From: a virus
Length of the DNA: 64,000 bases
Direction: 5' to 3' (one strand)
Virus record (IMG/VR): IMGVR_UViG_3300031857_000018
Span: 64,001-128,000 of that record
Part shown: piece by piece, positions 1 to 64,000 of the stretch
How positions within the stretch are numbered: the stretch's first letter is position 1
Layout of the letters: every line of letters starts with the position of its first letter
The notes under the pieces: generated by a model
The model's database searches: none
What the model was told of the DNA's origin: nothing
The model's input: only the letters and a program-made list of their open reading frames with translations
Made by a program: the position numbers and the translations under genes

Positions 1-1363
1 CGCCGTTCATTTCAAATGTAAACTTTCCGCGGAATGAAGCCTTTTTATTGTTCAACACTTCATGTGCTTTGCCTGTTTTGCTGCACTTATCAAATATAGT
101 GTATGTAATTGCATCAAGCAATGATGACTTACCAGATGTGTTTGCAGCAAACAACCCGCACACATCTTTCATGTTTTCAAAGTTAATAACATTGCCTTCT
201 CCGTAAGAAAACATGTTATCAAATTCAAATTGAATTGGGTGCCAGGTCATGTGTCGTACTGACTCTACTGCAGGAAGTTTTGAGTTTATTGTGCGATTGA
301 TATGACGAATTGCATCAGTTTCGTCTGCAGTAGCTTGTGGATAGTTCACGGAAATAAAATCTGTGATCAATGTATTTTGATATTCAACATCTCGTACATT
401 TCCTATAGTAAACGATGATGTGGCGTTAGTGTTTGATATAGCTGCACTTCGTTGGATTGTGATATCTTGCACATCATATTTCTTGCGAATAGTAGCAATA
501 AGTTTTTTCATGTCCGCTGCTGAGGTATCATTAAACTTGATACGAACTCTAGGTTTATTTGGCATACGATGTGGTGCTTTCACAATAGTAACACCTTCAA
601 CTTCCAAAGTTACATATCCATAATCATTTTGTATTTCCACAAACTTTGCTTCACGACACGGCAAGTCCCACACCAAGATACCATGGTCTAATGCTTCACC
701 GTGATTTTGTTGAATCAGTGATCCTGGGTATGCAATTGTCTTTGCGTCATTTAAGAACTGGGCTGGTTTATGAATATCGCCCAACAATGTAATATCATGT
801 CCATCAAACAAATCAACACCTACATGCTCATTTGATATTTGATATCCAATATCTGTTTTTGCAGTGTTCACAGCACCATGGTGCATTGCAATTTTATATG
901 CAGCATCGAATTGATTAGCACGAATATATTCGGTTGGTGCAACATCGACAGCCATATGATTAAACACAACTCCACCAATTTCAAACAAGCCGTTTTCTTT
1001 GATGAATATGATGTTTGGATTCTTAATAACATTGATAACCGGACTAATTGCGTCTGTGCGGTGCATGTTGTTCAGATTCATATCATGGTTACCAAGTATT
1101 ACTACGGTTGGAATCATGAAGCCATCAAAAAATTCAACCAGCATATCAACTAACTCCGGAGACATATCTAGTTTGCTATGCACGATGTCACCTGTTACTA
1201 CAGCAATACTTTCGCCGGTGCAATGTTGTGCGATATAATCAAACATGTTGCGAAACACTTCACGATATTCTCGGTGTCGTTTCAATGTACGAATATGCAC
1301 ATCTGAAATGTGAAATATTTTGTTGATTACAGTTTGTCCTGTGTCAATATGTTTTATGTCCAT
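1..1363 (-). CDS. Fused SbcD/Mre11-like nuclease + SbcC/Rad50-like ATPase (3' end runs off the window)
   Basis: Manual translation from ATG 1363 (MDIKHIDTG). Metallophosphoesterase motifs HISDVH, GDIVH, GNHD, HHG, GDIH and YPGS are followed in the same frame by FEFDNMFSYG and Walker A AANTSGKSS. The ORF track lists no closed minus ORF here, consistent with no stop before the edge. Confidence 0.88.
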   Translation of the reverse strand, partial: MDIKHIDTGQTVINKIFHISDVHIRTLKRHREYREVFRNMFDYIAQHCTGESIAVVTGDIVHSKLDMSPELVDMLVEFFDGFMIPTVVILGNHDMNLNNMHRTDAISPVINVIKNPNIIFIKENGLFEIGGVVFNHMAVDVAPTEYIRANQFDAAYKIAMHHGAVNTAKTDIGYQISNEHVGVDLFDGHDITLLGDIHKPAQFLNDAKTIAYPGSLIQQNHGEALDHGILVWDLPCREAKFVEIQNDYGYVTLEVEGVTIVKAPHRMPNKPRVRIKFNDTSAADMKKLIATIRKKYDVQDITIQRSAAISNTNATSSFTIGNVRDVEYQNTLITDFISVNYPQATADETDAIRHINRTINSKLPAVESVRHMTWHPIQFEFDNMFSYGEGNVINFENMKDVCGLFAANTSGKSSLLDAITYTIFDKCSKTGKAHEVLNNKKASFRGKFTFEMNG

Positions 1364-2298
1364 ATCATTCCCATTTTAAGTTGCATTAACCGTTCAAAAG
1401 TTAATACATCGGTATCTTGTATAATTTCGTTGATTCGTTGAAAGCCTAGTTCTGCGGCATCTTTATCTCGCAGTTCTATAAAGTACACATTTAAGCCTTC
1501 TGACATAAATCGCTCTGCAATTTGAATTGCATTTTTCAATGCATCAGCATCCAAACAAATATAAATGTCTCGTACTCGTTCTTGTATGATTTTCTTTTGT
1601 AGTGCAGGTTGAATGATTTTTCCGAACAACGGAATTGCATTGCGTTTAATTGCGATTGCATCAAAACTTCCTTCACAAAGTATGATTGGTTGTGACCAAT
1701 TTATAAAAAGGTCAAACCCAATAATGTCTTTTGAAATTTTTGGATTCTTGTGTTTTTGTGTGTCTGATTTATAATATGCTCTAGACACAAAATAATTCAA
1801 TTGACCCATGGCATCATAGCTAGGAATAATTATTTTGCCGGAATACTCTCCAGACTCGCAAAATCCAATTCGATACTTGATGATATCAAATATAGTTACT
1901 CCGCGCTTTTTTAAATAATGCACGGCATTACGATAATCCGGAGATGTTTTAGGAATCCAAAGTGGTTTGTACTCAGCCGGCAATTGTATTGTTTCTACTT
2001 TTGTTGGAGCATCATTGTTTACACGATATCGAGATGATTCGATAATACGTGATAATTGTTCAAAACGTTCTTTAGGTAGATTGAGTTGTTTGAACAAAGT
2101 AACAATGCTACGACCTTTTTTATCAGATATCCAACAATGCCAAGCATTCTCACCGTTTGAATTAGTGTGAATATCAATTTCTAATTTTGGCTTGTAGTGA
2201 GAAACAAAAGGAGAGAAGAATGCAATGTTATTACCAGACGTAGGTTTACCTTTACCTAGTACTGATTCTAATAACTGTAATAACTTAATATTCTTCAT
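1354..2298 (-). CDS. Phage DNA primase (Toprim)
   Basis: IIIPSYD..G..YFVSR, LCEGSFDA and CLDADA Toprim motifs; degenerate N-terminal Zn ribbon. Confidence 0.88.
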   Translation of the reverse strand: MKNIKLLQLLESVLGKGKPTSGNNIAFFSPFVSHYKPKLEIDIHTNSNGENAWHCWISDKKGRSIVTLFKQLNLPKERFEQLSRIIESSRYRVNNDAPTKVETIQLPAEYKPLWIPKTSPDYRNAVHYLKKRGVTIFDIIKYRIGFCESGEYSGKIIIPSYDAMGQLNYFVSRAYYKSDTQKHKNPKISKDIIGFDLFINWSQPIILCEGSFDAIAIKRNAIPLFGKIIQPALQKKIIQERVRDIYICLDADALKNAIQIAERFMSEGLNVYFIELRDKDAAELGFQRINEIIQDTDVLTFERLMQLKMGMIWT

Positions 2299-2486
2299 TA
2301 ATATAATATAAGTAATATACTGTACTAATCCAATAAATTATATTAATATAATAATAAATAATATTAGTTAGACACATACATTACATTTCTGGCCTAACGA
2401 TCGATTCAATACTGAATCAATCTATTAATTAATATGAATCATTAATTATCATAGAATGTATTAAAAATTTTTCACAAAACAAACCT

Positions 2487-2969
2487 TTATCCAAAAAAAG
2501 TTTTAATTGTCTTTGGTTCTTCGCCAGTCTTCAAACATTCCGTGAGCCAATCTGCGGGAATATCTTTCTTTGCAACATGTTTAATACCCAGCTTTAATGC
2601 ATAAGCTTCATATGTAGTTTTGCTACCTTTTGATATTTTTTGTTGGGGTGATTGGAATACCATACGAATATCTACACCGGGATTCGATGCTAGCACATGT
2701 TTCATTTTAAGACGATCGGCACTAGTCCATCGGCCTTTAGTTTCAATGTACATTAATTCACCATTCTTTTTAGTAAACACAAAATCTGGAGTGTATTTTG
2801 CTTTACGTTCTGGTACTATATAATTTAGTATTTCAGTTTCATAATTCAAAGGATATTCAGTAGTTTTTATTTGATCTGCTACTGTGTGTTCTAATCCTGA
2901 TTTATAACCGTATTTTAGCGCTGCAGCTCTTTTTGAGTTGCCAGAGCTATGATAATGATTTTTTGCCAT
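2487..2969 (-). CDS. T7 endonuclease I-like Holliday junction resolvase
   Basis: YKSGLE, YTPDF, IETKGRW and DRLKM match the T7 gp3 PD-(D/E)XK pattern. Confidence 0.85.
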   Translation of the reverse strand: MAKNHYHSSGNSKRAAALKYGYKSGLEHTVADQIKTTEYPLNYETEILNYIVPERKAKYTPDFVFTKKNGELMYIETKGRWTSADRLKMKHVLASNPGVDIRMVFQSPQQKISKGSKTTYEAYALKLGIKHVAKKDIPADWLTECLKTGEEPKTIKTFFG

Positions 2970-2982
2970 AACCTATTTCTTT

Positions 2983-3519
2983 TTACCAATCGACTAATAC
3001 CATGTTTCCGTCCCACATCATAACGTTGTCAGAACGAAAATCTAAATCTAAATCGAATTCTGGAATTTGAAGTTTATCTATATCTGTTTTTAATGTGTTT
3101 AAAAAATTATCAATTATCGGATTAATACTTCCAGCATCAGGTAAAAAATCAAATATTGAAACTTCGCCTCCTTCATCCCGAGCAAATGAAGCAAAGTCTT
3201 GCATAAATAAATCAATTTCTTTTTTTAACCGAGTTGGTAGTTCCGAAGCATTTGCCATTATGTACATGTTTTTACCATCAACATAATATACCGGTATAAA
3301 TGTAGTAAACTCATTGTATCTATCAACGATAATACTTGCTACTTCATATTCATCACGTTCTTTAGTAATCTTAAAAACTTTATCTTCTCTATCAATTTCA
3401 TAAACGCGACCGTTATCACCAGCACCAATTAAACGGAATTGTTTTTGTTGTATTTTGTCTAAACATTTCTGAATATCTGAATTTGATATTTCTTTTAAAA
3501 GTTGTTTTAATCGTATCAT
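2983..3519 (-). CDS. Protein-kinase-like protein with MIRLKxLLxE N-terminal tag
   Basis: Gly loop IGAGDNGRVY, VFKIT..E, catalytic-loop-like DFRSDNVM and metal-binding-like VLVDW. Confidence 0.65.
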   Translation of the reverse strand: MIRLKQLLKEISNSDIQKCLDKIQQKQFRLIGAGDNGRVYEIDREDKVFKITKERDEYEVASIIVDRYNEFTTFIPVYYVDGKNMYIMANASELPTRLKKEIDLFMQDFASFARDEGGEVSIFDFLPDAGSINPIIDNFLNTLKTDIDKLQIPEFDLDLDFRSDNVMMWDGNMVLVDW

Positions 3520-3521
3520 GA

Positions 3522-5087
3522 TTACCTAGGAATTACATTGTTATTTAAGTCCATACGAACTAAGAAATTTAAATCTACATTTGCTGGTTTTTTAATTGGT
3601 TGTGCTAATTTTCCAATTGCTAACAATTGCCCTGCATCATCATACAATCCTATAGTTGTTATATACGGAGTAAATGTACTACTAGTAACAAATGAATGGT
3701 ATGTAATATCATTATCCGCCGTAAGAGTTGGATTCAATGACATATTAAAATCACCAGCATCTAATTTAACAATAACACCTAATTCATAAATTGTAACCGT
3801 GCTTTTATACTGAAAGGAAATAAAATCATTAACGGTATTATGAAATCGATAATCTGGAGTTGATACTATCGCGATTCCTTGTTTTGCAAAAATATTTCCT
3901 ACGTGATTAGTTTGAAGTAGTGTACCAGTTGTTAGATCCGGTGTGGCTAAAGATCCAATTTCTGCAAGAGATAGTGACTTATTAAATATTCTAACTTCAT
4001 CAATAACAGCTGTAAGATTTGATCCAGTAGTAGTATAACCTCCAATATACAATTTATCTGTGTTATCAATACGTGCTGATGCCGATAATGGTGATTGCGT
4101 ATTAATTAGTAATGGACTAGTAGCAGATGATTCTAACGCTCCATTTACATACAATTCAACCGAGCTGCCAGATTTTTGACAAATAAAGTGATTCCAGTTA
4201 GTTGTATTAAAAACAGATGATGTAATTTGTGTTTTAAATGTAGTGCTACCCGCTACAGAAAATACAATCTGATTGCTACCGCTCAATTCAATTCGGAACG
4301 GATATTGTGGAGTTAAACTACTAGATGCTTTTGTTGCAATTAATTGTGTTGCATTAGATGATCCGGAGAACCAAAAAGCAATTGCATAATCATGATCACG
4401 ATCATAAAATCCGTTTAAATCAGATTCAATATAACCAGCACCATCAAATTTAGCAGCTAATCCAACCGGTAAACTTGATATGTCGGCATCAGGTACTCCT
4501 GGTACATATGTTACTCCTGAACATACATATGGTACTCTGCTAGTATCGAAATATTCATTAAATCCTTCATACCACATCACCCCTGTAGCAAATGATGAAG
4601 TATCAATATCCACATTGTATAAATTGCCATATCGATCAGACTGAATGCCGCTACCAACATTATGTTTTATTTCAAATGATTTTGGTTTAACCGATTCTCC
4701 GTATTTTAATTGTGGTATAGAAAATATCGAAGCTGTTTGATACAAGTATTTATGTGTACGATTTAAATCTGTTGGACCTAGTGTGTTATATGGTTGATCT
4801 TTATATTTGTAAAATAACTGATTAACTGAATAATATGTTACAGTTTGCAAACTATCATCAATATTTTTTGCATCATTATATGTTAATTCGGTATCTAGAG
4901 CTGGTAATACATCTGAATATACTCCTTGTAATGGCAAACAACTCGAAGTAGCACTACCGGAGCCTATCACCCATTGCTTATAACTTTGGAACGGTGTTAA
5001 ACTAACATCAGAACTATTTATCTTTTTGAAAACAGTTGGATACACCCCTTGATATGTGTCAGTATTTGAAATTTTTGTTTCTGCCAT
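3522..5087 (-). CDS. Virion structural protein with LamG/concanavalin-like domain
   Basis: WNHF...LYVNG...IDEVRIFNKSL LamG pattern; C-terminal YITTIGLYDDAGQLLAIGKL is shared with the neighbouring structural gene. Confidence 0.7.
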   Translation of the reverse strand: MAETKISNTDTYQGVYPTVFKKINSSDVSLTPFQSYKQWVIGSGSATSSCLPLQGVYSDVLPALDTELTYNDAKNIDDSLQTVTYYSVNQLFYKYKDQPYNTLGPTDLNRTHKYLYQTASIFSIPQLKYGESVKPKSFEIKHNVGSGIQSDRYGNLYNVDIDTSSFATGVMWYEGFNEYFDTSRVPYVCSGVTYVPGVPDADISSLPVGLAAKFDGAGYIESDLNGFYDRDHDYAIAFWFSGSSNATQLIATKASSSLTPQYPFRIELSGSNQIVFSVAGSTTFKTQITSSVFNTTNWNHFICQKSGSSVELYVNGALESSATSPLLINTQSPLSASARIDNTDKLYIGGYTTTGSNLTAVIDEVRIFNKSLSLAEIGSLATPDLTTGTLLQTNHVGNIFAKQGIAIVSTPDYRFHNTVNDFISFQYKSTVTIYELGVIVKLDAGDFNMSLNPTLTADNDITYHSFVTSSTFTPYITTIGLYDDAGQLLAIGKLAQPIKKPANVDLNFLVRMDLNNNVIPR

Positions 5088-5149
5088 GCTAGTAAAAACC
5101 CTGCTATATTTAATAATAAATATAACAGGGCTTAAATCAGAGTGTTATT

Positions 5150-6445
5150 TTAGAAATCTAGTTTAACACGTATAAGAGCTTCACGCTGGAATGATTTTAG
5201 CAATGGTTGACTTAATTTTGCAACCGCTAACAATTCTTGACTGTCATTGTATAATCCAACTGTGGTAACATATGTTTTAGGATCACCAACAAATGTAGAT
5301 TGTGCTAATTGACCAACACTACCAGTAACATAAGATGGATTGTTTGAGAAGTTGTATTCTGCATTTTTAATTCGTACAAAATAATGTGTGCTTGTTATTT
5401 TTTCAGAATTTCTTGCTAAAAATCCATATGGGTCAGATGTTTCAGGATCAGTAAATAATGCAGATCCAGAAATAGAACGGAACAATGTAAAGTGATTGTT
5501 ACCTTCAGAACTAGAAGATACATTCGTAGCAAATCCTAATTGTTGATCAAGCATTTTACCATCCAGTACTAATACTCCATGATCTGGATATGCTAATCCA
5601 TAATATACCGGCGATGCTGAATTATGTACTCCTGAATTTATAGAACCGGAGACTATGTTATAGATTTTTCCAGAATCACCAACGGTAGCCGATGCTAATG
5701 AAGAATCGTCAATTAATTTAATAACACGTGTACCGACAGTAACAGACCCAGTTGCATTCGATGTGCGAGTAGCAATTGATACTAATGGCAATTCAAAATT
5801 TCCAGCGTCTAAACGTTCTTTAAGTCGGTTTCTTTTAAAATTCACAATATAGATTGAATCTGTACTACCAGATCCAGCAGTTGTAAATCTTGAATCGTTA
5901 GGCTTTAATAAAAGCTGACGGTATTGTGAATATACTGCTTTTGATGGAGAGTCACTCAATGTACCTTGTGAATCAGAACCACTACCCAACGCATTACCAT
6001 ATGCTAATGAAAATTGCGTCGCAGCGCCTTCATTTGTAGAATCTTCTTGATACACATCAACATAATATCGGCGCTGAGATGTTGTTTGTGCAGATCCGGA
6101 TGCGTATGTAGTTAAACTAGCAATACCATCACTCCAAACACCTGCAGTAACTACTTCAGTTTGATTTGATATAACATCATTTAATTGGTCAAACTTTGTA
6201 AATACACGACCATTTCTTGCTAACACGGAAATTTGTTGCTGATTGGCAATTATTTCATTTGCTAATTGTTGAGCTAATTGTTGTACTTGCTCATTAATTG
6301 CGGTTGTATTAGTTTGGGCAGCACCATCTCTAACAGCTATATTATTTGCCGCTTGACTAACATTGATGGGAGATACATTTCCACGCCCCGTAGGAACCCC
6401 GCCGTGTTTGTCTTGTAGTTTTAAATATTTAATAAAATTGTTCAT
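5150..6445 (-). CDS. Virion structural (baseplate/tail) protein
   Basis: C-terminal YVTTVGLYNDSQELLAVAKL is paralogous to that of 3522..5087; lies in the structural operon. Confidence 0.6.
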   Translation of the reverse strand: MNNFIKYLKLQDKHGGVPTGRGNVSPINVSQAANNIAVRDGAAQTNTTAINEQVQQLAQQLANEIIANQQQISVLARNGRVFTKFDQLNDVISNQTEVVTAGVWSDGIASLTTYASGSAQTTSQRRYYVDVYQEDSTNEGAATQFSLAYGNALGSGSDSQGTLSDSPSKAVYSQYRQLLLKPNDSRFTTAGSGSTDSIYIVNFKRNRLKERLDAGNFELPLVSIATRTSNATGSVTVGTRVIKLIDDSSLASATVGDSGKIYNIVSGSINSGVHNSASPVYYGLAYPDHGVLVLDGKMLDQQLGFATNVSSSSEGNNHFTLFRSISGSALFTDPETSDPYGFLARNSEKITSTHYFVRIKNAEYNFSNNPSYVTGSVGQLAQSTFVGDPKTYVTTVGLYNDSQELLAVAKLSQPLLKSFQREALIRVKLDF

Positions 6446-6460
6446 ATGTTATTTCTTTTA

Positions 6461-7129
6461 TTAGCTTGAAACTGCCGTTCCGGTTGTTACAGAAGTAACT
6501 TTTTTAACAGTTAAATTAATTGTTACACTACCACCTGTTTCATTACCAACAATAGTAATTGTCGCAGTTTTATCTTCCAAATATTGTGCTTTAGCAATAA
6601 CTCGGAATTCAAATCCTGCAACTGCTACACTTTGTGCATCTTCATTATCACCAATAAAACGAGGTATTGTAGGTAATACGGTATTTTGTAATGCTCTAGT
6701 TACCTGAATATCTGCTACGGTTGAATCAGACAAAATTGCAGTGTAACCTAAATTTGAGTTACCACCCTGCATGTTGCTAGTATTCGGTGTAATTGCTGCT
6801 CCATCTCCTGGTGCTAACAGTGTAATTGCAGTATTTCCAACAGTTACAACTGGTATATTAGTAGTTTGTTTTGGTAATGTAATTAATTTTGAACGCAATG
6901 CTTGTGTCTCATCAGGAATTGCTTCAGTGATTGGCATATTTTCAATAATTACACCGTAATAATTAGTTCCTAATGGATGATTTGGATTCCATAACGAATA
7001 ATCAATTTCATCATCACCTAATGCAAACTGAGTAATTTTAAATGCGTTTCCGCCTTTTGCTAATAATTCTCGGCCTTTAAGAGTTAAAATTGCATCAACT
7101 GTTACAGAACTATTATTTAAGTATCCCAT
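6461..7129 (-). CDS. Virion structural (baseplate/tail-fibre attachment-like) protein
   Basis: LTLKGRELLA...ITQFALGD N-terminal pattern typical of tail-fibre/baseplate attachment domains; late motif upstream. Confidence 0.6.
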   Translation of the reverse strand: MGYLNNSSVTVDAILTLKGRELLAKGGNAFKITQFALGDDEIDYSLWNPNHPLGTNYYGVIIENMPITEAIPDETQALRSKLITLPKQTTNIPVVTVGNTAITLLAPGDGAAITPNTSNMQGGNSNLGYTAILSDSTVADIQVTRALQNTVLPTIPRFIGDNEDAQSVAVAGFEFRVIAKAQYLEDKTATITIVGNETGGSVTINLTVKKVTSVTTGTAVSS

Positions 7130-7171
7130 ATGTTTTATTCCTATTTTATATAAATATGTTATGTTAAAAAA

Positions 7172-10100
7172 TTATACCAAAACAAAACTTCCTTGATCAC
7201 TATTAGTTTGATACACCAATTGATTTGGATTTGTTGCACGCCATTCTACTACTGGCTTACCGTCAACGGTTTCAGTTGAATTAACATTGAATGCCGGTGA
7301 TGTAAGTTTAGCTCCGGAATATTTTTGATTGTCTCGACCTGCAGGTAAAAAGTCTTGCACTTGGGCAAAACTTCCTGTTAAGTTTCTGAAATTTGATACA
7401 ACGCCATACGACCCTGAACCATACGAGCTAGTACCATAATATGAACCTGAAAATGATGATGACGCTGCAAAATATGAGCCAGATGCTAAACTTAACTCAG
7501 ATGTTACTGCATCAAGTATTACTGGTAGTATTGCTTCGCTTTGCCAATATGGGGAAGATGCAGTTATATACGTGCTTCCACTTTGAATTAAGTATGTGTA
7601 TGAATATGGAGTTCCATCATACTTATCAGCAGTTGAAGCTGTTAAATATGCTTGCCATTGATCATCGTCTTGTGCAGATATAGTTAAAATTTTACCGTCA
7701 ACAGAACCTAGATAATTTATATATTCACCACTCGCAGTTGGCTGTGAATTAGTAATTTCAGCATAATATGAATTATCATGAATACGTATCTCCGGAAGTA
7801 TAGATGTTTTATTTCTTTCTAATATATTAGGCTGTATTAATACGCCGAGTAATTCATCAACACGTGCTGGCAATAATTGTTCTAATTGTTTGAAGAATGA
7901 TAAGTCAAACAATGTAAACATTTTTATATACGAATTAATATCTGTAGCTTGTTGATACTTTTTCCAATATGATTCTGCAAACTGCGTTAAACTATCATAT
8001 GAATCAGAATTAATATCTCCCGGATCACCGATATAATTATCTAAATCAATAAAACCTAATTGTGCAATGATATCTTCATCGATCATTGTTTGTGGAGAAA
8101 AATATACTCCTAGTTTTTTACTATCAATTGGAGCAACATCATATTGACTACGTTCTGCTCTAGTTTTTATATCTAATGTACCTACTAATACATTGTTTTC
8201 AATACGTACTTTGTTATCATCATATGTGCCAGCACCAATTGATACCGCATCATAGTAGTACGTTTCTTCTATAGAATCATATGGTATATTATTCGTCCAT
8301 CCGCTAAATGATGATGATATTGTAGATGCCTTAGGTTGTATCCCGAATAAACTAGCAGTTGTAGCATGATTAATATTTTGATTCAACGGTAAACGATAAA
8401 CTAGTTCATTATACGCATCTAACGAATCATATGCTCCAGGAGCTTTAACGTGATTATCAAATGATGTATTAGAAATTGGATAATTCCATATTCTGAATTC
8501 TTGTAATTGTCCTACTAATCTCGACGCCCCAGTACTAGTATCACCAAATATAATTGATCCAGATCCAGGTAATGATGCTACTGTAGATGCTGAAGCTGCT
8601 GCAACAATTTTACCATATTTAGCTCGTTTTGCTAAAATTTCTAAATTGCTGCCATTTGTTTTTAACATTAAATTTAACCAGCCACCATCAAACAATTCAA
8701 TAGAATTTGACCCAGTACCATTAATTTGTATAGTTCCACGTGTCCCAGACGTATAATCTAATGTCACTGCATTATTACCAACCTTAAACAAATTCATTGT
8801 GCTTGGCATAGTTGGATTTGTAATAACATCATCAGTTCGGAAACGAAGTTCAATTGAATCAATTGATCCCGAATAATTAGTTGTGACAGTACCAGCTGTA
8901 TTTGTAATTAAATCTAATGCATAATCAAAATTTAATTTTTCATATACCGGTGCACGTTCAATTCTAGGACCGCCATATTCTTTAATTGTAATAAGTGATT
9001 GTGGAATACCATAACAAGACAACAATGCTTGTATGCTTCGTTTAGTACCTTTTGATTTTAATAGTAATGGCAAGTTATTAACAATGCGACGCCAAACTGC
9101 GTATGTCATATTCTGGCCAGATACTGACGGATCACCTACTGAATTTGACCCGGTAAGCGGTATTCCTGCTTCTGATGTACCTAATACATACTGCCATAAA
9201 TCTTGATATTGATTACCGTCGGTTAAGTTCCAACCAAATTGTTTTGCTACGGAATATAGCAATTCATTTGGCATACCTAATTTAGGATTTTCTTCTCGTT
9301 TGTTAATTTGAGACATATGATTGATATACGTGTAAAGTATATCATAATGATGCCCAAGCATATTAACAAATGTTTCCATTGCCACATTATTCTCATCATA
9401 TCTAATATATTCAGGTACTGTGCGGATCAATGAATTTAAATTAAATGTATCGTATGCGGTCGCGTATGAATACATTGAATCAAACCATGTAGTAAATTGA
9501 CTACTAGTTAATGGGTATAATGCAAATGGATATGTCGAATTTGATTTCGGTGCCGGCGTCAAATAACTGCCGGTGATTCTGGCTACATTTGGTGATTCAT
9601 GTGGCACAGGATAAGTAAAAATCATTGACGATGACTGATAGTATAAATACTTTTCAAAATCATCAAATCCACCAATTAAATTTGTTTTTTGCAATGTATA
9701 ATCTGCGGCATTAGTAGTTGCAACACTACCCGATATTAATGCGATTGCCGCAGATTGTGAATTATAGTATTCAACTAATGATAATTTGTATCTGAAATTT
9801 TCTAAACGTTCTGTTGCTGAACTATAGAATACAAAATTATTAAAATCTGAATAATCAATGTTTAATTTTACTCCGGATAAACTTCCAGAAAAATATGAAT
9901 CGACAATTTGCTGTGATGTATTAATCGATGACCCGAGTAAATCAGTCCAATTTTTTAATCCAGTAGTTGTTGAAGTATTGTATGAATAATTTGCATACCA
10001 GTTAGGACCAGCTAATACATTTTGTTCAATTTCAATTTCTTTTGCATTTATATAAACATTATCAACAAATGGCTCTTTTTGTTCTTGAGCAATCCAACAT

Positions 10101-10750
10101 TTAAAATTTTCTAAAATGTTTTTTGGTAATGGTTCATACAATTTAACATATATACTATCTTCAATTACAACTGTATTAACAATTAATGAAGTTTGATTTC
10201 TGCTAAAATTTAATATGTAAAAATCATAATATTGACCACCACGAGCACTAGTTTGTCTAGGACGATCTGCAAAGTCAATTAATTGATCTTGAAATTCTGC
10301 ATTGGTTGCTTGTGTAGGTTTTAACAATATCTCTGTACGATCTGCAGAAATTTCAACAATCTTTAAATATGGTTTTTCATAACTACCAATTAAATTCTTG
10401 AAGAAGTTTAAAACAACACGAAATTTACCAGATGTTAATCGTAGATTTTCAAATTCTTTATAAAGATTAATTCCAACCGGTACGCCGTTAAACTTTATTT
10501 CACGACCAGTAGTTCGATCATAATATCTAGGAATTTGATATACAGGTTGTACTGAGTGATTACCCGTTATCCAGGTTTGATCACCGTATATATGCATTTC
10601 AATAATATCTGACGCATCTGGTTTTATTATATCCGGATTTGGTTTTATTGATACATTGAATTGTGATGAGTGTTCTTCCAAGAAACGACTAGCAGCTAAC
10701 GATCCCGTTGCTGATTGAATATCACTGATATTTTTATATTGAGTTAACAT
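7172..10750 (-). CDS. Large baseplate wedge-like structural protein with LamG-like insert
   Basis: 1192 aa; LLKSKGTKRSIQALL..YG and VAKQFGW (P2 gpI/wedge-like patterns); LQEFRIW LamG-like motif. Confidence 0.6.
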   Translation of the reverse strand: MLTQYKNISDIQSATGSLAASRFLEEHSSQFNVSIKPNPDIIKPDASDIIEMHIYGDQTWITGNHSVQPVYQIPRYYDRTTGREIKFNGVPVGINLYKEFENLRLTSGKFRVVLNFFKNLIGSYEKPYLKIVEISADRTEILLKPTQATNAEFQDQLIDFADRPRQTSARGGQYYDFYILNFSRNQTSLIVNTVVIEDSIYVKLYEPLPKNILENFKCWIAQEQKEPFVDNVYINAKEIEIEQNVLAGPNWYANYSYNTSTTTGLKNWTDLLGSSINTSQQIVDSYFSGSLSGVKLNIDYSDFNNFVFYSSATERLENFRYKLSLVEYYNSQSAAIALISGSVATTNAADYTLQKTNLIGGFDDFEKYLYYQSSSMIFTYPVPHESPNVARITGSYLTPAPKSNSTYPFALYPLTSSQFTTWFDSMYSYATAYDTFNLNSLIRTVPEYIRYDENNVAMETFVNMLGHHYDILYTYINHMSQINKREENPKLGMPNELLYSVAKQFGWNLTDGNQYQDLWQYVLGTSEAGIPLTGSNSVGDPSVSGQNMTYAVWRRIVNNLPLLLKSKGTKRSIQALLSCYGIPQSLITIKEYGGPRIERAPVYEKLNFDYALDLITNTAGTVTTNYSGSIDSIELRFRTDDVITNPTMPSTMNLFKVGNNAVTLDYTSGTRGTIQINGTGSNSIELFDGGWLNLMLKTNGSNLEILAKRAKYGKIVAAASASTVASLPGSGSIIFGDTSTGASRLVGQLQEFRIWNYPISNTSFDNHVKAPGAYDSLDAYNELVYRLPLNQNINHATTASLFGIQPKASTISSSFSGWTNNIPYDSIEETYYYDAVSIGAGTYDDNKVRIENNVLVGTLDIKTRAERSQYDVAPIDSKKLGVYFSPQTMIDEDIIAQLGFIDLDNYIGDPGDINSDSYDSLTQFAESYWKKYQQATDINSYIKMFTLFDLSFFKQLEQLLPARVDELLGVLIQPNILERNKTSILPEIRIHDNSYYAEITNSQPTASGEYINYLGSVDGKILTISAQDDDQWQAYLTASTADKYDGTPYSYTYLIQSGSTYITASSPYWQSEAILPVILDAVTSELSLASGSYFAASSSFSGSYYGTSSYGSGSYGVVSNFRNLTGSFAQVQDFLPAGRDNQKYSGAKLTSPAFNVNSTETVDGKPVVEWRATNPNQLVYQTNSDQGSFVLV

Positions 10751-10752
10751 GC

Positions 10753-11625
10753 TTATTCAATCGGCTGATTCCATTCGTCCACATTCTTACTAGCATCAGT
10801 TACAACCATATATGTTTGTTCTGAAAATATTGTATGTCGATCCGGTTGTCCTGCAAAAGCACCGATACCAAAAGAATCTCCAATTTCAAATTCTGAATTT
10901 GAAATTATTTCATCTATAAATAAATTTTGAGTTTCACCTGGTGCAATTGCACCAAACACATAGTCGCCGCTTGGCACCGTTCTACCATTTGCATATGTTT
11001 CAGCACCACCACTATCGGTTTGTATAGGTCTATAATATCGATTAAGTGGTTTTTCTGGGCCACCCCGCATTATAGTAAAATATGCTGTTCCATATACATC
11101 ACCTAACCCGGTAGATAAAAAGTAATGTGCAACTTTAACTCGTATTCGAAGATCCGCACCCGAATTTTTAATTTCTTTCGTAATATAATACGTATTTGTA
11201 ACAGTTTGAATAGCCCCTTCTACGACAGCATCCATTAGTATTCCAGACGGTATTCCTCCGGCATTAATAACTCTGTTTTCGCTAGGTTTATATCGTGCGT
11301 ATATCGGATCTTGCTCCAATTCAATATTAATATTTACATCTGCAGCAGATGGTCTAATAGTAGCAGGAAAACTAAAATATTCAAAATTTGTATCAACTGC
11401 ATCTAAAAAGGATCTTTTTTGTATTTGTTTACGAACAGTTTCTATAATTAGAAGTTGATTATCTTCTTTAGCTTCTTGCAATATGATATTTCCGCGGTCG
11501 TCCCGACTAACAATGTTTGGATTGTTTGACATAACAGTTAACCCGTTCAACCGATAGGGTGATTCGGTTCTGAAGTTAATCGGGTCGACTAATAGTTGTG
11601 TCGTTTTAATATCTGTAATATTCAT
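10753..11625 (-). CDS. Hypothetical structural protein
   Basis: 290-aa ORF tightly coupled within the baseplate operon. Confidence 0.5.
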   Translation of the reverse strand: MNITDIKTTQLLVDPINFRTESPYRLNGLTVMSNNPNIVSRDDRGNIILQEAKEDNQLLIIETVRKQIQKRSFLDAVDTNFEYFSFPATIRPSAADVNINIELEQDPIYARYKPSENRVINAGGIPSGILMDAVVEGAIQTVTNTYYITKEIKNSGADLRIRVKVAHYFLSTGLGDVYGTAYFTIMRGGPEKPLNRYYRPIQTDSGGAETYANGRTVPSGDYVFGAIAPGETQNLFIDEIISNSEFEIGDSFGIGAFAGQPDRHTIFSEQTYMVVTDASKNVDEWNQPIE

Positions 11626-12743
11626 TATCTAACTACTTTAAAATATATCTGATCGGTGATATATTGTTCTTCAATGCCACTTACAATTTTTAATTCTAAA
11701 CGATAATATCGTTCTGGCATAAAACCGTTCAAATCTAAATAAATAAAATTGCTGGTTGAATCGCAACTCACTTTAGTATAAATATTGTCGTACGGAATTA
11801 TGACCTCATCTGTAGCGGCATCTAAAACTGAGTAGTATGTAGTAGATGGTAAATACTTAACCGTTTCTATAGGAAACAGATTAGTCGGTGATTTTCTAGG
11901 AAATTTATCTCGACCAAATATTCTAATTTTAGCAATTTCTGTATCTTTATACGTAGGTTTAACGCGTGTATAAGTTGTATATGACTCAGTGTCTAATGCT
12001 GTTAATGAACCCGTTGTAAAAGTGCTGTTATCCCAGTACATAGTTAATCTAGGAACATATATAGTATGGGTTTCACGACTAAAATATCGTATATACCCAG
12101 CTAATGAACCTGAGGCTTCATATGCATCTGAAAATTGCAATAAAAATCCATGATTAGGAATAGTAGCACCACCGGAACCACTCAGCCAAATTTTTACCGC
12201 ATCTGTAACATCCATATTAATATCAGTAGTACGATATGAAAATGATTCTGATGTTATTAGGCCCGATGTAGAACCAGCAGATGCTGATTGGAACATCCAA
12301 GATCCGCCACCCCCGCTTCCAGAAGTGTATAGTGTGCTTGTGCCAATTTGTATGTTTTGACTACTCGATATCCATGTACTACCCGACATTGGTCCTGTCC
12401 ATGATGCACCGTCGATGTTTACACCACTTGATGCACCAGTACCATTAATCCAATTTTGAGCAACTAGTTTTGCACAAATATCATATTCTGATGATAAATT
12501 TTTTGCATGGGATGTATATAACTGTAACATGAATTTACAATCATTAACAGTTTTTCCATATTTTGACAATGATGCTGAAACTTCAGTCATATCAAACTTA
12601 AGCACGGATCTAGATTTTAGATATGTAGAACCTTCATCATCTAGATGTTTACCAATTTCTAAAAGTTCATCTAGACCATAGTTATAAGCCGGAGTTTGCT
12701 CATACAACGTAGTGTCTTTTTCAGCATAAAATATTTTAAACAT
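11625..12743 (-). CDS. Structural protein, DNRLRE-like domain
   Basis: KDTTLYE..P..NYG..ELLEIG...RSVLKFD...W.NG...DVTDAVK.W...NHGFLL...F.SRE...P.L pattern. Confidence 0.55.
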   Translation of the reverse strand: MFKIFYAEKDTTLYEQTPAYNYGLDELLEIGKHLDDEGSTYLKSRSVLKFDMTEVSASLSKYGKTVNDCKFMLQLYTSHAKNLSSEYDICAKLVAQNWINGTGASSGVNIDGASWTGPMSGSTWISSSQNIQIGTSTLYTSGSGGGGSWMFQSASAGSTSGLITSESFSYRTTDINMDVTDAVKIWLSGSGGATIPNHGFLLQFSDAYEASGSLAGYIRYFSRETHTIYVPRLTMYWDNSTFTTGSLTALDTESYTTYTRVKPTYKDTEIAKIRIFGRDKFPRKSPTNLFPIETVKYLPSTTYYSVLDAATDEVIIPYDNIYTKVSCDSTSNFIYLDLNGFMPERYYRLELKIVSGIEEQYITDQIYFKVVR

Positions 12744-12752
12744 GAATTATCC

Positions 12753-14633
12753 TTAATAATTTACTACACGACCGCGTATATCCTGATTAGGAAATTTAAC
12801 TTCGAATATACTAGGATCCAATGATGGATAAATAACACCATTTCTAGTAGCAGTTGTTAAATCATATACGTTGCCGGAATAGTTTTGTAATGTGTCGTAT
12901 AAGTTTTTAAATTGAACACCGATTACAGATTGTACTCCTTTTACATTGGCTAATGTAGTAGAAATATCTGATTTTACAACTGGCTGATTTATTTGCCATT
13001 TATCAATATCAAAATATGATTTTAATTCAGCAATACAACGCAACAAAACATCGTTGCTATTATAATTTGGAAGCACTGAAATTTCAAAGTCTACACCGAT
13101 ATTAATAATAAATGCATCTTTAATATTTAACGCATCCGTGAGTATCCGGTAAAAATTCAGATACGTTTTCAAGTTTTCTTTTATTGCTTGATTTAGTTGT
13201 ACCAATTGTTTTGATTGATTGTATCCTAAAACATACATGTTCAATGCAAATGGATTTGGTATTCTAGATGTCTCATATGATTGCTGAGTAATTTGATCAT
13301 CTGGTACAATATACGCTTTTGAAACACTGCCGTATTTTGCTGGCATCGAATAAGCTCGTATAATGTAATCTTCACGCGTTACTGATCTATTTTGTGCTGC
13401 AAAATTTGCTAATGCATTATTTTTAATATCTTGCAAAGTTTCTGCAGTTTTAGCACCTGACGCTGGATCTGGATTATTAACTGCAATTGAACTTTTAATA
13501 AAGTTAACCATTGAATTTGAAATGGTAGAATTTACATCATCATTGTATTCAATGAATTTAATAACTTTTAATTTGTTTGCAGCAACGTTATCCTCAATTC
13601 CATTTCCAACCACATATGTTACAGTTAATGTAGTATTAGCAGGAGCTTGACCATATGTTCTAGTATATAAAAAATTAGATGGGTCAATATCAATATCTAC
13701 ACCTTTTCTAACCGTAGATAATCCATTACCTACATTTGTTGGGTTTGGTATAATTTCTTCATCATTGTTATCAGAAATACCAGCTCCAAACTGTAATTCT
13801 AATTTATTGTCACTTCGTAATCTAGTTATAAAACGTTTTGCGGTGCGTTTCATTTTTAATAAACTAGGAGCAGATGACCTGTATGCATTTAAATCTGGAT
13901 CGTTTTCTAATAGATTTGGAACAGCTTCAAATATTGTATCTTGAGCCAAGTATGGAACTTCATACCAATTATCACCATCTGATTCTTCAACTGAAACAAT
14001 TTCAATGATATTTGTATCAGATAACACAATTTTATCATAAGCAATTGGAGAGTTGAATGTGAATTGTGATGTTTTTACTGTACCACTAACTGCTTTAACC
14101 GTTTTCTTTAAAAGATAATATACCGGTAAATTGGTTGCATCATCAGTTTCGTATACGGTTACTTCTGTTGGGTCTGACGATGATGAGTATGCAAAATCCA
14201 CCGAATCCAGAGTACGGAATTCTGCAGCACCATCTTCTTGTTTTACCTGAAACCCAGGTTTAATTGACAACGCATAGTTATAATCAGGGGCAATATTTGC
14301 ACCGGAACCAATTGCTGGCAATAATTGAAACACATCCATAGTTGCATATGCAGGAACAGCATTTTTAGGAGTATATCCTAAAGACTTAGCTAAATCAAAT
14401 ATGTTAGCTCGTTCAGATGCTTGTTCAAGCAACGACTCCTTTAAATTAGAATCTGCATAGTATGATAAAACATCCCCTATATAGGATGCCATCTCAATAA
14501 AAATCATGCCAGGCGATGATTCATTGAAATCAGTGTATGTATCTGGAAAGTACTGTTTGGTAAAGTCAATTAAGTTTTTTCTAAATTGACCAAAATCTTT
14601 TCCTAGATATGATATTTCTTTTTTTGTATTCAT
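12753..14633 (-). CDS. Baseplate wedge subunit (T4 gp6 / baseplate J-like)
   Basis: KDFGQFRKNL, DFNESSPG, AKSLGY, LQFGAG, YVVGNG and AQNRSVTREDY motifs. Confidence 0.85.
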   Translation of the reverse strand: MNTKKEISYLGKDFGQFRKNLIDFTKQYFPDTYTDFNESSPGMIFIEMASYIGDVLSYYADSNLKESLLEQASERANIFDLAKSLGYTPKNAVPAYATMDVFQLLPAIGSGANIAPDYNYALSIKPGFQVKQEDGAAEFRTLDSVDFAYSSSSDPTEVTVYETDDATNLPVYYLLKKTVKAVSGTVKTSQFTFNSPIAYDKIVLSDTNIIEIVSVEESDGDNWYEVPYLAQDTIFEAVPNLLENDPDLNAYRSSAPSLLKMKRTAKRFITRLRSDNKLELQFGAGISDNNDEEIIPNPTNVGNGLSTVRKGVDIDIDPSNFLYTRTYGQAPANTTLTVTYVVGNGIEDNVAANKLKVIKFIEYNDDVNSTISNSMVNFIKSSIAVNNPDPASGAKTAETLQDIKNNALANFAAQNRSVTREDYIIRAYSMPAKYGSVSKAYIVPDDQITQQSYETSRIPNPFALNMYVLGYNQSKQLVQLNQAIKENLKTYLNFYRILTDALNIKDAFIINIGVDFEISVLPNYNSNDVLLRCIAELKSYFDIDKWQINQPVVKSDISTTLANVKGVQSVIGVQFKNLYDTLQNYSGNVYDLTTATRNGVIYPSLDPSIFEVKFPNQDIRGRVVNY

Positions 14634-14635
14634 GT

Positions 14636-15076
14636 TTATTCAATCCGAATTACGCCATTTTCATTTGCAAAAATAACAATTGTATTTGTTTCGATTTCAC
14701 TGATAGAATATGTTATTGAAACTTTAACTGTGTAATTTAAAATAGCATCGCTTTGATTAAATTCTACATCTACATTGTCTAAGGTTATGTAAGGTAACCA
14801 ATATGAAACCGCATCACGTATAGTAGTAACAATTCGTTGTTCTGTTATATCAGTCATTGGTTCAAACAATGCGTTCAATAAATCCGTACCAAATCTAGGT
14901 TGCTCATATCGTTCACCTTTTCTGGTTAATAACAGATTTTTAAAATTCGCAGTTGCCTGAGAATTATTATCGTAATTTATAGAAAAAACTCCAGTACCAT
15001 TGAACGGCAATTTAATTCCTAAACCAACTAAATTTGTTGTATCGTTTGCGGTTACCGTTTCAATTTTATATGACAT
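14636..15076 (-). CDS. Baseplate wedge gp25/GPW-like protein
   Basis: NLLLTRKGER...P.FGT.L...LFEP...W.PYI. Confidence 0.88.
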   Translation of the reverse strand: MSYKIETVTANDTTNLVGLGIKLPFNGTGVFSINYDNNSQATANFKNLLLTRKGERYEQPRFGTDLLNALFEPMTDITEQRIVTTIRDAVSYWLPYITLDNVDVEFNQSDAILNYTVKVSITYSISEIETNTIVIFANENGVIRIE

Positions 15077-15582
15077 TACATACCTTTTTTCTTATCAATT
15101 GCTTTCATCATGGCAGAATAATCTCGAGTCATTGCAGCTGCTACTGTAGGATCAACTTCATACACTTTACCAGTTTCTGGATCTTCCATTACTTTTGGGG
15201 CAGTCGGTGCCATACCTAAAGATTCTTTCATGTTTTGACGCATTGCACCGAATCCAATAGCATCTGCTGATGTCATTCGAATTTCGTCAAAACTTTCATT
15301 CATCATATCTTTGAAACTATTCATTGCTAACGGTTGTTGTTCTGACAATGGATCTGTTTCATTTAATACCGATGCCCAACGATTATCTTCAAACATTGGT
15401 TTCTTCTTTGTCGGCGTGTTTTGCTGGCGTGATACATTATGTGGTTTTACAGGACGTTTCATTTCAGTAATCGTTTTCTGTAATCCTTCGCGAAGAATTT
15501 CGGTTAATTCTTCCTGAATAACCGAACGTACTTCTTCTCGTACCACCCGTTTTAGTGCTTGTATAAGTGTTTTACTATCCAT
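15076..15582 (-). CDS. Hypothetical virion-associated protein
   Basis: 168 aa with repeated V/I/L-x-E in the N-terminus; late motif upstream. Confidence 0.5.
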   Translation of the reverse strand: MDSKTLIQALKRVVREEVRSVIQEELTEILREGLQKTITEMKRPVKPHNVSRQQNTPTKKKPMFEDNRWASVLNETDPLSEQQPLAMNSFKDMMNESFDEIRMTSADAIGFGAMRQNMKESLGMAPTAPKVMEDPETGKVYEVDPTVAAAMTRDYSAMMKAIDKKKGM

Positions 15583-15625
15583 ATGATATTATTTATTAAT
15601 AAATATAAACATGTATAAAATGTAA

Positions 15626-16453
15626 TTAAATCCAAGCGGTATATGATACCTTAGGACCGATTATAGCTTGTGTATCTAAATCAACATAATAATCGCCAGG
15701 TTTTCCTAAGTTCGGATCTGGTAAACCGTTGCCACGATATACCAAACTTGGAGCTTCTTGCAGTGATTGTAATAAATCTTGTTGCTGCTGTAATATTTGT
15801 TGAATTAAATCAGATCGATCTGATAAGTCTTTTGAATTTACGTTATCTTCAGTATAAAACTCGGTATCAACAAGATCGTTATAATCTTGAATATCTGAAT
15901 CTCCTAATAAATTTTCAGGAATAGAAACCTCCGGAGTATTCTCACCACAAGCTCCTTCTACTCGTTGCAATGCTGATAATATAGGAGGAATAACGGTTTG
16001 TATTTTTGCTGTTAATGCTGGTGGAACTTGCTCAAATTGTTTTAAAGATTCTAATGCATTAACAATTGTAGCATCTTGAATTAAAGTTAATTGCGTTGCA
16101 ATAAATACCGCAGCAGTTGCTGGATTTGATAATTGTGCTGCAGATATTGCAGCTTTGATAGCAACAGCCGTATTAACAATTTGTTTAACTGTGTTAATCG
16201 TAGTTTGTATTTTAGGTATAGTTTCTTGTATCTTTGTAATTTGTTCCTGAACTTGAGCTAACTGTTCTTTAATTTTTTTCATTCTAGGATCATCGCATTT
16301 AACATTCGTTGCTAGTTTTATAGAATCAGTAACCGTAGTAGTAACAGTTTGTAACAACACATCGGTTTGTTTGTTAACCTGTTTAATGGTTTCCGTTACT
16401 GCTATCGATGGCAGTTTAGGTATAAAATCTAATGGTGGAACTATTGCACTCAT
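15626..16453 (-). CDS. Hypothetical helical structural protein
   Basis: Coiled-coil-like body; C-terminal G.P....G..GDYYVD motif seen in tail proteins. Confidence 0.5.
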   Translation of the reverse strand: MSAIVPPLDFIPKLPSIAVTETIKQVNKQTDVLLQTVTTTVTDSIKLATNVKCDDPRMKKIKEQLAQVQEQITKIQETIPKIQTTINTVKQIVNTAVAIKAAISAAQLSNPATAAVFIATQLTLIQDATIVNALESLKQFEQVPPALTAKIQTVIPPILSALQRVEGACGENTPEVSIPENLLGDSDIQDYNDLVDTEFYTEDNVNSKDLSDRSDLIQQILQQQQDLLQSLQEAPSLVYRGNGLPDPNLGKPGDYYVDLDTQAIIGPKVSYTAWI

Positions 16454-16454
16454 A

Positions 16455-17510
16455 TTATGATATTTTCTTTTGTATGAAATATTTAGAACTTAACAACTCT
16501 TGAAGTTGATTTTGTGCTGATGTTAGTGCACTTTTATCTAGAAACGTACCTGCCATCGAACCACATTGAATTGGCATATTTAATTGATTTAAAATTTGTT
16601 GAAGAACGTTTAATAAAACATTTCCATGTACCAATGATTGATCTGCGGTGTCAGAACCTATTTTAACTTCGCCGGTTGTGTTTAACACAATTCCTTTTGG
16701 TGAATCTATTACCGCAATATCAGTTTTTGCTTTTAACACAATACGATCAGCAGTACCAATAAATTGAGACTGCGCGTAATTAGATTCATTTGGATAAAAA
16801 TATGTTAATGAATTTTTCTTACGAGGTGCACCAAATTGTAAATCTGGAATTTTTTGTGTACTAGTTAAGTACAGAGATGCTCCATCAGTTTTAATGTTTT
16901 CAGTAACAAACTGTTTGCCTTTTTTATTTTCTCGATTATTTGAAAGAATAATAATTGGATCACCAACTGCATCTCCTAACCATGGTGATTGCAATGTATA
17001 CCGGTCAGAGTCAGGTACTGTGCTTCCTAATCGGATACTGTTACCCCAACGACCTTCAATCATTAAATCACCTTCAAATGGTTGTAATGGCGATATAATT
17101 TTAGATTGGAATGTTTTCCCTGGTATGATTTTTTTAACATCGCTTTCTGTAATTGTATCTCCATATGAGATTCCTGGTAAGAAATTTTCATTTACACCTG
17201 ATGAAATTGAGTATGGAGAAAAATAATACCAGTCTATTCCGGTATTATCCAGAGTGGTTTCTTGATTATACGCCCGGAATATTAATACATGTTCGCCTAC
17301 TAAAGGAATTTGCTTAATATTGTTATTGAATGGCCTACATGTTCGTATATCATGTTTATTGGTCATTCTATTAACACTTTGAACACGAACTGTGAATAAT
17401 CGATCATCTAACCGGTCGCCATTTACAGTCTCATATCGATAAGTTTCATCAAAAGTATCAATAACTTCTGCAACTTCAAATAAGATATAATCTGGATTAT
17501 CCATTGGCAT
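16455..17510 (-). CDS. Baseplate hub/spike (gp5/Vgr-like OB-fold) protein
   Basis: PLVGEHVLI, GDLMIEGRWGNSIRLGS, beta-rich C-terminus and LVHGN..L pattern. Confidence 0.6.
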   Translation of the reverse strand: MPMDNPDYILFEVAEVIDTFDETYRYETVNGDRLDDRLFTVRVQSVNRMTNKHDIRTCRPFNNNIKQIPLVGEHVLIFRAYNQETTLDNTGIDWYYFSPYSISSGVNENFLPGISYGDTITESDVKKIIPGKTFQSKIISPLQPFEGDLMIEGRWGNSIRLGSTVPDSDRYTLQSPWLGDAVGDPIIILSNNRENKKGKQFVTENIKTDGASLYLTSTQKIPDLQFGAPRKKNSLTYFYPNESNYAQSQFIGTADRIVLKAKTDIAVIDSPKGIVLNTTGEVKIGSDTADQSLVHGNVLLNVLQQILNQLNMPIQCGSMAGTFLDKSALTSAQNQLQELLSSKYFIQKKIS

Positions 17511-17934
17511 CGCTAGTTCCTATCTTTGTTTTAACATCATTAATTTTTTGTTGTAAAACAGTTTCTTCGTCGGAAATTCGCTCTAACTCATCTTCTAATT
17601 CGGAACTCAGAGTGGCTTCTGCAACCTTTAATAGTTGTTGTTTTTCTTCATCACTTAAAAGACCATCAGCACCTGCAATAGTCTGTTTGGTTGAAATGAA
17701 TCTTTGTACAATAGCAGTTAATTTAACCAAGTGGTCATCATTTTTAACTGCTACATCTAAATATTCTTTGATCAGTGGAACTATGATAGTTGCGTCTGAT
17801 GCATTTTTTATTAATGGCTGTAACTGGGCAATAAGTTGGTTGATTTGTCTATCTTTCTTTTTAGAATTGTGATAAACATCGGACATTAAATCTGCAAAAC
17901 TAGTTCCTTTGAATAGTTCATCATTCTTATCCAT
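17497..17934 (-). CDS. Conserved hypothetical helical protein
   Basis: 145-aa ORF with late motif upstream. Confidence 0.5.
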   Translation of the reverse strand: MDKNDELFKGTSFADLMSDVYHNSKKKDRQINQLIAQLQPLIKNASDATIIVPLIKEYLDVAVKNDDHLVKLTAIVQRFISTKQTIAGADGLLSDEEKQQLLKVAEATLSSELEDELERISDEETVLQQKINDVKTKIGTSDANG

Positions 17935-17959
17935 AACGTAAATTCCTTTAATATAAATA

Positions 17960-18667
17960 TCAAAAAGGCAGATTTACGAAGTTTGTTTGTTCATACTCTT
18001 TAAAGTTGTCTTCATAGATTTGTTTTAATACTTTAACCACTCTGGTAACTGCATTAGTTTGTGATGCATCTAGTCCCGTTCGTTCGCGTATTAAAATATA
18101 TAAACGTTTTTTATTGAAATCTTCAATGTGTTCTCGATTCTCAAAAATGTGAAGTATGGAGTCAGCGACATGTATATCAGTGGAATTTGAAAACAAATAA
18201 TTTATGTTGTTATAACAATATTCTACATATGCATCCATGAAATACTCTAATACTTCCCGCATTTCATCATTATGCATTTCAATGATAACATTGCGTTGTT
18301 CATCGATATTTAATTCCAATGCATCTGCTTTTCGTTTTTTATACGCTCTTTCATTTTCACCTATTAGGTAGTTATATGATGTTCTGGTATAATATGAATA
18401 TGCCTTTCCTGCATTTGGATTAAATTTGTTTAATCGTTCAGTTAAAAATGTAACTAGATCGGTTTGCAAATCAACAAATGTGGAATCAATATAAGTTGGC
18501 TTTACAGTGTTAATTAAATTTTCAGCCATTTTCATAAATGCCGGATAAATAAATCTTCTGTAAATCTTTTCTCGGAGAACAGGATTATCTGTTTTATTAT
18601 ATCCTAGTATTGCTAACTCAGTAATACGTGTAAAGTATACATTACTTTTCTTCTTGCGCTTCGCCAT
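17960..18667 (-). CDS. Sigma-like late transcription factor (T4 gp55-like)
   Basis: F.KMAENLI...Y....DLQ.D.V.FL...L.KFNP..GKAYSYYT region-2-like pattern. Confidence 0.6.
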   Translation of the reverse strand: MAKRKKKSNVYFTRITELAILGYNKTDNPVLREKIYRRFIYPAFMKMAENLINTVKPTYIDSTFVDLQTDLVTFLTERLNKFNPNAGKAYSYYTRTSYNYLIGENERAYKKRKADALELNIDEQRNVIIEMHNDEMREVLEYFMDAYVEYCYNNINYLFSNSTDIHVADSILHIFENREHIEDFNKKRLYILIRERTGLDASQTNAVTRVVKVLKQIYEDNFKEYEQTNFVNLPF

Positions 18668-18938
18668 CGAATGTTTCTTTAAGTTCGGTAATTACTTCAG
18701 TTAATAGTTGAAATGTAGTTCCTGCTTCATCATCTTTTTCAAAAGCACCTAAACGATCTATGCGTTGCATCACATCATAAGCTTCTGTAATTTTGCTATA
18801 CATGTAACGATTTGTAACTTCTAAATCTTCAATATATTCCTGTGCATCGGCAGTTGTTCCTGCTAGATACCAAATACGGTATCCCGCATATCCTATAATA
18901 CCAAACAGTATTACAACTAATATTATCATCCAAATCAT
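18642..18938 (-). CDS. Membrane-anchored hypothetical protein
   Basis: N-terminal hydrophobic helix. Confidence 0.55.
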   Translation of the reverse strand: MIWMIILVVILFGIIGYAGYRIWYLAGTTADAQEYIEDLEVTNRYMYSKITEAYDVMQRIDRLGAFEKDDEAGTTFQLLTEVITELKETFDGEAQEEK

Positions 18939-18940
18939 AA

Positions 18941-19717
18941 TTAATCCTGATTAAATGCACTAAAAATATCCGTTAATGTTTTTTCAACATCTGGGTTATT
19001 TTCTGCTAAGTTTTTAAGTCCGTTACTTTTTGTAATTTTGCTTTTTTCTGCTACCGGTGCTGGTGCTGTGGCTTTTGCATTTCTCCAACGCTCAAATTCA
19101 ATTGTCGACGCCATATGATCTGCATGATGCAAAATAATTGGTAGATTTGTTTTCAATTTAGCTTGAGGCGATCTTGCAACAAAGTATGGTTTATTTGCAT
19201 CATCATACATTCCATCATGAATTTTAATTGCTTGATATTCTGTCCAAGACAGTTTAACACCATATTCTTGCAACAACCAAATTGAAAGATCTGGTACCAT
19301 TGCAAACGGAATTGATGCATTTGTTTTGTAAAGTTTTCCTTGATTTTTACGATGCCAATCTGAAGTCTCAATTTGATATACTTCATTGCCTTCACCCGGG
19401 AAACCTGCTTTACCTAAATCATGATGCATTGCTGCGAATAGTAATTCTTCTTCGGTATAGCCTGACATATCAGCACCCATCACAGTCCAGGTATTATGCA
19501 AAGTTAATGCACAATCCATTACTCGGAGTACATGATCTACATAACCTCCAGCAAACGCATTATGAAAGTGTTCCATGGAAGATGCTGGCATAAACACCAT
19601 ACGATCTTCTAATTCATCATACATTTTATTTAATGCATCTTTACGGGTAGGAAATAAATCGTTGACCAAGCTACGATATCTTTCCCAATTATCTTTAATT
19701 TTTTCTGCTTCTAACAT
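18941..19717 (-). CDS. HD-domain phosphohydrolase
   Basis: HNAF.GGYVDH, HHDLGK, IHDG and HHAD motifs. Confidence 0.85.
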   Translation of the reverse strand: MLEAEKIKDNWERYRSLVNDLFPTRKDALNKMYDELEDRMVFMPASSMEHFHNAFAGGYVDHVLRVMDCALTLHNTWTVMGADMSGYTEEELLFAAMHHDLGKAGFPGEGNEVYQIETSDWHRKNQGKLYKTNASIPFAMVPDLSIWLLQEYGVKLSWTEYQAIKIHDGMYDDANKPYFVARSPQAKLKTNLPIILHHADHMASTIEFERWRNAKATAPAPVAEKSKITKSNGLKNLAENNPDVEKTLTDIFSAFNQD

Positions 19718-19738
19718 AGTTTATTAAATAATAGTATA

Positions 19739-19903
19739 TTACTTGCGTATTTCCAAGACTTGACCATTAACTAATTTCGATGTGCATTGCCAACATGTAA
19801 TTGAGGTTGCATTGTCATCTACTCGGTCTGATACATTATCGCAATATTTGCACTGTAATCGCTTGAAACCTTTTGGAGGTTTACTGTTTTTTGATTTTGC
19901 CAT
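19739..19903 (-). CDS. Small Zn-finger protein (54 aa, not in ORF track)
   Basis: Manual translation: MAKSKNSKPPKGFKRLQCKYCDNVSDRVDDNATSITCWQC..., two CxxC motifs. Confidence 0.65.
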   Translation of the reverse strand: MAKSKNSKPPKGFKRLQCKYCDNVSDRVDDNATSITCWQCTSKLVNGQVLEIRK

Positions 19904-19915
19904 ATGTGGATTTGA

Positions 19916-20095
19916 TTAATCTCGTTCGATATAATAACGAGCAGATTCTAACTTCTTAAGAGCTGCTGCTAAATTTGTAAGAGCTGATGGTTTATCAGTT
20001 TTACCTTCATTTAACGCTTTACCAACCATTTGAATGATGTTGATTGCATCCTCGATGTCATCTGTAATTTTGTTTTTGAATTTGTAATTTGCCAT
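19916..20095 (-). CDS. Hypothetical protein (59 aa, not in ORF track)
   Basis: Manual translation MANYKFKNKITDDIED...YYIERD; late motif upstream. Confidence 0.6.
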   Translation of the reverse strand: MANYKFKNKITDDIEDAINIIQMVGKALNEGKTDKPSALTNLAAALKKLESARYYIERD

Positions 20096-20138
20096 AACTT
20101 TGTTAGTTTTATAAATTTATACTTATATAATATAAATA

Positions 20139-21167
20139 TCAATCTACCAAAAACAGCTCCGGAGTTTTACAGCATTCGACACCTACCCGGATAAGCGCTT
20201 GCTCTTTAGCCTTTGCCTCAACCACAATATCTAAATCTATAACATTGTAAGTGTTAGGAGTAGCAAGAATAAAGTCAGCGTGTGCCTGTTCTTTGATCTT
20301 GGTAAACTCTTTGTATTGCTTGTGGAAAGTAGGCCAATTGGGCAAGTCAGCCATGTCGATACCATGATGATCAAACATACGCTCAATAAGTACCTGTGCT
20401 TCGCGACGTCGCGATTCTGAGTAATGAGTGCATTGAGTAACACCATGAAGTTGCCAAGTTTCACGCGCCATAAAGAATGCTTCTTCTTCGGACAAGTCAC
20501 CAGTATTGAAAGTATGATGCCAATAGTCAAACGTGATAGGAATAGCAATAGCTTGATGAACCGTCTCATACAAATCACGAACTGAGTACATAGAAGCCTT
20601 GTCGTCATTTTCTACAACAAGACGAGACTTGCAAGAGTCAGACAAACGATCCCAATTCTGTAACCATCTAGCAATAGTAGTGGGCTTGTCGCCATATGTA
20701 GCACCAATATGAATATTGATCTTGTTTTCGAAACTCGGAGCAAAGCCCATAAGGTCAAACATTTCAGAATGTCGTTCTAAACCGATAATAGAATTTTCTA
20801 CAACCACTGGATCGGGACTACCTAAGATATGGAATGGACCAGGATGCGTAGTAACACGATGGCCGTGCGCTCGAGCATAATCACCTGCAGCACGTAAGTG
20901 CATTGCAATCTCATCGATGCCTGGCAAATCTTCTAAACGATAATGATTCCAACGAGGAAATAATTCTGAACCGATACGAAATAGTCGAATACCATTGGCC
21001 TCGTTCCATTGCAGAATCTTGAGAAGATCTTTTGCGTTAGCAAGAGAAATATCAGAAGCAAGTTGTAACCCGCCTAGTCGAAATTTTCTGTCAATCATTG
21101 TGCGACCGGTACGGATACCTTGCTCGCCTAAGTGCATATTATTACATGCATAACCGTGTCTAATCAT
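20139..21167 (-). CDS. uvsE: UV-damage endonuclease (UvdE/UvsE)
   Basis: GYAC, IRLFRIGSELFP, HPGPF..LGS, IHIG, RLVVENDD, FDYWHH, HYSES, HAD and EAKAKE motifs. Confidence 0.93.
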   Translation of the reverse strand: MIRHGYACNNMHLGEQGIRTGRTMIDRKFRLGGLQLASDISLANAKDLLKILQWNEANGIRLFRIGSELFPRWNHYRLEDLPGIDEIAMHLRAAGDYARAHGHRVTTHPGPFHILGSPDPVVVENSIIGLERHSEMFDLMGFAPSFENKINIHIGATYGDKPTTIARWLQNWDRLSDSCKSRLVVENDDKASMYSVRDLYETVHQAIAIPITFDYWHHTFNTGDLSEEEAFFMARETWQLHGVTQCTHYSESRRREAQVLIERMFDHHGIDMADLPNWPTFHKQYKEFTKIKEQAHADFILATPNTYNVIDLDIVVEAKAKEQALIRVGVECCKTPELFLVD

Positions 21168-21267
21168 AGCATTTTTTTATAATATAAGAAAAATAATTCA
21201 AATAACCTAATATACCTGGTTTTTCAATGTATGTATATTTATATTAAAGAAACCTAAAAGGAACATA

Positions 21268-22272
21268 ATGAAAAACACATTAGCAGAAAATCTGCTTCGA
21301 TTTGGGGCAAAAAACTTAGATCAAACAACTATTGATAAACTAGCTAGTTTGTCAGAACAAGCCAAATCGCCTAGTGGTACAGTAACTATTCCATATAAGC
21401 AAACTTATAATTTAGCAGCTGGTAAATTTGATGCATCTAGCTATATCAACGAAATGCTTAAAGGCATAATGGGTGCTATTAATTCTAACCCAGAAGCTAA
21501 AAAAATGTTGGATAATAAATCAATCAAATTGATACGTGCTAGTTTTCAAGGTGGTGCAAGTAATTCATGGGGTGGAAAAGCTACTGGGTTTGACTTCGAA
21601 TTAAATAATACAAAAGCAACGCCAACAGAAACTGTATTATATCAAAAAAATAAAGATCTAGCAGCTCAACGCGCTGAAGCATGTAAAACTGCATTGCTAC
21701 CATTATTAGAAAAATCCGGAATAAAATTAGGAGCATCTCTACCAAATAACACGGTTATTTCTAGCGCAGTGTATAACACCGGTGGTAAACTAGATTTAGC
21801 TGGGCAAGTTATAACGGTTAGATTAACTTTTAGTTATTTATCAGTGACTGATATAATCACAATAACTGATATTAAACCTACATTTATTGCCCATGGGTCA
21901 TACTATACAAAAGATGGGAAATCATCAACAGGTAGAATAATTGACCCGACAAGTTTAAAAACTAGTACTAGTGCATTACCACCACAGTTAAAAGCAATGC
22001 CAAATCGGTTAGCAGCATTTGAAGTAAAATGGAATCCTGGAGTTTTAAAGGATCCACTAAAAATTCCATGGTATCGTTGGTTATTTGTATATGACGAACA
22101 AGGAAAGATTAAACAAATTATAGGCAAAGTTTATGATACAACATTAAATGCAAATTTACGTAGTATATTTAAAGATAATGATAATATCCCAACAAATGAT
22201 CCAACTTTAAAATATATGATGGATTTGGTATCTGCAAATTATTATAATACATACTTCAAACCATTTGTTTAA
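21268..22272 (+). CDS. Putative virion protein, LAEN..RFG.KNL leader, OmpA-C-like motif
   Basis: Late motif ATATTTATA upstream; GGAS...NKDLAAQRA resembles the OmpA-like N..L...RA motif. Confidence 0.55.
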   Translation: MKNTLAENLLRFGAKNLDQTTIDKLASLSEQAKSPSGTVTIPYKQTYNLAAGKFDASSYINEMLKGIMGAINSNPEAKKMLDNKSIKLIRASFQGGASNSWGGKATGFDFELNNTKATPTETVLYQKNKDLAAQRAEACKTALLPLLEKSGIKLGASLPNNTVISSAVYNTGGKLDLAGQVITVRLTFSYLSVTDIITITDIKPTFIAHGSYYTKDGKSSTGRIIDPTSLKTSTSALPPQLKAMPNRLAAFEVKWNPGVLKDPLKIPWYRWLFVYDEQGKIKQIIGKVYDTTLNANLRSIFKDNDNIPTNDPTLKYMMDLVSANYYNTYFKPFV

Positions 22273-22290
22273 AAATAATAGTAACAAGTT

Positions 22291-22318
22291 AAAAGACCCC
22301 TTCCGGGGTCTTTTTTTA
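22291..22318. terminator. Bidirectional intrinsic terminator
   Basis: AAAAGACCCC-TTCC-GGGGTCTTTTTTTT between convergent genes. Confidence 0.85.
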
Positions 22319-22334
22319 TGTTTATATTTTATGA

Positions 22335-22922
22335 TTAATTTGAGATATATTCTAATAATACAAACCCAACAGCAAAATAAAATATGTCAGAGGTTGATTT
22401 TTTTACGCAACAACTAATCTGACCCGGATGCCCTGAAGCATGCTCGAATTTTGTTTCTATTATTTTTTTATGGCCTGGGGAATCTAACCAAGCTTGTACT
22501 ATAGATGTTGCTAAATCTTCGTATGTCGTAGAATATTCAGACGAAGCTATAGCAATAATTTCACCGGATTGTTTTATAAAGAGATTGAATGGCATTTCAT
22601 TGCCACATTCTCCGTTAGTAGATTTGTATAATTCATTATATAATTTTTCTGTCACTATATTATCATAATGATTAAATGTGGTATGAAATGATTTATCTTG
22701 TTTAGCATTAATACTTGCTGTTACAGAAGAATACGAATCTTTCAAAACTTTAGATGTATACAACTCTTTTAAGCCAATAGTAACGCGATAGTCATTAATT
22801 TCATCAATGATCATACGCTCTAATAACGAGTAATTAAATTTTGAATAATCAATTGGTGTTTCAGCTTGGCTGAATGCGAAACTACTAACAGCAACACTAA
22901 ATACTAGGAATAACTTTTTCAT
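22335..22922 (-). CDS. Secreted CAP/SCP-domain protein
   Basis: Signal peptide MKKLFLVFSV...AFS; INDYR...GL, GEII and AWLDSPGH motifs. Confidence 0.8.
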   Translation of the reverse strand: MKKLFLVFSVAVSSFAFSQAETPIDYSKFNYSLLERMIIDEINDYRVTIGLKELYTSKVLKDSYSSVTASINAKQDKSFHTTFNHYDNIVTEKLYNELYKSTNGECGNEMPFNLFIKQSGEIIAIASSEYSTTYEDLATSIVQAWLDSPGHKKIIETKFEHASGHPGQISCCVKKSTSDIFYFAVGFVLLEYISN

Positions 22923-23030
22923 GGGGCTCTCTTTTATATTATAAATATAAGAAGAAATATTCGGATATCCTAATTTCTTGATATTTTTTTCTGTATAATA
23001 TTTATATTAAAGAAACCTAACAGGAACATA

Positions 23031-23339
23031 ATGAAACATAGTTTACAAGAAAATATGCGTCGTTTTGGCACTAAAAATCTAAAAGAATCAGTCGATACTG
23101 CAGAATTAGATGCTAAATTAGAAGCAATTAATGATGATGATTTAGAAGGGTTTATCGAAGTAATGACTGCAATTGAAAATGCAGGTCCTATCGATGAATG
23201 GCTTAAAAAAGTTGCTAAAGCAATTCGTCGTAAATGGTACCGGATGACAAAACGATACAAATATAAATTGGATCAGCGTCGTTTATTAAATGCATCTCGT
23301 AGATTGTGGGATACAATGAAACATGATATAGGATTATAA
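23031..23339 (+). CDS. Putative virion protein, LQEN..RFG.KNL leader
   Basis: Upstream 39 nt nearly identical to that of 21268; shared N-terminal motif. Confidence 0.6.
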   Translation: MKHSLQENMRRFGTKNLKESVDTAELDAKLEAINDDDLEGFIEVMTAIENAGPIDEWLKKVAKAIRRKWYRMTKRYKYKLDQRRLLNASRRLWDTMKHDIGL

Positions 23340-23352
23340 ATTTAGGAAGATA

Positions 23353-24873
23353 ATGAAATTAGAAAAATTATTAGCAGAAAATATGCTTAGGTTTGGTGTT
23401 AAAAATTTAAATAATACCGATGTGCATCAAATCTTAACCATAATGGAACAAGCTGCAGCTGCAGGTACTGAAAGCTCCGCGGTTACATCGATGCCAGCAT
23501 ATAAACCAGTACTAGACTGGTGGAATAAAAAATCAAAAAATAATAGTTCAGCAAAAAAATATCTAGAATATTGGTCTGGCGGTGTTGCTAAAGAATCTAA
23601 AGGTATTAATGTTAATGCAACTAATACATTATTAAAACATTTACAAACTTTAAGTAAAAATAATGTTTATAACTTAGATCAAAATAAATTACAAGAGTTT
23701 ACCGACTATTTACAGACAAGTATTTCTGCTAATATTTATTTTGAACCTAGAAGTTTTGATCAGCGACCAGAAACTCGTGCTATACGCATATTAGCTATGT
23801 TAAAACCAGAATCAGATCCTACTAAAACATCATTAGCTACTAATGAAAAATCTGCTATTAGTGCATTCAATAAGGCAGATTTAAATAAAATTAAAGCATC
23901 TCTAGAGAAAACACAATTTGTTTATACTACAATTACCGAACAAGATAAAATTGCATTACTAAAATATTTTGAAGAAAAAGCTACACAAAAAGCCACAGTT
24001 CATAATAAAGCTAATGCTGATAACCCGTTAGGAAAATTAGTACAATGGAATATGGAAAAGGCTATTAAAGAAGCTTCAAGCATACGAATTGGACCTGGCA
24101 AAGGATCTATCGAACGAGAAGAAGCAGCCGATCCGACGCCACCAGAAATATATACATATACATTTTCATATCCAGATATAACCGCTACTAATCCTAAATT
24201 ACAAAATTTTTTCTTAGGAGATGATAATGTTGCAGTGTCTGCTGAGAATGAAACTGCATTTAAAGAAACATTAGAAACTTTACTAAATTCAATACCTGCA
24301 GATCAAAAAATAATTGAGGTATATATAAAAGCTGGATCGTCAACAAGTAAAGTTCCAACATCATATAAATCTGCTGGAAAATATACAACTGCTGCAAATG
24401 TAACATTAGTTGATGATCGCTTGACAGCAATACAAACATCTTTGTCAAACGTTGTTGATACAACAATACCAAAAGGAGAGTGGAAATTAATTGTCGACAC
24501 ACCAGAACGTAAACCGAATAACGGCCCTGAATGGACTGACGCTGATCGAGCTGCATATCCATTAGCTAAACGACGTAAAACACTAGAAAATGGAACTGCT
24601 AATCCACAATATGATCAAAAAATAGTTGATGCATATGAAGCAAAATATGGTAATTACAAAGGAAGTTACGGTCAAATATCTATTAAAACAACATCGACTA
24701 TAACTATACCAACTACTACCGCGCCGGCTATTAAAGTATCTGGAGAATGGTATGGATCTATATCATGGCCTTCCCCAGGAAGAGGTAATGGTAAACCAAA
24801 AACTATACCTGGAAAAAATAAAGGTGAAAAAACATGGACCGGTCAGGGAACGTTAGATTGTCCAATTTGGTAA
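23353..24873 (+). CDS. Putative virion protein, LLAEN..RFG.KNL leader, OmpA-C-like motif
   Basis: Shared N-terminus; IKAGSSTSKVPT...NVTLVDDR parallels the motif in 21268. Confidence 0.55.
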   Translation: MKLEKLLAENMLRFGVKNLNNTDVHQILTIMEQAAAAGTESSAVTSMPAYKPVLDWWNKKSKNNSSAKKYLEYWSGGVAKESKGINVNATNTLLKHLQTLSKNNVYNLDQNKLQEFTDYLQTSISANIYFEPRSFDQRPETRAIRILAMLKPESDPTKTSLATNEKSAISAFNKADLNKIKASLEKTQFVYTTITEQDKIALLKYFEEKATQKATVHNKANADNPLGKLVQWNMEKAIKEASSIRIGPGKGSIEREEAADPTPPEIYTYTFSYPDITATNPKLQNFFLGDDNVAVSAENETAFKETLETLLNSIPADQKIIEVYIKAGSSTSKVPTSYKSAGKYTTAANVTLVDDRLTAIQTSLSNVVDTTIPKGEWKLIVDTPERKPNNGPEWTDADRAAYPLAKRRKTLENGTANPQYDQKIVDAYEAKYGNYKGSYGQISIKTTSTITIPTTTAPAIKVSGEWYGSISWPSPGRGNGKPKTIPGKNKGEKTWTGQGTLDCPIW

Positions 24874-24889
24874 ATTTAATATATTAAAA

Positions 24890-24918
24890 TAAAAAGGGGC
24901 TCATAGCCCCTTTTTTTA
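24890..24918. terminator. Bidirectional intrinsic terminator
   Basis: AAAAAGGGGC-TCATA-GCCCCTTTTTTT between convergent genes. Confidence 0.85.
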
Positions 24919-24921
24919 TGT

Positions 24922-25470
24922 TTAATTACAAACGGTTAAACATGCATATAAATATTCTGAATTATTATTTCTAGAAATAGAAACCGCAATCTTTGTAATA
25001 TCATTGCGAAGAAGAATATTATTATGTGGTTTACTATTTTTCCATAATTCAAATATTGACTGATCGTGTGGAATATTTTTTATAAAATTTGAATATAAAG
25101 ATGAATTAGTAGAACATTCTGCTATAACTTTTACAGAACGATTCATGAAAAATTCAATACGCTGTGTAATACCACTCATTCCTAGAGTTTCATTATAATG
25201 TGTTACTTCATTAATATTAGACATATAAACAGATTGATAATCCGCAGCGAGATATAAAGCAGAATCAAAAACTAGAGCTGATAGTCCGTTTTGAATTCGA
25301 TATTCATTTATTCTCGCAATAACGCTAGATTCATACGCCTTACAATCAAATATAGATGTAGATTTTGTTTTTGCATCTACATGTTGTTGATATGTAATTT
25401 GCGTAACATTATTTTGCGAAAATAATACATTAAATGTAAATACACTAAATACTAGGAATAACTTTTTCAT
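24922..25470 (-). CDS. Secreted CAP/SCP-domain protein (paralog of 22335)
   Basis: MKKLFLVFSV signal peptide; INEYR..NGL, THY, AEC and WKNSKPHN.ILL motifs. Confidence 0.82.
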   Translation of the reverse strand: MKKLFLVFSVFTFNVLFSQNNVTQITYQQHVDAKTKSTSIFDCKAYESSVIARINEYRIQNGLSALVFDSALYLAADYQSVYMSNINEVTHYNETLGMSGITQRIEFFMNRSVKVIAECSTNSSLYSNFIKNIPHDQSIFELWKNSKPHNNILLRNDITKIAVSISRNNNSEYLYACLTVCN

Positions 25471-25517
25471 AAGGCTCTCTTTTATATTATAAATATAAGA
25501 AGAAAACTCCGTAAGTC

Positions 25518-26081
25518 CTAATCTTTTTTAACAAATCCGCTCAAAAAGTTTCTTTGTTTTTCAATGGCATTGTCTAACTCTGTGTTAGTATTTTTTCGTT
25601 TTCTTGTATTACTTGCACCATTTCCTGTAGAGCTAGGTGCAACATCATCTGGTTTGCTAGATCTTGTTTTTCTCGTTGATTTAGTTTTTCCACTATTCTC
25701 GGAAGCATCTCGTCGGCTGCTTTTATCACCATCTCCGCTTTTAGTTTCTGGCCTTGCGGGCTGTGTATAAACTCTTGTATACGTTGTTGGTATAATTCGT
25801 TTGATGCACTCGTCGTTTCCGATGGATCTAGTATCATCATAGAAGATGTATCCTGTGTTATACTGTGTCTTTTGCCCCTGAATCTGGATGCCACACGGGT
25901 ACTTAACTCCTGAAGCCGATTCCACAGTATACTGAATACCCCACGATGTTTGTTTTGTTTTTTTAACATAGCCATATTGTTTGTTTCCAAGCCATACAAA
26001 ATAAACAGCATCTCCTAGTTTAAATTGTGGCTTGTTGAATTTATTCTGAATTGCTTCAGAAACTTGTTGTTTTTTTGCCAT
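25518..26081 (-). CDS. Hypothetical protein (SH3-like N-terminus, disordered basic C-terminus)
   Basis: 187-aa ORF; FKLGD.V.F.W pattern. Confidence 0.5.
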   Translation of the reverse strand: MAKKQQVSEAIQNKFNKPQFKLGDAVYFVWLGNKQYGYVKKTKQTSWGIQYTVESASGVKYPCGIQIQGQKTQYNTGYIFYDDTRSIGNDECIKRIIPTTYTRVYTQPARPETKSGDGDKSSRRDASENSGKTKSTRKTRSSKPDDVAPSSTGNGASNTRKRKNTNTELDNAIEKQRNFLSGFVKKD

Positions 26082-26087
26082 ACCGGA

Positions 26088-26531
26088 TTAATTAATACAT
26101 ATACCAGATACTTGGTTTATTATGCGATATACTCGAAGGTACCTAGTAACTTTGTCTTTACGGAACATTTTTTCGGTTTCTTTATCTCGCTGAAGAATAT
26201 ACCCCGATTCCATGAACTTTGAGGATACGAATCGAAGTGCCTTAAGACTATTAGATTCAATCATGATGTTTTCATCATCGATCATTACATCCACACGATC
26301 AACATCAGCACCAAATTCTTCGGTTTGTGGTAGGAACTGTTCTTGTTGCTGACTAACCAATGTTTCTTTAACGGCTTCGAAGAACTTGGATAAATCGATA
26401 GAAGCCGTTCCTTTTAAGTGTTCTGCTTCATATATATCAAACAAATACTGTAACTTTTCGGATTCTTTTAACGTTAAGAAATATTGCCATTCGGCGTAAT
26501 TTACTGCAATATATGAGAATATTGTTTTCAT
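26088..26531 (-). CDS. Hypothetical protein
   Basis: 147-aa ORF in operon. Confidence 0.55.
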   Translation of the reverse strand: MKTIFSYIAVNYAEWQYFLTLKESEKLQYLFDIYEAEHLKGTASIDLSKFFEAVKETLVSQQQEQFLPQTEEFGADVDRVDVMIDDENIMIESNSLKALRFVSSKFMESGYILQRDKETEKMFRKDKVTRYLRVYRIINQVSGICIN

Positions 26532-26692
26532 GATTTTACCCTTTCAACATTAAACAATTCCGTAATTTGATGAGCCTGCAGATTTTTAAGTACTGCAATC
26601 ATCTTAATAGCCTCATCCAGAGAAGTAGCTGATACGTTACCAACTACTTCCCTTAAGGAATCTGCTTTATAAGAAAATTTATACTTATGCAT
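26528..26692 (-). CDS. Hypothetical protein (54 aa, not in ORF track)
   Basis: Manual translation MHKYKFSYKADSLREVVG...; ATGA overlap with the next gene. Confidence 0.55.
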   Translation of the reverse strand: MHKYKFSYKADSLREVVGNVSATSLDEAIKMIAVLKNLQAHQITELFNVERVKS

Positions 26693-26701
26693 CTTTGTTT
26701 A

Positions 26702-27091
26702 TTATAAATATAAACCAAGTTCATATGCTCGGAGCGCAGCTGAGCTAGCATCCACTAAAGTTTCAGAAAGTTTTCGGAGTTCATGACGGCGCAATGTGAA
26801 TGTTTGTGATTTTACTCGAACATCAAACATATCAGTCTTTGTACCACCAACATAGGCTTCATTCATTAATATATTCATTGACTTTGAATAATTAATTAAA
26901 TCTTTGTATGTCATTTTAATACGTTGATTGTAAATGCAAAGTTCTCCAATCAGCGTGTTCATTGGATCCGTTTTAAATACTTCTTCGGAAATCTTTTCGG
27001 CAACTTCAAAATCTAAATTTGCCCATACTTCACCATAACGTTCGCGATATTTATCTGAAATACCACATGGGTTGTTAATACTGTGTGTCAT
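26702..27091 (-). CDS. Hypothetical protein
   Basis: 129-aa ORF in operon. Confidence 0.55.
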   Translation of the reverse strand: MTHSINNPCGISDKYRERYGEVWANLDFEVAEKISEEVFKTDPMNTLIGELCIYNQRIKMTYKDLINYSKSMNILMNEAYVGGTKTDMFDVRVKSQTFTLRRHELRKLSETLVDASSAALRAYELGLYL

Positions 27092-27093
27092 TG

Positions 27094-27762
27094 TTATTGA
27101 ATTTTATAAATTGTTACTGTGTATACGTCATTGGAATAATTATGCCGAACATTGACATAACGATACTTTTCTATCAGCATATCCATAACCAGGCCTGGGT
27201 GCACATAGAAGAACCCTTCGTGGATGGTATTGTTAATTGGTGATAATAAGTTAAATGAAACTGCTTGATTTGCTAATGAGTACATTTTATCAATATCAAC
27301 AAACATCTTTAAAAGATCCGCATCTTCAGTTTCACATTTGCGCTGAGTAAAAAATCCTCCTGCAACAACCCAATCATGGTTATTTAATTGAGCTGTTTCA
27401 AATGCACCTGTTTGTGTTTCTAAACCGTATTTTTGATTTGCTAAATCAGACATTATTGGATTATGGTCAATTCCGGTGTAGCCATATACCTGATCAGGAT
27501 ACAATTCACGGATAAAACCATATAAATCTCCACGACCGCAACCTATATCTAATATTGTATGACTGCTAGCATCTAATCCAACAATTAAATTCTGAAACAT
27601 GAATTGTTGTTCCGATGTAGTATTATAACCAACTACTTGTGGGCTATTTAACATATAATCTGGATCGGTGCCTGGTTTTAATGAATCTCGGCGTGTATGT
27701 TCCGGATCGTTGCCATAAATTAGGCTTTGAATCTTTGTTTGTAGCTGTTTAAACGTACTCAT
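27094..27762 (-). CDS. Class I SAM-dependent methyltransferase
   Basis: ILDIGCGRG, YTGID and DWVVAGG motifs. Confidence 0.85.
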   Translation of the reverse strand: MSTFKQLQTKIQSLIYGNDPEHTRRDSLKPGTDPDYMLNSPQVVGYNTTSEQQFMFQNLIVGLDASSHTILDIGCGRGDLYGFIRELYPDQVYGYTGIDHNPIMSDLANQKYGLETQTGAFETAQLNNHDWVVAGGFFTQRKCETEDADLLKMFVDIDKMYSLANQAVSFNLLSPINNTIHEGFFYVHPGLVMDMLIEKYRYVNVRHNYSNDVYTVTIYKIQ

Positions 27763-27826
27763 TTGATAGTTGAAATAAAGATATTATACATGATATTTAA
27801 CCGCATTACATGTTCGTATATAGCAC

Positions 27827-28102
27827 TTATGCTCGTACAATTGGTAATTGATTAGCTTCGAATAGCTCAGCATAGTTCATTGTGGGCACAACGGTACCGG
27901 TATCACAAAGCTTTTCGGTTAATTCTTTATTGATGTATGTTTGTTTGCTACGCGTTACATTAACCATTGTCATTGCTGAACGATTTTCAAACAAAATATC
28001 ATACATTGTTACTTTGTTAACTACGAATCGATCCAGAATAATAGCTACGCGATTTACGCCTTCCTGTGTTACAATTACAGGTTGTCCTACTTTATATGAC
28101 AT
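27827..28102 (-). CDS. Hypothetical protein
   Basis: 91-aa ORF coupled to the upstream gene. Confidence 0.55.
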   Translation of the reverse strand: MSYKVGQPVIVTQEGVNRVAIILDRFVVNKVTMYDILFENRSAMTMVNVTRSKQTYINKELTEKLCDTGTVVPTMNYAELFEANQLPIVRA

Positions 28103-28311
28103 TAGTCTAGGATTTTGATGATTTTACTTGCATTTACCGCTTTAACTTCAAAGTCAAAATTATAACCCTGAAAATCTTTTACTACTTTAGCTTCTGCTTC
28201 AGTAACGGATAATGCTTCTACAAGATAAGTTTCAGTAACTTTCTTTTCTTTTGTACCTTTTGGAGTATCGAACTCCTGTGTAAGTTGCACTTTTGCTGTG
28301 TAATAACTCAT
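28102..28311 (-). CDS. DUF4494-like protein
   Basis: KKVTETYLVEALSVTEAEAK pattern characteristic of this Bacteroidota family. Confidence 0.7.
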   Translation of the reverse strand: MSYYTAKVQLTQEFDTPKGTKEKKVTETYLVEALSVTEAEAKVVKDFQGYNFDFEVKAVNASKIIKILD

Positions 28312-28372
28312 TTGTTTTAATTTTAATAAATGTATAACTTTATAATATAATATGAAAAAATATTCATAAAAC

Positions 28373-29164
28373 CTAAAGTTTTTCCATATACTTTTGTAAA
28401 CGTTTTTGTGACTTATGGTATTGAATAGATTGCTGAATTTGCTTTGGAGTTAAATTCATGTTTAATTGTAATACATCTAATATATCTGCAATTAAACGTT
28501 CTTTAGCATAAGTCGTTTTTGCTCGTTTATTTATTATTTTGATAACATTTTCTAGATGTTTAACAAATTCACGTGGTAGATTTTTTATAACACGTGTTTT
28601 GTCTGCCGGTAGTGTTACGTCGGTTTTTGGTTTTTTAGACTCTAGCATCAATTGTTTAGTAATTTTTGCAGATTCACGTAAAATATCACCATATTTAACA
28701 ACCCAAGCAACTTCTGGTGCAGGCGGAGGTGTTGATTCAGCTGCCCCAGCACCGCCACCGGCTGACCCTTTTTCAATTTTTTCTTTATCAGCATCGCCTA
28801 ATCCAGCAACATCCTCTAAGCCCAATTGCAATTCGATGGTATAATCATCATTTTTTCCAAACCCAGTGTATGGTACTAATTTGATGATTTTACTTTTTAA
28901 CAGGCTTAATAGGATTCCAGGCGTGATATTTAAATCTTTACCAGCTCGACCGATGAATTCGCGAATTCCAATGTCTGAAATTGAATAAATAATACCTAAA
29001 TGCGTTGTACCATATGCATCAAATTTTCCTAAAAACTTTTCTTCTGCTGGAGTAAATGGTGAATCCTTAGCATCTGACGGTGCATTGTCAGTTTCTTGCT
29101 CAGGTGCCTCCACGATCATGGATTTTAGTGTAGATTCGACTATATAGTTAAAGCGCTTTGTCAT
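28373..29164 (-). CDS. Hypothetical (possibly head-associated) protein
   Basis: 263 aa with multiple I/L/V-x-E sites; in a late operon. Confidence 0.5.
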   Translation of the reverse strand: MTKRFNYIVESTLKSMIVEAPEQETDNAPSDAKDSPFTPAEEKFLGKFDAYGTTHLGIIYSISDIGIREFIGRAGKDLNITPGILLSLLKSKIIKLVPYTGFGKNDDYTIELQLGLEDVAGLGDADKEKIEKGSAGGGAGAAESTPPPAPEVAWVVKYGDILRESAKITKQLMLESKKPKTDVTLPADKTRVIKNLPREFVKHLENVIKIINKRAKTTYAKERLIADILDVLQLNMNLTPKQIQQSIQYHKSQKRLQKYMEKL

Positions 29165-29166
29165 TA

Positions 29167-29352
29167 TTAAAGTTCTTTTGTTTCTGCTAATTGTGTAGAA
29201 CGATACTTCGTTGCTAATTTTTTCAATTCGTTGATCGATTTTCTTGCAATCGATGCAGCTTTTTTAATTTTTTTTGCTTGGAAACGGTCATGATTTTCTT
29301 TGAATGTTAACCAATGTGCTTCCATTTCGTCGTAGATTTCTTGTGATGTCAT
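29167..29352 (-). CDS. Hc1/histone-H1-like small basic DNA-binding protein
   Basis: KKAASIARKSINELKKL...YR resembles the Bacteroidota histone-H1-like family. Confidence 0.6.
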   Translation of the reverse strand: MTSQEIYDEMEAHWLTFKENHDRFQAKKIKKAASIARKSINELKKLATKYRSTQLAETKEL

Positions 29353-29381
29353 ATTAACCTTTTTATTTATATATAAATATG

Positions 29382-29576
29382 TTATTGCACAAAACGGTCC
29401 ATAAAAATATGGATGTTTTCGCCATGTAACTGCAATGTAGTGTATTCTGTAAGTTCAATATAAATGATTTTGTTGTTTTCATATACACGAATAATATGTG
29501 CAGTATTTATAAACTGTAATTCATCATTTCCAGATGTAGTACGAACTTTTACAGGTATAAATACAGCCGGCTTCAT
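29382..29576 (-). CDS. Hypothetical protein
   Basis: 64-aa ORF; FINTAHI..V pattern. Confidence 0.5.
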   Translation of the reverse strand: MKPAVFIPVKVRTTSGNDELQFINTAHIIRVYENNKIIYIELTEYTTLQLHGENIHIFMDRFVQ

Positions 29577-30139
29577 TAATCACCGGTATATTTAGCGCCC
29601 ATATACCCAGTCGATGGACGACCACCTGGCATATCATATGGATTATTCTTACTTGTGCCTGATGCAGGACGAACCGGTTGTGGAGATTTTGCAGCTCGCA
29701 ATTTATGAATCGCTAATAACAGCTTTGTAGATTGATCAACAGTTAAAGAAAGTAGATCTTTACGACCAACTGACTTAATAAATGCATCAACTAATTTAGT
29801 TACGTCTGGATCACTTTTCTTGAAAGAATCGATAGCCCGTAAATTAGATGTTCCAAAATTTATAGAATATTTAGCCAATTGATAATCAGACAAATTTATT
29901 CCATTTGTTATATCGTCAGGAATTTGATCCCATGACTGATCTGCATATTGATCTGCTAAATCTGGTCCATCATCATCTCTAGTTGCTAAGATTGCGTTAT
30001 AACGCTCATCTTCAGACATAGCATCCCAAATTTCCGTTTCAGAATACTTATATCCTTCTGCTAGTATTTTTTTTACTCGTTGTACTTCCTCGCGAAGGAT
30101 TTGTACGTGGCTTGGATTTTTAAAGTCAAATATTTTCAT
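29576..30139 (-). CDS. Hypothetical putative head protein
   Basis: ILREE...KKILAEG N-terminal region; late operon. Confidence 0.5.
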   Translation of the reverse strand: MKIFDFKNPSHVQILREEVQRVKKILAEGYKYSETEIWDAMSEDERYNAILATRDDDGPDLADQYADQSWDQIPDDITNGINLSDYQLAKYSINFGTSNLRAIDSFKKSDPDVTKLVDAFIKSVGRKDLLSLTVDQSTKLLLAIHKLRAAKSPQPVRPASGTSKNNPYDMPGGRPSTGYMGAKYTGD

Positions 30140-30141
30140 GA

Positions 30142-30516
30142 TTACTTAAGGTTTTCTAGTTTGTAGATTGTGGAATAGATTAGATCTTTGACGTTGTCTA
30201 ATTGATTTAGTATGAATGTATCTTTTGCATCAAGCTTGTCATACGAACGTTCTATATACATAGCCAATGCTTTAAAATATTTTAATACAGTATCTGAATC
30301 ATATGAATCAAATTTATCTGCAGGAACATATCCGCTAAGTATTCCATGTTTACCTTGATATGATTCTACCAAAGTGTCAACAAGATCTGGAATGGCATCA
30401 TAATATGCATTCAGTGCCAAATGCGCGGCAAATGACCCTTCACCAGTTGTTTGCCAATGAAATATATGAGCTTGATCTCTCGAAGCCATTAGCGTGGATA
30501 TTAATTTTTCAAACAT
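30142..30516 (-). CDS. Ferritin/Dps-like four-helix protein
   Basis: HIFHWQT...SFAAH.AL..YYD...DLVD.LVESYQG. Confidence 0.75.
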   Translation of the reverse strand: MFEKLISTLMASRDQAHIFHWQTTGEGSFAAHLALNAYYDAIPDLVDTLVESYQGKHGILSGYVPADKFDSYDSDTVLKYFKALAMYIERSYDKLDAKDTFILNQLDNVKDLIYSTIYKLENLK

Positions 30517-30544
30517 TTGTTCCTTTTTTTATATAAATATATTA

Positions 30545-32314
30545 TTATAATTTTTTAACGCCAACGTGTATATGGTTATCATGATCTCCTTCTGGAGTAC
30601 GCCAACCAAATTGATATCGATATCCGTCTTTATTAACATTAAACCATTTCCCACCTTTGTATTCCGGATGACCAAACCAATTCATGATGTGTGCTAGTAG
30701 TTCATCACCTTTAGCTAAATTTTCTGGGGTTGGTTTACCGGTAAACAAATCTACTGCGTATTTATTTAAACTACCAACCCAATGGTCTGATGTGGCACCA
30801 GAGCTAGTTTTAACTGTGGTTCGCTTTTGGGATGTAACAATGTTTTTACCAACAAATTTATTTGCAACATTTGCAACTTCTAAAGCTTTTTGCATTGAGC
30901 CGGCCCAATCACCGTCAATGCCACCTGGGGTAACTTTACCGGAATCAACAGCACCTTGTGGTAATCCAAATGTAGATGCAGCGACGGTAGCTAGCGTACC
31001 AGTGCCTAATATCCCAGACATCACATTGGTTAAATTGGTCCAATCAGTCTCAGCATCTTTTTCATCTTTTGCATCTGCTGGCGCTGTTGTATCAAAAAAT
31101 TCCCTTGCATATTTTTTACGCTTATCGTATGTTGCTTGATTTGCTTTTGGACGTTCAAATTTCTTACAAAACATATCCGCAGCTTCTTCTGGATCTTCTG
31201 TGGTTTTCAATGTTTTATACAAAGAGTTATATGTTGGTTTTGATAATTCCCACAACAAGAAATCTAATTGGCCTTCAATTGAATATGGATCTTTACCATT
31301 TTGCTTAGAATACTGAATTAATCCATTTTTACCGGTCCAACGATCATTATGCCATTGAGCTAATCCAATCGATGTTCCATGGTCACCTTTAATCGTAGTA
31401 CTAAACGTCCCAGCTGATTCAACATATAAATTTGCAGTAACGCCTGCTGCGCCTGCATCGGATAATCCTTTTGATTTCAGATAATCTATAATCGTTTTTG
31501 CAGTGCCTCTTTGTTCGGTACCAACTGTAACTTTTGTATTGTCGACAGCTACTATCGGGGCAACTACAGGTGCAACTTTTAGTGCTTCAATTTTATCATC
31601 AACTTTACCTGCTCGAATTTCATCTTTAGTAGCAACAATACCACGTTTATTTAGTTTTTGCTGTATGTCATCAATATCATATTTTTTACCAGCAACAGTT
31701 ACTGTCTCAGCAGCCGAGTCTTCCGAATCAGTGGATCTGCTAGGTATAGTATCAGATAGTACGGAAATCGCAGCTTTAAAGAGTTTGGAGTTTGCTTCCT
31801 GATTTAAATCGTTTCCAGATTTTGAAAAATATTCTCGTTTATCAGTTAAAAAATTAATATCAATAATATCATCCGCATCAGCATTAGTTGTTAACCAATT
31901 ATTAATCGTGTTAATCTTTTTTTCAAATTTTTCGTCTACCTGATCTTTTTTATTGTCAATATAATCAAAACTAGGTATAGTGCATAAAATACATTTAACG
32001 TCTGCTTTTTGGGCAAATCTAATTATTAATCGAAAATTTTCAATTATGTTTAGCAATGTCTTGTTTTCATTGCGACCACTACAAAAAACAACAACAGCAT
32101 TATAACCGTTATTAATTTCATTGCGCACGGTGTTCATCATTGATTCTGAATCAGCACCTGGTTCAATAAATTTAGCGCCATCGATTGTTTGTAATCGAAA
32201 TAAACGATTCATGAAACTATATTTAGGTTTTGAGAATTGATCACCTACTAATAATACACGAGCCGTTTCTGGAGCCGGTTTGTCTTCGAATAATAAAGAT
32301 TTTAATCGTATCAT
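30545..32314 (-). CDS. Multidomain virion hydrolase: SGNH/GDSL-like + phage-tail-lysozyme-like + M15-like peptidase
   Basis: MIRLK tag; LLVGD..S, G.N; AAGV.ANL..ES, GLAQW...R, QLDFL..EL, FERP; SDH.....AVDL and HDNHIHV motifs. Confidence 0.72.
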   Translation of the reverse strand: MIRLKSLLFEDKPAPETARVLLVGDQFSKPKYSFMNRLFRLQTIDGAKFIEPGADSESMMNTVRNEINNGYNAVVVFCSGRNENKTLLNIIENFRLIIRFAQKADVKCILCTIPSFDYIDNKKDQVDEKFEKKINTINNWLTTNADADDIIDINFLTDKREYFSKSGNDLNQEANSKLFKAAISVLSDTIPSRSTDSEDSAAETVTVAGKKYDIDDIQQKLNKRGIVATKDEIRAGKVDDKIEALKVAPVVAPIVAVDNTKVTVGTEQRGTAKTIIDYLKSKGLSDAGAAGVTANLYVESAGTFSTTIKGDHGTSIGLAQWHNDRWTGKNGLIQYSKQNGKDPYSIEGQLDFLLWELSKPTYNSLYKTLKTTEDPEEAADMFCKKFERPKANQATYDKRKKYAREFFDTTAPADAKDEKDAETDWTNLTNVMSGILGTGTLATVAASTFGLPQGAVDSGKVTPGGIDGDWAGSMQKALEVANVANKFVGKNIVTSQKRTTVKTSSGATSDHWVGSLNKYAVDLFTGKPTPENLAKGDELLAHIMNWFGHPEYKGGKWFNVNKDGYRYQFGWRTPEGDHDNHIHVGVKKL

Positions 32315-32457
32315 CTGCCTTGAGCTACATATGATTTAACGTAATTTGTGGCATTCTTGCTTGAACTGGTTTTAGTTTTTGCATGAATACCTGGACGTTT
32401 AACCTTTGGTTTTTTAATGTGTACTTTTACATTACTTGTTTTTACTTTCGCTGCCAT
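32311..32457 (-). CDS. Small basic protein (48 aa, not in ORF track)
   Basis: Manual translation MAAKVKTSNVKVHIKKPKVKRPGIHAKTKTSSSKNATNYVKSYVAQGR; ATGA overlap with the next gene. Confidence 0.6.
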   Translation of the reverse strand: MAAKVKTSNVKVHIKKPKVKRPGIHAKTKTSSSKNATNYVKSYVAQGR

Positions 32458-32637
32458 AGCTGTTACCTTTACATGTTACTAATTCATAAACTGCATATAA
32501 CCCACCGATAACCATTATGGCACAACCGATAATAAAAGCAAATAACCTATTCATATTAATAAATATCAAACAGTAAAAAAACCCGGGCCGCGATAGCCCG
32601 AGTCTTAACTATATTCGCCTAAGGTAGCAGACGCTCT

Positions 32638-33018
32638 TTATTTCTTGAATGTTTCTCTTAAAATATAATCATTGCCTTTAAGATTGCGAAGGATTCTTTG
32701 TTCTAAAGGAATTTCACGCATTTCTTGCAAACCTGATTTTTTAATTAAAGTAGATTCATTTTTTTCTTCTTTATCAGCAAAAGCTTTTTTCATTGATTCT
32801 TCTTCATCACCATCATTATCGGCATCGATATAATCTGGTCTTGCTGACTCATCTACATCTGATTCTTCTGATTCATCATTGAATGGCATATTCAATTCTG
32901 CTTCCTCACGCAGTTTGGCTTCGTATGCTGCGGTTGTATCTGCGAGGGTAGGAAGGGGCTTACCTTCTTCGCGTTCCCAGGCATACCCTTCGTTTAATAT
33001 TGATTTTAGTTTGATCAT
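32638..33018 (-). CDS. Acidic putative internal head protein (MIKLKSILNE tag; start reassigned to 33018)
   Basis: Late motif and AAAGGAA leader precede ATG 33018; DADNDGD Ca-binding-like loop. Confidence 0.65.
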   Translation of the reverse strand: MIKLKSILNEGYAWEREEGKPLPTLADTTAAYEAKLREEAELNMPFNDESEESDVDESARPDYIDADNDGDEEESMKKAFADKEEKNESTLIKKSGLQEMREIPLEQRILRNLKGNDYILRETFKK

Positions 33019-33097
33019 TTTAGTTCCTTTATTATAAATATGTAGTACGTTGTAAACCAATTACAAAATAAGTGCGCCCTTCCAGGGCCGCACAAAG

Positions 33098-33667
33098 TTA
33101 CATGCTTGGATCGGCCGGAGTATCAATGCCAGATGCATCGGGTCGGGCTTGACCCTGTTTGCGCACCAAGTACAATTTTGTTGATCCATGCTCTACACGG
33201 AAATCGCTCAGATCCGGATTGGTTTGTAGGAAGCGGGCATATATGCGTGATTTTTGTTGCTCCTTGTCCGGGTTGTTGTCTCCTCCAGTTATATCAATCA
33301 CATCTACCGCCGCATGCGTATCCGCAAAATCGCGAATTGCAAGCCCAATAGTTTTGAAAAACCGCAGCGTGTTCGTCTCACCAGCAGCTGCGCTACTACG
33401 AGCCGATGTAGTCCAATTGGCCCGGGCGTCTCGAACAGCAGCCATTTGACGATCTTGGGTAAAGAAAGCAAATTGCCATTCTCCCGTGTCCCCGAATTGA
33501 GAACGATAGTAGTGGTCGAACTTGATCAGGATGGGGTGGGCATCGGCTTGGATCTGCGTTTCGAAACTTTTGGCATCGCCCCAACGATCACGCCACGTGA
33601 ACTGCGTTGTGTATGGTTGAACCCCAGCTAACGAGATTTCCGCAAGTAAGTTGCTTAATCGTATCAT
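33098..33667 (-). CDS. Putative internal head protein (MIRLSNLLAE tag; start reassigned to 33667)
   Basis: Tag at ATG 33667; distant paralog of 34116..34577. Confidence 0.65.
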   Translation of the reverse strand: MIRLSNLLAEISLAGVQPYTTQFTWRDRWGDAKSFETQIQADAHPILIKFDHYYRSQFGDTGEWQFAFFTQDRQMAAVRDARANWTTSARSSAAAGETNTLRFFKTIGLAIRDFADTHAAVDVIDITGGDNNPDKEQQKSRIYARFLQTNPDLSDFRVEHGSTKLYLVRKQGQARPDASGIDTPADPSM

Positions 33668-33668
33668 G

Positions 33669-34055
33669 TCATGATAATAGTTTTTTGCGTTGCATGTCCC
33701 GAATGCTTTGTTTGTGCCATTTAGTTGCAAGATCCATTCTACTAGCAACAAATTGAAGCAATGATTGACCTTTGCTGTTTTTTGGCGATTTCATCCACAA
33801 GTTGTTAACGCGTGTGTAAAGACCTTTTTTTCGTGACATTGCAATGAACGCTGCTTCCACAGCAGCTTCTTGCGTACCTAACAAGTTGTCAGTGAAACGC
33901 AGAATTATGCGCAGAATGTCCGCAGGATTAACTAGACCCTCAATAGTGCGATATGGAATTCCAAGATCGATTCCAGCACGTGGATCAGACCCAATAGCTC
34001 CAATGATTTTATCTAGCATTGATTGTTCTGTTAATATGTGTTTTAAACGTATCAT
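33669..34055 (-). CDS. Putative internal head protein (MIRLKHILTE tag; start reassigned to 34055)
   Basis: Late motif and AAAGGAAACA leader precede ATG 34055. Confidence 0.65.
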   Translation of the reverse strand: MIRLKHILTEQSMLDKIIGAIGSDPRAGIDLGIPYRTIEGLVNPADILRIILRFTDNLLGTQEAAVEAAFIAMSRKKGLYTRVNNLWMKSPKNSKGQSLLQFVASRMDLATKWHKQSIRDMQRKKLLS

Positions 34056-34115
34056 TGTTTCCTTTATATATAAATATTGTTTCCGCATAAATGCTGGAAA
34101 CGATTCACAGCCACG

Positions 34116-34577
34116 CTATTTGTCTTTTATTCCCGTCCAATCATAACTAGTACTCGACCCACCATCACGTTCCAATTCCATGTACGATGCAGTTTCCTGT
34201 GATATAGAATACCCACGCAAAGCGCGCAGCACATAAGCCCGGTATAAACGCATTCTGCGTGGATCAGATTTGGCTACTCCGAACACCACTGTTTCAGGAC
34301 GCCACTTCTCCACTGCCTTGCGGGCAATCTCAACTATGGTGCTCATTACACGGTACACATCCGATTCCGCGGTCTCCACATCATGATCCCATCCGCCTTG
34401 TGGGTTCTTCGTAGCAAACGCAATTTCCATGACCTCATCAGATCCATATGGAAATGACACTTGATACATGGTACCACGCTCTGTTTCGAAATAGGCTTCT
34501 CCGTTGTACATGTTGTATGGGTATGGTGTCGCCGTGCCTTCCCCTATCTCTGCTAGTATGTGTTTAAGACGTATCAT
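34116..34577 (-). CDS. Putative internal head protein (MIRLKHILAE tag)
   Basis: Tag present; RVMSTIVEI...R.RLY parallels RFFKTIGLA...SRIY in 33098. Confidence 0.65.
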   Translation of the reverse strand: MIRLKHILAEIGEGTATPYPYNMYNGEAYFETERGTMYQVSFPYGSDEVMEIAFATKNPQGGWDHDVETAESDVYRVMSTIVEIARKAVEKWRPETVVFGVAKSDPRRMRLYRAYVLRALRGYSISQETASYMELERDGGSSTSYDWTGIKDK

Positions 34578-34580
34578 GTA

Positions 34581-34880
34581 TTACATGTTGTTTGCATTTA
34601 TAAACATGAACAATGGATTTTGTTCAACATATACATCAAATACATTGGCTGCAAAGTCAGGACGTTGTGCGATTGGATACTTTGTTTTGATTGCTTCGAG
34701 ATCTGTTTTTAAATACGAATCTAGATTTTGAAGTTTTCCTTCATTGTATAATTGCAATGCCATACCAACAATTTTAACTTTTTCTTGTGAAGTTAAAGCT
34801 TTTGGCATTTTAATATCTGCTTCATTAAGTGATGTATTATTTAAATAACGTTTCCAATTGTTTAAATATGGTTTATTCAT
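34581..34880 (-). CDS. Hypothetical late protein
   Basis: Late motif upstream; WKRYL...LNE N-terminus. Confidence 0.55.
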   Translation of the reverse strand: MNKPYLNNWKRYLNNTSLNEADIKMPKALTSQEKVKIVGMALQLYNEGKLQNLDSYLKTDLEAIKTKYPIAQRPDFAANVFDVYVEQNPLFMFINANNM

Positions 34881-35033
34881 GTTGTTCCTTTTTTAATAAT
34901 AAATATAGAGCATACCGAGTATATGGGCGTGTACAAGGTGTATAGGGAGGTAGAATACTTATATGCACCGCATATCCTAATAAAGAGCACCTATATAGCA
35001 AAAAAATTAACCGTGCTAGAAAAATATATATAA

Positions 35034-35187
35034 CCACCCACCGTATCAAGGGGGTGTTCTACCCCTTAACTAAACCCACCCCTACCCCCCTGTTTTGGGG
35101 GGGCTTACCGGGGGCTAAACCAGGGGGGCTGCCCCAGTAAAATAGGGGGGCTATTACACCCCCCTTCAAACCCCTAAGGGCCTCTCC
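35034..35187. repeat. G-tract/C-tract non-coding element
   Basis: Five G5-G7 runs interleaved with C4-C6 runs forming several short inverted repeats in an otherwise AT-rich genome. Confidence 0.8.
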
Positions 35188-35217
35188 TTTATATATAAGG
35201 TCTATGTCGGCTGCTGC

Positions 35218-35460
35218 TTACACGGGACAAGCTATCTGCTGTGGGAACAGGTTCAATGCATGCATCTGCGCTGGCGGCATGCTCGGTATGCCTAACGCCT
35301 CGCGGAGGTCATACAATGTGGCCCACTGCGTACGGCTGCGGGTTACCTGGTCCATTGTGATGCTGCTGTCGCGGCCTGCTGCTGCATCCAAGTCGCGGTA
35401 GTGTTTCCATGCGCGGGCTTCTGCTAACTGGATGTCTTTAATCATTTGTGCTTTTGTCAT
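35218..35460 (-). CDS. Early hypothetical protein
   Basis: AAGAGAGACA-ATG leader. Confidence 0.65.
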   Translation of the reverse strand: MTKAQMIKDIQLAEARAWKHYRDLDAAAGRDSSITMDQVTRSRTQWATLYDLREALGIPSMPPAQMHALNLFPQQIACPV

Positions 35461-35511
35461 TGTCTCTCTTTTTATATTAGGTTAATTGGGTTACTTGGGT
35501 TGCTGTGTTAA

Positions 35512-35718
35512 TTAGTCTAGCATATCTGCTGCTGCGCCACCTGCCATGATGCCGGCAAACAATGTTGCTGCTGCTCCTACCGGTACTACCAATGCTGCTA
35601 CTGCTAAGCCGGCTACTGGAAGAATTGCTAGGAAGGTTAATGCGGTTGCTGCTGCGATGCTTAATACGACTGCTGCGACTGCTACTACTGCTGCGATAAC
35701 TTTGATTTCGTTTTTCAT
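35512..35718 (-). CDS. Early small membrane protein
   Basis: Two Ala/Val-rich TM segments; own promoter and GAGAGAGAT-ATG leader. Confidence 0.65.
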   Translation of the reverse strand: MKNEIKVIAAVVAVAAVVLSIAAATALTFLAILPVAGLAVAALVVPVGAAATLFAGIMAGGAAADMLD

Positions 35719-35847
35719 ATCTCTCTCTTTTAATTTTAATAAAGATAAGGTTTATTCTGATAGGATCCTAATCTTTTGTTACTTTTTTTACTGCAGAAAT
35801 CCGACGCCATTTCTGACGCCGGTTCCTTATTTGAGAGATATGTTTTC

Positions 35848-36795
35848 CTATTCTGCTGCGATGATTTGCTCTGCTACCATCATTGTGGGATCCTCAAAGC
35901 CCATTGCACATATGCGGGCTGCTTTAATAAAGCTTCTGAGGTTGATGTCAATACCCGCATATTTTTTATCCAGGTCCTTCATAATGCTGAGTGCCTGCTG
36001 CTTCGCTGCCAATGGGATGCTAGGCTCCATTGTCGACATCAATTGCTCCATGCGGGTAAACATCTGCGTGGTGTTCATTGAGATGTCTGACACAAAGCTG
36101 CGTGAGCGAATTGCTGCATCCAATTTTGATTGGTGGATGTTGCTGATGAAGATAACACGGCCGGTGAACTCAAAGTGTGCCGGGATAGGCTCGCCAAACT
36201 CATCCTTAAGCGGCTTGCTTGAGATATAAGAGATCTTGCGTGTGTCATAGCTATCCAACGCCGCCTTCAAAAGGTTCACTGCATCCTCGTCTTTGAATAC
36301 CGAGTCACAGTCATCAAAGATAACAATCTTGTCGGAGTTCTGGTAAAGGGTAATAAACAACCCGGCTGCTGTGGTGCGCCCTTTAAAGTGAACAAACTCA
36401 TATGACTCTCGCAAGCCCATTCCCTTAAGCGTCTCCTTAACCAGGTGCGTCTTACCAACACCCGCCATACCTGTGATTACCAATGACGGTTGGATTCCGC
36501 GACCCACCATCTTTGTCAGACGAGTAAGGTTGTCAAACATTACCTCAGGATCTCTGCTCTCCACCACTGACAGGAAAGACATCTTAGCCGGTGCTGCCGG
36601 TGCTACCGATACTCCTGCCGTTGCTGCTGCTACTCTAACAACACGCCCATTTGCTCCAACCATCAACACTTCGCGGTTGGCTTCTGCACTGCGCAATTGC
36701 ACGTCGCGGATTAAACCCTTTGGCGCGAACTCACCTGTGTTAACATTCTTCGCCATTAACTTCCCTTTTACTCTTACTGCTTCAAATACGTTCAT
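35848..36795 (-). CDS. AAA+ ATPase
   Basis: Walker A GMAGVGKT, Walker B IVIFDDCD, sensor-1 FISN, Arg finger AIRSR. Confidence 0.88.
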   Translation of the reverse strand: MNVFEAVRVKGKLMAKNVNTGEFAPKGLIRDVQLRSAEANREVLMVGANGRVVRVAAATAGVSVAPAAPAKMSFLSVVESRDPEVMFDNLTRLTKMVGRGIQPSLVITGMAGVGKTHLVKETLKGMGLRESYEFVHFKGRTTAAGLFITLYQNSDKIVIFDDCDSVFKDEDAVNLLKAALDSYDTRKISYISSKPLKDEFGEPIPAHFEFTGRVIFISNIHQSKLDAAIRSRSFVSDISMNTTQMFTRMEQLMSTMEPSIPLAAKQQALSIMKDLDKKYAGIDINLRSFIKAARICAMGFEDPTMMVAEQIIAAE

Positions 36796-36929
36796 CTCTC
36801 TTATATGGTATTTAATTAAATGCTCTTAAGGCCTTTCCCTAATTGCTTACATAAAAATAAGGCAAATTCTGATAGGATCCTAATCTTTTGCAAACTTTTT
36901 TTAACTTTTTTTCCTGGTAGGATCCAGGC

Positions 36930-37472
36930 CTATTCGACCCGGAAGATTGCTAAGGCTTTGCGCTGATCTCTACCCTTTGTCAGGAACAATGCATCCAATT
37001 GGTCAGCGTTGTCATATATCTTTCCGTCTCGGATTGCTAGGGCATGCTTTGCCACTATCACAATAAAGGATCCTTTCGGATGCTGAGCTAAGAACTTGCC
37101 TACGGTGAATCCTGAGAAGGTGCCTCCTCCCTTCGGGTACTTCAGGTTAAGCAACACTCCACGCTCCTTTGCCTTAGCCGGTGTGATTGGAGTGCGGCTA
37201 AAGGTTCCTAATGGACGGATCTCTTTGCCGGCCAACTTCTCTCCAGCGGTTGCCATTGTCTTAAGCTTCATCGGTGCACCCAATGTGCCTTTACCTCTTT
37301 GGCGGCCGAATCGGCTAGCAACCAACTCGTGTGCTTCGTCATAGCTAACCTGGCATGCATTCATCACTGCTCGAACGAAGCAGTCATTGTTCTCGCCTTT
37401 AGCCTTCTTGTCTGTGTCCTGGATAGCTGCGCTTCCTACTACGAACTTCATTTTGAAATCAACCTTTTTCAT
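36930..37472 (-). CDS. Early hypothetical protein (possible Cys-His papain-like fold)
   Basis: NDCFVRA...HALAI.DG..YD. Confidence 0.55.
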   Translation of the reverse strand: MKKVDFKMKFVVGSAAIQDTDKKAKGENNDCFVRAVMNACQVSYDEAHELVASRFGRQRGKGTLGAPMKLKTMATAGEKLAGKEIRPLGTFSRTPITPAKAKERGVLLNLKYPKGGGTFSGFTVGKFLAQHPKGSFIVIVAKHALAIRDGKIYDNADQLDALFLTKGRDQRKALAIFRVE

Positions 37473-37519
37473 ATATCTCTCTTTTATTTGATTACGTGGG
37501 TTACTCAGTTAGTGGATTC

Positions 37520-37708
37520 TTATGCCATATCATCCGACACATCCAACACTGTCCATTTTACATTCTGCTGGATGTATTCCGTTACATCTTCCGGATCGAA
37601 TCCATCTGCTACCAATGCACGTGTAATGCTAGCCGTTGCCATTTGCAATTGCGTCATTGCCTCTGTGCTAACCAATCCATCCATTCTGTCAAACATTTCT
37701 TTTGTCAT
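37520..37708 (-). CDS. Early hypothetical protein (start reassigned to 37708)
   Basis: Promoter and leader precede MTKEMFD. Confidence 0.65.
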   Translation of the reverse strand: MTKEMFDRMDGLVSTEAMTQLQMATASITRALVADGFDPEDVTEYIQQNVKWTVLDVSDDMA

Positions 37709-37788
37709 ATCTCTCTCTTTTAATTTTAATAAAGATAAGAAAAAAAAGAACACGTGTCAAGCATTTCGGTAACTTTTTTTAAACTTTT

Positions 37789-37995
37789 TTATAGGCCGGA
37801 AAACTCCCCATCTACGAACAATAAGGCTTCTCCAGGCTCTAGTCCGGCAACTGTGATATTGAGGTAACCGTCATTGGGATCCGAGATGTTGTCCATATCG
37901 AGGACCATATAGTCGACTCTTTGTTGATCCAATATTGTCAGGAACCCTTTTGCCTGGAAGGCTTCTGCTGTTGCGATGATGTCTTGTCTTGTCAT
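37789..37995 (-). CDS. Early hypothetical protein
   Basis: AGAGAC-ATG leader. Confidence 0.6.
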   Translation of the reverse strand: MTRQDIIATAEAFQAKGFLTILDQQRVDYMVLDMDNISDPNDGYLNITVAGLEPGEALLFVDGEFSGL

Positions 37996-38068
37996 GTCTC
38001 TGTGTGTTTCTCACGTCCGCAAGGGCCGACATTTCTGCCGACCCGGGACTCATATTGAGAGACATGAT

Positions 38069-38521
38069 TTACTCTTCTTCGTCGGTCGGTGTAAACTCCG
38101 TAAACCCGATGGTTAATGTGTGGCCCATTGACCCGTCCCAACCCGGTGCTGGTTGATCGTCGTCAGCTTCCTCCTCGTCAGCTTCCTCGTCCTCCTCAAG
38201 CACAAACTCTGCTACTACTGCTTCCACGTGACTCATTATTTCATAGATGTCAATGTTAACCTCAGTGAGCTCGATGCGGTTGTCATAGTTAATCTCAAAG
38301 CACGCGCTGTCTTTGTCGATGATCGAGTCGCTATTGTAATCCAACGCTCTTTGGATCTTGTCGCCGATGGTTGCTGCGAGGTCCTCAGTGATCCCAAACA
38401 CTTTGACTGTCTTTTGCTCCGCCTCCAACTGCTGGATAAGCTCGATCACTTTGTCAATGTCAACTTGTGAAGACAACGCCTTTGCTCCTTCTAACTGTGC
38501 AATTAAATTTTCTTTTTTCAT
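38069..38521 (-). CDS. Early acidic hypothetical protein
   Basis: Own promoter; D/E-rich. Confidence 0.7.
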   Translation of the reverse strand: MKKENLIAQLEGAKALSSQVDIDKVIELIQQLEAEQKTVKVFGITEDLAATIGDKIQRALDYNSDSIIDKDSACFEINYDNRIELTEVNIDIYEIMSHVEAVVAEFVLEEDEEADEEEADDDQPAPGWDGSMGHTLTIGFTEFTPTDEEE

Positions 38522-38602
38522 ATCTCTTATTTTTTAATTTATATAAATTTAAGGTTAATTTTGATAGGATCCTAATCTTTTAGAAACTTTTTTGAAACTT
38601 TT

Positions 38603-38863
38603 TTAATTGAGGTTTATGCCGCGCTTAAGGTCCTCAGTTGCATTGTTTCGGTCAATCTTAGCGCTTAGCACTAGTGCTATTGCGTCTCCTAAATCATCCA
38701 AGTCACCGTCCTTTGTCTTTGCCACCAACAAGGTGATCATCAACAGACCCAACTTTTTGAACCCTTCGTCACCTGTGGTGATTGCTAGGGTGTTACACAA
38801 TTCAACTGCGCTTTCGATGTTGTCTACTAACTGCTTTGCCATTTTTTCATTCATCTCTCTCAT
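38603..38863 (-). CDS. Early hypothetical protein
   Basis: Own promoter. Confidence 0.6.
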   Translation of the reverse strand: MREMNEKMAKQLVDNIESAVELCNTLAITTGDEGFKKLGLLMITLLVAKTKDGDLDDLGDAIALVLSAKIDRNNATEDLKRGINLN

Positions 38864-38936
38864 TTGTCTTATTTTTTAATTTATATAAAGATAAGCATTT
38901 TTTTGTTCGGTGTCAACCTTTTTGTTAACTTTTTTT

Positions 38937-39167
38937 TTACTTGCTTTTGCACGGGCAAGACTCCGAGTGCACTACTCCACTGTCATGATTGACGCCATCA
39001 AATGCTAGGTACTCATGCCCGTCGAATTTAATTACTCGGATATCAATTCCTTGTATCTTGATAGGTTGTGATGGCGCTTCACAGCTTGTCAATAATGCTA
39101 CTACGCTGCCAAACAATACTAATCCCGTTCCGGCTACTACTAAGAATGTTTTCAATCGGTTTTTCAT
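38937..39167 (-). CDS. Early putative lipoprotein
   Basis: Hydrophobic stretch + LLTSC lipobox-like motif; DGHEY...GVVHSESCPC. Confidence 0.65.
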   Translation of the reverse strand: MKNRLKTFLVVAGTGLVLFGSVVALLTSCEAPSQPIKIQGIDIRVIKFDGHEYLAFDGVNHDSGVVHSESCPCKSK

Positions 39168-39238
39168 ATATCTCTCTTTTTAATTTTAATAAAGATAAGC
39201 AAAATAATGCTCGGATCCTAATCTTTTTGAAACTTTTT

Positions 39239-39403
39239 TTATCCGAAGAATCCTCCGCTTATAAGGATCCATATAAGGATCCCGGCGTTTATCAATGCTC
39301 CGAATATATTGAATTTGCCGGTTCTGGGCTTGCCATGCAAGTAAGCGGATGCTAATAGATTAAGTCCCATTATTACTAATAAAATGATTTGTGGTGCTCC
39401 CAT
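39239..39403 (-). CDS. Early small membrane protein (54 aa, not in ORF track)
   Basis: Manual translation MGAPQIILLVIMGLNLLASAYLHGKPRTGKFNIFGALINAGILIWILISGGFFG; AAGAGAGAAAC leader. Confidence 0.65.
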   Translation of the reverse strand: MGAPQIILLVIMGLNLLASAYLHGKPRTGKFNIFGALINAGILIWILISGGFFG

Positions 39404-39428
39404 GTTTCTCTCTTTTTTTTAAGGTTTA

Positions 39429-39569
39429 TTATTTTCTGCTATCAACTAAAAACATCCAAAATTTCGTGTCAGGATACTTTGCTTTGTATATCATGTAATC
39501 CACTCGGATCGCCACTGCCGCAATTGCTACTACGGCTCCGATCAATAATGCTAACTTCAACTTTCTCAT
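39429..39569 (-). CDS. Early small membrane protein (start reassigned to 39569)
   Basis: Promoter and leader precede MRKLKLALLIG. Confidence 0.6.
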   Translation of the reverse strand: MRKLKLALLIGAVVAIAAVAIRVDYMIYKAKYPDTKFWMFLVDSRK

Positions 39570-39648
39570 ATCTCTCTTTTTATAATACTTAAAGATAAGA
39601 ATAATATCAATGCGAGTCAACCTTTTTCCAAGAAAAGTTTCAACAAAG

Positions 39649-40389
39649 TTACAGGTACTGTTCTAGCAGTTGGATCCCCGGTAGCTTGGCCATTTCGGTC
39701 TCTGCCTGGCGAACCAGCTGTCGTGCTCGTTCTCCTGTCACTCCCATTTCCTCAGCAATCTGATCCATACACTGTGCATACTCACGCCCAATGCCATAGA
39801 AGCGAGTCAATGCCTCTCGTTGCTTGGGTTTAAGCTGTGTCATCGCTCTTTGTAGGTCGTATTGGAGATCTGCTGTCTCACGTGCGGATTTCACAGCATC
39901 TGCAGCCAAGTATCGATCCGCATAGGTTTCTTTGTTCTCATCATCGCCTACCGGAGTGCTGATGCTTTTGATATGTTGCTCCTCAGTTGCTGTCTTGTGG
40001 CTAGGGATCCTTACTACTCTGGATAAGTCATTCAGAGCCTTTTGGATCTCTGCTCTGACATACCATACCGCAAAGGTAATGAACTTCACACCCTTATCCG
40101 GATTGAATCGTTCTGCGGCTTCGAAGAGTCCAATGTTACCAAACGCAATGATGTCTTCCAACAAGAGTCCCATTCCTTGATACTGCCGGGCTACCTGCAT
40201 CACAAACCGAAGGTTGCTTTCAACCAGGATGTTAATGGCTTTGCGGTTACCTGCCTGAGCGGCTCTGCCTAACTCTTTCTCTTGTTCGCGGTCCAGGTAT
40301 CCAAACTTCTTAATCTCCTGCATATATTTCTGCGTGCTAGCAACATCCGTTACTATTGCTCCATTACTTACGTGAATCTTTTTTCCCAT
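39649..40389 (-). CDS. Sigma-70 family RNA polymerase sigma factor
   Basis: Region 1.2 YMQEI, region 2 LVESNLRFV...GNIGL..AAERF.P.KG.KFITFAVWYVR, region 4 IAEEMGVTGERARQL. Confidence 0.93.
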   Translation of the reverse strand: MGKKIHVSNGAIVTDVASTQKYMQEIKKFGYLDREQEKELGRAAQAGNRKAINILVESNLRFVMQVARQYQGMGLLLEDIIAFGNIGLFEAAERFNPDKGVKFITFAVWYVRAEIQKALNDLSRVVRIPSHKTATEEQHIKSISTPVGDDENKETYADRYLAADAVKSARETADLQYDLQRAMTQLKPKQREALTRFYGIGREYAQCMDQIAEEMGVTGERARQLVRQAETEMAKLPGIQLLEQYL

Positions 40390-40494
40390 AACCTCTTTGT
40401 CTATCTCTTGTTAATTCGTTTGCTTCTTGCCACATTATCTTGATACAAGCGACGCACACTAACCCGAATGTCGTCGCCACTAAAACACCGGATA

Positions 40495-40692
40495 TCATTT
40501 CCCGGTGCTTAAGAATTTGAAACTTACTCGGATCGGCTTCTCAACCTTTGCGCGGTACTCTGCGTTGCGCTCTCCTTGCTTCTTTGCTTGTGCTACAGTG
40601 GTAGTGTTACCTCCTGCCTTTGCATCTCTCTGGAACTGACCCATTACCGCTCCTTGTCTTTCGAATCCTGAATTTCTGTCTTTCTTTGCCAT
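40495..40692 (-). CDS. Early basic hypothetical protein
   Basis: Own promoter; probably co-transcribed with the sigma gene. Confidence 0.6.
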   Translation of the reverse strand: MAKKDRNSGFERQGAVMGQFQRDAKAGGNTTTVAQAKKQGERNAEYRAKVEKPIRVSFKFLSTGK

Positions 40693-40757
40693 CTCTCTTA
40701 TTATTTAATTTCTATACTTAAAGATAATGAATTAAACCATGCGTGTCAACCTTTTTG

Positions 40758-40997
40758 TTAACTTTTTTTAAACTTTTCTAAAACTTTTTTTGCAGTGGGA
40801 GGCGCTATGCTGTTAGTGAGTGCTTTGTATTGCACTATATCTAATCTAGCTTCCACATTTGCTAATGCAACTCCCACTTCGTCATCCTGCTGAAATAAAT
40901 CAAATGATTCCATAGCCTTCCTCAATTCCGTAACGGTTGTTCTTAAGCTTCTAATTTCATTTCGCAAATCGTTGATTTCTTTAACTTCTTTTTTCAT
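40758..40997 (-). CDS. Early coiled-coil hypothetical protein
   Basis: Own promoter and leader. Confidence 0.6.
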   Translation of the reverse strand: MKKEVKEINDLRNEIRSLRTTVTELRKAMESFDLFQQDDEVGVALANVEARLDIVQYKALTNSIAPPTAKKVLEKFKKS

Positions 40998-41079
40998 ATC
41001 TCTCTTTTAAATTAATACTTAAATATAAGGAATAAATCAATGCGTGTCAACCTTTTTCCAAGAAAAGTTTAAACTTTTT

Positions 41080-41454
41080 TTACTCGAATACTCGCACTCG
41101 GCCGGATTGGAATCCATTACCAGCCTTTGTTGTTTTAAACTGACACCATATTGAAAACTCATTTCCGTCTTCCACCCACTCCACGATAGCATCCAATCTG
41201 TCAATGATGCGCTGCAGCTTAGCTTCGGTTAGCAATCCACTTTCCAATAAAGGTCGGCAACCAAACGATGCACAACCTCTAGCTTCATTCGCCGCAATCC
41301 GGATCTTTTGTGGGACTAGCTCTTCAATCGCAGCATCTAGTGCCTCATCATCAACCTGGAATGTATCATATCCGGTTAATAGTTTCGTGTACTGTGCTAC
41401 TGCATACTCTGCCATTGCTTCAACGGCTCCTGGAATAAATTGTGTCTTTTTCAT
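41080..41454 (-). CDS. Early hypothetical protein
   Basis: Own promoter and leader. Confidence 0.65.
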   Translation of the reverse strand: MKKTQFIPGAVEAMAEYAVAQYTKLLTGYDTFQVDDEALDAAIEELVPQKIRIAANEARGCASFGCRPLLESGLLTEAKLQRIIDRLDAIVEWVEDGNEFSIWCQFKTTKAGNGFQSGRVRVFE

Positions 41455-41515
41455 ATCTCTTATTTTAATACTTAAAGATAAGCAAAATAATGTTCGGTGT
41501 CAACCTTTTTGCAAA

Positions 41516-41704
41516 CTATTTTTCAGGAATCTCATCTGAGTCATACATCTCGAATTCTCCCGGACCACCTTCTTCGACAAATGATTCCTGGAACCCGTGC
41601 CCGTTTTGCACCAATGCCAATGCTTCCTCTTCGGTCTCAGCAAAGATCTCATAATACTGGATTACCGTTGTTTTGATGCGCTCTTCGAATCTAAATACTT
41701 TCAT
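41516..41704 (-). CDS. DpnD/PcfM-like small acidic protein (start reassigned to 41704)
   Basis: YEIFAETEEEAL; similar to 45285..45467. Confidence 0.5.
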   Translation of the reverse strand: MKVFRFEERIKTTVIQYYEIFAETEEEALALVQNGHGFQESFVEEGGPGEFEMYDSDEIPEK

Positions 41705-41956
41705 TGGTTTATTTTTTAAAGTCCTGATTATAAATGTTGCTGATGCTAACAATCAGCGCTAAAACTAAAACTATTCCTACTACCTCCATGACTCGTCGTT
41801 TGGTGGCCAAAATGATATTTGCCACCACCCACCTGCGATTCGAGTAAGCGGTCCTGCTGTGTACCCACCCGATGGGTATTTGTTCATTTCGCGGGTAAGA
41901 TCCCGGAACAACTCGGCTCTGTCATTTGATTGTAATACTATCATTGTCTCTTATTT

Positions 41957-42205
41957 TTAGTTTATTACCTCAGCCCAACTGCGTGTGAATCCACCCTCAA
42001 TCTCATTGTATGACTTGTTTAAAGCCGTTACCAATGCTGTGATGCTTTTCGGCTTCCGATTGATTTTATGATTCCAACTGTTGCCACATTCCAGGGTGTA
42101 TCCAAACACATTGCCTACTAGGTACTCAACAGTACCCTCATAAATCGTTTCCCGGGATCCTGACATCCCTGACTTCGTAATCTTAACTTTAAATGATTTT
42201 GCCAT
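41957..42205 (-). CDS. Early hypothetical protein
   Basis: Own promoter and leader. Confidence 0.65.
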   Translation of the reverse strand: MAKSFKVKITKSGMSGSRETIYEGTVEYLVGNVFGYTLECGNSWNHKINRKPKSITALVTALNKSYNEIEGGFTRSWAEVIN

Positions 42206-42265
42206 ATTTCTCTCTTTTTAATTTTATTAAAGATAAGCATTTTTAGATTAGGATCCTAATCTTTT

Positions 42266-42475
42266 TTAAACTTTTTTTACAATTCCTGCTGCTAAAAGTG
42301 CCTGGATAAGCTCCTCATTCGGCACAAAGCCATTCGGCATAAATTGATCCAGGTAAGTGTCGGTTACTGGTGCCTCCGCATCCAATTCCTCATTAAACTC
42401 GGCTTCCAGGATCCCTTCCAGGAACTGCGCTAGCTCTGCGGCTAGGGTAATGTCAATCTTAAATTCTCTTTCCAT
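42266..42475 (-). CDS. Early acidic hypothetical protein
   Basis: Own promoter and leader. Confidence 0.6.
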   Translation of the reverse strand: MEREFKIDITLAAELAQFLEGILEAEFNEELDAEAPVTDTYLDQFMPNGFVPNEELIQALLAAGIVKKV

Positions 42476-42529
42476 TTCTCTCTTTTAATTTATATAAAGA
42501 TAAGCAAAATAACCATGCGTGTCAACCGT

Positions 42530-42739
42530 TTAGGCAACTTTTTTCAAAAAATATTTCAACTCATATTGAGCTGAGATCGGATCCTCATCATATGCTCCTC
42601 CGGCCCACTCGGCTACAAATGCACGAAACCCATTGGAATTCTTTGTGTTGATGTCAGATGCTTTAGCTGCTGCTAATTCTTCCGCGGAAAAAGTAACCCA
42701 TGTACTCAATTCCAAAAACATGTCATTCAATGTTGTCAT
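42530..42739 (-). CDS. Early hypothetical protein
   Basis: Own promoter and leader. Confidence 0.6.
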   Translation of the reverse strand: MTTLNDMFLELSTWVTFSAEELAAAKASDINTKNSNGFRAFVAEWAGGAYDEDPISAQYELKYFLKKVA

Positions 42740-42790
42740 ATATCTCTCTTTTTAATGATACTTAAATATAAGAATAATTCTGATAGGATC

Positions 42791-42985
42791 CTAATTTTTA
42801 GGCAACTTTTTTAATAAAGTTCTTCGCTTTGCTTTTAGCTTGCGGATCTCTAAACGGCGCAGGTATGGTCCGTGGTTATAGGTGCTTCCTGCCCAAGCCA
42901 TCGTCCAAACCGTGTTGTCGCGCTGAAGGCATTCAATGTGATGATCGATGCGGTCTATTGCATCCTGGATCTCTTTTGGTGTCAT
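42791..42985 (-). CDS. Early hypothetical protein
   Basis: Own promoter and leader. Confidence 0.6.
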   Translation of the reverse strand: MTPKEIQDAIDRIDHHIECLQRDNTVWTMAWAGSTYNHGPYLRRLEIRKLKAKRRTLLKKLPKN

Positions 42986-43066
42986 ATCTCTTATTTTTTA
43001 TAATACTTAAAGATAAGCAAAATAACCATGCGAGTCAAGCATTTTGCAAGAAAAGTTTAAACTTTT

Positions 43067-43372
43067 TTAATAATCATTTTCCAACAAAAATGCCTTGACG
43101 GATCCGGATTTATTTGCAATTAAATTTTCCATTTCTGCAACACTGCCGCGGAAATAAAATATTCTCGACTTCAAGCCCGGCACTCGGATTTCAATGCGCT
43201 GATATAATTTCTTCCACCACCCGCGTCTCAGCATATCCGCATATTTTTTATTTGGATCCTTTGATGTGTTTCGGTCATACCCAAAAACTTCGCGCTGGAT
43301 CCTGGTCTCGGATGCTAACACGGTTAGGTCCAAAAAATCAACAATCTGGTTCACTGAATTTCTTTTTGTCAT
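43067..43372 (-). CDS. Early hypothetical protein
   Basis: Own promoter and leader. Confidence 0.6.
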   Translation of the reverse strand: MTKRNSVNQIVDFLDLTVLASETRIQREVFGYDRNTSKDPNKKYADMLRRGWWKKLYQRIEIRVPGLKSRIFYFRGSVAEMENLIANKSGSVKAFLLENDY

Positions 43373-43450
43373 ATATCTCTCTTTTTAATTTTATTAAAGA
43401 TAAGCAAAATAATATTAGGATCCTAATCTTTTAGCAAAAAAGTTTGCTGG

Positions 43451-43849
43451 CTAATTAAAGCCAACAAACCCTTTCTCTAACACAATATCTAATTCCTCTG
43501 CAATCTCTTTGAGGCGGTAATAAGCAGCCTCCTCAATCTCATCCTCAACCGTTTCTGCCACTTGGCCAATTGAATAGCCAAATCCAAATCCATAACAGGT
43601 AACAGCTTTCTGGATGCGGATCATTTCCTCAGATGCAGCGTTCTCCCAATCCATTACTAAAAAGTCTGCTTCATAAAAGTCATCCTCATCCGTTTCTTGT
43701 GAGCGCTCACATTCATCAAATGCTGTGGCCCACAATGTGTGCACTTTAGCCTTTACTACCTCAGCCACCTCATCATTGTGGTCATACATTTCGCGGCTCC
43801 ATGGTTTTGTGATTTGGATCCCGTACTCTACTTTTGCTGCTTTTTTCAT
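43451..43849 (-). CDS. Early acidic hypothetical protein
   Basis: Own promoter and leader. Confidence 0.65.
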   Translation of the reverse strand: MKKAAKVEYGIQITKPWSREMYDHNDEVAEVVKAKVHTLWATAFDECERSQETDEDDFYEADFLVMDWENAASEEMIRIQKAVTCYGFGFGYSIGQVAETVEDEIEEAAYYRLKEIAEELDIVLEKGFVGFN

Positions 43850-43929
43850 ATTCTCCCTTTTTAATTTATATAAAGATAAGGTTTATTTCCGTGCGTGTCA
43901 ACCTTTTTGGTAACTTTGTTTGAACTTTT

Positions 43930-44172
43930 TTAATCCTCATCCTCATATTCGCCAAACTCAAATTCACATTCATCAATTACTTCTTCGAAGCACTGTGCTA
44001 GCCGATCGGCTTCAGCATCACTTAATTCTGCCTCATCCAAAAAACGATCAAACACTCCTATTAATCCTTCGCTTTCAATAAAGGAATCCATTAATTCTAA
44101 TGCCGAGTCTCCAGCTACATCTGTAAAGTTGTAAATTCTCCCGTACAAGTCTTGCAATTCTTCTCTTTTCAT
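43930..44172 (-). CDS. Early highly acidic protein (possible DNA mimic)
   Basis: Very D/E-rich 80 aa; own promoter. Confidence 0.6.
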   Translation of the reverse strand: MKREELQDLYGRIYNFTDVAGDSALELMDSFIESEGLIGVFDRFLDEAELSDAEADRLAQCFEEVIDECEFEFGEYEDED

Positions 44173-44246
44173 ATTTCTCTCTTTTTTTTAATTTTAATAA
44201 AGATAAGGAAAAGATCAACGCGAGTCAACCTTTTCCCAAAGTTTTT

Positions 44247-44375
44247 TTACATATTTTTTAAATGCTTCAAAAACAATTTTTTAACTTCGGCGTCTGACAT
44301 TGCGCTAAGCGTGTCAAAACTAATTCCGCATACATAGTGCAACATGTGCTCGTGCTTTTCTCTTGGTGTTTGCAT
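44247..44375 (-). CDS. Early hypothetical peptide (42 aa, not in ORF track)
   Basis: Promoter + AATAAGAGAT-ATG; MQTPREKHEHMLHYVCG... Confidence 0.55.
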   Translation of the reverse strand: MQTPREKHEHMLHYVCGISFDTLSAMSDAEVKKLFLKHLKNM

Positions 44376-44473
44376 ATCTCTTATTTTTTAATTTATATAA
44401 AGATAAGAATAAAAACCATGCGTGTCAACCTTTTTGCAAGAAAAGTTTAAAAAAAGTTTCTGAGGAATATTAT

Positions 44474-44841
44474 AAAGAAAAAGGATCCCAGGAATAAGAG
44501 AGAGAAACCCGGGATCCATTCTAACACAGAGACTAGCTCTGCCTTACCTAATGCGGCCGATCCGCCGGGAGTGTCTTTCGAGCACTAGGATCCCGGACCC
44601 TGTCAGCCTTTGAGAGATATGTTGTTGGCACGTCTGATTTGTATTGCTACATCACAACCAGATTAAGATGCTACTTGATCACGTGCCTAAGTTGATTCTA
44701 AATAAAGAGCCGGAGGTGTTAGCTTAGTGCTGTCCCTGAGGAGTGCGAAGCTTGTGGTTACCGGCTCTTAATATTATGTCGTGATCCTTGCGGTCGCCTC
44801 TCTTACGGCATTTGGTTGGATCAACCTTCCTTCTTATTTAC
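44474..44841 (-). ncRNA. Putative structured non-coding RNA (~370 nt)
   Basis: Promoter TTGGAA(44876-44871)-N17-TATAAT(44853-44848); consecutive stems; 10-bp terminator stem with U-tract at 44474-44517; no ORF of 60 aa or more. Confidence 0.7.
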
Positions 44842-44883
44842 TTTTATATTATATGAAATCTAAATCTAGATTCCAACCTCGAT

Positions 44884-45780
44884 CTAAATATTATTCTAAA
44901 AATCAATCTAAATATACATGTATATCGGTCTAAAAATAGACTAGGTGGTTACTCTGTATAAGTACAGAACCGAACTAAAACCCGTCTAAAAGCACTTTTC
45001 TTCTAAAAATAGGACTAAAAATAGAACCGGATTCGATCTAAAAATAACCTAGAATTGGACTAAAAATAGCGGGGAGGAGCTGGATCCTTCTAAAAATAAG
45101 AGGTATTGGTCTAAAAATAGAACCGGTTCCTTCTAAAAATAAACGCCCCTAATACGCGTGATCGAACATATACACACTATATGCACGGATCCTTCTAAAA
45201 ATAAGGTACTCCGTATAGCTAGTGATCTGAACGATCGATCTAAAAATAGCGGGGAGGAGAAGCGGATATCGATCTAAAAATAGCCTATTCGTCCTCAGTC
45301 TCTTGCACATCAACTTCCATGTCCCCATGGGACTGTTCTAATTCCAATTCGCCCGAGCTAAGCTGTTCCCAGGCTATATCCTCAGCCGCTTCTTCCGACT
45401 CTGCCTCAATCTCAGTCTCTGCATACGCATATGAAACGCTCGACACTCTAATTATATACTTTGCCATATTCTAATTATATACTCTAAATATAAGAATAAT
45501 AATTCATATATCCTAGCATTTTGTTCTAAAAATAACACGATATTGGTCTAAAAATAAACCGGAAAAGGTTGGATATTCGAATAACCTTTTTACGCACTTC
45601 TAACGAGGTCTGCGTCGTTACTGGTAACTGTATATGCCTGGTGCCGCGATATAGAGCCTATGCCCCCCGTACTTGTTGTATTGGGAGGGAGATATATATA
45701 ACCATCTTCCTTTCTGGATACTAGACACCATTTCGTCTAAAAATAAACGGGTGCGTCTGCGTATTTTAATCTAAAAATAA
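44884..45780 (+). repeat. Array of CTAAAAATA direct repeats
   Basis: 15 exact copies at 44930, 45003, 45015, 45038, 45060, 45090, 45111, 45133, 45195, 45240, 45274, 45526, 45548, 45737 and 45771, plus degenerate copies. Confidence 0.92.
45285..45467 (-). CDS. DpnD/PcfM-like small acidic protein
   Basis: EIEAESEEAAE; TAGGAT-N17-TATATT promoter upstream. Confidence 0.55.
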   Translation of the reverse strand: MAKYIIRVSSVSYAYAETEIEAESEEAAEDIAWEQLSSGELELEQSHGDMEVDVQETEDE

Positions 45781-45845
45781 CAAGGGGATGCTGAGGAAGC
45801 TGTAGTGCTAGACACTGGGCTCACACTCTGACAGGCTACTACTAA

Positions 45846-46088
45846 TTACTGCATATAGCTTGTGATCACTTCTCCTACCATGTATGCTGCTACTCCTATC
45901 ATGCCTATCACGCATATAGCTATATAGCCTAAGAATCCTGCTAACATGTACAGTTCCCAGCTAGTTGGTTCACGTCGCGTGTCTGGATCTATTAAGGGCA
46001 TCATTACTCTGCCTACCAGGTACGTGATGCTTAATATTAAAGCTATCGTTGTTATTCCTAGTATTGTCTTCATTATTATCATTTGCAT
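45846..46088 (-). CDS. Small two-TM membrane protein
   Basis: Two hydrophobic helices. Confidence 0.55.
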   Translation of the reverse strand: MQMIIMKTILGITTIALILSITYLVGRVMMPLIDPDTRREPTSWELYMLAGFLGYIAICVIGMIGVAAYMVGEVITSYMQ

Positions 46089-46156
46089 TATTTTTCGTTA
46101 GAAGCTTATCCGTAACCGTACTGCTTTACTAATTAGTTTGACAACCGGTTATCATT

Positions 46157-47245
46157 TTATTCATAGTTCCTGATTGCCGTTACCTTCGGGAAGCGTGGCT
46201 TTCCATCCGGTGTGATTTGAAAATACTTAACCGTTGCTTGCTGACCAACCAACGTGTCTCGCTCTGCCCACAATTCTTTGAGATACTCCCAACCGCCATT
46301 AACCGATGCTGTGAAGCGATCTCCGATGGCTGTTTCAAATACTAAGGCACCTACCATTCCTGACAGGTTGCCGTTGCCTTCTTCATATCCGACAATAGTA
46401 TACTCTTCGTCTGTGAATGATTTGTGTTTCATCAGTGACTTGGATCTTTTGTTTTCATAAGGTGCATCTAACCGTACCATTTGTCCTTCATATCCTGCAG
46501 ACATATACTCATTGTATAATTCCATTAACTCAGTTTCAGATTCAACAAAGTCTGTAAACACAACCACACAACACGCCGGCAATGACATTTTATTCAATGC
46601 TCCGTTCCTAACGGAAAATGGTGTATGGTGTGATGGTAGATCATATACATGATATTGGATAACCGCGGCGCTGTCAATAAGATCCTGAGCCGTTGGTTTT
46701 GTCTTTTTAACTAGGGACACAATGGCATTAAAATCATTTGCATACTTATCCGCATACAACTCTCCGTCTAGGATCAACTCCGGATCGGCTTCAAACAATG
46801 GCTTTAGGCCTTCGAAGATGTGTGGTGCTGAAATGATAGGTTTACCTGCTCTGGTCCACATACCATCGGCACGAACAATGCAACGAATGCCATCCAGCTT
46901 AGGTTGTGAATACACAGGGTATTGTACTTTGTCTGCGAAGTCTTCCCATTTGTGGGCAAGCATTGGCTTGAACATTGTGCCGCTATCTACTGCTGCAGCA
47001 TCGGCAAAGTAGCCACGCTCGGTGCGCTTCTTCCATTCTGCTTTGGCTTCTGTTAAGGCTTGTTCCTCCGGTGAGGACTCATTCACTTTGCCAATGTTCT
47101 TGGCTTGGCAGAAGGTCCATTCGGTTGTGGTGATTGCTCCGTCAACATATCCGGAGTGAGTGCGGTAAGCATCGCCCATTACTTCGATGGTGTGCTCGAG
47201 TAATTTACCTGTGGTTGCTCTTTTGTACAAGGTCTGTAATTTCAT
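46157..47245 (-). CDS. lig: ATP-dependent DNA ligase
   Basis: PMLA, motif I QPKLDGIRC, LDGELY, YHVYD, YEGQMVR, KRSKSLMK.K and PRFP. Confidence 0.93.
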   Translation of the reverse strand: MKLQTLYKRATTGKLLEHTIEVMGDAYRTHSGYVDGAITTTEWTFCQAKNIGKVNESSPEEQALTEAKAEWKKRTERGYFADAAAVDSGTMFKPMLAHKWEDFADKVQYPVYSQPKLDGIRCIVRADGMWTRAGKPIISAPHIFEGLKPLFEADPELILDGELYADKYANDFNAIVSLVKKTKPTAQDLIDSAAVIQYHVYDLPSHHTPFSVRNGALNKMSLPACCVVVFTDFVESETELMELYNEYMSAGYEGQMVRLDAPYENKRSKSLMKHKSFTDEEYTIVGYEEGNGNLSGMVGALVFETAIGDRFTASVNGGWEYLKELWAERDTLVGQQATVKYFQITPDGKPRFPKVTAIRNYE

Positions 47246-47308
47246 GTCTCTTATTTTTATACTTTAAATATAAGAATTATTTTTCATATATCCTAGTATT
47301 ATTCTAAT

Positions 47309-47962
47309 TTAAATCCACATAGCATGTTCTGTATATAACCGTAGTTGATGTTGATTAATGTATGGAGCTAATACGTGTTGCGATGTCGGCGTAAGCCTAA
47401 AAGTCCATGTTCTCCATACACGTTCATAATGAAAATGAATATCAACAGGAATGTGGGTTCGTTGTGGTTTATATTCTAATTCAACCGGATAGTATGTATC
47501 AGGTGTTGCATTACTAGGAAACAAAGTAAACCATCGATACGTGCACGGAACTCCTGCAGTAATACCCATCAAACCTTTTGATATCTTCAAGCAAATTAAT
47601 CGTTTCTGATCGAACGATTCCATTGGTATATCAATATTCCTATCCGCAATATTTAATCGACCATGTTTTTCAAACTGCGTAACATCTAATACCATTGAAT
47701 CTCGCGCCGGCTTGGATACACTTAAAAAATGTGAAATGATTCGATGGTTTGGTAATATGTCATCGAATAAAATCTGTTGCACCTTAGGGTACGTCGACGT
47801 TTGCATCGATTGTTCAACCTTTGAATACAGATCCGGATAGAATGCAGAAATAAACCGTTCAGCACCCTCGAACACAACTGGTTCTAACATCTCAATTTCT
47901 TTATGCTTTGCATCAAATGTCGCCGGATCATATACCGGTACTCTGAATTTCATTGAACTCAT
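47309..47962 (-). CDS. Hypothetical protein
   Basis: 217-aa ORF in operon. Confidence 0.55.
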   Translation of the reverse strand: MSSMKFRVPVYDPATFDAKHKEIEMLEPVVFEGAERFISAFYPDLYSKVEQSMQTSTYPKVQQILFDDILPNHRIISHFLSVSKPARDSMVLDVTQFEKHGRLNIADRNIDIPMESFDQKRLICLKISKGLMGITAGVPCTYRWFTLFPSNATPDTYYPVELEYKPQRTHIPVDIHFHYERVWRTWTFRLTPTSQHVLAPYINQHQLRLYTEHAMWI

Positions 47963-48157
47963 CTATTTGCTATTAAACCATTTTTTATAAACCTTGTTGT
48001 CTTTAATTGCAGGTGGTCGGTGACGGAGGTTAGGATCCGCCTTCATTATGCGATTGTATGCATCTTGCATATTCAGCGCCGCTTTGTTCTGATATGGCAC
48101 ATGTTCTTGCCGCTCATTATCAAAATTCTTATTTGGCTGAATTGCACTCATACTCAA
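47963..48157 (-). CDS. Hypothetical protein
   Basis: 64-aa ORF abutting the next gene. Confidence 0.45.
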   Translation of the reverse strand: MSMSAIQPNKNFDNERQEHVPYQNKAALNMQDAYNRIMKADPNLRHRPPAIKDNKVYKKWFNSK

Positions 48158-48608
48158 CTCCTAATGCATCGATCAATGCTTTAATTGCTTCAAATTCAGT
48201 GAAGTGCAGTGATATCATTTTGCTATCTGAAATTGCAATATCCCATCCTTCGCCGTTAGTCCATTCAGTAACCTCGACATAGTCATGTTTCTTGTGCCAT
48301 GCATCATGCAGATTCACAAAGGCTGATGCTCGTTTACTTAGTTCAATTTTCTTGCTATCGATCCATTCTTCGGCAGCTTCTAATCCTTCTTCTACCTTAC
48401 GTTGTTTCTCAATATGCGCTCGGATATCACCAATAGTATGAATACCTTGTGCTGAGTTATCAGTTGGATACACTTCAGTAGCATCGGGTAATAGTTCTGC
48501 TATCAAATCCGTAAACCACATTTCGGCTCCCAATACACCGCCTCCTACTCTGCGCGCGATGTCGCGGGACTCGCCATCTTTTAGTAATACTGCAAATGTT
48601 GTGCTCAT
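48129..48608 (-). CDS. Hypothetical protein (start reassigned to 48608)
   Basis: EVTEWTNGEGWDI C-terminal domain. Confidence 0.6.
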   Translation of the reverse strand: MSTTFAVLLKDGESRDIARRVGGGVLGAEMWFTDLIAELLPDATEVYPTDNSAQGIHTIGDIRAHIEKQRKVEEGLEAAEEWIDSKKIELSKRASAFVNLHDAWHKKHDYVEVTEWTNGEGWDIAISDSKMISLHFTEFEAIKALIDALGVEYECNSAK

Positions 48609-48612
48609 AGTC

Positions 48613-48879
48613 TTATTTTTTATCTTCAAATATATCATCGACGCCTAACAGGTTGTTGTAGGTTTCTCTCCAATTGGTAATTACTGGTTGCAACACAAAA
48701 AAAGAAACGGCACCTGCAGGAGCCCAAACCCACCACAAATGCAATGGAGCTACTACTACGATGATAGTTGCTAATAGTCCGGTTGCTAATGTCATCACCG
48801 TAAACAAAGTTACTAGGAATCTTTTAAACATTGTCTTCATTGTTTTCATTTTCTTGTTGTTTTTGTTGTTCATATTCAT
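48613..48879 (-). CDS. Two-TM membrane protein (holin candidate; start uncertain)
   Basis: Two TM helices near the transglycosylase gene. Confidence 0.45.
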   Translation of the reverse strand: MNMNNKNNKKMKTMKTMFKRFLVTLFTVMTLATGLLATIIVVVAPLHLWWVWAPAGAVSFFVLQPVITNWRETYNNLLGVDDIFEDKK

Positions 48880-49096
48880 AACGACTAACGATCAATTCTC
48901 TTTGCATTCTGCCTCGATTGCTTTCTCTGGCTTGCACCTGCTGATAGGCTTCTTCTAATTCTTCAGTGGTCATGTATGCAATCTCTCTTTGAGTTGGTGT
49001 CATGAAATCACGTGGATCAATAGACTGCTGTAATTGTTTTAACAATGCATCAAACTGCTCTTGTTCTGACATTTCTGTGTTTTGTTCTTCAGACAT
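48824..49096 (-). CDS. Hypothetical Q/E-rich protein
   Basis: TTGGAA-N17-TATAAT promoter upstream. Confidence 0.5.
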   Translation of the reverse strand: MSEEQNTEMSEQEQFDALLKQLQQSIDPRDFMTPTQREIAYMTTEELEEAYQQVQARESNRGRMQRELIVSRYEYEQQKQQENENNEDNV

Positions 49097-49126
49097 ATTT
49101 TTATTTTATTATATGAAATTATTAGT

Positions 49127-49660
49127 TTATTTCCAATTGATTCGGTGTGCATATACACGATTAGCATATCCGTTAACACACGGTCTTCCTGTGTTATAAC
49201 AGCCAAACACTGTCTTCCAATCTCCGTATTTGTTATACAACTTGCGAAGCACTTTCATTGATGTCATAACATTGTATTCAATATCATTGCGTAATCTTTC
49301 ACGCGAAACATTGTCATGATTATTGCTACGAGCAGTTGGTAACATGATTTGCATAGGTCCTAAGGCTCCTGCTGATGATCCTTGTGCGTGATTATAGTTC
49401 CAATGAAAAGGACCATTGTAGCCTGTTTCTGCTGCAGCAATGCCATATGCATAACGCTTTGGAATGTTAAACGAATCTGCATATCGTTCAATATGAAAAT
49501 ACATTTGCATACACGGAGGATCCTGTGTGGTAACTGCTTTATATTCTCGAATTGTTTCTGTTTGAATTGGTACCGACTCGGTGTTATCAAATGAAACGAT
49601 AGCAGCCGCACCTCCGGCTACTATCATTAGAATCTTAAATCTAATCATTTGACTTAGCAT
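49127..49660 (-). CDS. Lytic transglycosylase (SLT), N-terminal signal/anchor; endolysin candidate
   Basis: AETGY, SSAGALGPMQIM..TA, YNTG and YANRV motifs. Confidence 0.85.
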   Translation of the reverse strand: MLSQMIRFKILMIVAGGAAAIVSFDNTESVPIQTETIREYKAVTTQDPPCMQMYFHIERYADSFNIPKRYAYGIAAAETGYNGPFHWNYNHAQGSSAGALGPMQIMLPTARSNNHDNVSRERLRNDIEYNVMTSMKVLRKLYNKYGDWKTVFGCYNTGRPCVNGYANRVYAHRINWK

Positions 49661-49964
49661 TTTGATAAATACGATTCGTATACATACGGAAGATGGTCAT
49701 ACCAATCTCATCCGAGTATACAACATACTTACCAGTTTTTCTTTCAATCAGCATAAGCTCATTTGCTTCATTAACTGCAATTGAAATTTCATCCGGTGCA
49801 AATGCTTTTGCATATGGATTCGATACAAGTTCTTTCTTTGGAGGAAAGTTTTGCGTGTATCGCCCAATGGAAAATCCTAGAGCCAATGCGCCAACAATTG
49901 TTGCATAACTTAATACTCGTTTCGCAACTGTTACGAACTGTTCTTTACTTACTGGCATTTTCAT
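49641..49964 (-). CDS. Membrane-anchored protein upstream of SLT (start reassigned to 49964)
   Basis: Single TM helix; overlaps the SLT start. Confidence 0.55.
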   Translation of the reverse strand: MKMPVSKEQFVTVAKRVLSYATIVGALALGFSIGRYTQNFPPKKELVSNPYAKAFAPDEISIAVNEANELMLIERKTGKYVVYSDEIGMTIFRMYTNRIYQNAKSND

Positions 49965-49981
49965 ATATATTTGTTTTTGGA

Positions 49982-50260
49982 TTACTTGTTTGTGTTGCAA
50001 CTAGCTGCAAACTGTTCAATTGTCTTAACTCCACAGGCACATGTGCGAGTGATGCTATCAAATTGACAATGCGGGCGTGCTTTGAGTTTGTTCTGAATCC
50101 ATACATGTTGCTCAGATTCAATTGGAGAAACTCGGCTGTCTGGATACGTTGTACGAGCTATTCTCAACCTTCTAGGTTCTTCTCGTTTGGGTTTACATAA
50201 CATTCCTAAGTGTCGAAGCATCAATAGGAAACTTGTGGTAAGATTTCTTTTTCGTGTCAT
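49982..50260 (-). CDS. Hypothetical protein
   Basis: Promoter TTGGAT-N17-TATATT and AAAGAG leader. Confidence 0.5.
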   Translation of the reverse strand: MTRKRNLTTSFLLMLRHLGMLCKPKREEPRRLRIARTTYPDSRVSPIESEQHVWIQNKLKARPHCQFDSITRTCACGVKTIEQFAASCNTNK

Positions 50261-50548
50261 AACTCTTTCTCTTTTTTATAATATAAGAAATATTTAGCAA
50301 TTATCCAACCGATATCGGTAGAGTTTTTAATCTAAATAGATGTCATGAAACACAATGCAATATGCATTTAGTGTAGCTGCTTGATCAAACAACATGGTTC
50401 TCTTAAACGGATCTGTAGCTACTTTATATTGTGCTACAATAATATTAGCGTACGCTTGTGCTAACTTTCTAATAACTCTCTTTTTCATAATTCTTTTTCT
50501 ATAATATAAGAAATAAAAAGAAAAGACCCAACCTGCCCAGGCGATTAA

Positions 50549-50887
50549 TTAATCTTTAAGTAAATCTTTCTTTGTGTTCTTTTTCACTTCAAAATACGTA
50601 TCAATTAGTTTGTCAATACGTTTGTCAGTGTATGCTTTGCTTTCGCGATGCATTTCATCCATCACACGATGCATACTTTCATCATTGCGATTAATTTGGT
50701 TTCTCAGAGTTTGTTCCACCATGTTGATGTCTCTGAAGATTTCGCGTTCGGTATCTTCCTGGCGCTTTTTTAATGGTAGCAATTCTTTTGCTAACGCTGT
50801 TACCTTAAGCACACCTATAACGATTGCAACTACAATTGCAAACACAATCATCGTAAGTATACCTATAGCAAATGATCCTATACTCAT
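50549..50887 (-). CDS. Membrane-anchored coiled-coil protein (start reassigned to 50887)
   Basis: N-terminal TM helix + coiled coil. Confidence 0.6.
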   Translation of the reverse strand: MSIGSFAIGILTMIVFAIVVAIVIGVLKVTALAKELLPLKKRQEDTEREIFRDINMVEQTLRNQINRNDESMHRVMDEMHRESKAYTDKRIDKLIDTYFEVKKNTKKDLLKD

Positions 50888-50929
50888 AATAGTTCTCCTT
50901 GGTTGATGCCCGGGCAGGTGGATCATTAA

Positions 50930-51331
50930 TTATTTTGTAATTTTAAATAATTCGTAGTTGCTGTTCTTAGTTTCAAATTTGATATAATCTTCACGTTGCT
51001 CAACAATTCGAGTTACGCCTGTTGTCTGCCAAGTAAAGAACTGATTGAACGGAGACATTAGCAACGATCTACCTTCTGCAGGTTCGTCGTGTCTTGCTTT
51101 GTAGTAACCGGTTTCATTCCATTCGAGCCATGTAATCCTTGCACTGGTACACGTTAAACCATCACGTTCTCGTACTAGCTTCCAATTCTTTTCGCCATCG
51201 ACTACTCCTTGATCTACGGCAGCTTTAATCAAGTCATCTTCAACCACAACCGGTATCTTTATTTGATTTAATTTACTCTTCGGCTGTGGCATATCGCCAT
51301 CCGACAGTTGTGGGTCGTTCCAATCTTTCAT
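50930..51331 (-). CDS. Hypothetical protein
   Basis: WQTT.V..I......F.T.NS.Y.L conserved-looking phage pattern. Confidence 0.6.
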   Translation of the reverse strand: MKDWNDPQLSDGDMPQPKSKLNQIKIPVVVEDDLIKAAVDQGVVDGEKNWKLVRERDGLTCTSARITWLEWNETGYYKARHDEPAEGRSLLMSPFNQFFTWQTTGVTRIVEQREDYIKFETKNSNYELFKITK

Positions 51332-51332
51332 A

Positions 51333-51557
51333 TTAATCTAATTTTAATCCAGCTTCTGATTTTAATTCATGCAATGTTTCTCGGATCTTTTCCACTGCTT
51401 CATAAGCCTCACCGGTTAGTTTATCATTGTATTTTAACTCGCTTCGTAAGTGTTGGTCCAAGTCCCACACTATCATTTTCCATTTCCATCCATTGATGGC
51501 TGACTCCATTTCTTCACGATCTTCGTCGAAGTCAAATTCTAAAGTTACCTTTGCCAT
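51333..51557 (-). CDS. Hypothetical protein
   Basis: 74-aa coupled ORF. Confidence 0.55.
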   Translation of the reverse strand: MAKVTLEFDFDEDREEMESAINGWKWKMIVWDLDQHLRSELKYNDKLTGEAYEAVEKIRETLHELKSEAGLKLD

Positions 51558-52270
51558 ATTATTTCATTTGTTATGTTATCCCATTCAAAGTGCCATGGTT
51601 CCTGTGCATAATTGTATCGTTCATTCAACACTGCTGCATTGAAGTAGTGAGTGTGACCATCGAAGTAGTGTCCGTATCCTGAATGAATATGCCCACATAC
51701 ATGTATCTTGGGACGTATAGTTTCAATACGCTTTGCCAATAACTCACAACCTAAATGCTGACCTCTTCGGCCTTCTACATCATCCAAGAAACCCCAAGCA
51801 GGCCCATGTGTCACTAGTATATCAATGTTGTCAGGAATATCATTCCACTTTTGTTCCAACTCCCAACCATCGCGTGGCAAGTTGAATGCCCAATCATAAA
51901 ACCAAGGTTGCCATGGCGAACCATATATGCGAACATTTTCTTCTGGCATATCGCCATTTGCACCATCATTGTATACTCCTAACCAATCATCTTCTAGGTA
52001 CTCGATAGTCTTGTAACCTGTTAGTATGCCTTTTGCCTCTTCAGGCGCATCTTGCATCCATCGGTCATGATTGCCGGCAATGAACACTTTGGTGTCATAG
52101 CTGTTAAGTTGATCCAACCACTTGAAGAACATCATCGCTTCAGTTGGACTATATCCTGATGTCATGAAGTCTCCGGCATGGATCAGAATATCGCCACCTG
52201 GAAGATCTTTACTTAACAAGTCATGCTTTGCGTGGGTATCTGATATTAATGTTATTTTATATTTTGCCAT
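51545..52270 (-). CDS. Metallophosphoesterase
   Basis: SDTH, HAGD, AGNHD, THGP and CGHIH motifs. Confidence 0.9.
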   Translation of the reverse strand: MAKYKITLISDTHAKHDLLSKDLPGGDILIHAGDFMTSGYSPTEAMMFFKWLDQLNSYDTKVFIAGNHDRWMQDAPEEAKGILTGYKTIEYLEDDWLGVYNDGANGDMPEENVRIYGSPWQPWFYDWAFNLPRDGWELEQKWNDIPDNIDILVTHGPAWGFLDDVEGRRGQHLGCELLAKRIETIRPKIHVCGHIHSGYGHYFDGHTHYFNAAVLNERYNYAQEPWHFEWDNITNEIIWQR

Positions 52271-52274
52271 ATTC

Positions 52275-52793
52275 TTATCGTGTTATACCTAGGTCTTTAA
52301 GACTCTTTGGCGTGTAATTAACTTGTTCACAGGATACACAAATATATCGTCGGTCTACTCGGTTGAAAATAGTTCGACCAAATAGTTTAACTGGTACCTC
52401 AACCACCTTTTCGTGTATGTGACCGTGTATGTTGTATTTAATACGATAATCCATTTCCATTGGGTGAACTGGGCAGTGTGTCAGGAAGATGCCTTTATAC
52501 TGCACCATACCGGCAAGGTAGTCAACATGCTCTAACATTTTACGGGAGTGGTTGGGCTTGTCGTGGTTTCCTCCCACTACTATCTTGCGACCGTTAAGAC
52601 GATCCAATATATCATAGTTCGCCTTTTCCATTGTTACATCCCCTAAAATATAGGTAATATCGCGTTTGTGTACCGTTTTGTTCCATTGCTGCGCGATAAA
52701 CTCGTCTTGTTCGCCTGCTGAGGCGAATCCTCGATGCTTTGCCATGTTCTCATGACCAAAGTGCAAGTCTGCTATGAATCGTACTGTACTCAT
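52275..52793 (-). CDS. Metallophosphoesterase (calcineurin-like)
   Basis: ADLHFGH, LGD, GNHD, THCP and HGHIH motifs. Confidence 0.9.
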   Translation of the reverse strand: MSTVRFIADLHFGHENMAKHRGFASAGEQDEFIAQQWNKTVHKRDITYILGDVTMEKANYDILDRLNGRKIVVGGNHDKPNHSRKMLEHVDYLAGMVQYKGIFLTHCPVHPMEMDYRIKYNIHGHIHEKVVEVPVKLFGRTIFNRVDRRYICVSCEQVNYTPKSLKDLGITR

Positions 52794-52838
52794 TTTCTTT
52801 TTCTTTAATATAAGAATAAAAAATGAAACATCCTAATA

Positions 52839-54821
52839 TTATCTGAACAATGTTACATGCCCGTGCAACATGGACTTTCCATCTGTGTCAGGATCGCCAT
52901 ACGTAACCATGTAGAAATAAACTCCATCTTGGCACATCCTGCCTTGATATGTTCCATCCCATCCTGCATTTGCATCATACGACTGCCAAATGAGTTGTCC
53001 CCAACGATTATAGATAGTGAGCTCGAACTCATACGGATCGAAGCCAGAAGTAAAAACGGGTTGCCACATGTTGTTATATTCATCGCCATCCGGTGTAAAC
53101 GTGTTAGGAATGAATATCAAAGTCTCTGGACATTGTGATACAGTTACCGATGCAGTCTGAGTATTAGATATGCACCCATTTGCATAATATGTTACAGATA
53201 CCGTATTCACGCCTTCCATGCTCCACGTTATGGTTTCATTCAATGTGTTTTGCTGGATTGTGTCACCCATCCATATCCATTCATAGTAACCACCAGGCGG
53301 CGTGCTTTGTGCACTCCAAGTTATGTTTGTTATATCTAACTCACATAATTCATAGAATGCATTATATGGCGTTATAGAATCTAATACTGGTGTCGGATAC
53401 ACTGTAATTTGTATGACCGTATCAAACACACAACCGCTTTGCTGATATTCATATGTTATCGAGTTGGTGCCAACTGCTATGCTAGGATCAAACTGTACTC
53501 CGGTTACTCCGATTCCTGTGAATTGTCCTCCTATAGGTACTGCTGATAAATTAACAACATCATCATACTCACACAAAGGCGCCTGTGGTTGTATGACAGG
53601 ATCGATATTAAATATGAATAAATCAACTGCTTCAGTTAAACCGACGCACCCATTAAGCTCCGGCGTTACTTGCACTGCTCCTGGAATGAATCCTGGTGGT
53701 AATGCACTCCAATCCACCGTAATGCTATCTGTACCTTGTCCTGATGTGATAACACCAACCGCATCCCAAACAAATATAACTCCTGGTTGTGATGTTGTAA
53801 CATAACTAGCTAGGTTTGATTGCCAACAAATTGTGTCTGATGACTGTATTGGAGTGACAACGGGAATTGCAGTTCCAGGTAACACAAACACAGTGTCTGG
53901 TCCAGGTCCGACTGCGCCATTACATGTAGACCAACCTGCATTGCAAATTGGATAAACAAATCGACAAGTATACTGTGCTCCAGCGGCTGGTGGTGTTACT
54001 GTGATTGAAGCTCCAGTTCCTATAGGTGCTGCTACTCCTACTTGGTACCAAGTTAATGTAGGTGTAACCGTAGGTCCGTCAGGAGTCCAACGCCACGAAT
54101 CATTGGTTGCGGTCCACGCAGTTGAGTTTCGTCCTGGCACGGCTACTGCTGCAGTACCTGTTGCATTGTGTATGGCTTCAACGGCAGTACCACCCGACCA
54201 TTGCAGACAGGCAGGCTTGTTTTGTATATGGTTTTCAATCACATTGGTTGATTCGTATATTACTATGTGAAATGTTCCAAAGTTATTTGTGCATGAAAAC
54301 ATTGGTACTCCGATCCAACTCACTGTAAGTTTTCTACAAGGTGCAACTCCTGATACTTGATATCTTATTTGTCCACCTAGGCCAGGATGCCAATCCTGCC
54401 ACGGTCCCATGATACAATTTCTAGGGACTAATGCATTTACCGTTGGTACTGTTTGGGATGTAAACGTAGTAGGTTGTGCTGGGCTAAATGATATCCATCC
54501 ATTGGATCCTACGTAGAACTGAGTATAGGTTTGACCATAGAAACAAAACGTGAATCCTATATTAAAAGGACCTTGCTGTGAATCATCAGTCATTACCAAA
54601 TTAGTTCCTGTGTTAGTTTGTGCTGCATATGGAATGCTAGTAACTGCGTATGCTGTGGTTTGTTTTGGATTTGTCCCTGCTGCACATTGTGATAAATCTG
54701 CGGTCAATGTTGTTGATGCAACGCCACACGGTAATGTCTGATCAGGACCTAATGCCGGACAATACTGAGAATTAACTGTGCTAGCAGCTAGCAGTATTAA
54801 AAATGTAAATAAGTGTTTCAT
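52839..54821 (-). CDS. Secreted protein with T9SS type-B (gliding-motility-associated, CHU_C) C-terminal domain
   Basis: Signal peptide; C-terminal IFIPNTFTPDGD..N...TIYNRWG......GWDGTY.G.....GVYFY. Confidence 0.85.
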   Translation of the reverse strand: MKHLFTFLILLAASTVNSQYCPALGPDQTLPCGVASTTLTADLSQCAAGTNPKQTTAYAVTSIPYAAQTNTGTNLVMTDDSQQGPFNIGFTFCFYGQTYTQFYVGSNGWISFSPAQPTTFTSQTVPTVNALVPRNCIMGPWQDWHPGLGGQIRYQVSGVAPCRKLTVSWIGVPMFSCTNNFGTFHIVIYESTNVIENHIQNKPACLQWSGGTAVEAIHNATGTAAVAVPGRNSTAWTATNDSWRWTPDGPTVTPTLTWYQVGVAAPIGTGASITVTPPAAGAQYTCRFVYPICNAGWSTCNGAVGPGPDTVFVLPGTAIPVVTPIQSSDTICWQSNLASYVTTSQPGVIFVWDAVGVITSGQGTDSITVDWSALPPGFIPGAVQVTPELNGCVGLTEAVDLFIFNIDPVIQPQAPLCEYDDVVNLSAVPIGGQFTGIGVTGVQFDPSIAVGTNSITYEYQQSGCVFDTVIQITVYPTPVLDSITPYNAFYELCELDITNITWSAQSTPPGGYYEWIWMGDTIQQNTLNETITWSMEGVNTVSVTYYANGCISNTQTASVTVSQCPETLIFIPNTFTPDGDEYNNMWQPVFTSGFDPYEFELTIYNRWGQLIWQSYDANAGWDGTYQGRMCQDGVYFYMVTYGDPDTDGKSMLHGHVTLFR

Positions 54822-54849
54822 GGTAACCTTTTAAATAAATATGTAAAGT

Positions 54850-55200
54850 AAAAAAGCCCCGGAGTATTACACTGCGAGGCTTTAAATGTGTCAAGTTATC
54901 TGAGTGATAAGGAGTATAGACAATGTCAACGACTACGTCACTGTCAAAGACCTTCCTTGCAGCAAAGGCAAAGTCAAAAACTAAGTCTCGGTTTGTTAGC
55001 CAATTATCTTCTCGAGTAACCTGTCTAACGGTTGAGTTCTATCTCAGTTTTAAGTTTGCAAGGAAGCGGTAGTTTCTGAAGCGTAATCAACGCGAATTAA
55101 TGTAGTTTATACAATATCTTGCTATATCTATATGAAAACCCTACCACCCTGATACAAAAAGAAAGGGCTTTGGCTTGTGCTTCCGCCCTAACTTACCTTG
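54850..55200 (-). ncRNA. Putative structured RNA downstream of coiled-coil gene
   Basis: 10-bp perfect inverted repeat 54952-54961/55057-55066, internal hairpins, hexamer-periodic tract 54916-54987, terminator 54850-54883. Confidence 0.5.
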
Positions 55201-55201
55201 A

Positions 55202-56122
55202 TTATTTTGATTCTTTTGCGATGAACATATCAATTACTGGCTGGAATCTTTCCGGCACTGATATACGCCATGATGCGATATCATTGATTTGTTTTTCCAA
55301 TTGTTCTTGGAACTCAAATTTAGCTTTCTTTTCAGCCGCATACCATTGTTCTTTAAGAGTTTCAAACTCTGCCCAAACTGTATTGTTATGTGCCGTAGCC
55401 GTAGCCATTTCATCTGCATTCGCTCGGGCGATACGAGCATTCTCAGCCGTAACTAGGTTTTTAACCTTGGCTTTGAAATAATTAACTCGCTGTTCGAATT
55501 CACGGTGCATTGCTGCCAATTCTTCATGAATTTGAGCCAATGATGCCGGAGTGTGATGACAATGAACTTCTACTGGAGTCTTTTCTCCTTCTTTTACAGT
55601 AATCCATTCTAGAGATTTCATGTTAGGCAATTCTATGCGTAACGCGTCTAATTCTCCACCTCGGTGAATAAATTGACCTATATGACTTGCATACGCCTCA
55701 GCTTCTAGGTATTCATTGTATTCAGCAACTGAAAGTTGATCCCATCCCCAAGACTCATCAACTTGATCAATTTGATTATTATATTTTAATTCCGCGCGCT
55801 CTGGGAATGCAACTTGGTTTGTATAATCAAACTCCATGTTGCGTGTTACTTTAAGCATGGCATCCTTTGCACGGATATTCTCCATAAGGAATGCCTGAGT
55901 TGCGCTTAAGCGAGCTTTCTCTTGAAGCAATGCAACGATATCGGTTGGAATCGGATTAGCTGGTTGCTGAGTATACGTCTTGCCGTTAACAGTCACCGTC
56001 TTAGATGCATTGTTAATAATAGACAACCGATCCTTGATGTCACGCACTCTTTGGTTGCAAAGGTTGCTTACTGATTGAGCTTGTGATAGAGATAATCCGG
56101 TTGTTGCTAATGAATGTTTCAT
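55202..56122 (-). CDS. Long coiled-coil protein (weakly DIP1984-like N-terminus)
   Basis: 306 aa, helical heptads; own TTGGAA-type promoter. Confidence 0.7.
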   Translation of the reverse strand: MKHSLATTGLSLSQAQSVSNLCNQRVRDIKDRLSIINNASKTVTVNGKTYTQQPANPIPTDIVALLQEKARLSATQAFLMENIRAKDAMLKVTRNMEFDYTNQVAFPERAELKYNNQIDQVDESWGWDQLSVAEYNEYLEAEAYASHIGQFIHRGGELDALRIELPNMKSLEWITVKEGEKTPVEVHCHHTPASLAQIHEELAAMHREFEQRVNYFKAKVKNLVTAENARIARANADEMATATAHNNTVWAEFETLKEQWYAAEKKAKFEFQEQLEKQINDIASWRISVPERFQPVIDMFIAKESK

Positions 56123-56201
56123 GTTTTCCTTGTTTAATTGTTTAACTTAATTAATAATAAGATACTTAATTCTAATTTCCAAATGTTTTTTAAACTTTTT
56201 G

Positions 56202-56275
56202 CACGCCTGGATGGATTCGAACCACCAACACTCGGATTTGGAATCCGATGCTCTACCAATTGGAGCTACAGACGC
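56202..56275 (-). tRNA. trnW: tRNA-Trp(CCA)
   Basis: Cloverleaf; anticodon arm TCGGA-TTCCAAA-TCCGA; T loop GTTCGAATC. Confidence 0.93.
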
Positions 56276-56281
56276 ATTTTG

Positions 56282-56419
56282 TAGTCAGGACAGGATTCGA
56301 ACCTGTGTCTTTTGTTTCGGCCATGCGAGCTCATCTGCATGCTTAGGCTTTTTGTCTTCTCGGCTCCGGAACCTTACGACTGTAGCGTCACCTGATTGGC
56401 TACCAATTGCCACCTGACT
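56282..56419 (-). ncRNA. tRNA-like RNA with enlarged central insert
   Basis: Acceptor stem AGTCAGG/CCTGACT and T arm ACAGG-TTCGAAT-CCTGT intact; 138 nt with no canonical anticodon arm. Confidence 0.75.
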
Positions 56420-56430
56420 AACCGTTAAAA

Positions 56431-56637
56431 TTAATACTCTCGGCCCTCGAACAACTTAATCAATCGGTAATGCCATTCTGCAGGAAAATCTGCGAGTCTG
56501 GAACTACTCTTTGCTTGTTGATGTGCCTCTTTTCTTGTCGTCGCCTCTACTATACGGTAGGGCGCTTGGTATCCATTTCTGTGACACCATTCCACTCTCC
56601 AAAGTGGATACTGTGCTTGCGCTTTCATAATGATCAA
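56431..56637 (-). CDS. Hypothetical protein within the tRNA cluster
   Basis: IVEATTRKEA pattern; start uncertain. Confidence 0.5.
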   Translation of the reverse strand: MIIMKAQAQYPLWRVEWCHRNGYQAPYRIVEATTRKEAHQQAKSSSRLADFPAEWHYRLIKLFEGREY

Positions 56638-56690
56638 TGATCATTGTCAGCCATAAGAATTGAGCATGTTACCCTTGTTTATTAATTTAG

Positions 56691-56773
56691 TACTCGGAGC
56701 GGGACTTGAACCCGCACGACCAATTGGCCAACAGATTTTAAGTCTGTCGTGTCTACCATTCCACCACCCAAGC
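56691..56773 (-). tRNA. trnL: tRNA-Leu(TAA)
   Basis: ACAGA-CTTAAAA-TCTGT anticodon arm; long variable arm; discriminator A. Confidence 0.93.
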
Positions 56774-56845
56774 AAGTGCCTGTCTTTCCAGGCTGTACAA
56801 CAAGGATATTCTTTGCGCATTAAGGACTCTCTTGTGCTTCCTTTG

Positions 56846-56919
56846 TACTCCTAGCAGGACTCGAACCTGCAACGCCTAGATCCTAAATCTAGTGTGTCTA
56901 CCAATTCCACCATAGAAGC
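56846..56919 (-). tRNA. trnL: tRNA-Leu(TAG) with short variable loop
   Basis: CTAGA-TTTAGGA-TCTAG anticodon arm; Leu-type D arm; 5-nt variable loop. Confidence 0.85.
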
Positions 56920-57093
56920 TTGAGCGTAGTGGGACTGCAGATCCCTGAGGCTCCTACGCAAGTTGTTCCTCTTTATGCCGGCGCCGCTCCCTGCACGGGA
57001 CTTGTACTTTGTCCTATTAAGCGTTTATGCAAAAGACACATCCTGGTACGCCGACCTGGGTAACCCAAATCCAATGCGTGATGTGTACTTTAG

Positions 57094-57165
57094 TAGTCCC
57101 ACGGAGAATCGAACTCCGATTTCTAGGATGAAAACCTAACGTCCTAACCGTTAGACGATGGGACC
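57094..57165 (-). tRNA. trnE: tRNA-Glu(TTC)
   Basis: TTAGG-TTTTCAT-CCTAG anticodon arm; GTCTAACGGTTAGGAC D arm. Confidence 0.93.
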
Positions 57166-57210
57166 ATAAATAAGAATGGCGTTTAAACCTTGCGTACCAG
57201 CTACCATTCT

Positions 57211-57369
57211 TTATTCTTTACTTCCTGAGTGTATCAAAAAGTCTCGATACTCGTCATTCTCCAATTCACATAACCGATCCAAGCAAGCATCATACGAGCC
57301 GGTTTTCAATATGCGGCCGGTGTAATCAACCAATAGCCAAACATCAGGACCAAATTTGATAATTTCCAT
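57211..57369 (-). CDS. Hypothetical protein (52 aa, not in ORF track)
   Basis: Manual translation MEIIKFGPDVWLLVDY...; TAGGAC-N17-TATATT promoter heads the tRNA operon. Confidence 0.5.
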   Translation of the reverse strand: MEIIKFGPDVWLLVDYTGRILKTGSYDACLDRLCELENDEYRDFLIHSGSKE

Positions 57370-57415
57370 CTCTTTATTTTTATAATATAAATATAAGAAA
57401 TAAAAACCAAAAGTC

Positions 57416-57817
57416 CTAATCTTTCTGCAACATTTTTTCTACTCGATTGCGAGCCTTCTCACCTAATGGTATTGGATGACCTTCTTCATCGATATGCACG
57501 AACTTGATGTGTGTGCGAAGCACTATAACCTGATTGCCCGTGTATACATTGTGTGCTCTGGCTTCCATGTACAGGTTGATGGATGAGTTACCTATTGCTT
57601 GTGGCTGACCATATATCTTAAGTAGTTGGCCTTCCCGGGCTGGCTTCTCAAAATTGCATTTGTCAATGCTAACCGTAACCATACGGGGTGTATCACAAAG
57701 TTGCATTGAGTAGCCGGCTGCAGCTGCATCGATCCAAGCCAACAGCTTTCCTCCGAACAGGTTGCCATGAAACCCTAGGTCGGATTTCTTGATTGGGTGT
57801 GTGTTTAGTAATTCCAT
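57416..57817 (-). CDS. Acyl-CoA thioesterase (hotdog fold; start reassigned to 57817)
   Basis: D...HGNLFGG.LL.WID.AA, VTVSID...F.KP, GNSS and FVHIDEEG.P motifs. Confidence 0.88.
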   Translation of the reverse strand: MELLNTHPIKKSDLGFHGNLFGGKLLAWIDAAAAGYSMQLCDTPRMVTVSIDKCNFEKPAREGQLLKIYGQPQAIGNSSINLYMEARAHNVYTGNQVIVLRTHIKFVHIDEEGHPIPLGEKARNRVEKMLQKD

Positions 57818-58146
57818 TATTCCACTGTTTTCTCTACGTATGTGCAAGTCTCACCTGCATCAAATCCTTTTTCTAATAGCAAGGGCAGGGAAGCTGGCTT
57901 GCACCAAGCATACACCAAGTACCCTTTGAATCTTTGCTGCACATACTCCCAACGGGCGTCCCACAGCATTCGAAAGATTCCTTTGCGACGATGGTCTTCA
58001 TGTACCCAAGCATCTAGGAACTTGATGCGTTGTGTTTCTTCTCGTTCCATGTAGATGTGTCCTACAATGTCTCCGTTTACCATGGCGATCCAGGTTTCAA
58101 GTCGTTGAGCATTGCTTTTAAGATGTACTATTTTAATGTCTTCCAT
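57817..58146 (-). CDS. GNAT acetyltransferase
   Basis: WVHEDHRRKGIF (motif A), SLPLLLEKGF. Confidence 0.85.
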   Translation of the reverse strand: MEDIKIVHLKSNAQRLETWIAMVNGDIVGHIYMEREETQRIKFLDAWVHEDHRRKGIFRMLWDARWEYVQQRFKGYLVYAWCKPASLPLLLEKGFDAGETCTYVEKTVE

Positions 58147-58149
58147 AAG

Positions 58150-58974
58150 TTAATGTATTCGTTTTAATATGTCACTTAATCGGCTATACATTTCTACTGC
58201 TATCGGTACTGACATCAGTGCAATAAGAAAATTGTTTACATACGAGTATACTGTAATCACACTACCAATTGTAACATGTTGGGTTGTAAGTACCAACACT
58301 ATGATCGACGCAAACAAAAATATGTTTTTAATCATCATGATGAGAAACCAATTCTTTCCTTGCAGAGTTGATTGGAATATCTCTAGTTGGCGCCGGCGAT
58401 TAAAAAACAGCACTGAGGCATCATATCCAGCTTGTATAGCGTCTCCTTTGCGTTCATAATGTGTGTTCCTCAGTTTGATTGCCTGCTTTATTTTGCTGTA
58501 TAGTAAGGTTACAGCAGCAAGTATCATCACGAATGCAATACTAACCAACACACCAACCTGCCAATTTTCTGAGTAAATAAACCCGATGGATCCTACGATT
58601 GTAACAATGGTTGCGATATAGTAATGCACATATCCTTCCAATACATTAACAATATCATGGGCCATATCTGTTCTAGCAATTTTGGTTGATGCATCATGAT
58701 GCGGTTGCCGCAGAAATCGAAACACGATGCTGTTGTATATTCGAGTGTACACTTTGGTATCATACACCATTCGTTTATAATTAAAAAATGCAGATAAGAA
58801 ATATGAGGTTCCTAACAGCACCAACCAATGCCATGTGCCACTCATCAGGCCGTCAATGCTTTTACCAAGCAGAAATGGTGTTGCTAGATTAGACAGCTCG
58901 GTGACGAGCATGAACAAGTAAATGAATGATAGCTGGCGTCGATGCTGTTTGAATATCTCATAAATTTTATTCAT
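58150..58974 (-). CDS. ABC-transporter six-TM-domain protein (no ATPase domain)
   Basis: P.LLG.SIDGL, RMVYDTKVYTRIY; six hydrophobic helices. Confidence 0.7.
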   Translation of the reverse strand: MNKIYEIFKQHRRQLSFIYLFMLVTELSNLATPFLLGKSIDGLMSGTWHWLVLLGTSYFLSAFFNYKRMVYDTKVYTRIYNSIVFRFLRQPHHDASTKIARTDMAHDIVNVLEGYVHYYIATIVTIVGSIGFIYSENWQVGVLVSIAFVMILAAVTLLYSKIKQAIKLRNTHYERKGDAIQAGYDASVLFFNRRRQLEIFQSTLQGKNWFLIMMIKNIFLFASIIVLVLTTQHVTIGSVITVYSYVNNFLIALMSVPIAVEMYSRLSDILKRIH

Positions 58975-59470
58975 AGTTTAATTGATTAACGTCACTTTGA
59001 TCGTCGGGTATGCCGGTGAGTGAATATCTATCTTTATTTAGATCCGCAGCTAGTTTAGTCTTAATAAACTGCTCCTCGCCTACCGGATCATATATGTTCC
59101 CTTGCGAATCTCGTACCCAGTAATGCGGAATAAACTTCCATTGATCAGCATATTCGCTAGTCTCAATCCACTGTTTTCTATCGTTAGCATCATTCCAATT
59201 CCCACCATCCGAAATAAACTCGCGTTTCATTTCTTCAGTGAAGTCAGCTTTATCGTATACGACTGAATCCGCCTTAAAATATCCTTCTACGCGATTCAAT
59301 TCTTGCGCCCCATGTTTTGTCAAAAACTGCATAAAACTCAACGCAGCAGGACCACAATTATCTCTTTTGCAGAAGTACTTCAGTTCCTTAGGACTTACGG
59401 TTTGTTTCCACTGAGCAATAAGACTCTCTGGCGATGCTGTCTCTTTCAATAAATCTTTTAATCGTATCAT
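58967..59470 (-). CDS. Putative internal head protein (MIRLKDLLKE tag), possible Cys-His-Asp hydrolase
   Basis: Tag and late motif; DNCG...HYWV.....IYDP...QF. Confidence 0.6.
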   Translation of the reverse strand: MIRLKDLLKETASPESLIAQWKQTVSPKELKYFCKRDNCGPAALSFMQFLTKHGAQELNRVEGYFKADSVVYDKADFTEEMKREFISDGGNWNDANDRKQWIETSEYADQWKFIPHYWVRDSQGNIYDPVGEEQFIKTKLAADLNKDRYSLTGIPDDQSDVNQLNYE

Positions 59471-59485
59471 ACGTATAAATATCGA

Positions 59486-59778
59486 TTAATTTGATAACGG
59501 TGCTTTAATTGTTGGGTGTGATTGTTACTTTATACTTCATTGTTTTGTCATTCATATCCATAATACCAAATACAACAGAATCCGTATCATCAGGATTAAT
59601 TAATGTAGGTGTTACGAGATAACCTTGCAGAATTTCTAAGTCTCTACGTATTTGTTTTACTAAATCAATAGGGATTTTAGTTTCAATTTCTGATTTTTCA
59701 AATGTTTCTGGATTGTAATAATCCGCTTTGTAATTTTCCATGATTTTTATTTTTTTAATTTGATAACGGTGCTTTAAT
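59486..59778. repeat. 24-bp direct repeat duplicating the thyA 3' end
   Basis: TTAATTTGATAACGGTGCTTTAAT at 59486-59509 and 59755-59778. Confidence 0.92.
59505..59741 (-). CDS. Hypothetical protein between the direct repeats
   Basis: 78-aa ORF. Confidence 0.55.
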   Translation of the reverse strand: MENYKADYYNPETFEKSEIETKIPIDLVKQIRRDLEILQGYLVTPTLINPDDTDSVVFGIMDMNDKTMKYKVTITPNN

Positions 59779-60897
59779 GTGTGGGTGTGATTGGTAGTTG
59801 CCTAGTTGAAGATCCTCCTCCAACAGACACTTGCAGAAGTTATCGTTGCTGAAACCTTCTACCACTGCTACGGCATCTATAGGTCCTACTCCACATTCTC
59901 CAGATTCAGTTGGCCACCACTCTGTGTTAATGTTTAAGGTTGGTAATGGATATGGTTCTCTTGTTAGTTGTTCCTTTGCTTGTTCAATATGATTAGAATA
60001 CAAATGCGTATCACCCAAGTTACCAATCAATTCATCTGGAACCATGTTCACTGCCTTTGCAATGATTTCAAGTAGTAAACCATAAGAAGCAATATTGAAT
60101 GGTAAACCTAAGAATGTATCTACTGAACGTTGGTTCCACATTAAAGAGATTGCTCTGGTTGGTATGTTATTTCTATCCCAAGATTCAACCGTCATAGGTG
60201 ATACAAACTCAGAATCATACTTAGCTAATTTTCTTCTTTCTTCCAAACTCAACTCTCTTGTATAAACTTGAAATCCATAATGACAAGGTGGAAGTGTCAT
60301 TTGGTCTAATTCACCTACATTCCAAGCTGAAACCATTAGGCGTCTTGAGTCTGGGTTTGTTTTAAGTTGGTATATGAGCACTCCTATTTGATCGTGCCAT
60401 AAAGATCCTTTAGCTAAAGGGTGAACATCAGGAATACTCAACCATCCTTGCCACTTTCTCCATTGTTTACCGTACACGGGACCTAAATCACCATATAGTT
60501 CTGAAAACTTATCGTTATTTTTAACCCAGTTAATAAATTCTTCTTTTGAAAAAGGTCTATTTTGGGTTTCATCGTTTTCATAAATAACACCATGAAGTTT
60601 ATCCTTTTCATATTTTTTTAAGTACGCTTTATACGCATCACCATCCCATATATGACAATCATTATCAACAAGGTATTTGATGTTCGTATCACCACGCAAG
60701 AACCACATTAGCTCTGTTGCTATAAGTCTGAATGGCATCTTTTTAGTTGTGAGCAAAGGAAACCCTTCTGACATCTTATGACGTATCTGCCTACCGAATA
60801 CAGATAGTGTTCCTGTACCTGTTCGGTCTTGTTTAGTTACTCCATTCTCTAAGATATCTTGGAGCAATGCTGTGTATTGTTTATCTAGCGTATTCAA
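59755..60897 (-). CDS. thyA: Thymidylate synthase
   Basis: DRTGTGT, FPLLTTKK, PVYGKQWR, SRR, LPPCH, QRSVD.FLGLPFNIASY and DTHLY motifs. Confidence 0.96.
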   Translation of the reverse strand: MNTLDKQYTALLQDILENGVTKQDRTGTGTLSVFGRQIRHKMSEGFPLLTTKKMPFRLIATELMWFLRGDTNIKYLVDNDCHIWDGDAYKAYLKKYEKDKLHGVIYENDETQNRPFSKEEFINWVKNNDKFSELYGDLGPVYGKQWRKWQGWLSIPDVHPLAKGSLWHDQIGVLIYQLKTNPDSRRLMVSAWNVGELDQMTLPPCHYGFQVYTRELSLEERRKLAKYDSEFVSPMTVESWDRNNIPTRAISLMWNQRSVDTFLGLPFNIASYGLLLEIIAKAVNMVPDELIGNLGDTHLYSNHIEQAKEQLTREPYPLPTLNINTEWWPTESGECGVGPIDAVAVVEGFSNDNFCKCLLEEDLQLGNYQSHPHIKAPLSN

Positions 60898-61241
60898 AAG
60901 TATAAGTCTTGTAATCGTTTAATTTCTGCAATTATATCTTTTAGTCGGTTGATCTCTGCAATCACATCGTCACCTAACTCAATCTTTGACATCATTGAGA
61001 TATCAACAAGCTGTGTTTCCAACAAGTGAATTAGTTGTTCTTCTGCAGATGCCGTAATCAGCTCTACTGGCTCCAATTGTCCCTCATTGAAAATATGCAA
61101 TAGACCATAGTCATCCATTTCTCCAACTACTCGAATGTCGCCACCCAATGTTTCAAACACACCTACGATTGTGCAAGGAAAATCATATCCTTTTGGTTTG
61201 TAGGCTTTGTCCCCTACCTGGAATTTTGTTTGTTTATTCAT
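60894..61241 (-). CDS. Hypothetical protein (R67-DHFR/SH3-like N-terminus possible)
   Basis: FQVGD...KPKGY.F...IVG.F...G...VV.E....G.LHIF...QLE. Confidence 0.5.
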   Translation of the reverse strand: MNKQTKFQVGDKAYKPKGYDFPCTIVGVFETLGGDIRVVGEMDDYGLLHIFNEGQLEPVELITASAEEQLIHLLETQLVDISMMSKIELGDDVIAEINRLKDIIAEIKRLQDLYF

Positions 61242-61506
61242 AACCTTCTACTAGTTTCATTATGTTTCGTGCTAACTCTCCTGCGGTGCGAGTGCCATCC
61301 AGGCTCCATTCAATAATCATATGCTCAACCTCAGCTGAGGTATCATACAAGCCATCAGCCTCAGCATCTGACACTAAGTCCTGTAATGCAACTTCCTGCC
61401 GTTGCTTTTTTGTCATTGTTGGTATCTCAACAGTAACATACTGTGGTGTCAATTGATCCGGTCCGATCCCAACGCACACTTCGATTGTTTTATTTCGTTT
61501 CGCCAT
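61234..61506 (-). CDS. Hypothetical protein
   Basis: 90-aa coupled ORF. Confidence 0.55.
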   Translation of the reverse strand: MAKRNKTIEVCVGIGPDQLTPQYVTVEIPTMTKKQRQEVALQDLVSDAEADGLYDTSAEVEHMIIEWSLDGTRTAGELARNIMKLVEGYE

Positions 61507-61602
61507 ATTTTTTTCTTAGGAATTCTGCGTATGCTACTCGTCGCTTAGGTTTAATGAAAACCCAACCATAAGTCATTTCAAACCATTTAATGAATCTATA
61601 TT

Positions 61603-61878
61603 TCATACTCGATGTGCTTCTAACAAGTTAATTAATGCTTGTGTTTTTGCAAAATCATAAAAACGAATAGCTGGGTCTGTTTCGAAAAATTCGGCAAACC
61701 ATTCACCATCTACAGTTTCATCTGATGCATTTGTTATGAGTTCGAATCCTCGAGCAATTGTATACGTATAATAATAAAATTCATCTTCCGTCCATGTATT
61801 GCCAAGATCGTCTTCACATTCTACACCTTCTTCGTGTTGTCGCTCAAAACCTAGTAATTGTATTTCTTTTTCTGTCAT
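61603..61878 (-). CDS. Hypothetical protein
   Basis: 91-aa ORF. Confidence 0.55.
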   Translation of the reverse strand: MTEKEIQLLGFERQHEEGVECEDDLGNTWTEDEFYYYTYTIARGFELITNASDETVDGEWFAEFFETDPAIRFYDFAKTQALINLLEAHRV

Positions 61879-61894
61879 AACTTATAATATAAAT

Positions 61895-62140
61895 TTATTC
61901 TATAATTTCAAAGTCTATATCGGGTATTGTTTCACAAAACATGAAATGAGTCTGTGTTCTCAGAGCATGGTCTGCCCCGACTGCTAACATGTACTGTTGC
62001 ACTATTTCCATGTTAGGTGGTTCATCTAATTTAGCAGCAAAACAGCTTACTGGCTTCTGCGTTATAATAATGTAAGCTACATCATTGTGCTTGTATACCT
62101 TCTGCATATTAACCTCATTAAAAGTGCTTATTTGACCCAA
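61895..62140 (-). CDS. Hypothetical protein
   Basis: 81-aa ORF; start uncertain. Confidence 0.5.
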   Translation of the reverse strand: MGQISTFNEVNMQKVYKHNDVAYIIITQKPVSCFAAKLDEPPNMEIVQQYMLAVGADHALRTQTHFMFCETIPDIDFEIIE

Positions 62141-62394
62141 TCTTCATATGCAAACATGATGGCATCTGAAATGTTTAGTGTAGGATCTTCTTTCATTAGC
62201 TTTAGTGCAAAGGTAACTACCTCAACTTCTACTTTAAGATCCACTGCTTCCTGCAGCACCCAATCTACTACATCGAGAGAGCGACTGAATTCCTCAGCCG
62301 CCCTTTTCTTTTTCTTGCCCTGGACCATGCGTTTAAACTTTGCAAACAGTTTAGCATCATCCTGGCTATTTCTTTTTGGAAATGTTTTCATCAC
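62128..62394 (-). CDS. Hypothetical protein
   Basis: Coupled to the groEL stop. Confidence 0.55.
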
Positions 62395-64000
62395 ATCATT
62401 CCTGGCATACCTTGTGGCATATCCATATCGTCTTCTTTAGGCTCATCCACAATCACACACTCGGTCATCAACACCATTGCTGCGATGCTGGCTGCATTCT
62501 CGATAGCCGTTCTGGTAACTTTGGTTGGATCGATGATACCCATCTCAATCATATCGCCATACTCATTAGTACGAGCATTGTAACCATATGCTGAGTGAGG
62601 TGTTGCCGTTGCTACAAAGTGTACTACTACACTACCTTCGCCTCCGGCATTTGCTACGATGCAACGCAAAGGCTCTTCAACCGCACGTTTTACAATACCA
62701 ATACCAATATTCTCATCTTCATTGGTGCTTTTTAGTTCATTTAACGCGGTTAAACATCTAATCAAAGCAACTCCCCCGCCAGGTACTACACCTTCTTCTA
62801 CTGCTGCTCTAGTAGCCGCTAATGCATCATCAACACGATCCTTCTTCTCTTTCATTTCAGTCTCAGTTGGAGCTCCAATATAAAGTACTGCTACACCTCC
62901 TGCTAATTTAGCCAAGCGCTCTTGCAGTTTTTCTTTCTCGTAATCAGATGTAGCATTCTCAATAGACAAACGGATCTGACGAACTCGTTCTCTGACATCT
63001 TCTGTCTCACCATCGCCATTGATAATTGTGGTGCGGTCCTTAGTAATCTCTACTTTCTCTGCACTACCTAAATGATCCAATGTTGCATCTGCTAGTGTTA
63101 ATCCTTTTTCTTCTGAGATAACAGTACCACCTGTTAATGCAGCAAGGTCCTCGAGCATCTCTTTACGCTTCTCACCAAAGCCTGGTGCCTTCACTGCTGC
63201 AATCTTAAGTGCTCCTCGAATACGATTCACTACAAGTGTAGCCAATGCATCACCATCTAGATCCTCAGCAATAATCAACAAGCTGCGACCTGTCTGAACT
63301 ACTGGTTCTAGGATTGGCAACAACTCTTTCATTGAAGAAATCTTTTTGTCTACTAACAATATGCAAGGCTGTTCCATGTCAGCAATCATCTTCTCTTGGT
63401 TGGTTACAAAGTATGGAGACAAGTAGCCACGATCGAACTGCATACCTTCAACTGTCTTAACTTCAGTTTGTGTTCCTTTGGCTTCTTCCACAGTAATGAC
63501 TCCATCGTTACCTACCACTTTCATTGCCTCAGCAATTAGCGATCCAATAGTCTCATCATTGTTTGCAGAGATAGTTGCAATCTGTTTGATCTTGTCGTTG
63601 TCAGATCCAACTTCTTTTGACATAGATTTAAGTTCAGATACAACGCATCCTACTGCCTTGTCGATTCCTCGCTTCAAGTCAATTGGATTAGCTCCTGCTG
63701 CTACACTTTTGAGTCCTGCAGTTACTAGTGCTTGTGCTAACACGGTTGCTGTGGTAGTTCCATCTCCAGCTACATCGGCTGTCTTTGCGGCAACCTCCTT
63801 AACCATTTGTGCACCCAAGTTCTCGATTGGATCTGACAGCTCAATTTCTTTTGCTACCGAGACACCATCTTTTGTGACGTGGGGACTACCATACTTCTTA
63901 CCGATTACTACGTTGCGACCTTTTGGTCCTAGGGTTGCCTTAACTGCATTTGCTAAGGTATCAACACCTCGTTTTAGTTTTGTTCTTGCTTCTGAATTAA
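62391..64000 (-). CDS. groEL: Chaperonin GroEL (5' end outside the window)
   Basis: Frame extends to the edge ([17 protein letters not shown]); [24 protein letters not shown] and Met/Gly-rich tail. Confidence 0.97.

Follow-up and report, generated by a model that had tools for sequence, protein, structure and literature searches.

A ten-residue N-terminal tag on unrelated proteins is the likely capsid targeting sequence of an uncultured clade of distant T4 relatives

Introduction

The capsid targeting sequence (CTS) of phage T4 is the textbook device for delivering ready-made proteins with phage DNA, and the T4 protease gp21 acts inside the prohead. To our knowledge, only a few proteins, all of them in close T4 relatives, have been documented to carry a CTS. 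In T4 these are the internal proteins IPI, IPII and IPIII and Alt, from which the prohead protease gp21 cleaves it off (Mullaney and Black 1996; reviews: PMC9026906, PMC3012670, PMC5694885). Residues 4 and 7 of the IPIII CTS serve targeting, residues 8 and 10 processing (PMC9026906). The leaders read from the T4 record are MKTYQEFIAE (IPII and IPIII), MAKINELLRE (gp24) and MELITELFDE (Alt). The propeptides of ejection proteins in phiKZ, 201phi2-1 and SPN3US are cut by prohead proteases at (S/A/G)-x-E (PMC5694885).

Here we describe a tag with the consensus MIRLKxLLxE at the N-termini of diverse proteins encoded by a phage genome of 169,328 bp (169 kb). The window is a 64,000-nucleotide stretch of this genome. 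Positions are those of the window unless marked 'genome', and genes are named by their start positions.

Results

The tag is strictly N-terminal and portable

The pattern M-I-[RK]-L-[KS]-x-[LI]-L-x-E forms the N-terminus of seven minus-strand ORFs of the window (3519, 32314, 33018, 33667, 34055, 34577 and 59470, Table 1), and all seven peptides read exactly as quoted in the initial annotation. The true start of 34055 is the Met of MIRLK, because the upstream in-frame ATG sits 5′ of the late-type motif described below. Running the strict pattern over the proteome of the whole genome, as had been proposed, revealed an eighth ORF (genome 17781, MLKLKHLLNE), and two variants were found outside the strict pattern (Table 1). 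Eight strict-pattern N-termini were thus observed, against 0.0004 expected from the proteome's own composition (Poisson P ~4e-32). The tag core without its Met did not occur anywhere else in the six frames of the 169,328-bp genome, so the tag is strictly N-terminal.

The genome has ten class-1 leaders, all of them at protein N-termini. All ten carry Leu or Ile at position 8 and Glu at position 10, which is the (L/I)-x-E form of the gp21 site. Positions 6 and 9 are free to vary, Leu4 and Leu/Ile7 are conserved, and Glu10 is nearly invariant. No position of the T4 CTS is as strongly conserved as Ile2, Arg3 and Lys5 of the tag, and the docking partner may therefore differ; this extra conservation is a point against a T4-type function.

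As first described, the proteins diverge after the tag, and the class-1 bodies are mutually unrelated. The kinship that had been noted between 33667 and 34577 shrank in BLASTP to residues 1-19, the rest of the two proteins being unrelated. A mixed alignment of tagged proteins (A2), in which unrelated bodies were joined via their shared ends, was not used for folding.

The likeness of six tags at the DNA level could also be seen: six of the seven window tags start with ATGATACG, and 33018 starts with ATGATCAA. Of 17 tags, 14 use ATA as codon 2, compared with 26% genome-wide, a bias that hints at an extra nucleotide-level constraint and that counts against a purely T4-like reading. Both features would be expected if conservation acted on RNA or DNA and the peptide simply followed from it; the conserved element could then be a recombination cassette, a translation-initiation element or the binding site of a RegA-like translational repressor. 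Several observations make this very unlikely. Codons 3, 4, 7 and 8 vary synonymously (CGA/CGT/CGG; TTA/CTT/CTA/TTG), the replacements at the protein level are conservative (R/K, L/I), Glu is encoded by both GAA and GAG, and the regions upstream of class-1 genes are dissimilar. Such a constraint could, moreover, be compatible with a targeting role of the peptide.

Table 1. Tagged genes and late-type motif copies (window positions unless marked 'genome')
Feature	Position	Strand	Remarks
178-aa tagged protein, MIRLKQLLKE	2983..3519	-	tag codons 3490-3519; minimal protein-kinase-like fold (model)
589-aa tagged protein, MIRLKSLLFE	30545..32314	-	N-terminal part GDS(L)-like by sequence; Phage_lysozyme2 domain
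126-aa tagged protein, MIKLKSILNE	32638..33018	-	acidic; without known family
189-aa tagged protein, MIRLSNLLAE	33098..33667	-	C-terminal end is companion motif DASGIDTPADPSM
128-aa tagged protein, MIRLKHILTE	33669..34055	-	sub-threshold DRAT match only
153-aa tagged protein, MIRLKHILAE	34116..34577	-	DUF6934 family (PF22028, E 1.8e-7); decayed C-terminal companion motif
167-aa tagged protein, MIRLKDLLKE	58967..59470	-	Cys/His protein
248-aa protein, variant tag MISMKTLITE	genome 134129		
108-aa protein, variant tag MKLRNLLFE	genome 136075		
334-aa class-2 protein	21268..22272	+	short leader MKNTLAE, then NLLRFGAKNL
102-aa class-2 protein	23031..23339	+	leader MKHSLQE, then NMRRFGTKNL, then K-E (second L-x-E site)
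506-aa class-2 protein	23353..24873	+	full-length 10-residue leader of MKLEKLLAE type, then NMLRFGVKNL
ATATTTAT promoter-like motif	33034..33041	-	ahead of 33018
ATATTTAT copies	5116-5123, 32559-32566, 34070-34077, 34899-34906, 59475-59482	-	
ATATTTAT copies	21235-21242, 22998-23005	+	

Tagged genes lie in units with a late-type motif

The late-type motif ATATTTAT heads every unit that contains one of the 15 tagged genes, in agreement with the initial annotation; 32314 is included via GATATTTATTAAT (32559-32566), which opens its unit directly after a terminator-like hairpin. ATATTTAT stands directly upstream of 8 of the 15 tagged genes and of 34 of the 210 other genes (P 0.002). The motif is 18-fold enriched upstream of genes and also precedes portal and tail genes. 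The shared motif suggests that the tagged genes may be expressed late, together with the head genes.

Unrelated proteins with a common N-terminal leader are also typical of systems in which a modifying enzyme recognizes the leader, and the tag could in principle be of this kind, with no sorting role. This explanation is extremely improbable. Tagged genes occur at scattered places in the genome, some of them clustered, and no enzyme family accompanies the tags: at 117 loci the commonest neighbours were simply those that the 178-aa family has by synteny. A search of the genome found one sub-threshold radical-SAM match, ~9 kb from the nearest tag, and no SPASM domain anywhere.

Putative cargo proteins

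About ten putative class-1 cargo proteins are encoded: a minimal kinase-like enzyme, a wall hydrolase with a lysozyme domain, one HExxH and one Cys/His protein, members of DUF6934, and several without family. Most of the cargo matched nothing in Pfam or PHROGs.

The 178-aa protein, for which there was no Pfam match, represents the commonest cargo family of the clade. In an alignment of 51 sequences gathered by body similarity Glu10 is invariant; invariant in the family are also G34, D35, N36, K50, E57, D160, N165 and D177, and the chain stops directly past the Asp equivalent to that of DFG. These residues were compared with the kinase signature of a Gly-rich loop, a strand-3 Lys, a catalytic D-x4-N and a DFG-type Asp. 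In the AlphaFold model (pLDDT 79.7 overall, on average 43 for residues 1-10) the tag is placed outside the predicted fold. The top structural matches of the model, over residues 15-178, were APH(2′′) aminoglycoside phosphotransferases and protein kinases (Z up to 7.8; Foldseek probability 0.97-1.0).

These matches give partial support to the kinase-like protein of the initial annotation. Its wall hydrolase is partly supported as well: residues 271-408 of the 589-aa protein form a Phage_lysozyme2 domain (PF18013, E 2.8e-33). For the putative Cys-His-Asp protein (167 aa), a papain- or transglutaminase-like fold is a weak structural lead (TM 0.47-0.50 to Transglut_core clusters). The lysozyme domain of the 589-aa cargo is common to tail lysins and tape-measure proteins of other phages, where lysozyme-domain hydrolases are usually tail or baseplate parts; this is a point against loading into the head.

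An ADP-ribosyltransferase assignment of the 128-aa protein was not retained: the DRAT match scored 23.2 bits (cut-off 25), there were two near-length homologues only, and the Atlas yielded no match. A 272-aa tagged relative of this protein is present in L098.

Among 50,697 phage records no match was obtained, either by megablast with the tag cluster or by tblastn with the 178-aa and 153-aa cargo; these two cargo families therefore have no cultured carrier in that set.

A second leader class and a C-terminal motif

The second class of leaders, first noted as LxEN..RFG.KNL, is real and larger than it had appeared. It comprises five genes, three in the window (21268, 23031 and 23353) and two beyond it (genome 16514 and 17364). 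Class-2 leaders consist of a tag variant or a shortened tag followed by NM-x-RFG-x-KNL, and 84% have a second L-x-E site; they are therefore probably cut twice, or at the distal site. The arrangement with NM-x-RFG-x-KNL between two L-x-E sites was found on at least 69 body families. A subset of the tagged proteins, from nine body families, ends in the C-terminal tail KYDASGIDTPGDPxM. Shuffling of the tag as a DNA cassette, proposed earlier for the tags in general, is visible only in the class-2 pair 21268/23031, whose upstream regions are near-identical; those of class-1 genes are not alike.

Protease and capsid protein

The prohead protease gene was located at genome 48568-49194, with a Peptidase_S77 (gp21-type) match at genome 48655-49143 (E 4.6e-33, 110.9 bits, cut-off 27). 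The genome also encodes a Gp23 capsid protein (E 9.8e-75), and the source phage is an uncultured, distant T4 relative. The T4 gp23 cleavage site FLTE/A (the slash marks the cut) aligns with LVKE/A in this phage, LLDE/A in a relative and IVSE/A in phage immuto. LVKE/A, the predicted maturation site of the capsid protein, shares its hydrophobic-hydrophobic-x-Glu form with the last residues of the tag. Judged by this aligned site, the specificity of the protease appears to have been kept in the lineage.

In relatives the protease gene is immediately followed by the gene of one MIRLK-tagged protein and immediately preceded by that of another, in the position of T4 genes 67 and 68. The capsid and scaffold proteins of the genome are without the tag; a head-module homologue starts with MKTPNLKYILE.

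These findings bear on whether the tag, removed or not, might direct proteins to a place other than the prohead core, such as the tail or baseplate, the inner membrane or another late structure. The lysin domain of the 589-aa cargo, tail-associated in other phages, and the conservation of Ile2, Arg3 and Lys5 beyond the T4 rules would fit such a signal. We regard it as unlikely, considering the nearly invariant Glu10 with Leu or Ile at position 8 (the gp21 site form), the same form of the capsid-protein maturation site, and the tagged proteins that adjoin the protease gene in the head module, T4 gp21 being active inside the prohead.

Occurrence in other phages

A search of IMG/VR gave 125 tag matches, 122 of which open a real ORF, in at least 35 unrelated body clusters; the search pattern fixed the bases ATGATACG, so K3 and other variants are undercounted. 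Position frequencies in this set are partly biased because the pattern fixed several positions. One body family occurs both tagged (MIRLVDLLSE-DLRRW...) and untagged (MNE-DLNKW...), and the boundary coincides with the predicted cut. Peptidase_S77 is encoded by 8 of the 10 long tag-bearing contigs, the other two being 40% and 60% complete. Contigs with the tag are abundant in some lakes.

As a negative control the same DNA pattern was searched for in 596 Gb of prokaryote genomes. Of the 38 matches, 32 open ORFs shorter than 100 aa, and the only real one is on a mis-binned phage contig. The matches in prokaryote genomes are noise.

Among cultured phages the tag is carried by Microcystis phage Mel-JY01 (PP395634.1), in genes at 60276, 60923 and 62056. 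Flavobacterium phage immuto, the closest isolate by capsid protein, has only two weak tag candidates, which counts against the tag being a capsid targeting sequence of the lineage. RM378 has one chance-like match, and the 484-kb record LR756508 has no tag.

Discussion

A widespread clade of uncultured, distant T4 relatives likely uses MIRLKxLLxE as its capsid targeting sequence. The tag probably labels enzymes for injection along with the DNA, because it matches the T4 loading and clipping signal in every feature of its pattern that could be compared. We infer core binding, cleavage, packaging and injection of the tagged proteins as follows. The proteins would be synthesized late, alongside the prohead parts. 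During prohead assembly the 10-residue leader would dock the cargo on the scaffolding core, with hydrophobic residues at positions 4, 7 and 8 and basic ones at 3 and 5. The gp21-type Peptidase_S77 would then cut after Glu10, at the hydrophobic-hydrophobic-x-Glu site, and the mature proteins, free inside the head, would exit with the DNA at the next infection.

Conceivably, the clade uses a combinatorial sorting code, in which the plain 10-residue leader, the longer class-2 leader and the C-terminal tail determine where in the head a cargo goes, how many copies of it are loaded or when it is ejected relative to the others. This extension is speculative and rather doubtful. Were it true, a simple sequence rule would read the injected proteome of the whole uncultured clade, a conserved, minimal kinase-like protein included.

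If MIRLKxLLxE is a capsid targeting sequence, it is a T4-type device with a different sequence, present on 10-15 proteins per genome and on more than 100 unrelated families in an abundant uncultured clade. A short pattern search would then list the injected proteins of the clade's phages, and it is among injected proteins that novel factors of anti-defence and host takeover are most likely to be met. The rules of the T4 CTS (positions 4, 7, 8 and 10) would be ancient and general. Foreign proteins might also be loaded into T4-type heads by way of the tag, as a second address independent of the first. With Mel-JY01 as a cultured carrier the idea is testable now.

The initial annotation had proposed a signal analogous to the T4 CTS but distinct in sequence. 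The analogy is upheld by the S77 protease, the capsid-protein site, the T4-essential positions, the many bodies and the late-type motif. Distinctness in sequence holds only in part, the architecture of the T4 CTS being kept position by position. Like the T4 CTS, the tag spans the ten N-terminal residues of proteins that are otherwise unrelated; positions 4, 7 and 8 are hydrophobic and position 10 is Glu. The same protease family is encoded in the genome, the genes carry a late-type motif, and some of them form clusters reminiscent of the T4 IP loci. The resemblance lies in the pattern: only Met1 and Glu10 are identical to MKTYQEFIAE, and Ile2, Arg3 and Lys5 are additionally conserved in the tag. 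There are 10-15 cargo proteins per genome here and about four in T4, and the cargo consists mostly of enzymes, whereas that of T4 consists of small basic proteins. We know of no T4 counterpart of the second, longer leader class or of the C-terminal companion motif.

T4 head proteins, among them the products of genes 67 and 68, which flank the protease gene, share the L-L-x-E ending with the tag, and tagged proteins of the relatives likewise flank the protease gene. Unlike in T4, the capsid and scaffold proteins here are untagged.

The giant phages phiKZ, 201phi2-1 and SPN3US have many head-packaged, ejected proteins that are processed C-terminal to Glu, as is proposed for the tagged proteins here. 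Their propeptides differ in being mostly longer than 100 residues, in having no shared portable tag, in the protease (gp245 in SPN3US) and in the P3 residue. The extra internal sites of these propeptides are thought to help clear fragments, and the two L-x-E sites of the class-2 leaders offer a parallel.

Tagged proteins of the genome

The window corresponds to bases 64001-128000 of a single IMG/VR record of 169,328 bp (36.7% GC, CheckV completeness 100%). The tag consists of the ten N-terminal residues, of the general form M-I-[RK]-L-[KS]-x-[LI]-L-x-E, of otherwise unrelated proteins. Translation of the window reproduced exactly the N-termini that the initial annotation had quoted for seven minus-strand ORFs, and the common DNA start noted there, ATGATACG, opens six of the seven. 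A whole-genome search revealed an eighth ORF with the strict pattern (MLKLKHLLNE); the number of such N-termini expected from the composition of the proteome is 0.0004. In all six frames of the whole genome the tag core had no further occurrence without an initiator Met. With two looser variants, MISMKTLITE (248 aa) and MKLRNLLFE (108 aa), both found again on orthologues in relatives, this first class comprises ten proteins. The 248-aa protein, encoded outside the window, contains an HEIEH (HExxH) motif and may, judged by its sequence, be a metallopeptidase-like cargo; its tag variant is identical in the relative genome G001.

Coordinates of the features (W, window; G, whole record)
Feature	Coordinates	Strand
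Seven tagged ORFs, starts	W 3519, 32314, 33018, 33667, 34055, 34577, 59470	-
Eighth strict tag	G 17781	
248-aa tagged protein	G 133383-134129	-
Class-2 ORFs	W 21268, 23031, 23353; G 16514, 17364	
Peptidase_S77	G 48655-49143	
C-terminal motif, 189-aa protein	W 33098-33145	-
ORF with decayed copy of the motif at its C-terminus	W 34116-34577	
831-aa ORF with junctional tag copy, this genome (before window start)	G 56493-58988	
ORF with junctional tag copy, relative	L015:3154-4977	-
Terminator-like hairpin	W 32578-32606	
Short unlisted ORF	W 32459-32554	-
ORFs with second upstream motif	W ~40000-52000 and elsewhere (upstream of 40997, 42739, 47245)	
274-aa membrane protein	W 58150-58974	-
Mel-JY01 tagged paralogues (L307)	PP395634.1 60276-62762	

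The family of the 178-aa protein, the commonest to carry the tag, comprises 734 clusters of the protein database; a tblastn search of 50,697 phage records detected no cultured carrier of it. In the structural model (pLDDT 79.7) residues 1-10 are unstructured (pLDDT 43), and the part between residues 15 and 178 can be superposed on protein kinases and aminoglycoside phosphotransferases, matching them from the beginning of the N-lobe as far as the DFG position. An alignment of 51 family members shows no variation in the Gly-loop, K50, D160, N165 or D177. The fold match and the invariant residues lend some support to the kinase-like cargo of the initial annotation, but the structural matches score modestly (Z at most 7.8), and we therefore term the protein kinase-like rather than a proven kinase. 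A Phage_lysozyme2 domain (E 2.8e-33) in the 589-aa protein supports the wall hydrolase proposed as cargo; tail lysins and tape-measure proteins from other phages contain the same domain. The 153-aa protein is a DUF6934 member, and the 167-aa protein bears a weak structural resemblance to transglutaminases or papain. Searches of Pfam and PHROGs assigned no family to most of the cargo. The gene immediately downstream of that for the tagged 167-aa Cys/His protein encodes a 274-aa membrane protein (ABC_membrane_3, E 1.2e-19).

Occurrence in other phages

Scanning IMG/VR with the back-translated tag pattern gave at least 125 matches on at least 117 stretches, the per-position counts being partly set by the search pattern itself. 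Among the listed matches, 122 of 125 open an ORF of at least 100 aa or run off the locus, and in these 122 an upstream stop almost always lies within a few codons of the ORF start. With the first 12 residues removed, the listed proteins form at least 35 body clusters. One family occurs both tagged (MIRLVDLLSE-DLRRW...) and untagged (MNE-DLNKW...), the boundary coinciding with the predicted cut. In 596 Gb of prokaryote genomes the pattern had 38 matches. For 32 of them the ORF opened is under 100 aa long; a single match belongs to a tagged family, and the short contig carrying it is evidently of phage origin.

Peptidase_S77, the gp21-type prohead protease, is encoded by eight of ten long tag-bearing contigs, and the other two are 40% and 60% complete. 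A complete relative of 159.6 kb has 11 tags and four class-2 leaders; in another, of 279 kb, whose protease is more divergent, there are at least seven MI[KR]L tags. A short leader shared by diverse proteins might also be recognised by a modifying enzyme. The survey of neighbours at 117 tagged loci argues against this, as no other gene family accompanies the tags there; moreover, no SPASM domain was found in the genome, whose one radical-SAM match is sub-threshold and far from any tag.

The cultured Microcystis phage Mel-JY01 encodes three tagged paralogues (MIKLKSLLQE, MIKLKSLLKE, MIKLMSLVTE) beside a decayed fourth copy, all annotated as hypothetical; the first has TATATTTATATATA upstream. 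Mel-JY01 thus provides an experimental system for the tag. Among the papers searched, none mentions these motifs in phages, and none mentions Mel-JY01.

Class-2 leaders, C-terminal motif and internal copies

Reading of the ORF starts bore out the proposed second class, which numbers five proteins in the genome. Each opens with a tag, complete or shortened, whose end is h-x-E, and continues with N-M-x-R-F-G-x-K-N-L. An IMG/VR scan with this module alone gave at least 145 matches. Among those listed, the distance between the start Met and the module is always 5-11 residues, at least 44 have the full ten-residue leader (including MIRLKNILAE and MIKLKNILAE), and the bodies form at least 69 clusters. 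In 84% of the listed matches x-E comes next after the module, creating a second L-x-E site that was not required by the search pattern. We read the class-2 leader as a 17-23-residue propeptide with two predicted protease sites, comparable in length to the 19-residue propeptide of T4 IPI.

A second portable motif, K-Y-D-A-S-G-I-D-T-P-G-D-P-x-M, has no L-x-E and in every case runs right up to the stop codon. Its 35 IMG/VR matches (loci L013, L027, L061, L072, L074, L107, L308-L329) are spread over nine body clusters, ParB-like DGHHR proteins among them, and at least 28 of these 35 proteins also carry the N-terminal tag.

Copies of the tag also occur at domain junctions. In the relative locus L015 a single ORF comprises an HD domain, MIRLKKILKE and a ligase-like domain, and in its 831-aa homologue from this genome the same junction reads MKTGGILTE/GGAAGHM. 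Such an arrangement suggests polyproteins that would be cut by the prohead protease. An internal NIKLKDL-x-x-E is found near residue 300 of homologous 530-590-aa proteins from five loci.

Upstream motifs

The octamer ATATTTAT is the word most enriched upstream of genes (18-fold) and also precedes portal, tail and other virion genes. Each tagged gene lies within a unit headed by this late-type motif, as the initial annotation had claimed for those of the window. The motif stands directly upstream of 8 of the 15 tagged genes and of 34 among the 210 remaining ones (P 0.002). Nor is the tag equally frequent among early and replication proteins: in this genome no replication or early-region protein carries it. 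The 589-aa gene, preceded by a strong 12-bp terminator-like hairpin, is served by GATATTTATTAAT and a short membrane-protein ORF. Between the late motif and the 48-aa/589-aa genes, after the hairpin, lies a short unlisted ORF (MNRLFAFIIGCAIMVIGG...), whose hydrophobic product is probably a membrane peptide. Small ORFs of an early-looking region are marked by another class of upstream motif, TTCTTATATT(T)A with AAAGAG(AG) following close to the start codon; it differs from the late-type octamer.

Head module and comparison with T4

The prohead protease gene, whose location had been left to be established, encodes a gp21-family Peptidase_S77 (E 4.6e-33). It lies with the gp23-type major capsid protein (E 9.8e-75) in a T4-like head module (terminase, portal, protease, scaffold, capsid protein). 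By capsid protein the closest isolates are Flavobacterium phage immuto and Microcystis phage Mel-JY01 (57% identity each); Rhodothermus phage RM378 is more distant. In several relatives an MIRLK-tagged protein directly follows the protease gene and an MIKLKSLLIE protein directly precedes it, the places held in T4 by core genes 67 and 68. The head-module homologue of this genome begins MKTPNLKYILE.

The T4 gp23 maturation site FLTE/A aligns with LVKE/A here, LLDE/A in a relative and IVSE/A in immuto; on this alignment, the protease of this lineage has very probably retained the T4 cleavage specificity. The tag ends in the same form of site. In the T4 record the leaders (IPII/IPIII MKTYQEFIAE, gp24 MAKINELLRE, Alt MELITELFDE, gp22 MLKEQLIAE) all have a hydrophobic residue at 4, two at 7-8, and Glu-10 (Glu-9 in gp22). 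For IPIII, amber-suppressor experiments showed that 10 N-terminal residues were enough for packaging, residues 4 and 7 of its capsid targeting sequence (CTS) serving targeting and residues 8 and 10 processing (review PMC9026906). The tag retains L4, L/I7, L8 and E10, with positions 6 and 9 variable. Almost all of 120 homologues of the 178-aa protein, collected by body similarity alone, start with M-I-[RS]-L-K-x-L-L-x-E.

The tag differs from the T4 CTS in that I2, R3 and K5 are conserved beyond what the T4 rules require. Of 17 tags (window, e.g. 3514-3516, and relative G001), 14 use ATA for Ile-2, a codon that makes up only 26% of Ile codons genome-wide; Arg-3 is never AGA, and the other tag codons vary synonymously. 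The extra conservation and the ATA bias therefore make an added constraint likely, from a docking partner or from translation initiation.

We are fairly confident that the tag is a T4-type capsid-targeting and cleavage signal on injected cargo, with packaging, cleavage and ejection as predicted steps. So understood, it is a variant of an already known mechanism, to which the class-2 module and the C-terminal companion motif add two unexplained features. Reviews have suggested the CTS as a possible general route by which T4-like phages load varied proteins.

Follow-up and report, generated by a model that had tools for sequence, protein, structure and literature searches.

Early phage genes are known to be shut off by proteins, RegA and RegB of phage T4 among them, or by changes in transcription. 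In T4 the RegA repressor and the RegB endoribonuclease inactivate many early mRNAs as a class, by way of a short motif that both recognise where translation starts (PMC3014915). In function these proteins are the nearest counterparts of the locus described here, from which many early mRNAs would likewise be addressed as a class through a motif in the start region. They differ in being proteins that read a Shine–Dalgarno-type or loose site, whereas here the reader would be an RNA and the tag is a private one that is not of the Shine–Dalgarno type. Repeated pyrimidine-rich hairpin loops address the ribosome-binding sites of many mRNAs in the CcsR or ‘cuckoo’ RNAs of Alphaproteobacteria and, as C-rich loops, in RNAIII and RsaE of S. 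aureus. The locus shares with these RNAs the use of repeated hairpins that display one pyrimidine-rich loop, probably to many mRNAs. Theirs, however, mimic the universal anti-Shine–Dalgarno sequence and act on host genes, whereas here the tag is private to the phage, and tag and loop covary. CcsR RNAs are matured from a 3′ UTR that lies behind a small ORF (PMC8034643). The nearest design is found in the c4 antisense RNA of P1 and P7 (and in the CI RNA of P4), a structured phage RNA whose loops pair around a ribosome-binding site and block translation (PMC12197685). Like c4, the RNA considered here is encoded by a phage, is structured and has loops complementary to a translation start region. 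Unlike it, the RNA is ~370 nt long rather than ~77 nt, has its own promoter instead of being processed from the operon under its control, and faces a leader common to ~20 genes rather than one site in the immunity operon of a temperate phage; the Rfam model of c4 does not match it. The icaR mRNA of S. aureus has a 3′ UTR motif that pairs with its own ribosome-binding site. An arrangement of similar kind is found around a MoxR-like AAA+ gene in a distant clade of phages. The icaR case differs from a stand-alone RNA serving a gene class, as it concerns a single gene and a single molecule. Our literature search yielded no account of a phage RNA directed against a leader common to a temporal gene class; non-coding RNAs are not mentioned in a paper on bS21 phages, which are freshwater myophages with Bacteroidetes as their predicted hosts (PMC9723584).

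The window analysed is a stretch of 64,000 nucleotides, bases 64001–128000 of a 169-kb IMG/VR phage record that is rated complete. Nearly all of its genes lie on the minus strand. Matches to PHROG families include baseplate and tail proteins, a DNA ligase (46157–47245) and a sigma-factor-like protein (39649–40389). The protein relatives are distant, and a database of cultured phages gave no match to the region at the DNA level. The original prediction placed a transcription unit on the minus strand, running from a TTGGAA-N17-TATAAT promoter (44876–44848) to a terminator (44517–44474) and holding no long ORF, and the sequence agrees in every particular. The features of the locus are as follows.

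44883–45783, plus strand: iteron array directly upstream of the RNA promoter, with 13 exact copies of TCTAA-AAATA and 15 of the 9-mer core
44848–44876, minus strand: promoter of the RNA unit; −35 element TTGGA-A at 44876–44871, spacer of 17 nt, −10 element TATA-AT at 44853–44848
44474–44841, minus strand: predicted RNA of ~368 nt (~370), delimited by the promoter and the U tract
44782–44823, minus strand: conserved 5′ domain from the RNAalifold consensus; outer helix 44823–44818/44787–44782, inner hairpin 44810–44807/44798–44795
44705–44769, minus strand: conserved long hairpin with an internal-loop module; arms 44769–44761/44713–44705, compensatory changes in four of seven outer-stem pairs
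44627–44687, minus strand: hairpin private to this phage, an insertion relative to other family members; 7-bp stem 44687–44681/44633–44627
44611–44621, minus strand: anti-leader seed 1, in a linker; 11 nt led by C-A-U and complementary to the last seven leader bases and the start codon
44557–44606, minus strand: conserved core domain; closing helix, invariant G/C helix and inner hairpin with a GNRA tetraloop at 44579–44576
44483–44517, minus strand: terminal hairpin; 10-bp stem 44517–44508/44492–44483 (one G-U pair) and a 15-nt U/C-repeat loop, 44507–44493, which is anti-leader seed 2
44474–44482, minus strand: U tract of the intrinsic terminator, read from the sequence
35218–44392, minus strand: early gene block holding the predicted targets; ~25 short ORFs, most with their own promoter

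The 5′ end of the RNA was placed ~7 nt past the −10 element and the 3′ end at the U tract. Between 44520 and 44880 the minus strand contains no ORF of at least 30 aa; near the 5′ end of the RNA in the window a start codon is followed by one codon and then a stop. Comparison with relatives gave no sign of a small-protein gene, no frame being kept: in L139, L212 and L028 the nucleotides are conserved, but the frames vary in both length and phase. The RNA region has a G+C content of 0.45–0.49 against ~0.32 in its flanks. The minus strand folds with z = −3.4, none of 100 shuffled sequences being as good, and the plus strand with z = −1.9. The unit thus has a promoter and a terminator of its own and no conserved ORF, as would be seen, at the level of sequence, in an independent transcription unit. 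The view that it specifies a non-coding, structured and strand-specific RNA is supported by these observations.

The iteron copies in the adjoining array all have one orientation, are often spaced at 21–22 nt or multiples thereof, and the 10-mer occurs nowhere else in the 169-kb genome. Degenerate iteron halves lie within the 17-nt spacer of the RNA promoter. The array may serve as an origin, or a regulator of the RNA promoter may bind there. On its other side the RNA unit is followed by the early gene block, and here the claim that about 20 genes at 35.2–44.4 kb begin with a shared AAGAGA(GA) leader proved sound. The leaders of the block consist of an A-rich run, a purine repeat AAGA-GAGA or its variant AUAAG-AGA, then 0–3 nt and AUG. 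On its mRNA strand the 169-kb genome has 16 copies of the purine 8-mer and 20 of the 7-mer, in both cases within 35463–48982 of the window and directly before start codons. The complement of the 8-mer is present in a single copy on the transcript strand of the whole genome, and that copy lies inside the terminator loop of the RNA.

The original prediction also assigned the RNA to a promoter class (TTGGA) other than that of the early genes, and the two classes can indeed be separated. Early promoters combine an extended TTGAC −35 element, 17 nt and TATCT-T, and most leaders lie ~20 nt behind them; all 15 such promoters are confined to 37.7–44.4 kb of the window (37760–44428). Promoters of the TTGGA class, which have a TTATA-TT box, are found at scattered sites in the genome and drive the RNA unit, a GroEL-like gene and others. 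The use of this class here fits a later or differently controlled expression of the RNA, to judge by promoter sequence. Both classes fit the −33/−7 pattern of Bacteroidota (the early ones as T-T-G, ~20 nt and TA-n-n-TTT), and the host is probably a member of that phylum.

Related units were collected by scanning viral contigs for the iteron pattern (two or three repeats) and for a conserved early protein encoded at 43451–43849 of the window, which gave 80 further loci. The RNA unit recurs in ~20 related contigs, nearly always directly downstream of an iteron array; an array of 5–11 copies precedes it in more than 12 of them, and a promoter of equivalent type lies upstream in 17 of 20 non-duplicate related units. 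In L139 the RNA directly follows a gene and has neither array nor promoter. By nhmmer and covariance model the unit is found once per contig and always on the strand of the early genes. With R1, a covariance model built on the 3′ half, scores lie between 142 and 31 bits; its sole match in the window is 44477–44623 on the minus strand (123.5 bits). A scan for the stems alone returned unrelated matches only. The eight loci related through the ligase gene (L002–L009) contain no RNA unit; in the syntenic L002–L005 it is missing downstream of the ligase gene and from the sequenced parts, which are 12–31% complete. A search of Rfam 15 excluded the known families: in the window four tRNAs elsewhere were the only hits above threshold, the best score in the region being 25.5 bits against a cut-off of 60, and five relatives yielded nothing except one tRNA. 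The RNA would accordingly represent a new family, apparently limited to a group of large phages, probably of Bacteroidota.

Compensatory changes are seen in the long hairpin, in the helices of the core domain and in the anti-leader hairpins. In the core domain 96% of cells are paired, compared with 29–42% when the partners are slid, and three pairs show compensatory change; the tetraloop is GAAA in the window and GCAA in L212. Four consecutive stems had been proposed. The 9-bp stem is real and covaries; the 7-bp stem is also real but is an insertion private to this phage; the remaining two are part of the conserved core (44606–44557). It had further been proposed that two unpaired segments are complementary to the early leader. 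The complementarity holds for both segments, the unpaired state in full for the loop only. The seed 2 loop (44507–44493) is unpaired with a probability of 0.97, and it is invariant across 15 distinct stems. For seed 1 (44621–44611) the mean probability is only 0.55; this seed is predicted to be half-sequestered, since the five bases in its middle are paired (P ~0.8) with 44801–44797, a purine run in the 5′ hairpin loop that resembles the leader. The purine run in the inner-hairpin loop (44797–44806) is present only in the window and L141, and the RNAalifold consensus structure leaves seed 1 unpaired. The pairing of seed 1 with the purine run may, from the folding model, represent a structural pseudoknot or a self-masking device. 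Seed 1 itself is present in the window, L141, L139, L067, L107, L135 and L037, with a one-base variant in L212.

The anti-leader loop is the most conserved part of the unit. Family members carry one or two hairpins with U/C-repeat loops, and the terminator is either the last anti-leader hairpin or a separate hairpin. Eighteen anti-leader hairpins from 14 contigs have 15 different stems, with three to five pair types at most stem positions; 22 of the stem pairs are G-U pairs, which are mismatches on the opposite strand. The core of the loop, a U/C repeat followed by U-A-U, is invariant across the hairpins. As the stems vary while the loop is kept, and as the G-U pairs fit one strand, the loop sequence must be under selection and the RNA must be read from the strand of the early genes. 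A plain intrinsic terminator was considered and rejected, since a loop of 13–17 nt is conserved while its stem changes. In relatives the hairpin is duplicated or is followed by a separate terminator (L028, L047 and L053), and it is therefore more than a terminator.

Leaders were then gathered phage by phage and set against the loops. Where the loop has a U-U-A-U extension, all 12 phages possess the matching second leader variant (50 of 140 leaders); where the extension is missing (L028 type, L047, L116 and L091), that variant accounts for 2 of 53 leaders. The co-occurrence of loop variants with matching leaders, which had been named as a check on the proposal, is therefore observed, with a Fisher P of 1.3e-6 that is uncorrected for phylogeny. 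The phage L091 has a private loop, one base shorter and altered in its 3′ part, and a matching private leader in 7–9 of its ~20 leaders. In an all-against-all matrix the L091 leaders pair best with the L091 loop, and the L091 loop ranks lowest against the leaders of 11 of 13 other phages. Three loop types thus track leader types. Distant phages that lack purine-repeat leaders showed no such hairpins within 4 kb on either side of the marker gene.

Duplex energies between the seeds and the start regions were ranked over 232 called ORFs, 36 of which belong to the early block. Among the 20 lowest energies 16 belong to early-block genes (P = 1.2e-11), and among the 30 lowest 20 do, as had been anticipated for a genome-wide target ranking. 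The energies run from −9 to −15.6 kcal/mol, and strong matches cover ~16–20 of the 36 early-block ORFs, fewer than the entire early programme that the original prediction had in view. Seeds shuffled by mononucleotide in some cases equal or exceed the number of targets of the real seeds (maximum 25, against 22); this control is weak because U/C shuffles remain roughly complementary to purine leaders. An unbiased test for 10-mers complementary to a 7-nt leader plus start codon, on the gene strand of 80 loci, gave 24 matches against 13–41 in controls and is uninformative because of A/T-rich chance matches.

Anti-leader sequences are also found outside the RNA unit. The window contains a second copy of seed 1 behind an AAA+ gene, an arrangement seen again in L139 and, as a variant, in L047. 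A distant clade (L255/L282, L264, L271/L273 and L285) uses an A/C-repeat leader on one to four genes per locus, and after the stop codon of one such gene there follow C-A-U, the complement of the leader and then a terminator. The coordinates are as follows.

35801–35842, minus strand: second seed 1 copy; seed at 35842–35831, 5 nt after the stop of the AAA+ gene 35848–36795, and terminator hairpin at 35822–35801
L271, 365–1560: distant-clade locus
L264, 674–1850: distant-clade locus
L255, 517–1700: distant-clade locus
L285, 1174–3440: distant-clade locus

Three of the four phages have here a gene for an AAA+ ATPase of MoxR/CbbQ-like type; in L285 the product is a protein of 746 aa without a Pfam match. 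The AAA+ protein of the window is only marginally similar to this ATPase and we do not claim orthology. No real ORF starts at the distant-clade anti-leader on the opposite strand. The idea that the inverted repeats around the gene are transposon ends was discarded, as the protein is an ATPase of the MoxR/CbbQ type and not a transposase. The arrangement suggests 5′/3′ pairing within one mRNA. On sequence grounds the distant clade appears to show the same design in another ‘dialect’, though with the partner leader on the same mRNA.

We consider it probable that the structured ~370-nt RNA is a trans-acting antisense RNA which occludes the shared translation start sites of the early genes. That the RNA is transcribed, at what time, that it pairs in vivo and that it represses are points which we infer. 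The RNA would be made from a promoter class other than the early one, possibly under the control of the adjacent iteron array. Once accumulated it would pair over 8–10 bp with the very short early leaders, and the resulting duplex would block binding of the 30S subunit and so shut down early translation. Repression by occlusion would be expected because, with a leader of ~20 nt, the duplex would cover the AUG or the positions immediately upstream. Some observations sit less easily with an antisense RNA. The duplexes are short and A/U-rich. An antisense seed would require nothing nearly as elaborate as an RNA of ~370 nt whose conserved core is capped by a GNRA tetraloop; a core of such size and conservation may indicate that the RNA has functions beyond that of a seed carrier. 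Neither the tight linkage to the iteron array nor the peptide ORF found in some relatives is accounted for.

The elaborate structure is what a protein decoy or scaffold would lead one to expect, in which the U/C loops and GNRA core bind a protein such as ribosomal protein S1 or a phage RNA-binding protein and the complementarity is a by-product of low complexity. Both the size and the conservation of the RNA greatly exceed what the carrying of seeds calls for, its repeated loop motifs recall sponge RNAs of the CsrB type, and shuffled U/C seeds still match purine leaders. This explanation is nevertheless improbable: the complementarity of seed 1 extends over the start codon and the precise spacer in front of that codon, and loop and leader variants change together, for which a protein-binding loop gives no reason. 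The linkage to the array would follow if the array were a replication origin and the transcript primed or activated it, as at the T4 origins or with RNA II of ColE1, the structure serving to stabilise the RNA or to regulate priming. The unit does abut a unique, helically phased array of one orientation, both here and in more than 12 related contigs, and iteron halves lie inside the promoter spacer. The direction of transcription, however, is away from the array, the RNA of L139 has neither array nor promoter next to it, and the conserved anti-leader loops and their covariation with the leaders are left unexplained. We rate an origin transcript as low in probability as a decoy; it would be compatible with an antisense role. 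Chance, or a plus-strand coding feature whose leaders provide the matches, is exceedingly improbable. A 15-codon plus-strand ORF does start at 44619 behind a perfect copy of the leader, and the original prediction had named such a micro-ORF as grounds for abandoning the proposal. The plus strand has no promoter of the early type there, the ORF differs in length and sequence in L141 and is absent from other relatives, the 22 G-U pairs would turn into mismatches if read from the plus strand, and all terminators and covariance-model matches are on the minus strand.

Two further explanations accept the pairing and give it another role. In one, the anti-leader acts in cis as an insulator: placed before a terminator, it pairs on read-through RNA with the leader of the next early gene, which is then translated only from its own promoter. 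Both anti-leaders in the window lie ~110 nt upstream of a well-matching early leader (44507–44493 precedes the gene ending at 44375, and 35842–35831 that ending at 35718), and the leader complement in the 3′ UTR of the same gene in the distant clade points to same-molecule pairing within this phage group. Only two of the many terminators in the early block carry an anti-leader, though, and the complement motif is unique on its strand; a diffusible RNA would better account for the display in large loops, the duplicated hairpins and the dedicated promoter. We think an insulator unlikely. In the other, pairing with the leader activates, by stabilising the early mRNAs or by recruiting them to ribosomes that do not use Shine–Dalgarno sequences. 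The pairing evidence is the same as for repression, the promoter looks recognisable to the host RNA polymerase and could fire early, and the ribosomes of Bacteroidia, the likely class of the host, ignore Shine–Dalgarno sequences according to two papers (PMC7797042, PMC9976891). Against this, in a leader of ~20 nt a duplex with seed 1 would mask the start codon, and one with seed 2 the 8–10 nt just upstream of it. Leader duplexes at such positions block initiation in known sRNA cases. Activation seems to us slightly more doubtful even than a decoy or an origin transcript.

Returning to the antisense RNA, we put forward tentatively, as a proposal that may well prove wrong, a wider scheme in which this group of Bacteroidota phages makes the switch from early to later expression through an RNA ‘address’ system. 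A private tag unrelated to Shine–Dalgarno sequences would be read and silenced by an RNA from an iteron-controlled promoter, tag and reader would co-evolve, and the principle would be reused in 3′ UTRs with other tags. If true, the lytic programme would be timed in a new manner, by a single RNA that reads the tag shared by all genes of a temporal class, and the near-identical non-Shine–Dalgarno leader on dozens of unrelated small genes would be accounted for. For Bacteroidota, in which little is known of post-transcriptional control, it would also supply a natural ‘one RNA, many genes’ switch that can be programmed. The conserved domains and the natural variants of seed and target make the idea directly testable with reporters and compensatory mutations.

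The 5′ part of the unit is variable in the family. It is a conserved two-helix domain in the window, L141, L212, L139, L028 and L188, and a small ORF for a hydrophobic, single-helix-like peptide of ~27–45 aa in L116, L112, L053, L067 and L180. In the relatives with the peptide ORF the anti-leader hairpins are situated in its 3′ UTR, a dual-function or 3′-UTR-derived arrangement. The internal-loop module has A-A-C-C-A-C-A-R-G on one strand and A-A-C-A-C opposite. Its hairpin is located 5′ of the core in some members and 3′ of it in L112, L053 and L234, a permutation of domains. The sites of the module are as follows.

Window, 44705–44769: internal-loop module
L112, 5804–6008: internal-loop module
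L053, 2141–2356: internal-loop module
L234, 3214–3388: internal-loop module

We examined whether the long hairpin mimics the 3′ end of 16S rRNA, that is the anti-Shine–Dalgarno sequence, and rejected this, as C-C-U-C-C is not conserved in L028, L188, L112, L053 and L234, in which only the A-A-C-A-C core is kept. Inspection by eye likewise rejected a hammerhead-like core domain, the required core motifs being absent from relatives. Two tRNA-like elements were noticed among the relatives. One, recognised by eye, lies inside the L135 unit at 3330–3420; the other is a weak 112-nt tRNA match within the iteron array of L112, at 7145–7256.

Follow-up and report, generated by a model that had tools for sequence, protein, structure and literature searches.

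Introduction

On the minus strand of a large phage genome, a gene for a 306-residue protein is succeeded by 380 nt that seem to hold no further gene and in which short repeats recur every six nucleotides. What this spacer is, and what it has to do with the gene before it, is the question that the locus raises. The DNA analysed here (the window, 64,000 nt) comprises bases 64001-128000 of a 169,328-bp IMG/VR phage record. An earlier note on it, made from the letters and their reading frames, had proposed that the gene and the region behind it form a protein-RNA module.

Large phages of aquatic Bacteroidota are abundant, yet only a minority of their genes and hardly any of their RNAs have been explained. 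To our knowledge, phased arrays of single-stranded repeats are known from only a few well-studied regulators, such as TRAP and the RNA sponges of CsrA. We describe the spacer, its relatives and the protein encoded ahead of it, and weigh the readings that these data allow.

Genomic setting

Nearly all genes of the window lie on the minus strand. In the order of transcription, the 306-aa gene is preceded by genes for a thymidylate synthase, an acetyltransferase-like protein and a 4HBT thioesterase and then, directly before it, by four tRNA genes (Table 1). On its 3' side the 380-nt spacer leads to a gene whose 660-aa product bears a type IX secretion signal (CHU_C), and this secretion (T9SS) cargo gene is succeeded by two metallophosphoesterases. 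The CHU_C domain of the 660-aa neighbour indicates that the host of the phage is probably a member of the Bacteroidota. The host could not be read from prophages, since a scan of one genome per species matched two metagenome-assembled contigs only.

The unit is closed, as the earlier note had it, by an intrinsic terminator on the minus strand, a hairpin with a run of six U residues near 54881-54849, which a simple terminator scan overlooked because its loop is longer than 8 nt. Among the relatives described below, this terminator is seen only where the T9SS-cargo gene comes next. The gene 3' of the RNA differs from one relative to another, being either the secretion-cargo gene or a 172-aa phosphoesterase, which argues that the structured RNA belongs with the gene upstream of it.

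Table 1. Features of the locus, with positions counted from the first base of the window
Feature	Position	Strand	Remarks
Four tRNA genes	57165-56201		Directly before the 306-aa gene in transcription order
306-aa protein gene	55202..56122	-	Helical bundle with two beta-hairpins (model); no known family
Structured RNA, about 300 nt	54897..55194	-	Helices P1 to P2'; 50-sequence alignment, RNAalifold, pair counts, strand test
P1 hairpin	55159..55194	-	10-bp stem, 55194-55185 with 55168-55159
P2, 5' strand	55139..55154	-	Long-range helix closing the RNA
P3 variable hairpin	55081..55093	-	Alignments and constrained fold
P4, 5' strand	55057..55066	-	CUUCCUUGCA; always pyrimidine-rich
P5 hairpin	55033..55046	-	CUGAGAUAGAACUC; 50-sequence alignment and pair counts
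P6/P7	54995..55029	-	GUUAGACAG pairs with UUGGCUAAC; short variable hairpin inside
Hexamer array 1	54963..54986	-	Four units: UAG, UUG, UUG, UUG; conserved GAGAC before
P4, 3' strand	54952..54961	-	UGCAAGGAAG; always purine-rich
Hexamer array 2	54915..54950	-	Five units: UUG, GUG, UAG, UUG, UUG; invariant CUAUA after
P2, 3' strand	54897..54912	-	Conserved (R)ACU after
49-aa ORF	54923..55072	+	Judged a by-product of the repeats, not a gene
Intrinsic terminator	about 54849..54881	-	Hairpin AGCCUCG...CCGGGGCU and U6; ends the unit

The spacer specifies a structured RNA

Fifty distinct sequences were aligned for structure. RNAalifold returned three heavily covarying helices, and P5, P6 and P7 were added by eye from compensatory changes in the same alignment. 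Across the 54 pairs of the seven helices, 90.9% of cells were canonical, against 69.3% in shuffled alignments, and pairing was 41-51% when the 3' partner was slid by 1-3 columns as a control. Double changes were seen in 48 of the 54 pairs (38.6 in shuffles), and the covariation score of 0.686 (0.262 in shuffles) was reached by none of 500 shuffles. The RNA has the strand of the 306-aa gene and starts no more than about 10 nt behind that gene's stop codon.

The first helix, P1, shows double changes in all ten of its pairs, with 93% of cells paired. Its apex carries a conserved 15-nt sequence, UARGCAYAAGCYGAU, which includes a GC/GC mini-helix, and three conserved U residues come after the stem. 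A terminator-like hairpin had been proposed at 55156-55190; the hairpin is real, but rather than a plain terminator it is this integral, covarying helix with its conserved apex, and it may also attenuate transcription. The long-range helix P2 (16 bp) has double changes in 16 of 16 pairs and 93.4% of cells paired. Inside it, P3 is swapped for unrelated GC-rich hairpins in relatives.

P4 corresponds to the perfect 10-bp stem already picked out in the earlier note, an inverted repeat with CTTCCTTGCA at 54952-54961 and TGCAAGGAAG at 55057-55066. In P4, 98.7% of cells are paired, with double changes in 8 of 9 pairs. The first seven positions of its 5' strand are pyrimidines in 47-50 of the 50 sequences, and P4 shows compensations of the transition type only because these seven pairs keep a pyrimidine on the 5' and a purine on the 3' side virtually everywhere. 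At the site of P5, one clade has a longer, two-tier hairpin with the covarying combinations GUGG/CCAC, AUGG/CCAU and AAGG/CCUU. P6/P7 is illustrated by the pairs 263-405 (UA 26, CG 11, AU 4, GC 4) and 265-343 (GC 27, AU 10, UA 7).

Two further structural ideas were set aside. A switch in which strands of P1 and P4 would pair with each other gave no advantage when the energies of a sequence's own strands were compared with those of strands crossed between sequences, and the additional rod-like helices in the minimum-energy fold of the window were without support across the family.

The strand of the RNA was judged from wobble pairs. G-U cells numbered 166 and C-A cells 61, an excess of only 2.7-fold, and 87% of cells would pair on the opposite strand too; the G-U excess, the orientation of the gene and the U6 terminator on the minus strand together place the RNA sense on the minus strand.

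A search of positions 52000-59000 with Rfam 15 at E<=1 gave the tRNAs and a sub-threshold YrlA elsewhere, with no match at the RNA, and ten diverse loci searched at E<=0.1 gave tRNAs only. It is almost certain that this is a real structured RNA family, previously unclassified.

Two phased hexamer arrays flank the 3' strand of P4

The tract 54987-54916 on the minus strand (72 nt) consists of twelve in-phase hexamers, eleven of which begin with G and nine with GNC, exactly as counted in the earlier note. None of 2000 mononucleotide shuffles of the 380-nt spacer reached eleven (best in-phase G count 10 of 12, mean 6.2), and only two other places in the 64-kb window have an in-phase G in 11 of 12 hexamers. 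Information content in the family alignment has a clean 6-nt period. The unit that emerges from the family is NNN-U(U/A)G, a conserved U-(U/A)-G, itself with U mostly as its middle base, being succeeded by three variable bases; the GNC seen at first reading is explained by the third variable base, which is often C.

The units fall into two arrays, one on each side of the 3' strand of P4, and these are the best-conserved sequence of the RNA family. Matches to the RNA model in 200 loci provided 122 distinct 3' parts, of which 96 fit a strict pattern; within these 96, array 1 mostly has four units and array 2 mostly five. The two arrays are separated by 12 nt in 61 sequences and by 13 nt in 32. 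A search for the same array pattern in the rest of the phage genome showed no enrichment (8 matches, against 5 for a reversed control).

Several results bear on whether the arrays are paired. Constrained partition-function folding of the 50 sequences gave no consistent pairing partner for them, and no covariation at the level of the true helices was found between array columns and any other columns. Pairing with the 5' linker, with the segment before P4 and with J4/5 was tried and rejected, as duplex energies within a sequence were barely better than those between sequences (-4.7 against -3.8, -3.8 against -3.4 and -4.25 against -3.6 kcal/mol), whereas the true helices gave -14 within and -7 to -9 kcal/mol between sequences. 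A triple helix on the purine/pyrimidine P4 was also rejected, for want of covariation with the arrays and because the arrays are oriented in a way that does not suit the pyrimidine motif. A possible pseudoknot would join GAGAC to GUCUU hexamers, both sides being near-invariant, with only two of five variants compensated. Since U(U/A)G is itself near-invariant, covariation is blind to pairing of the arrays with a second molecule or with some other segment that does not vary. On these results the arrays are probably single-stranded, presumably also in vivo.

Could the hexamers instead be iterons of a DNA-level element, such as a replication origin, a packaging site or a structure of single-stranded DNA? 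Repeats are typical of origins, and folded single-stranded DNA tolerates G-T wobble just as RNA tolerates G-U. However, the site coincides with neither an inflection of GC skew nor a change of gene strand in the window, a 6-bp period does not place the sites on one face of the duplex, and the element keeps its place behind a single gene, on the strand that is transcribed. We therefore regard a DNA-level element as very improbable.

The periodicity is not that of a conserved peptide

The spacer wholly contains no minus-strand ORF of at least 30 aa with a start codon, in agreement with the earlier note; three short minus-strand ORFs (30-68 aa) reach into its two ends only. On the plus strand, the 49-aa ORF to which that note drew attention does exist, and it would account for the period if the repeats encoded a small basic peptide. 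An AAGGAG stands 7 nt ahead of its ATG at 54923, the close clade of the window keeps an in-frame ATG, and the changes within that clade look conservative (Ser, Thr, Ala).

However, the AAGGAG is the complement of the 3' strand of P2, which covaries as RNA. Both repeat frames are free of stop codons by construction, as the plus strand reads NCA + AAN and the sense strand UUU + GNN, and variation of N in the repeat gives Ser, Thr and Ala substitutions automatically. Furthermore, the C-termini of the plus-strand ORF differ even within the window's own clade, where indels of 7 and about 43 nt alter them. Only 23 of the 50 sequences have an ATG-started, opposite-strand ORF of at least 20 aa that overlaps the arrays, its frame differing between them and its length ranging over 20-93 aa, and a common reading frame across both arrays is broken by the 12- or 13-nt spacer. 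Reading the repeats on the same strand was rejected likewise, an ATG ORF being present in 10 of the 50 sequences only. A conserved start, frame and stop fail across the relatives, and the repeats are not due to a conserved peptide; a plus-strand peptide as the origin of the period is accordingly very hard to credit. The periodicity is thus non-coding, and the 49-aa frame is not conserved as an ORF; a translated peptide would, by the earlier note, have refuted its proposal.

The RNA is inherited with the gene upstream

The earlier note had held that its proposal would fall if the downstream region were not conserved with the gene. A protein-seeded set was assembled from 80 loci in IMG/VR and 11 close loci from other assemblies (91 in all). 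A spacer profile built on the close set matched 89 of the 91, always directly after the gene and on the same strand; the two loci without a match appear to be L024 and L062, both of which end at the gene. The matches hold at 44-56% protein identity. Spacers of close relatives share near-identical blocks, between which hairpins have been replaced and indels of 7 and about 43 nt occur, and at larger distances nucleotide identity is 74-76% in the RNA spacer against 63-66% in the gene. The RNA persists beside protein homologs of only 27-28% identity, where P2, P4, both arrays and CUAUA are kept, P5-P7 are reduced to one hairpin and P1 is lost or rebuilt.

The converse search, seeded with the RNA, gave the same picture. 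A pattern of array 1 alone gave 116 matches in IMG/VR, and 80 of these were inspected. The protein gene lies directly upstream in 69 of them; four are too near the end of their locus to judge (three of these match the whole-RNA profile), and seven are unrelated, being antisense to lysine-rich coding sequence and without a match to the RNA profile. The gene is therefore directly upstream in 69 of 69 genuine, informative matches. Contigs that carry the module measure from a few kb, these being fragments, to about 370 kb. Support is firm both for the RNA and for its link with the gene.

Another possible reading is a purely cis-acting 3'-UTR element, which would govern how stable the upstream mRNA is, how its 3' end is processed or how it is terminated, with P1 protective or attenuating, P2 a site for RNase III and the repeats without a dedicated partner. 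P1 indeed comes right after the stop codon with conserved U residues next to it, P2 at 16 bp is long enough for RNase III, and the varying downstream gene means that the RNA is no 5' leader. A stabiliser, however, could do without 300 nt of RNA and seven helices, and without nine phased U(U/A)G units as the most strongly conserved part of the molecule; moreover, distant relatives keep P2, P4 and the arrays but have lost or rebuilt P1. We consider a purely cis-acting role unlikely, though clearly less so than either a peptide or a DNA element.

The 306-aa protein is a predicted dimer of no known family

Relatives of the protein are numerous, with 2356 at E<=0.001 among the word-sharing candidates that were scored, and there are 427 clusters at 50% identity. 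Searches of Pfam, PHROG, NCBIfam and PADLOC assigned the 306-aa protein to no family. A weak resemblance of its N-terminus to DIP1984-type coiled coils had been suggested, but Pfam at E<=1 gave just sub-threshold Tup_N, XLF_CC and PTPlike_phytase, and across 64 members of the protein family it gave scattered weak matches only, with DIP1984 absent. A profile search of the PDB returned apolipophorin-like helical noise only (E 4e-4). Searched with tblastn, the deposited phage genomes had no match to the protein, and with the RNA region as query they matched just the cargo gene and tRNAs, the RNA being absent.

The AlphaFold2 monomer model is confident (pLDDT 93, pTM 0.86) and has two beta-hairpins besides its long helices, one of which spans 54 residues. 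Foldseek against the PDB found no convincing fold for this model (best E 0.04, TM about 0.2), BFVD an uncharacterised homolog only, and the ESM Atlas only unnamed viral and Bacteroidota clusters (TM 0.42); VIA-align against 48,161 chains gave a best Z of 7.8 with an rmsd of 7.6 A over 139 residues, to unrelated helical membrane proteins.

A two-copy model gave an ipSAE of 0.48, against 0.02 for the best control. The mark used for this dimer score, which the two-copy model passed, was reached by 20 of 30 proteins solved as one-chain pairs and by 1 of 23 solved as single chains. Contacts of the model agreed to at least 97% across three runs, the partner pLDDT was at least 86, and the modelled interface is symmetric and large, with about 200 contacts. 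This supports, without proving, a closed symmetric homodimer rather than a filament or ring, and a closed two-fold interface as modelled does not obviously fit nine tandem sites. Moreover, the protein is mildly acidic to neutral, with a pI of 5.8 in the window and a median of 6.4 across the family, and no RNA-binding domain can be recognised in it. A set of polar residues is conserved, namely N20, K86, H153, R162, H206, R207, E210, N214 and K217, the last seven of which make up a polar stripe.

That the upstream protein is not basic favours another account, in which the RNA would act in trans to decoy or soak up an RNA-binding factor of the host (of S1, RRM, KH, Rho or RNase type, for instance), merely riding on the transcript of a well-expressed gene whose product has an unrelated job. 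The arrays are multivalent, single-stranded by the criteria above and U/G-rich. Neither a TRAP (TrpBP, PF02081; B. subtilis control positive), nor a CsrA, nor an Hfq gene was found in the 169-kb phage record. Moreover, 37 of the 71 distinct loci include a tRNA gene, which in 12 lies upstream of the protein gene and in 19 downstream of the RNA, in either case at no more than 1.5 kb; such are the usual surroundings of stable phage RNAs. Mere hitch-hiking, on the other hand, predicts neither a linkage that holds down to 27% protein identity and in every informative RNA-seeded locus, nor a start of the RNA fixed within about 10 nt of the stop codon. A sponge of this kind is a tentative alternative, perhaps one chance in a few, and the strongest of those considered.

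Comparison with known RNA-protein systems

A close parallel to the arrays is the leader of the Bacillus trp operon, bound by TRAP (MtrB). There, too, about 9-11 triplets ending in G, separated by 2-3 variable bases and single-stranded, meet the many identical sites of one protein. The triplet differs, being U(U/A)G in the phage and (G/U)AG for TRAP; the 3-nt spacing of the phage repeats fits, but the middle base of their triplet is mostly U. The phage arrays are, in addition, split by a helix strand and set inside a 300-nt fold at the 3' end of a gene. The CsrB and RsmZ sponges of CsrA likewise show many short motifs on one RNA so as to titrate a dimeric protein, but their motifs are GGA in hairpin loops and the RNAs are separately transcribed, in contrast to the U(U/A)G repeats of the phage.

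In type III toxin-antitoxin systems (ToxI-ToxN), too, a protein gene and a repeated RNA stand side by side, and there they form a particle. ToxI, however, has 36-nt repeats placed before the toxin gene, against 6-nt repeats downstream of the gene here, and the phage protein has no Pfam or PADLOC match to an endoribonuclease of the ToxN/AbiQ type. TnpB and IscB with their omega RNA or reRNA provide another case of a protein gene beside a structured RNA with which it forms a particle; omega RNAs accompany RuvC nucleases and transposon ends, and with no Pfam or PADLOC match the phage protein corresponds neither to these nucleases nor to ToxN. GOLLD, ROOL and the pRNA of phi29 are similar in that phages carry them, that they are highly structured, that their role is unknown or structural and that they often lie near tRNA genes. 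At about 300 nt, the RNA described here is smaller than GOLLD and ROOL, and it occurs strictly with one protein gene; the Rfam library, which is expected to include both GOLLD and ROOL, gave no match to it.

Finally, a covariation screen of intergenic regions in IMG/VR reported 8495 candidate structured RNAs of 29-151 nt, with no named function (Fremin, Bhatt, Kyrpides 2023, PMC10690425). As these candidates come from the same sequence source, they may include single hairpins or parts of the present RNA; the main text of that report describes no full architecture, repeats or gene linkage for it. By comparison with these systems, we would see here a new family of RNA joined to a new family of protein, whose likeness to the known repeat-array regulators is one of design only.

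Discussion

The reading that we prefer is that the RNA would be a 3' extension of the transcript of the 306-aa gene, offering many binding sites to a protein, possibly the product of its own gene; as a whole, we give it a probability of about 55%. The RNA is read as the 3' part of the gene's transcript because across the whole family it starts so close to the stop codon that a promoter of its own is unlikely, and it may perhaps be cut free later at the 16-bp closing helix P2. In the fold, P1 comes first, succeeded by P2, which encloses P3 and P4, and P4 in turn encloses P5 and P6/P7. The unpaired arrays, usually of four and five hexamers, could then serve as a multivalent platform for a protein whose RNA-binding sites are repeated or multimeric. 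Multivalent binding is proposed because phased single-stranded motifs serve this purpose in the TRAP leader and in the Csr sponges, and we think it somewhat more probable than the contrary that the arrays bind a protein. Of the module first suggested, then, a conserved structured RNA tied to the gene upstream is established, and protein binding is what its design would suggest.

As to the partner, the unbroken co-inheritance of protein and RNA makes the upstream protein the first candidate. The dimeric protein made from the same transcript might assemble with the RNA into a particle or exert feedback on its own mRNA; its charge and the closed-dimer model temper this idea, and a sequestered host RNA-binding protein would be nearly as likely a partner. 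Although it leads the candidates, we think it less likely than not that the product of the upstream gene is the bound protein. A protein-RNA particle is plausible, if unproven. In its boldest form, the proposal would be a new phage ribonucleoprotein, in which dimers load in register on nine phased U(U/A)G hexamers of a scaffold RNA that is the tail of their own mRNA, with a regulatory, enzymatic or anti-host activity so far undescribed in phages. We offer this form as speculative, about as doubtful as the host-factor sponge.

The module is widespread, with thousands of protein relatives in metagenomes and an RNA core kept down to 27% protein identity. It joins a protein without recognisable fold to an RNA whose best-conserved part is a set of phased, short, single-stranded repeats, and so makes an RNA-protein pair that lends itself to clean tests. 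For RNA databases it is a new family, and for the group of phages that carries it a marker.

Genomic surroundings of the RNA

The structured RNA is followed on its 3' side, in the window and in CHU_C-bearing relatives, by the gene for a CHU_C (type IX secretion) cargo protein, and a terminator ahead of this gene was seen in the window and in all those CHU_C-bearing relatives for which the extract was long enough. Among the loci compared (L082-L092), L085-L090 have neither the cargo gene nor the terminator, and carry a 172-aa phosphoesterase gene directly 3' of the RNA. Gene and terminator together look like a variable inserted cassette, for which a single DNA match was found among deposited phages (68% identity over 758 nt), in the 634-kb uncultured megaphage LR745206.

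In some relatives a tRNA gene lies within about 30-40 nt 3' of the RNA (L213, about 1935-2015; L010, 4288-4360), and the mature RNA may therefore be released from a transcript that it shares with tRNAs.

Lysine-rich coding stretches of unrelated phage genes, read in antisense, likewise contain the pattern of array 1, one of the two hexamer arrays of the RNA (IMG/VR contigs L111, L125, L150 and L119, L135, L166), so that short-motif scans for the RNA need filtering with the whole-RNA profile. Outside the RNA, the window has just two stretches in which G fills 11 or more of 12 slots spaced 6 nt apart, 46319-46390 (-) and 38132-38233 (-). The latter, a run of about 100 nt, probably encodes a repetitive peptide, since it falls inside a 150-aa ORF (38069-38521).

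Just upstream of the tRNA-Trp gene, a tRNA-like element was observed in which about 85 nt take up the place of the anticodon arm. ARAGORN called no tRNA here, even with introns allowed, and Rfam yielded nothing beyond a Y-RNA-like match (YrlA, 56226-56331) whose 26 bits fall below the gathering score of 69.

Coordinates of the cassette and the tRNA-like element
Feature	Position	Strand	Detail
CHU_C cargo gene with preceding terminator	52839-54881	-	660 aa
tRNA-like element	56282-56419	-	
Acceptor stem	within 56282-56419	-	perfect pairing, AGUCAGG/CCUGACU
D-arm-like stem	within 56282-56419	-	
T arm	within 56282-56419	-	canonical, ACAGGUUCGAAUCCUGU

Conserved residues of the 306-aa protein

In the 306-aa protein (55202-56122, -), the conserved residues H153, R162, H206, R207, E210, N214 and K217 (region 153-217) adjoin the dimer interface of the predicted model, in which the final five of them share one face of the 54-residue helix. 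This set may represent a ligand, metal or nucleic-acid site.
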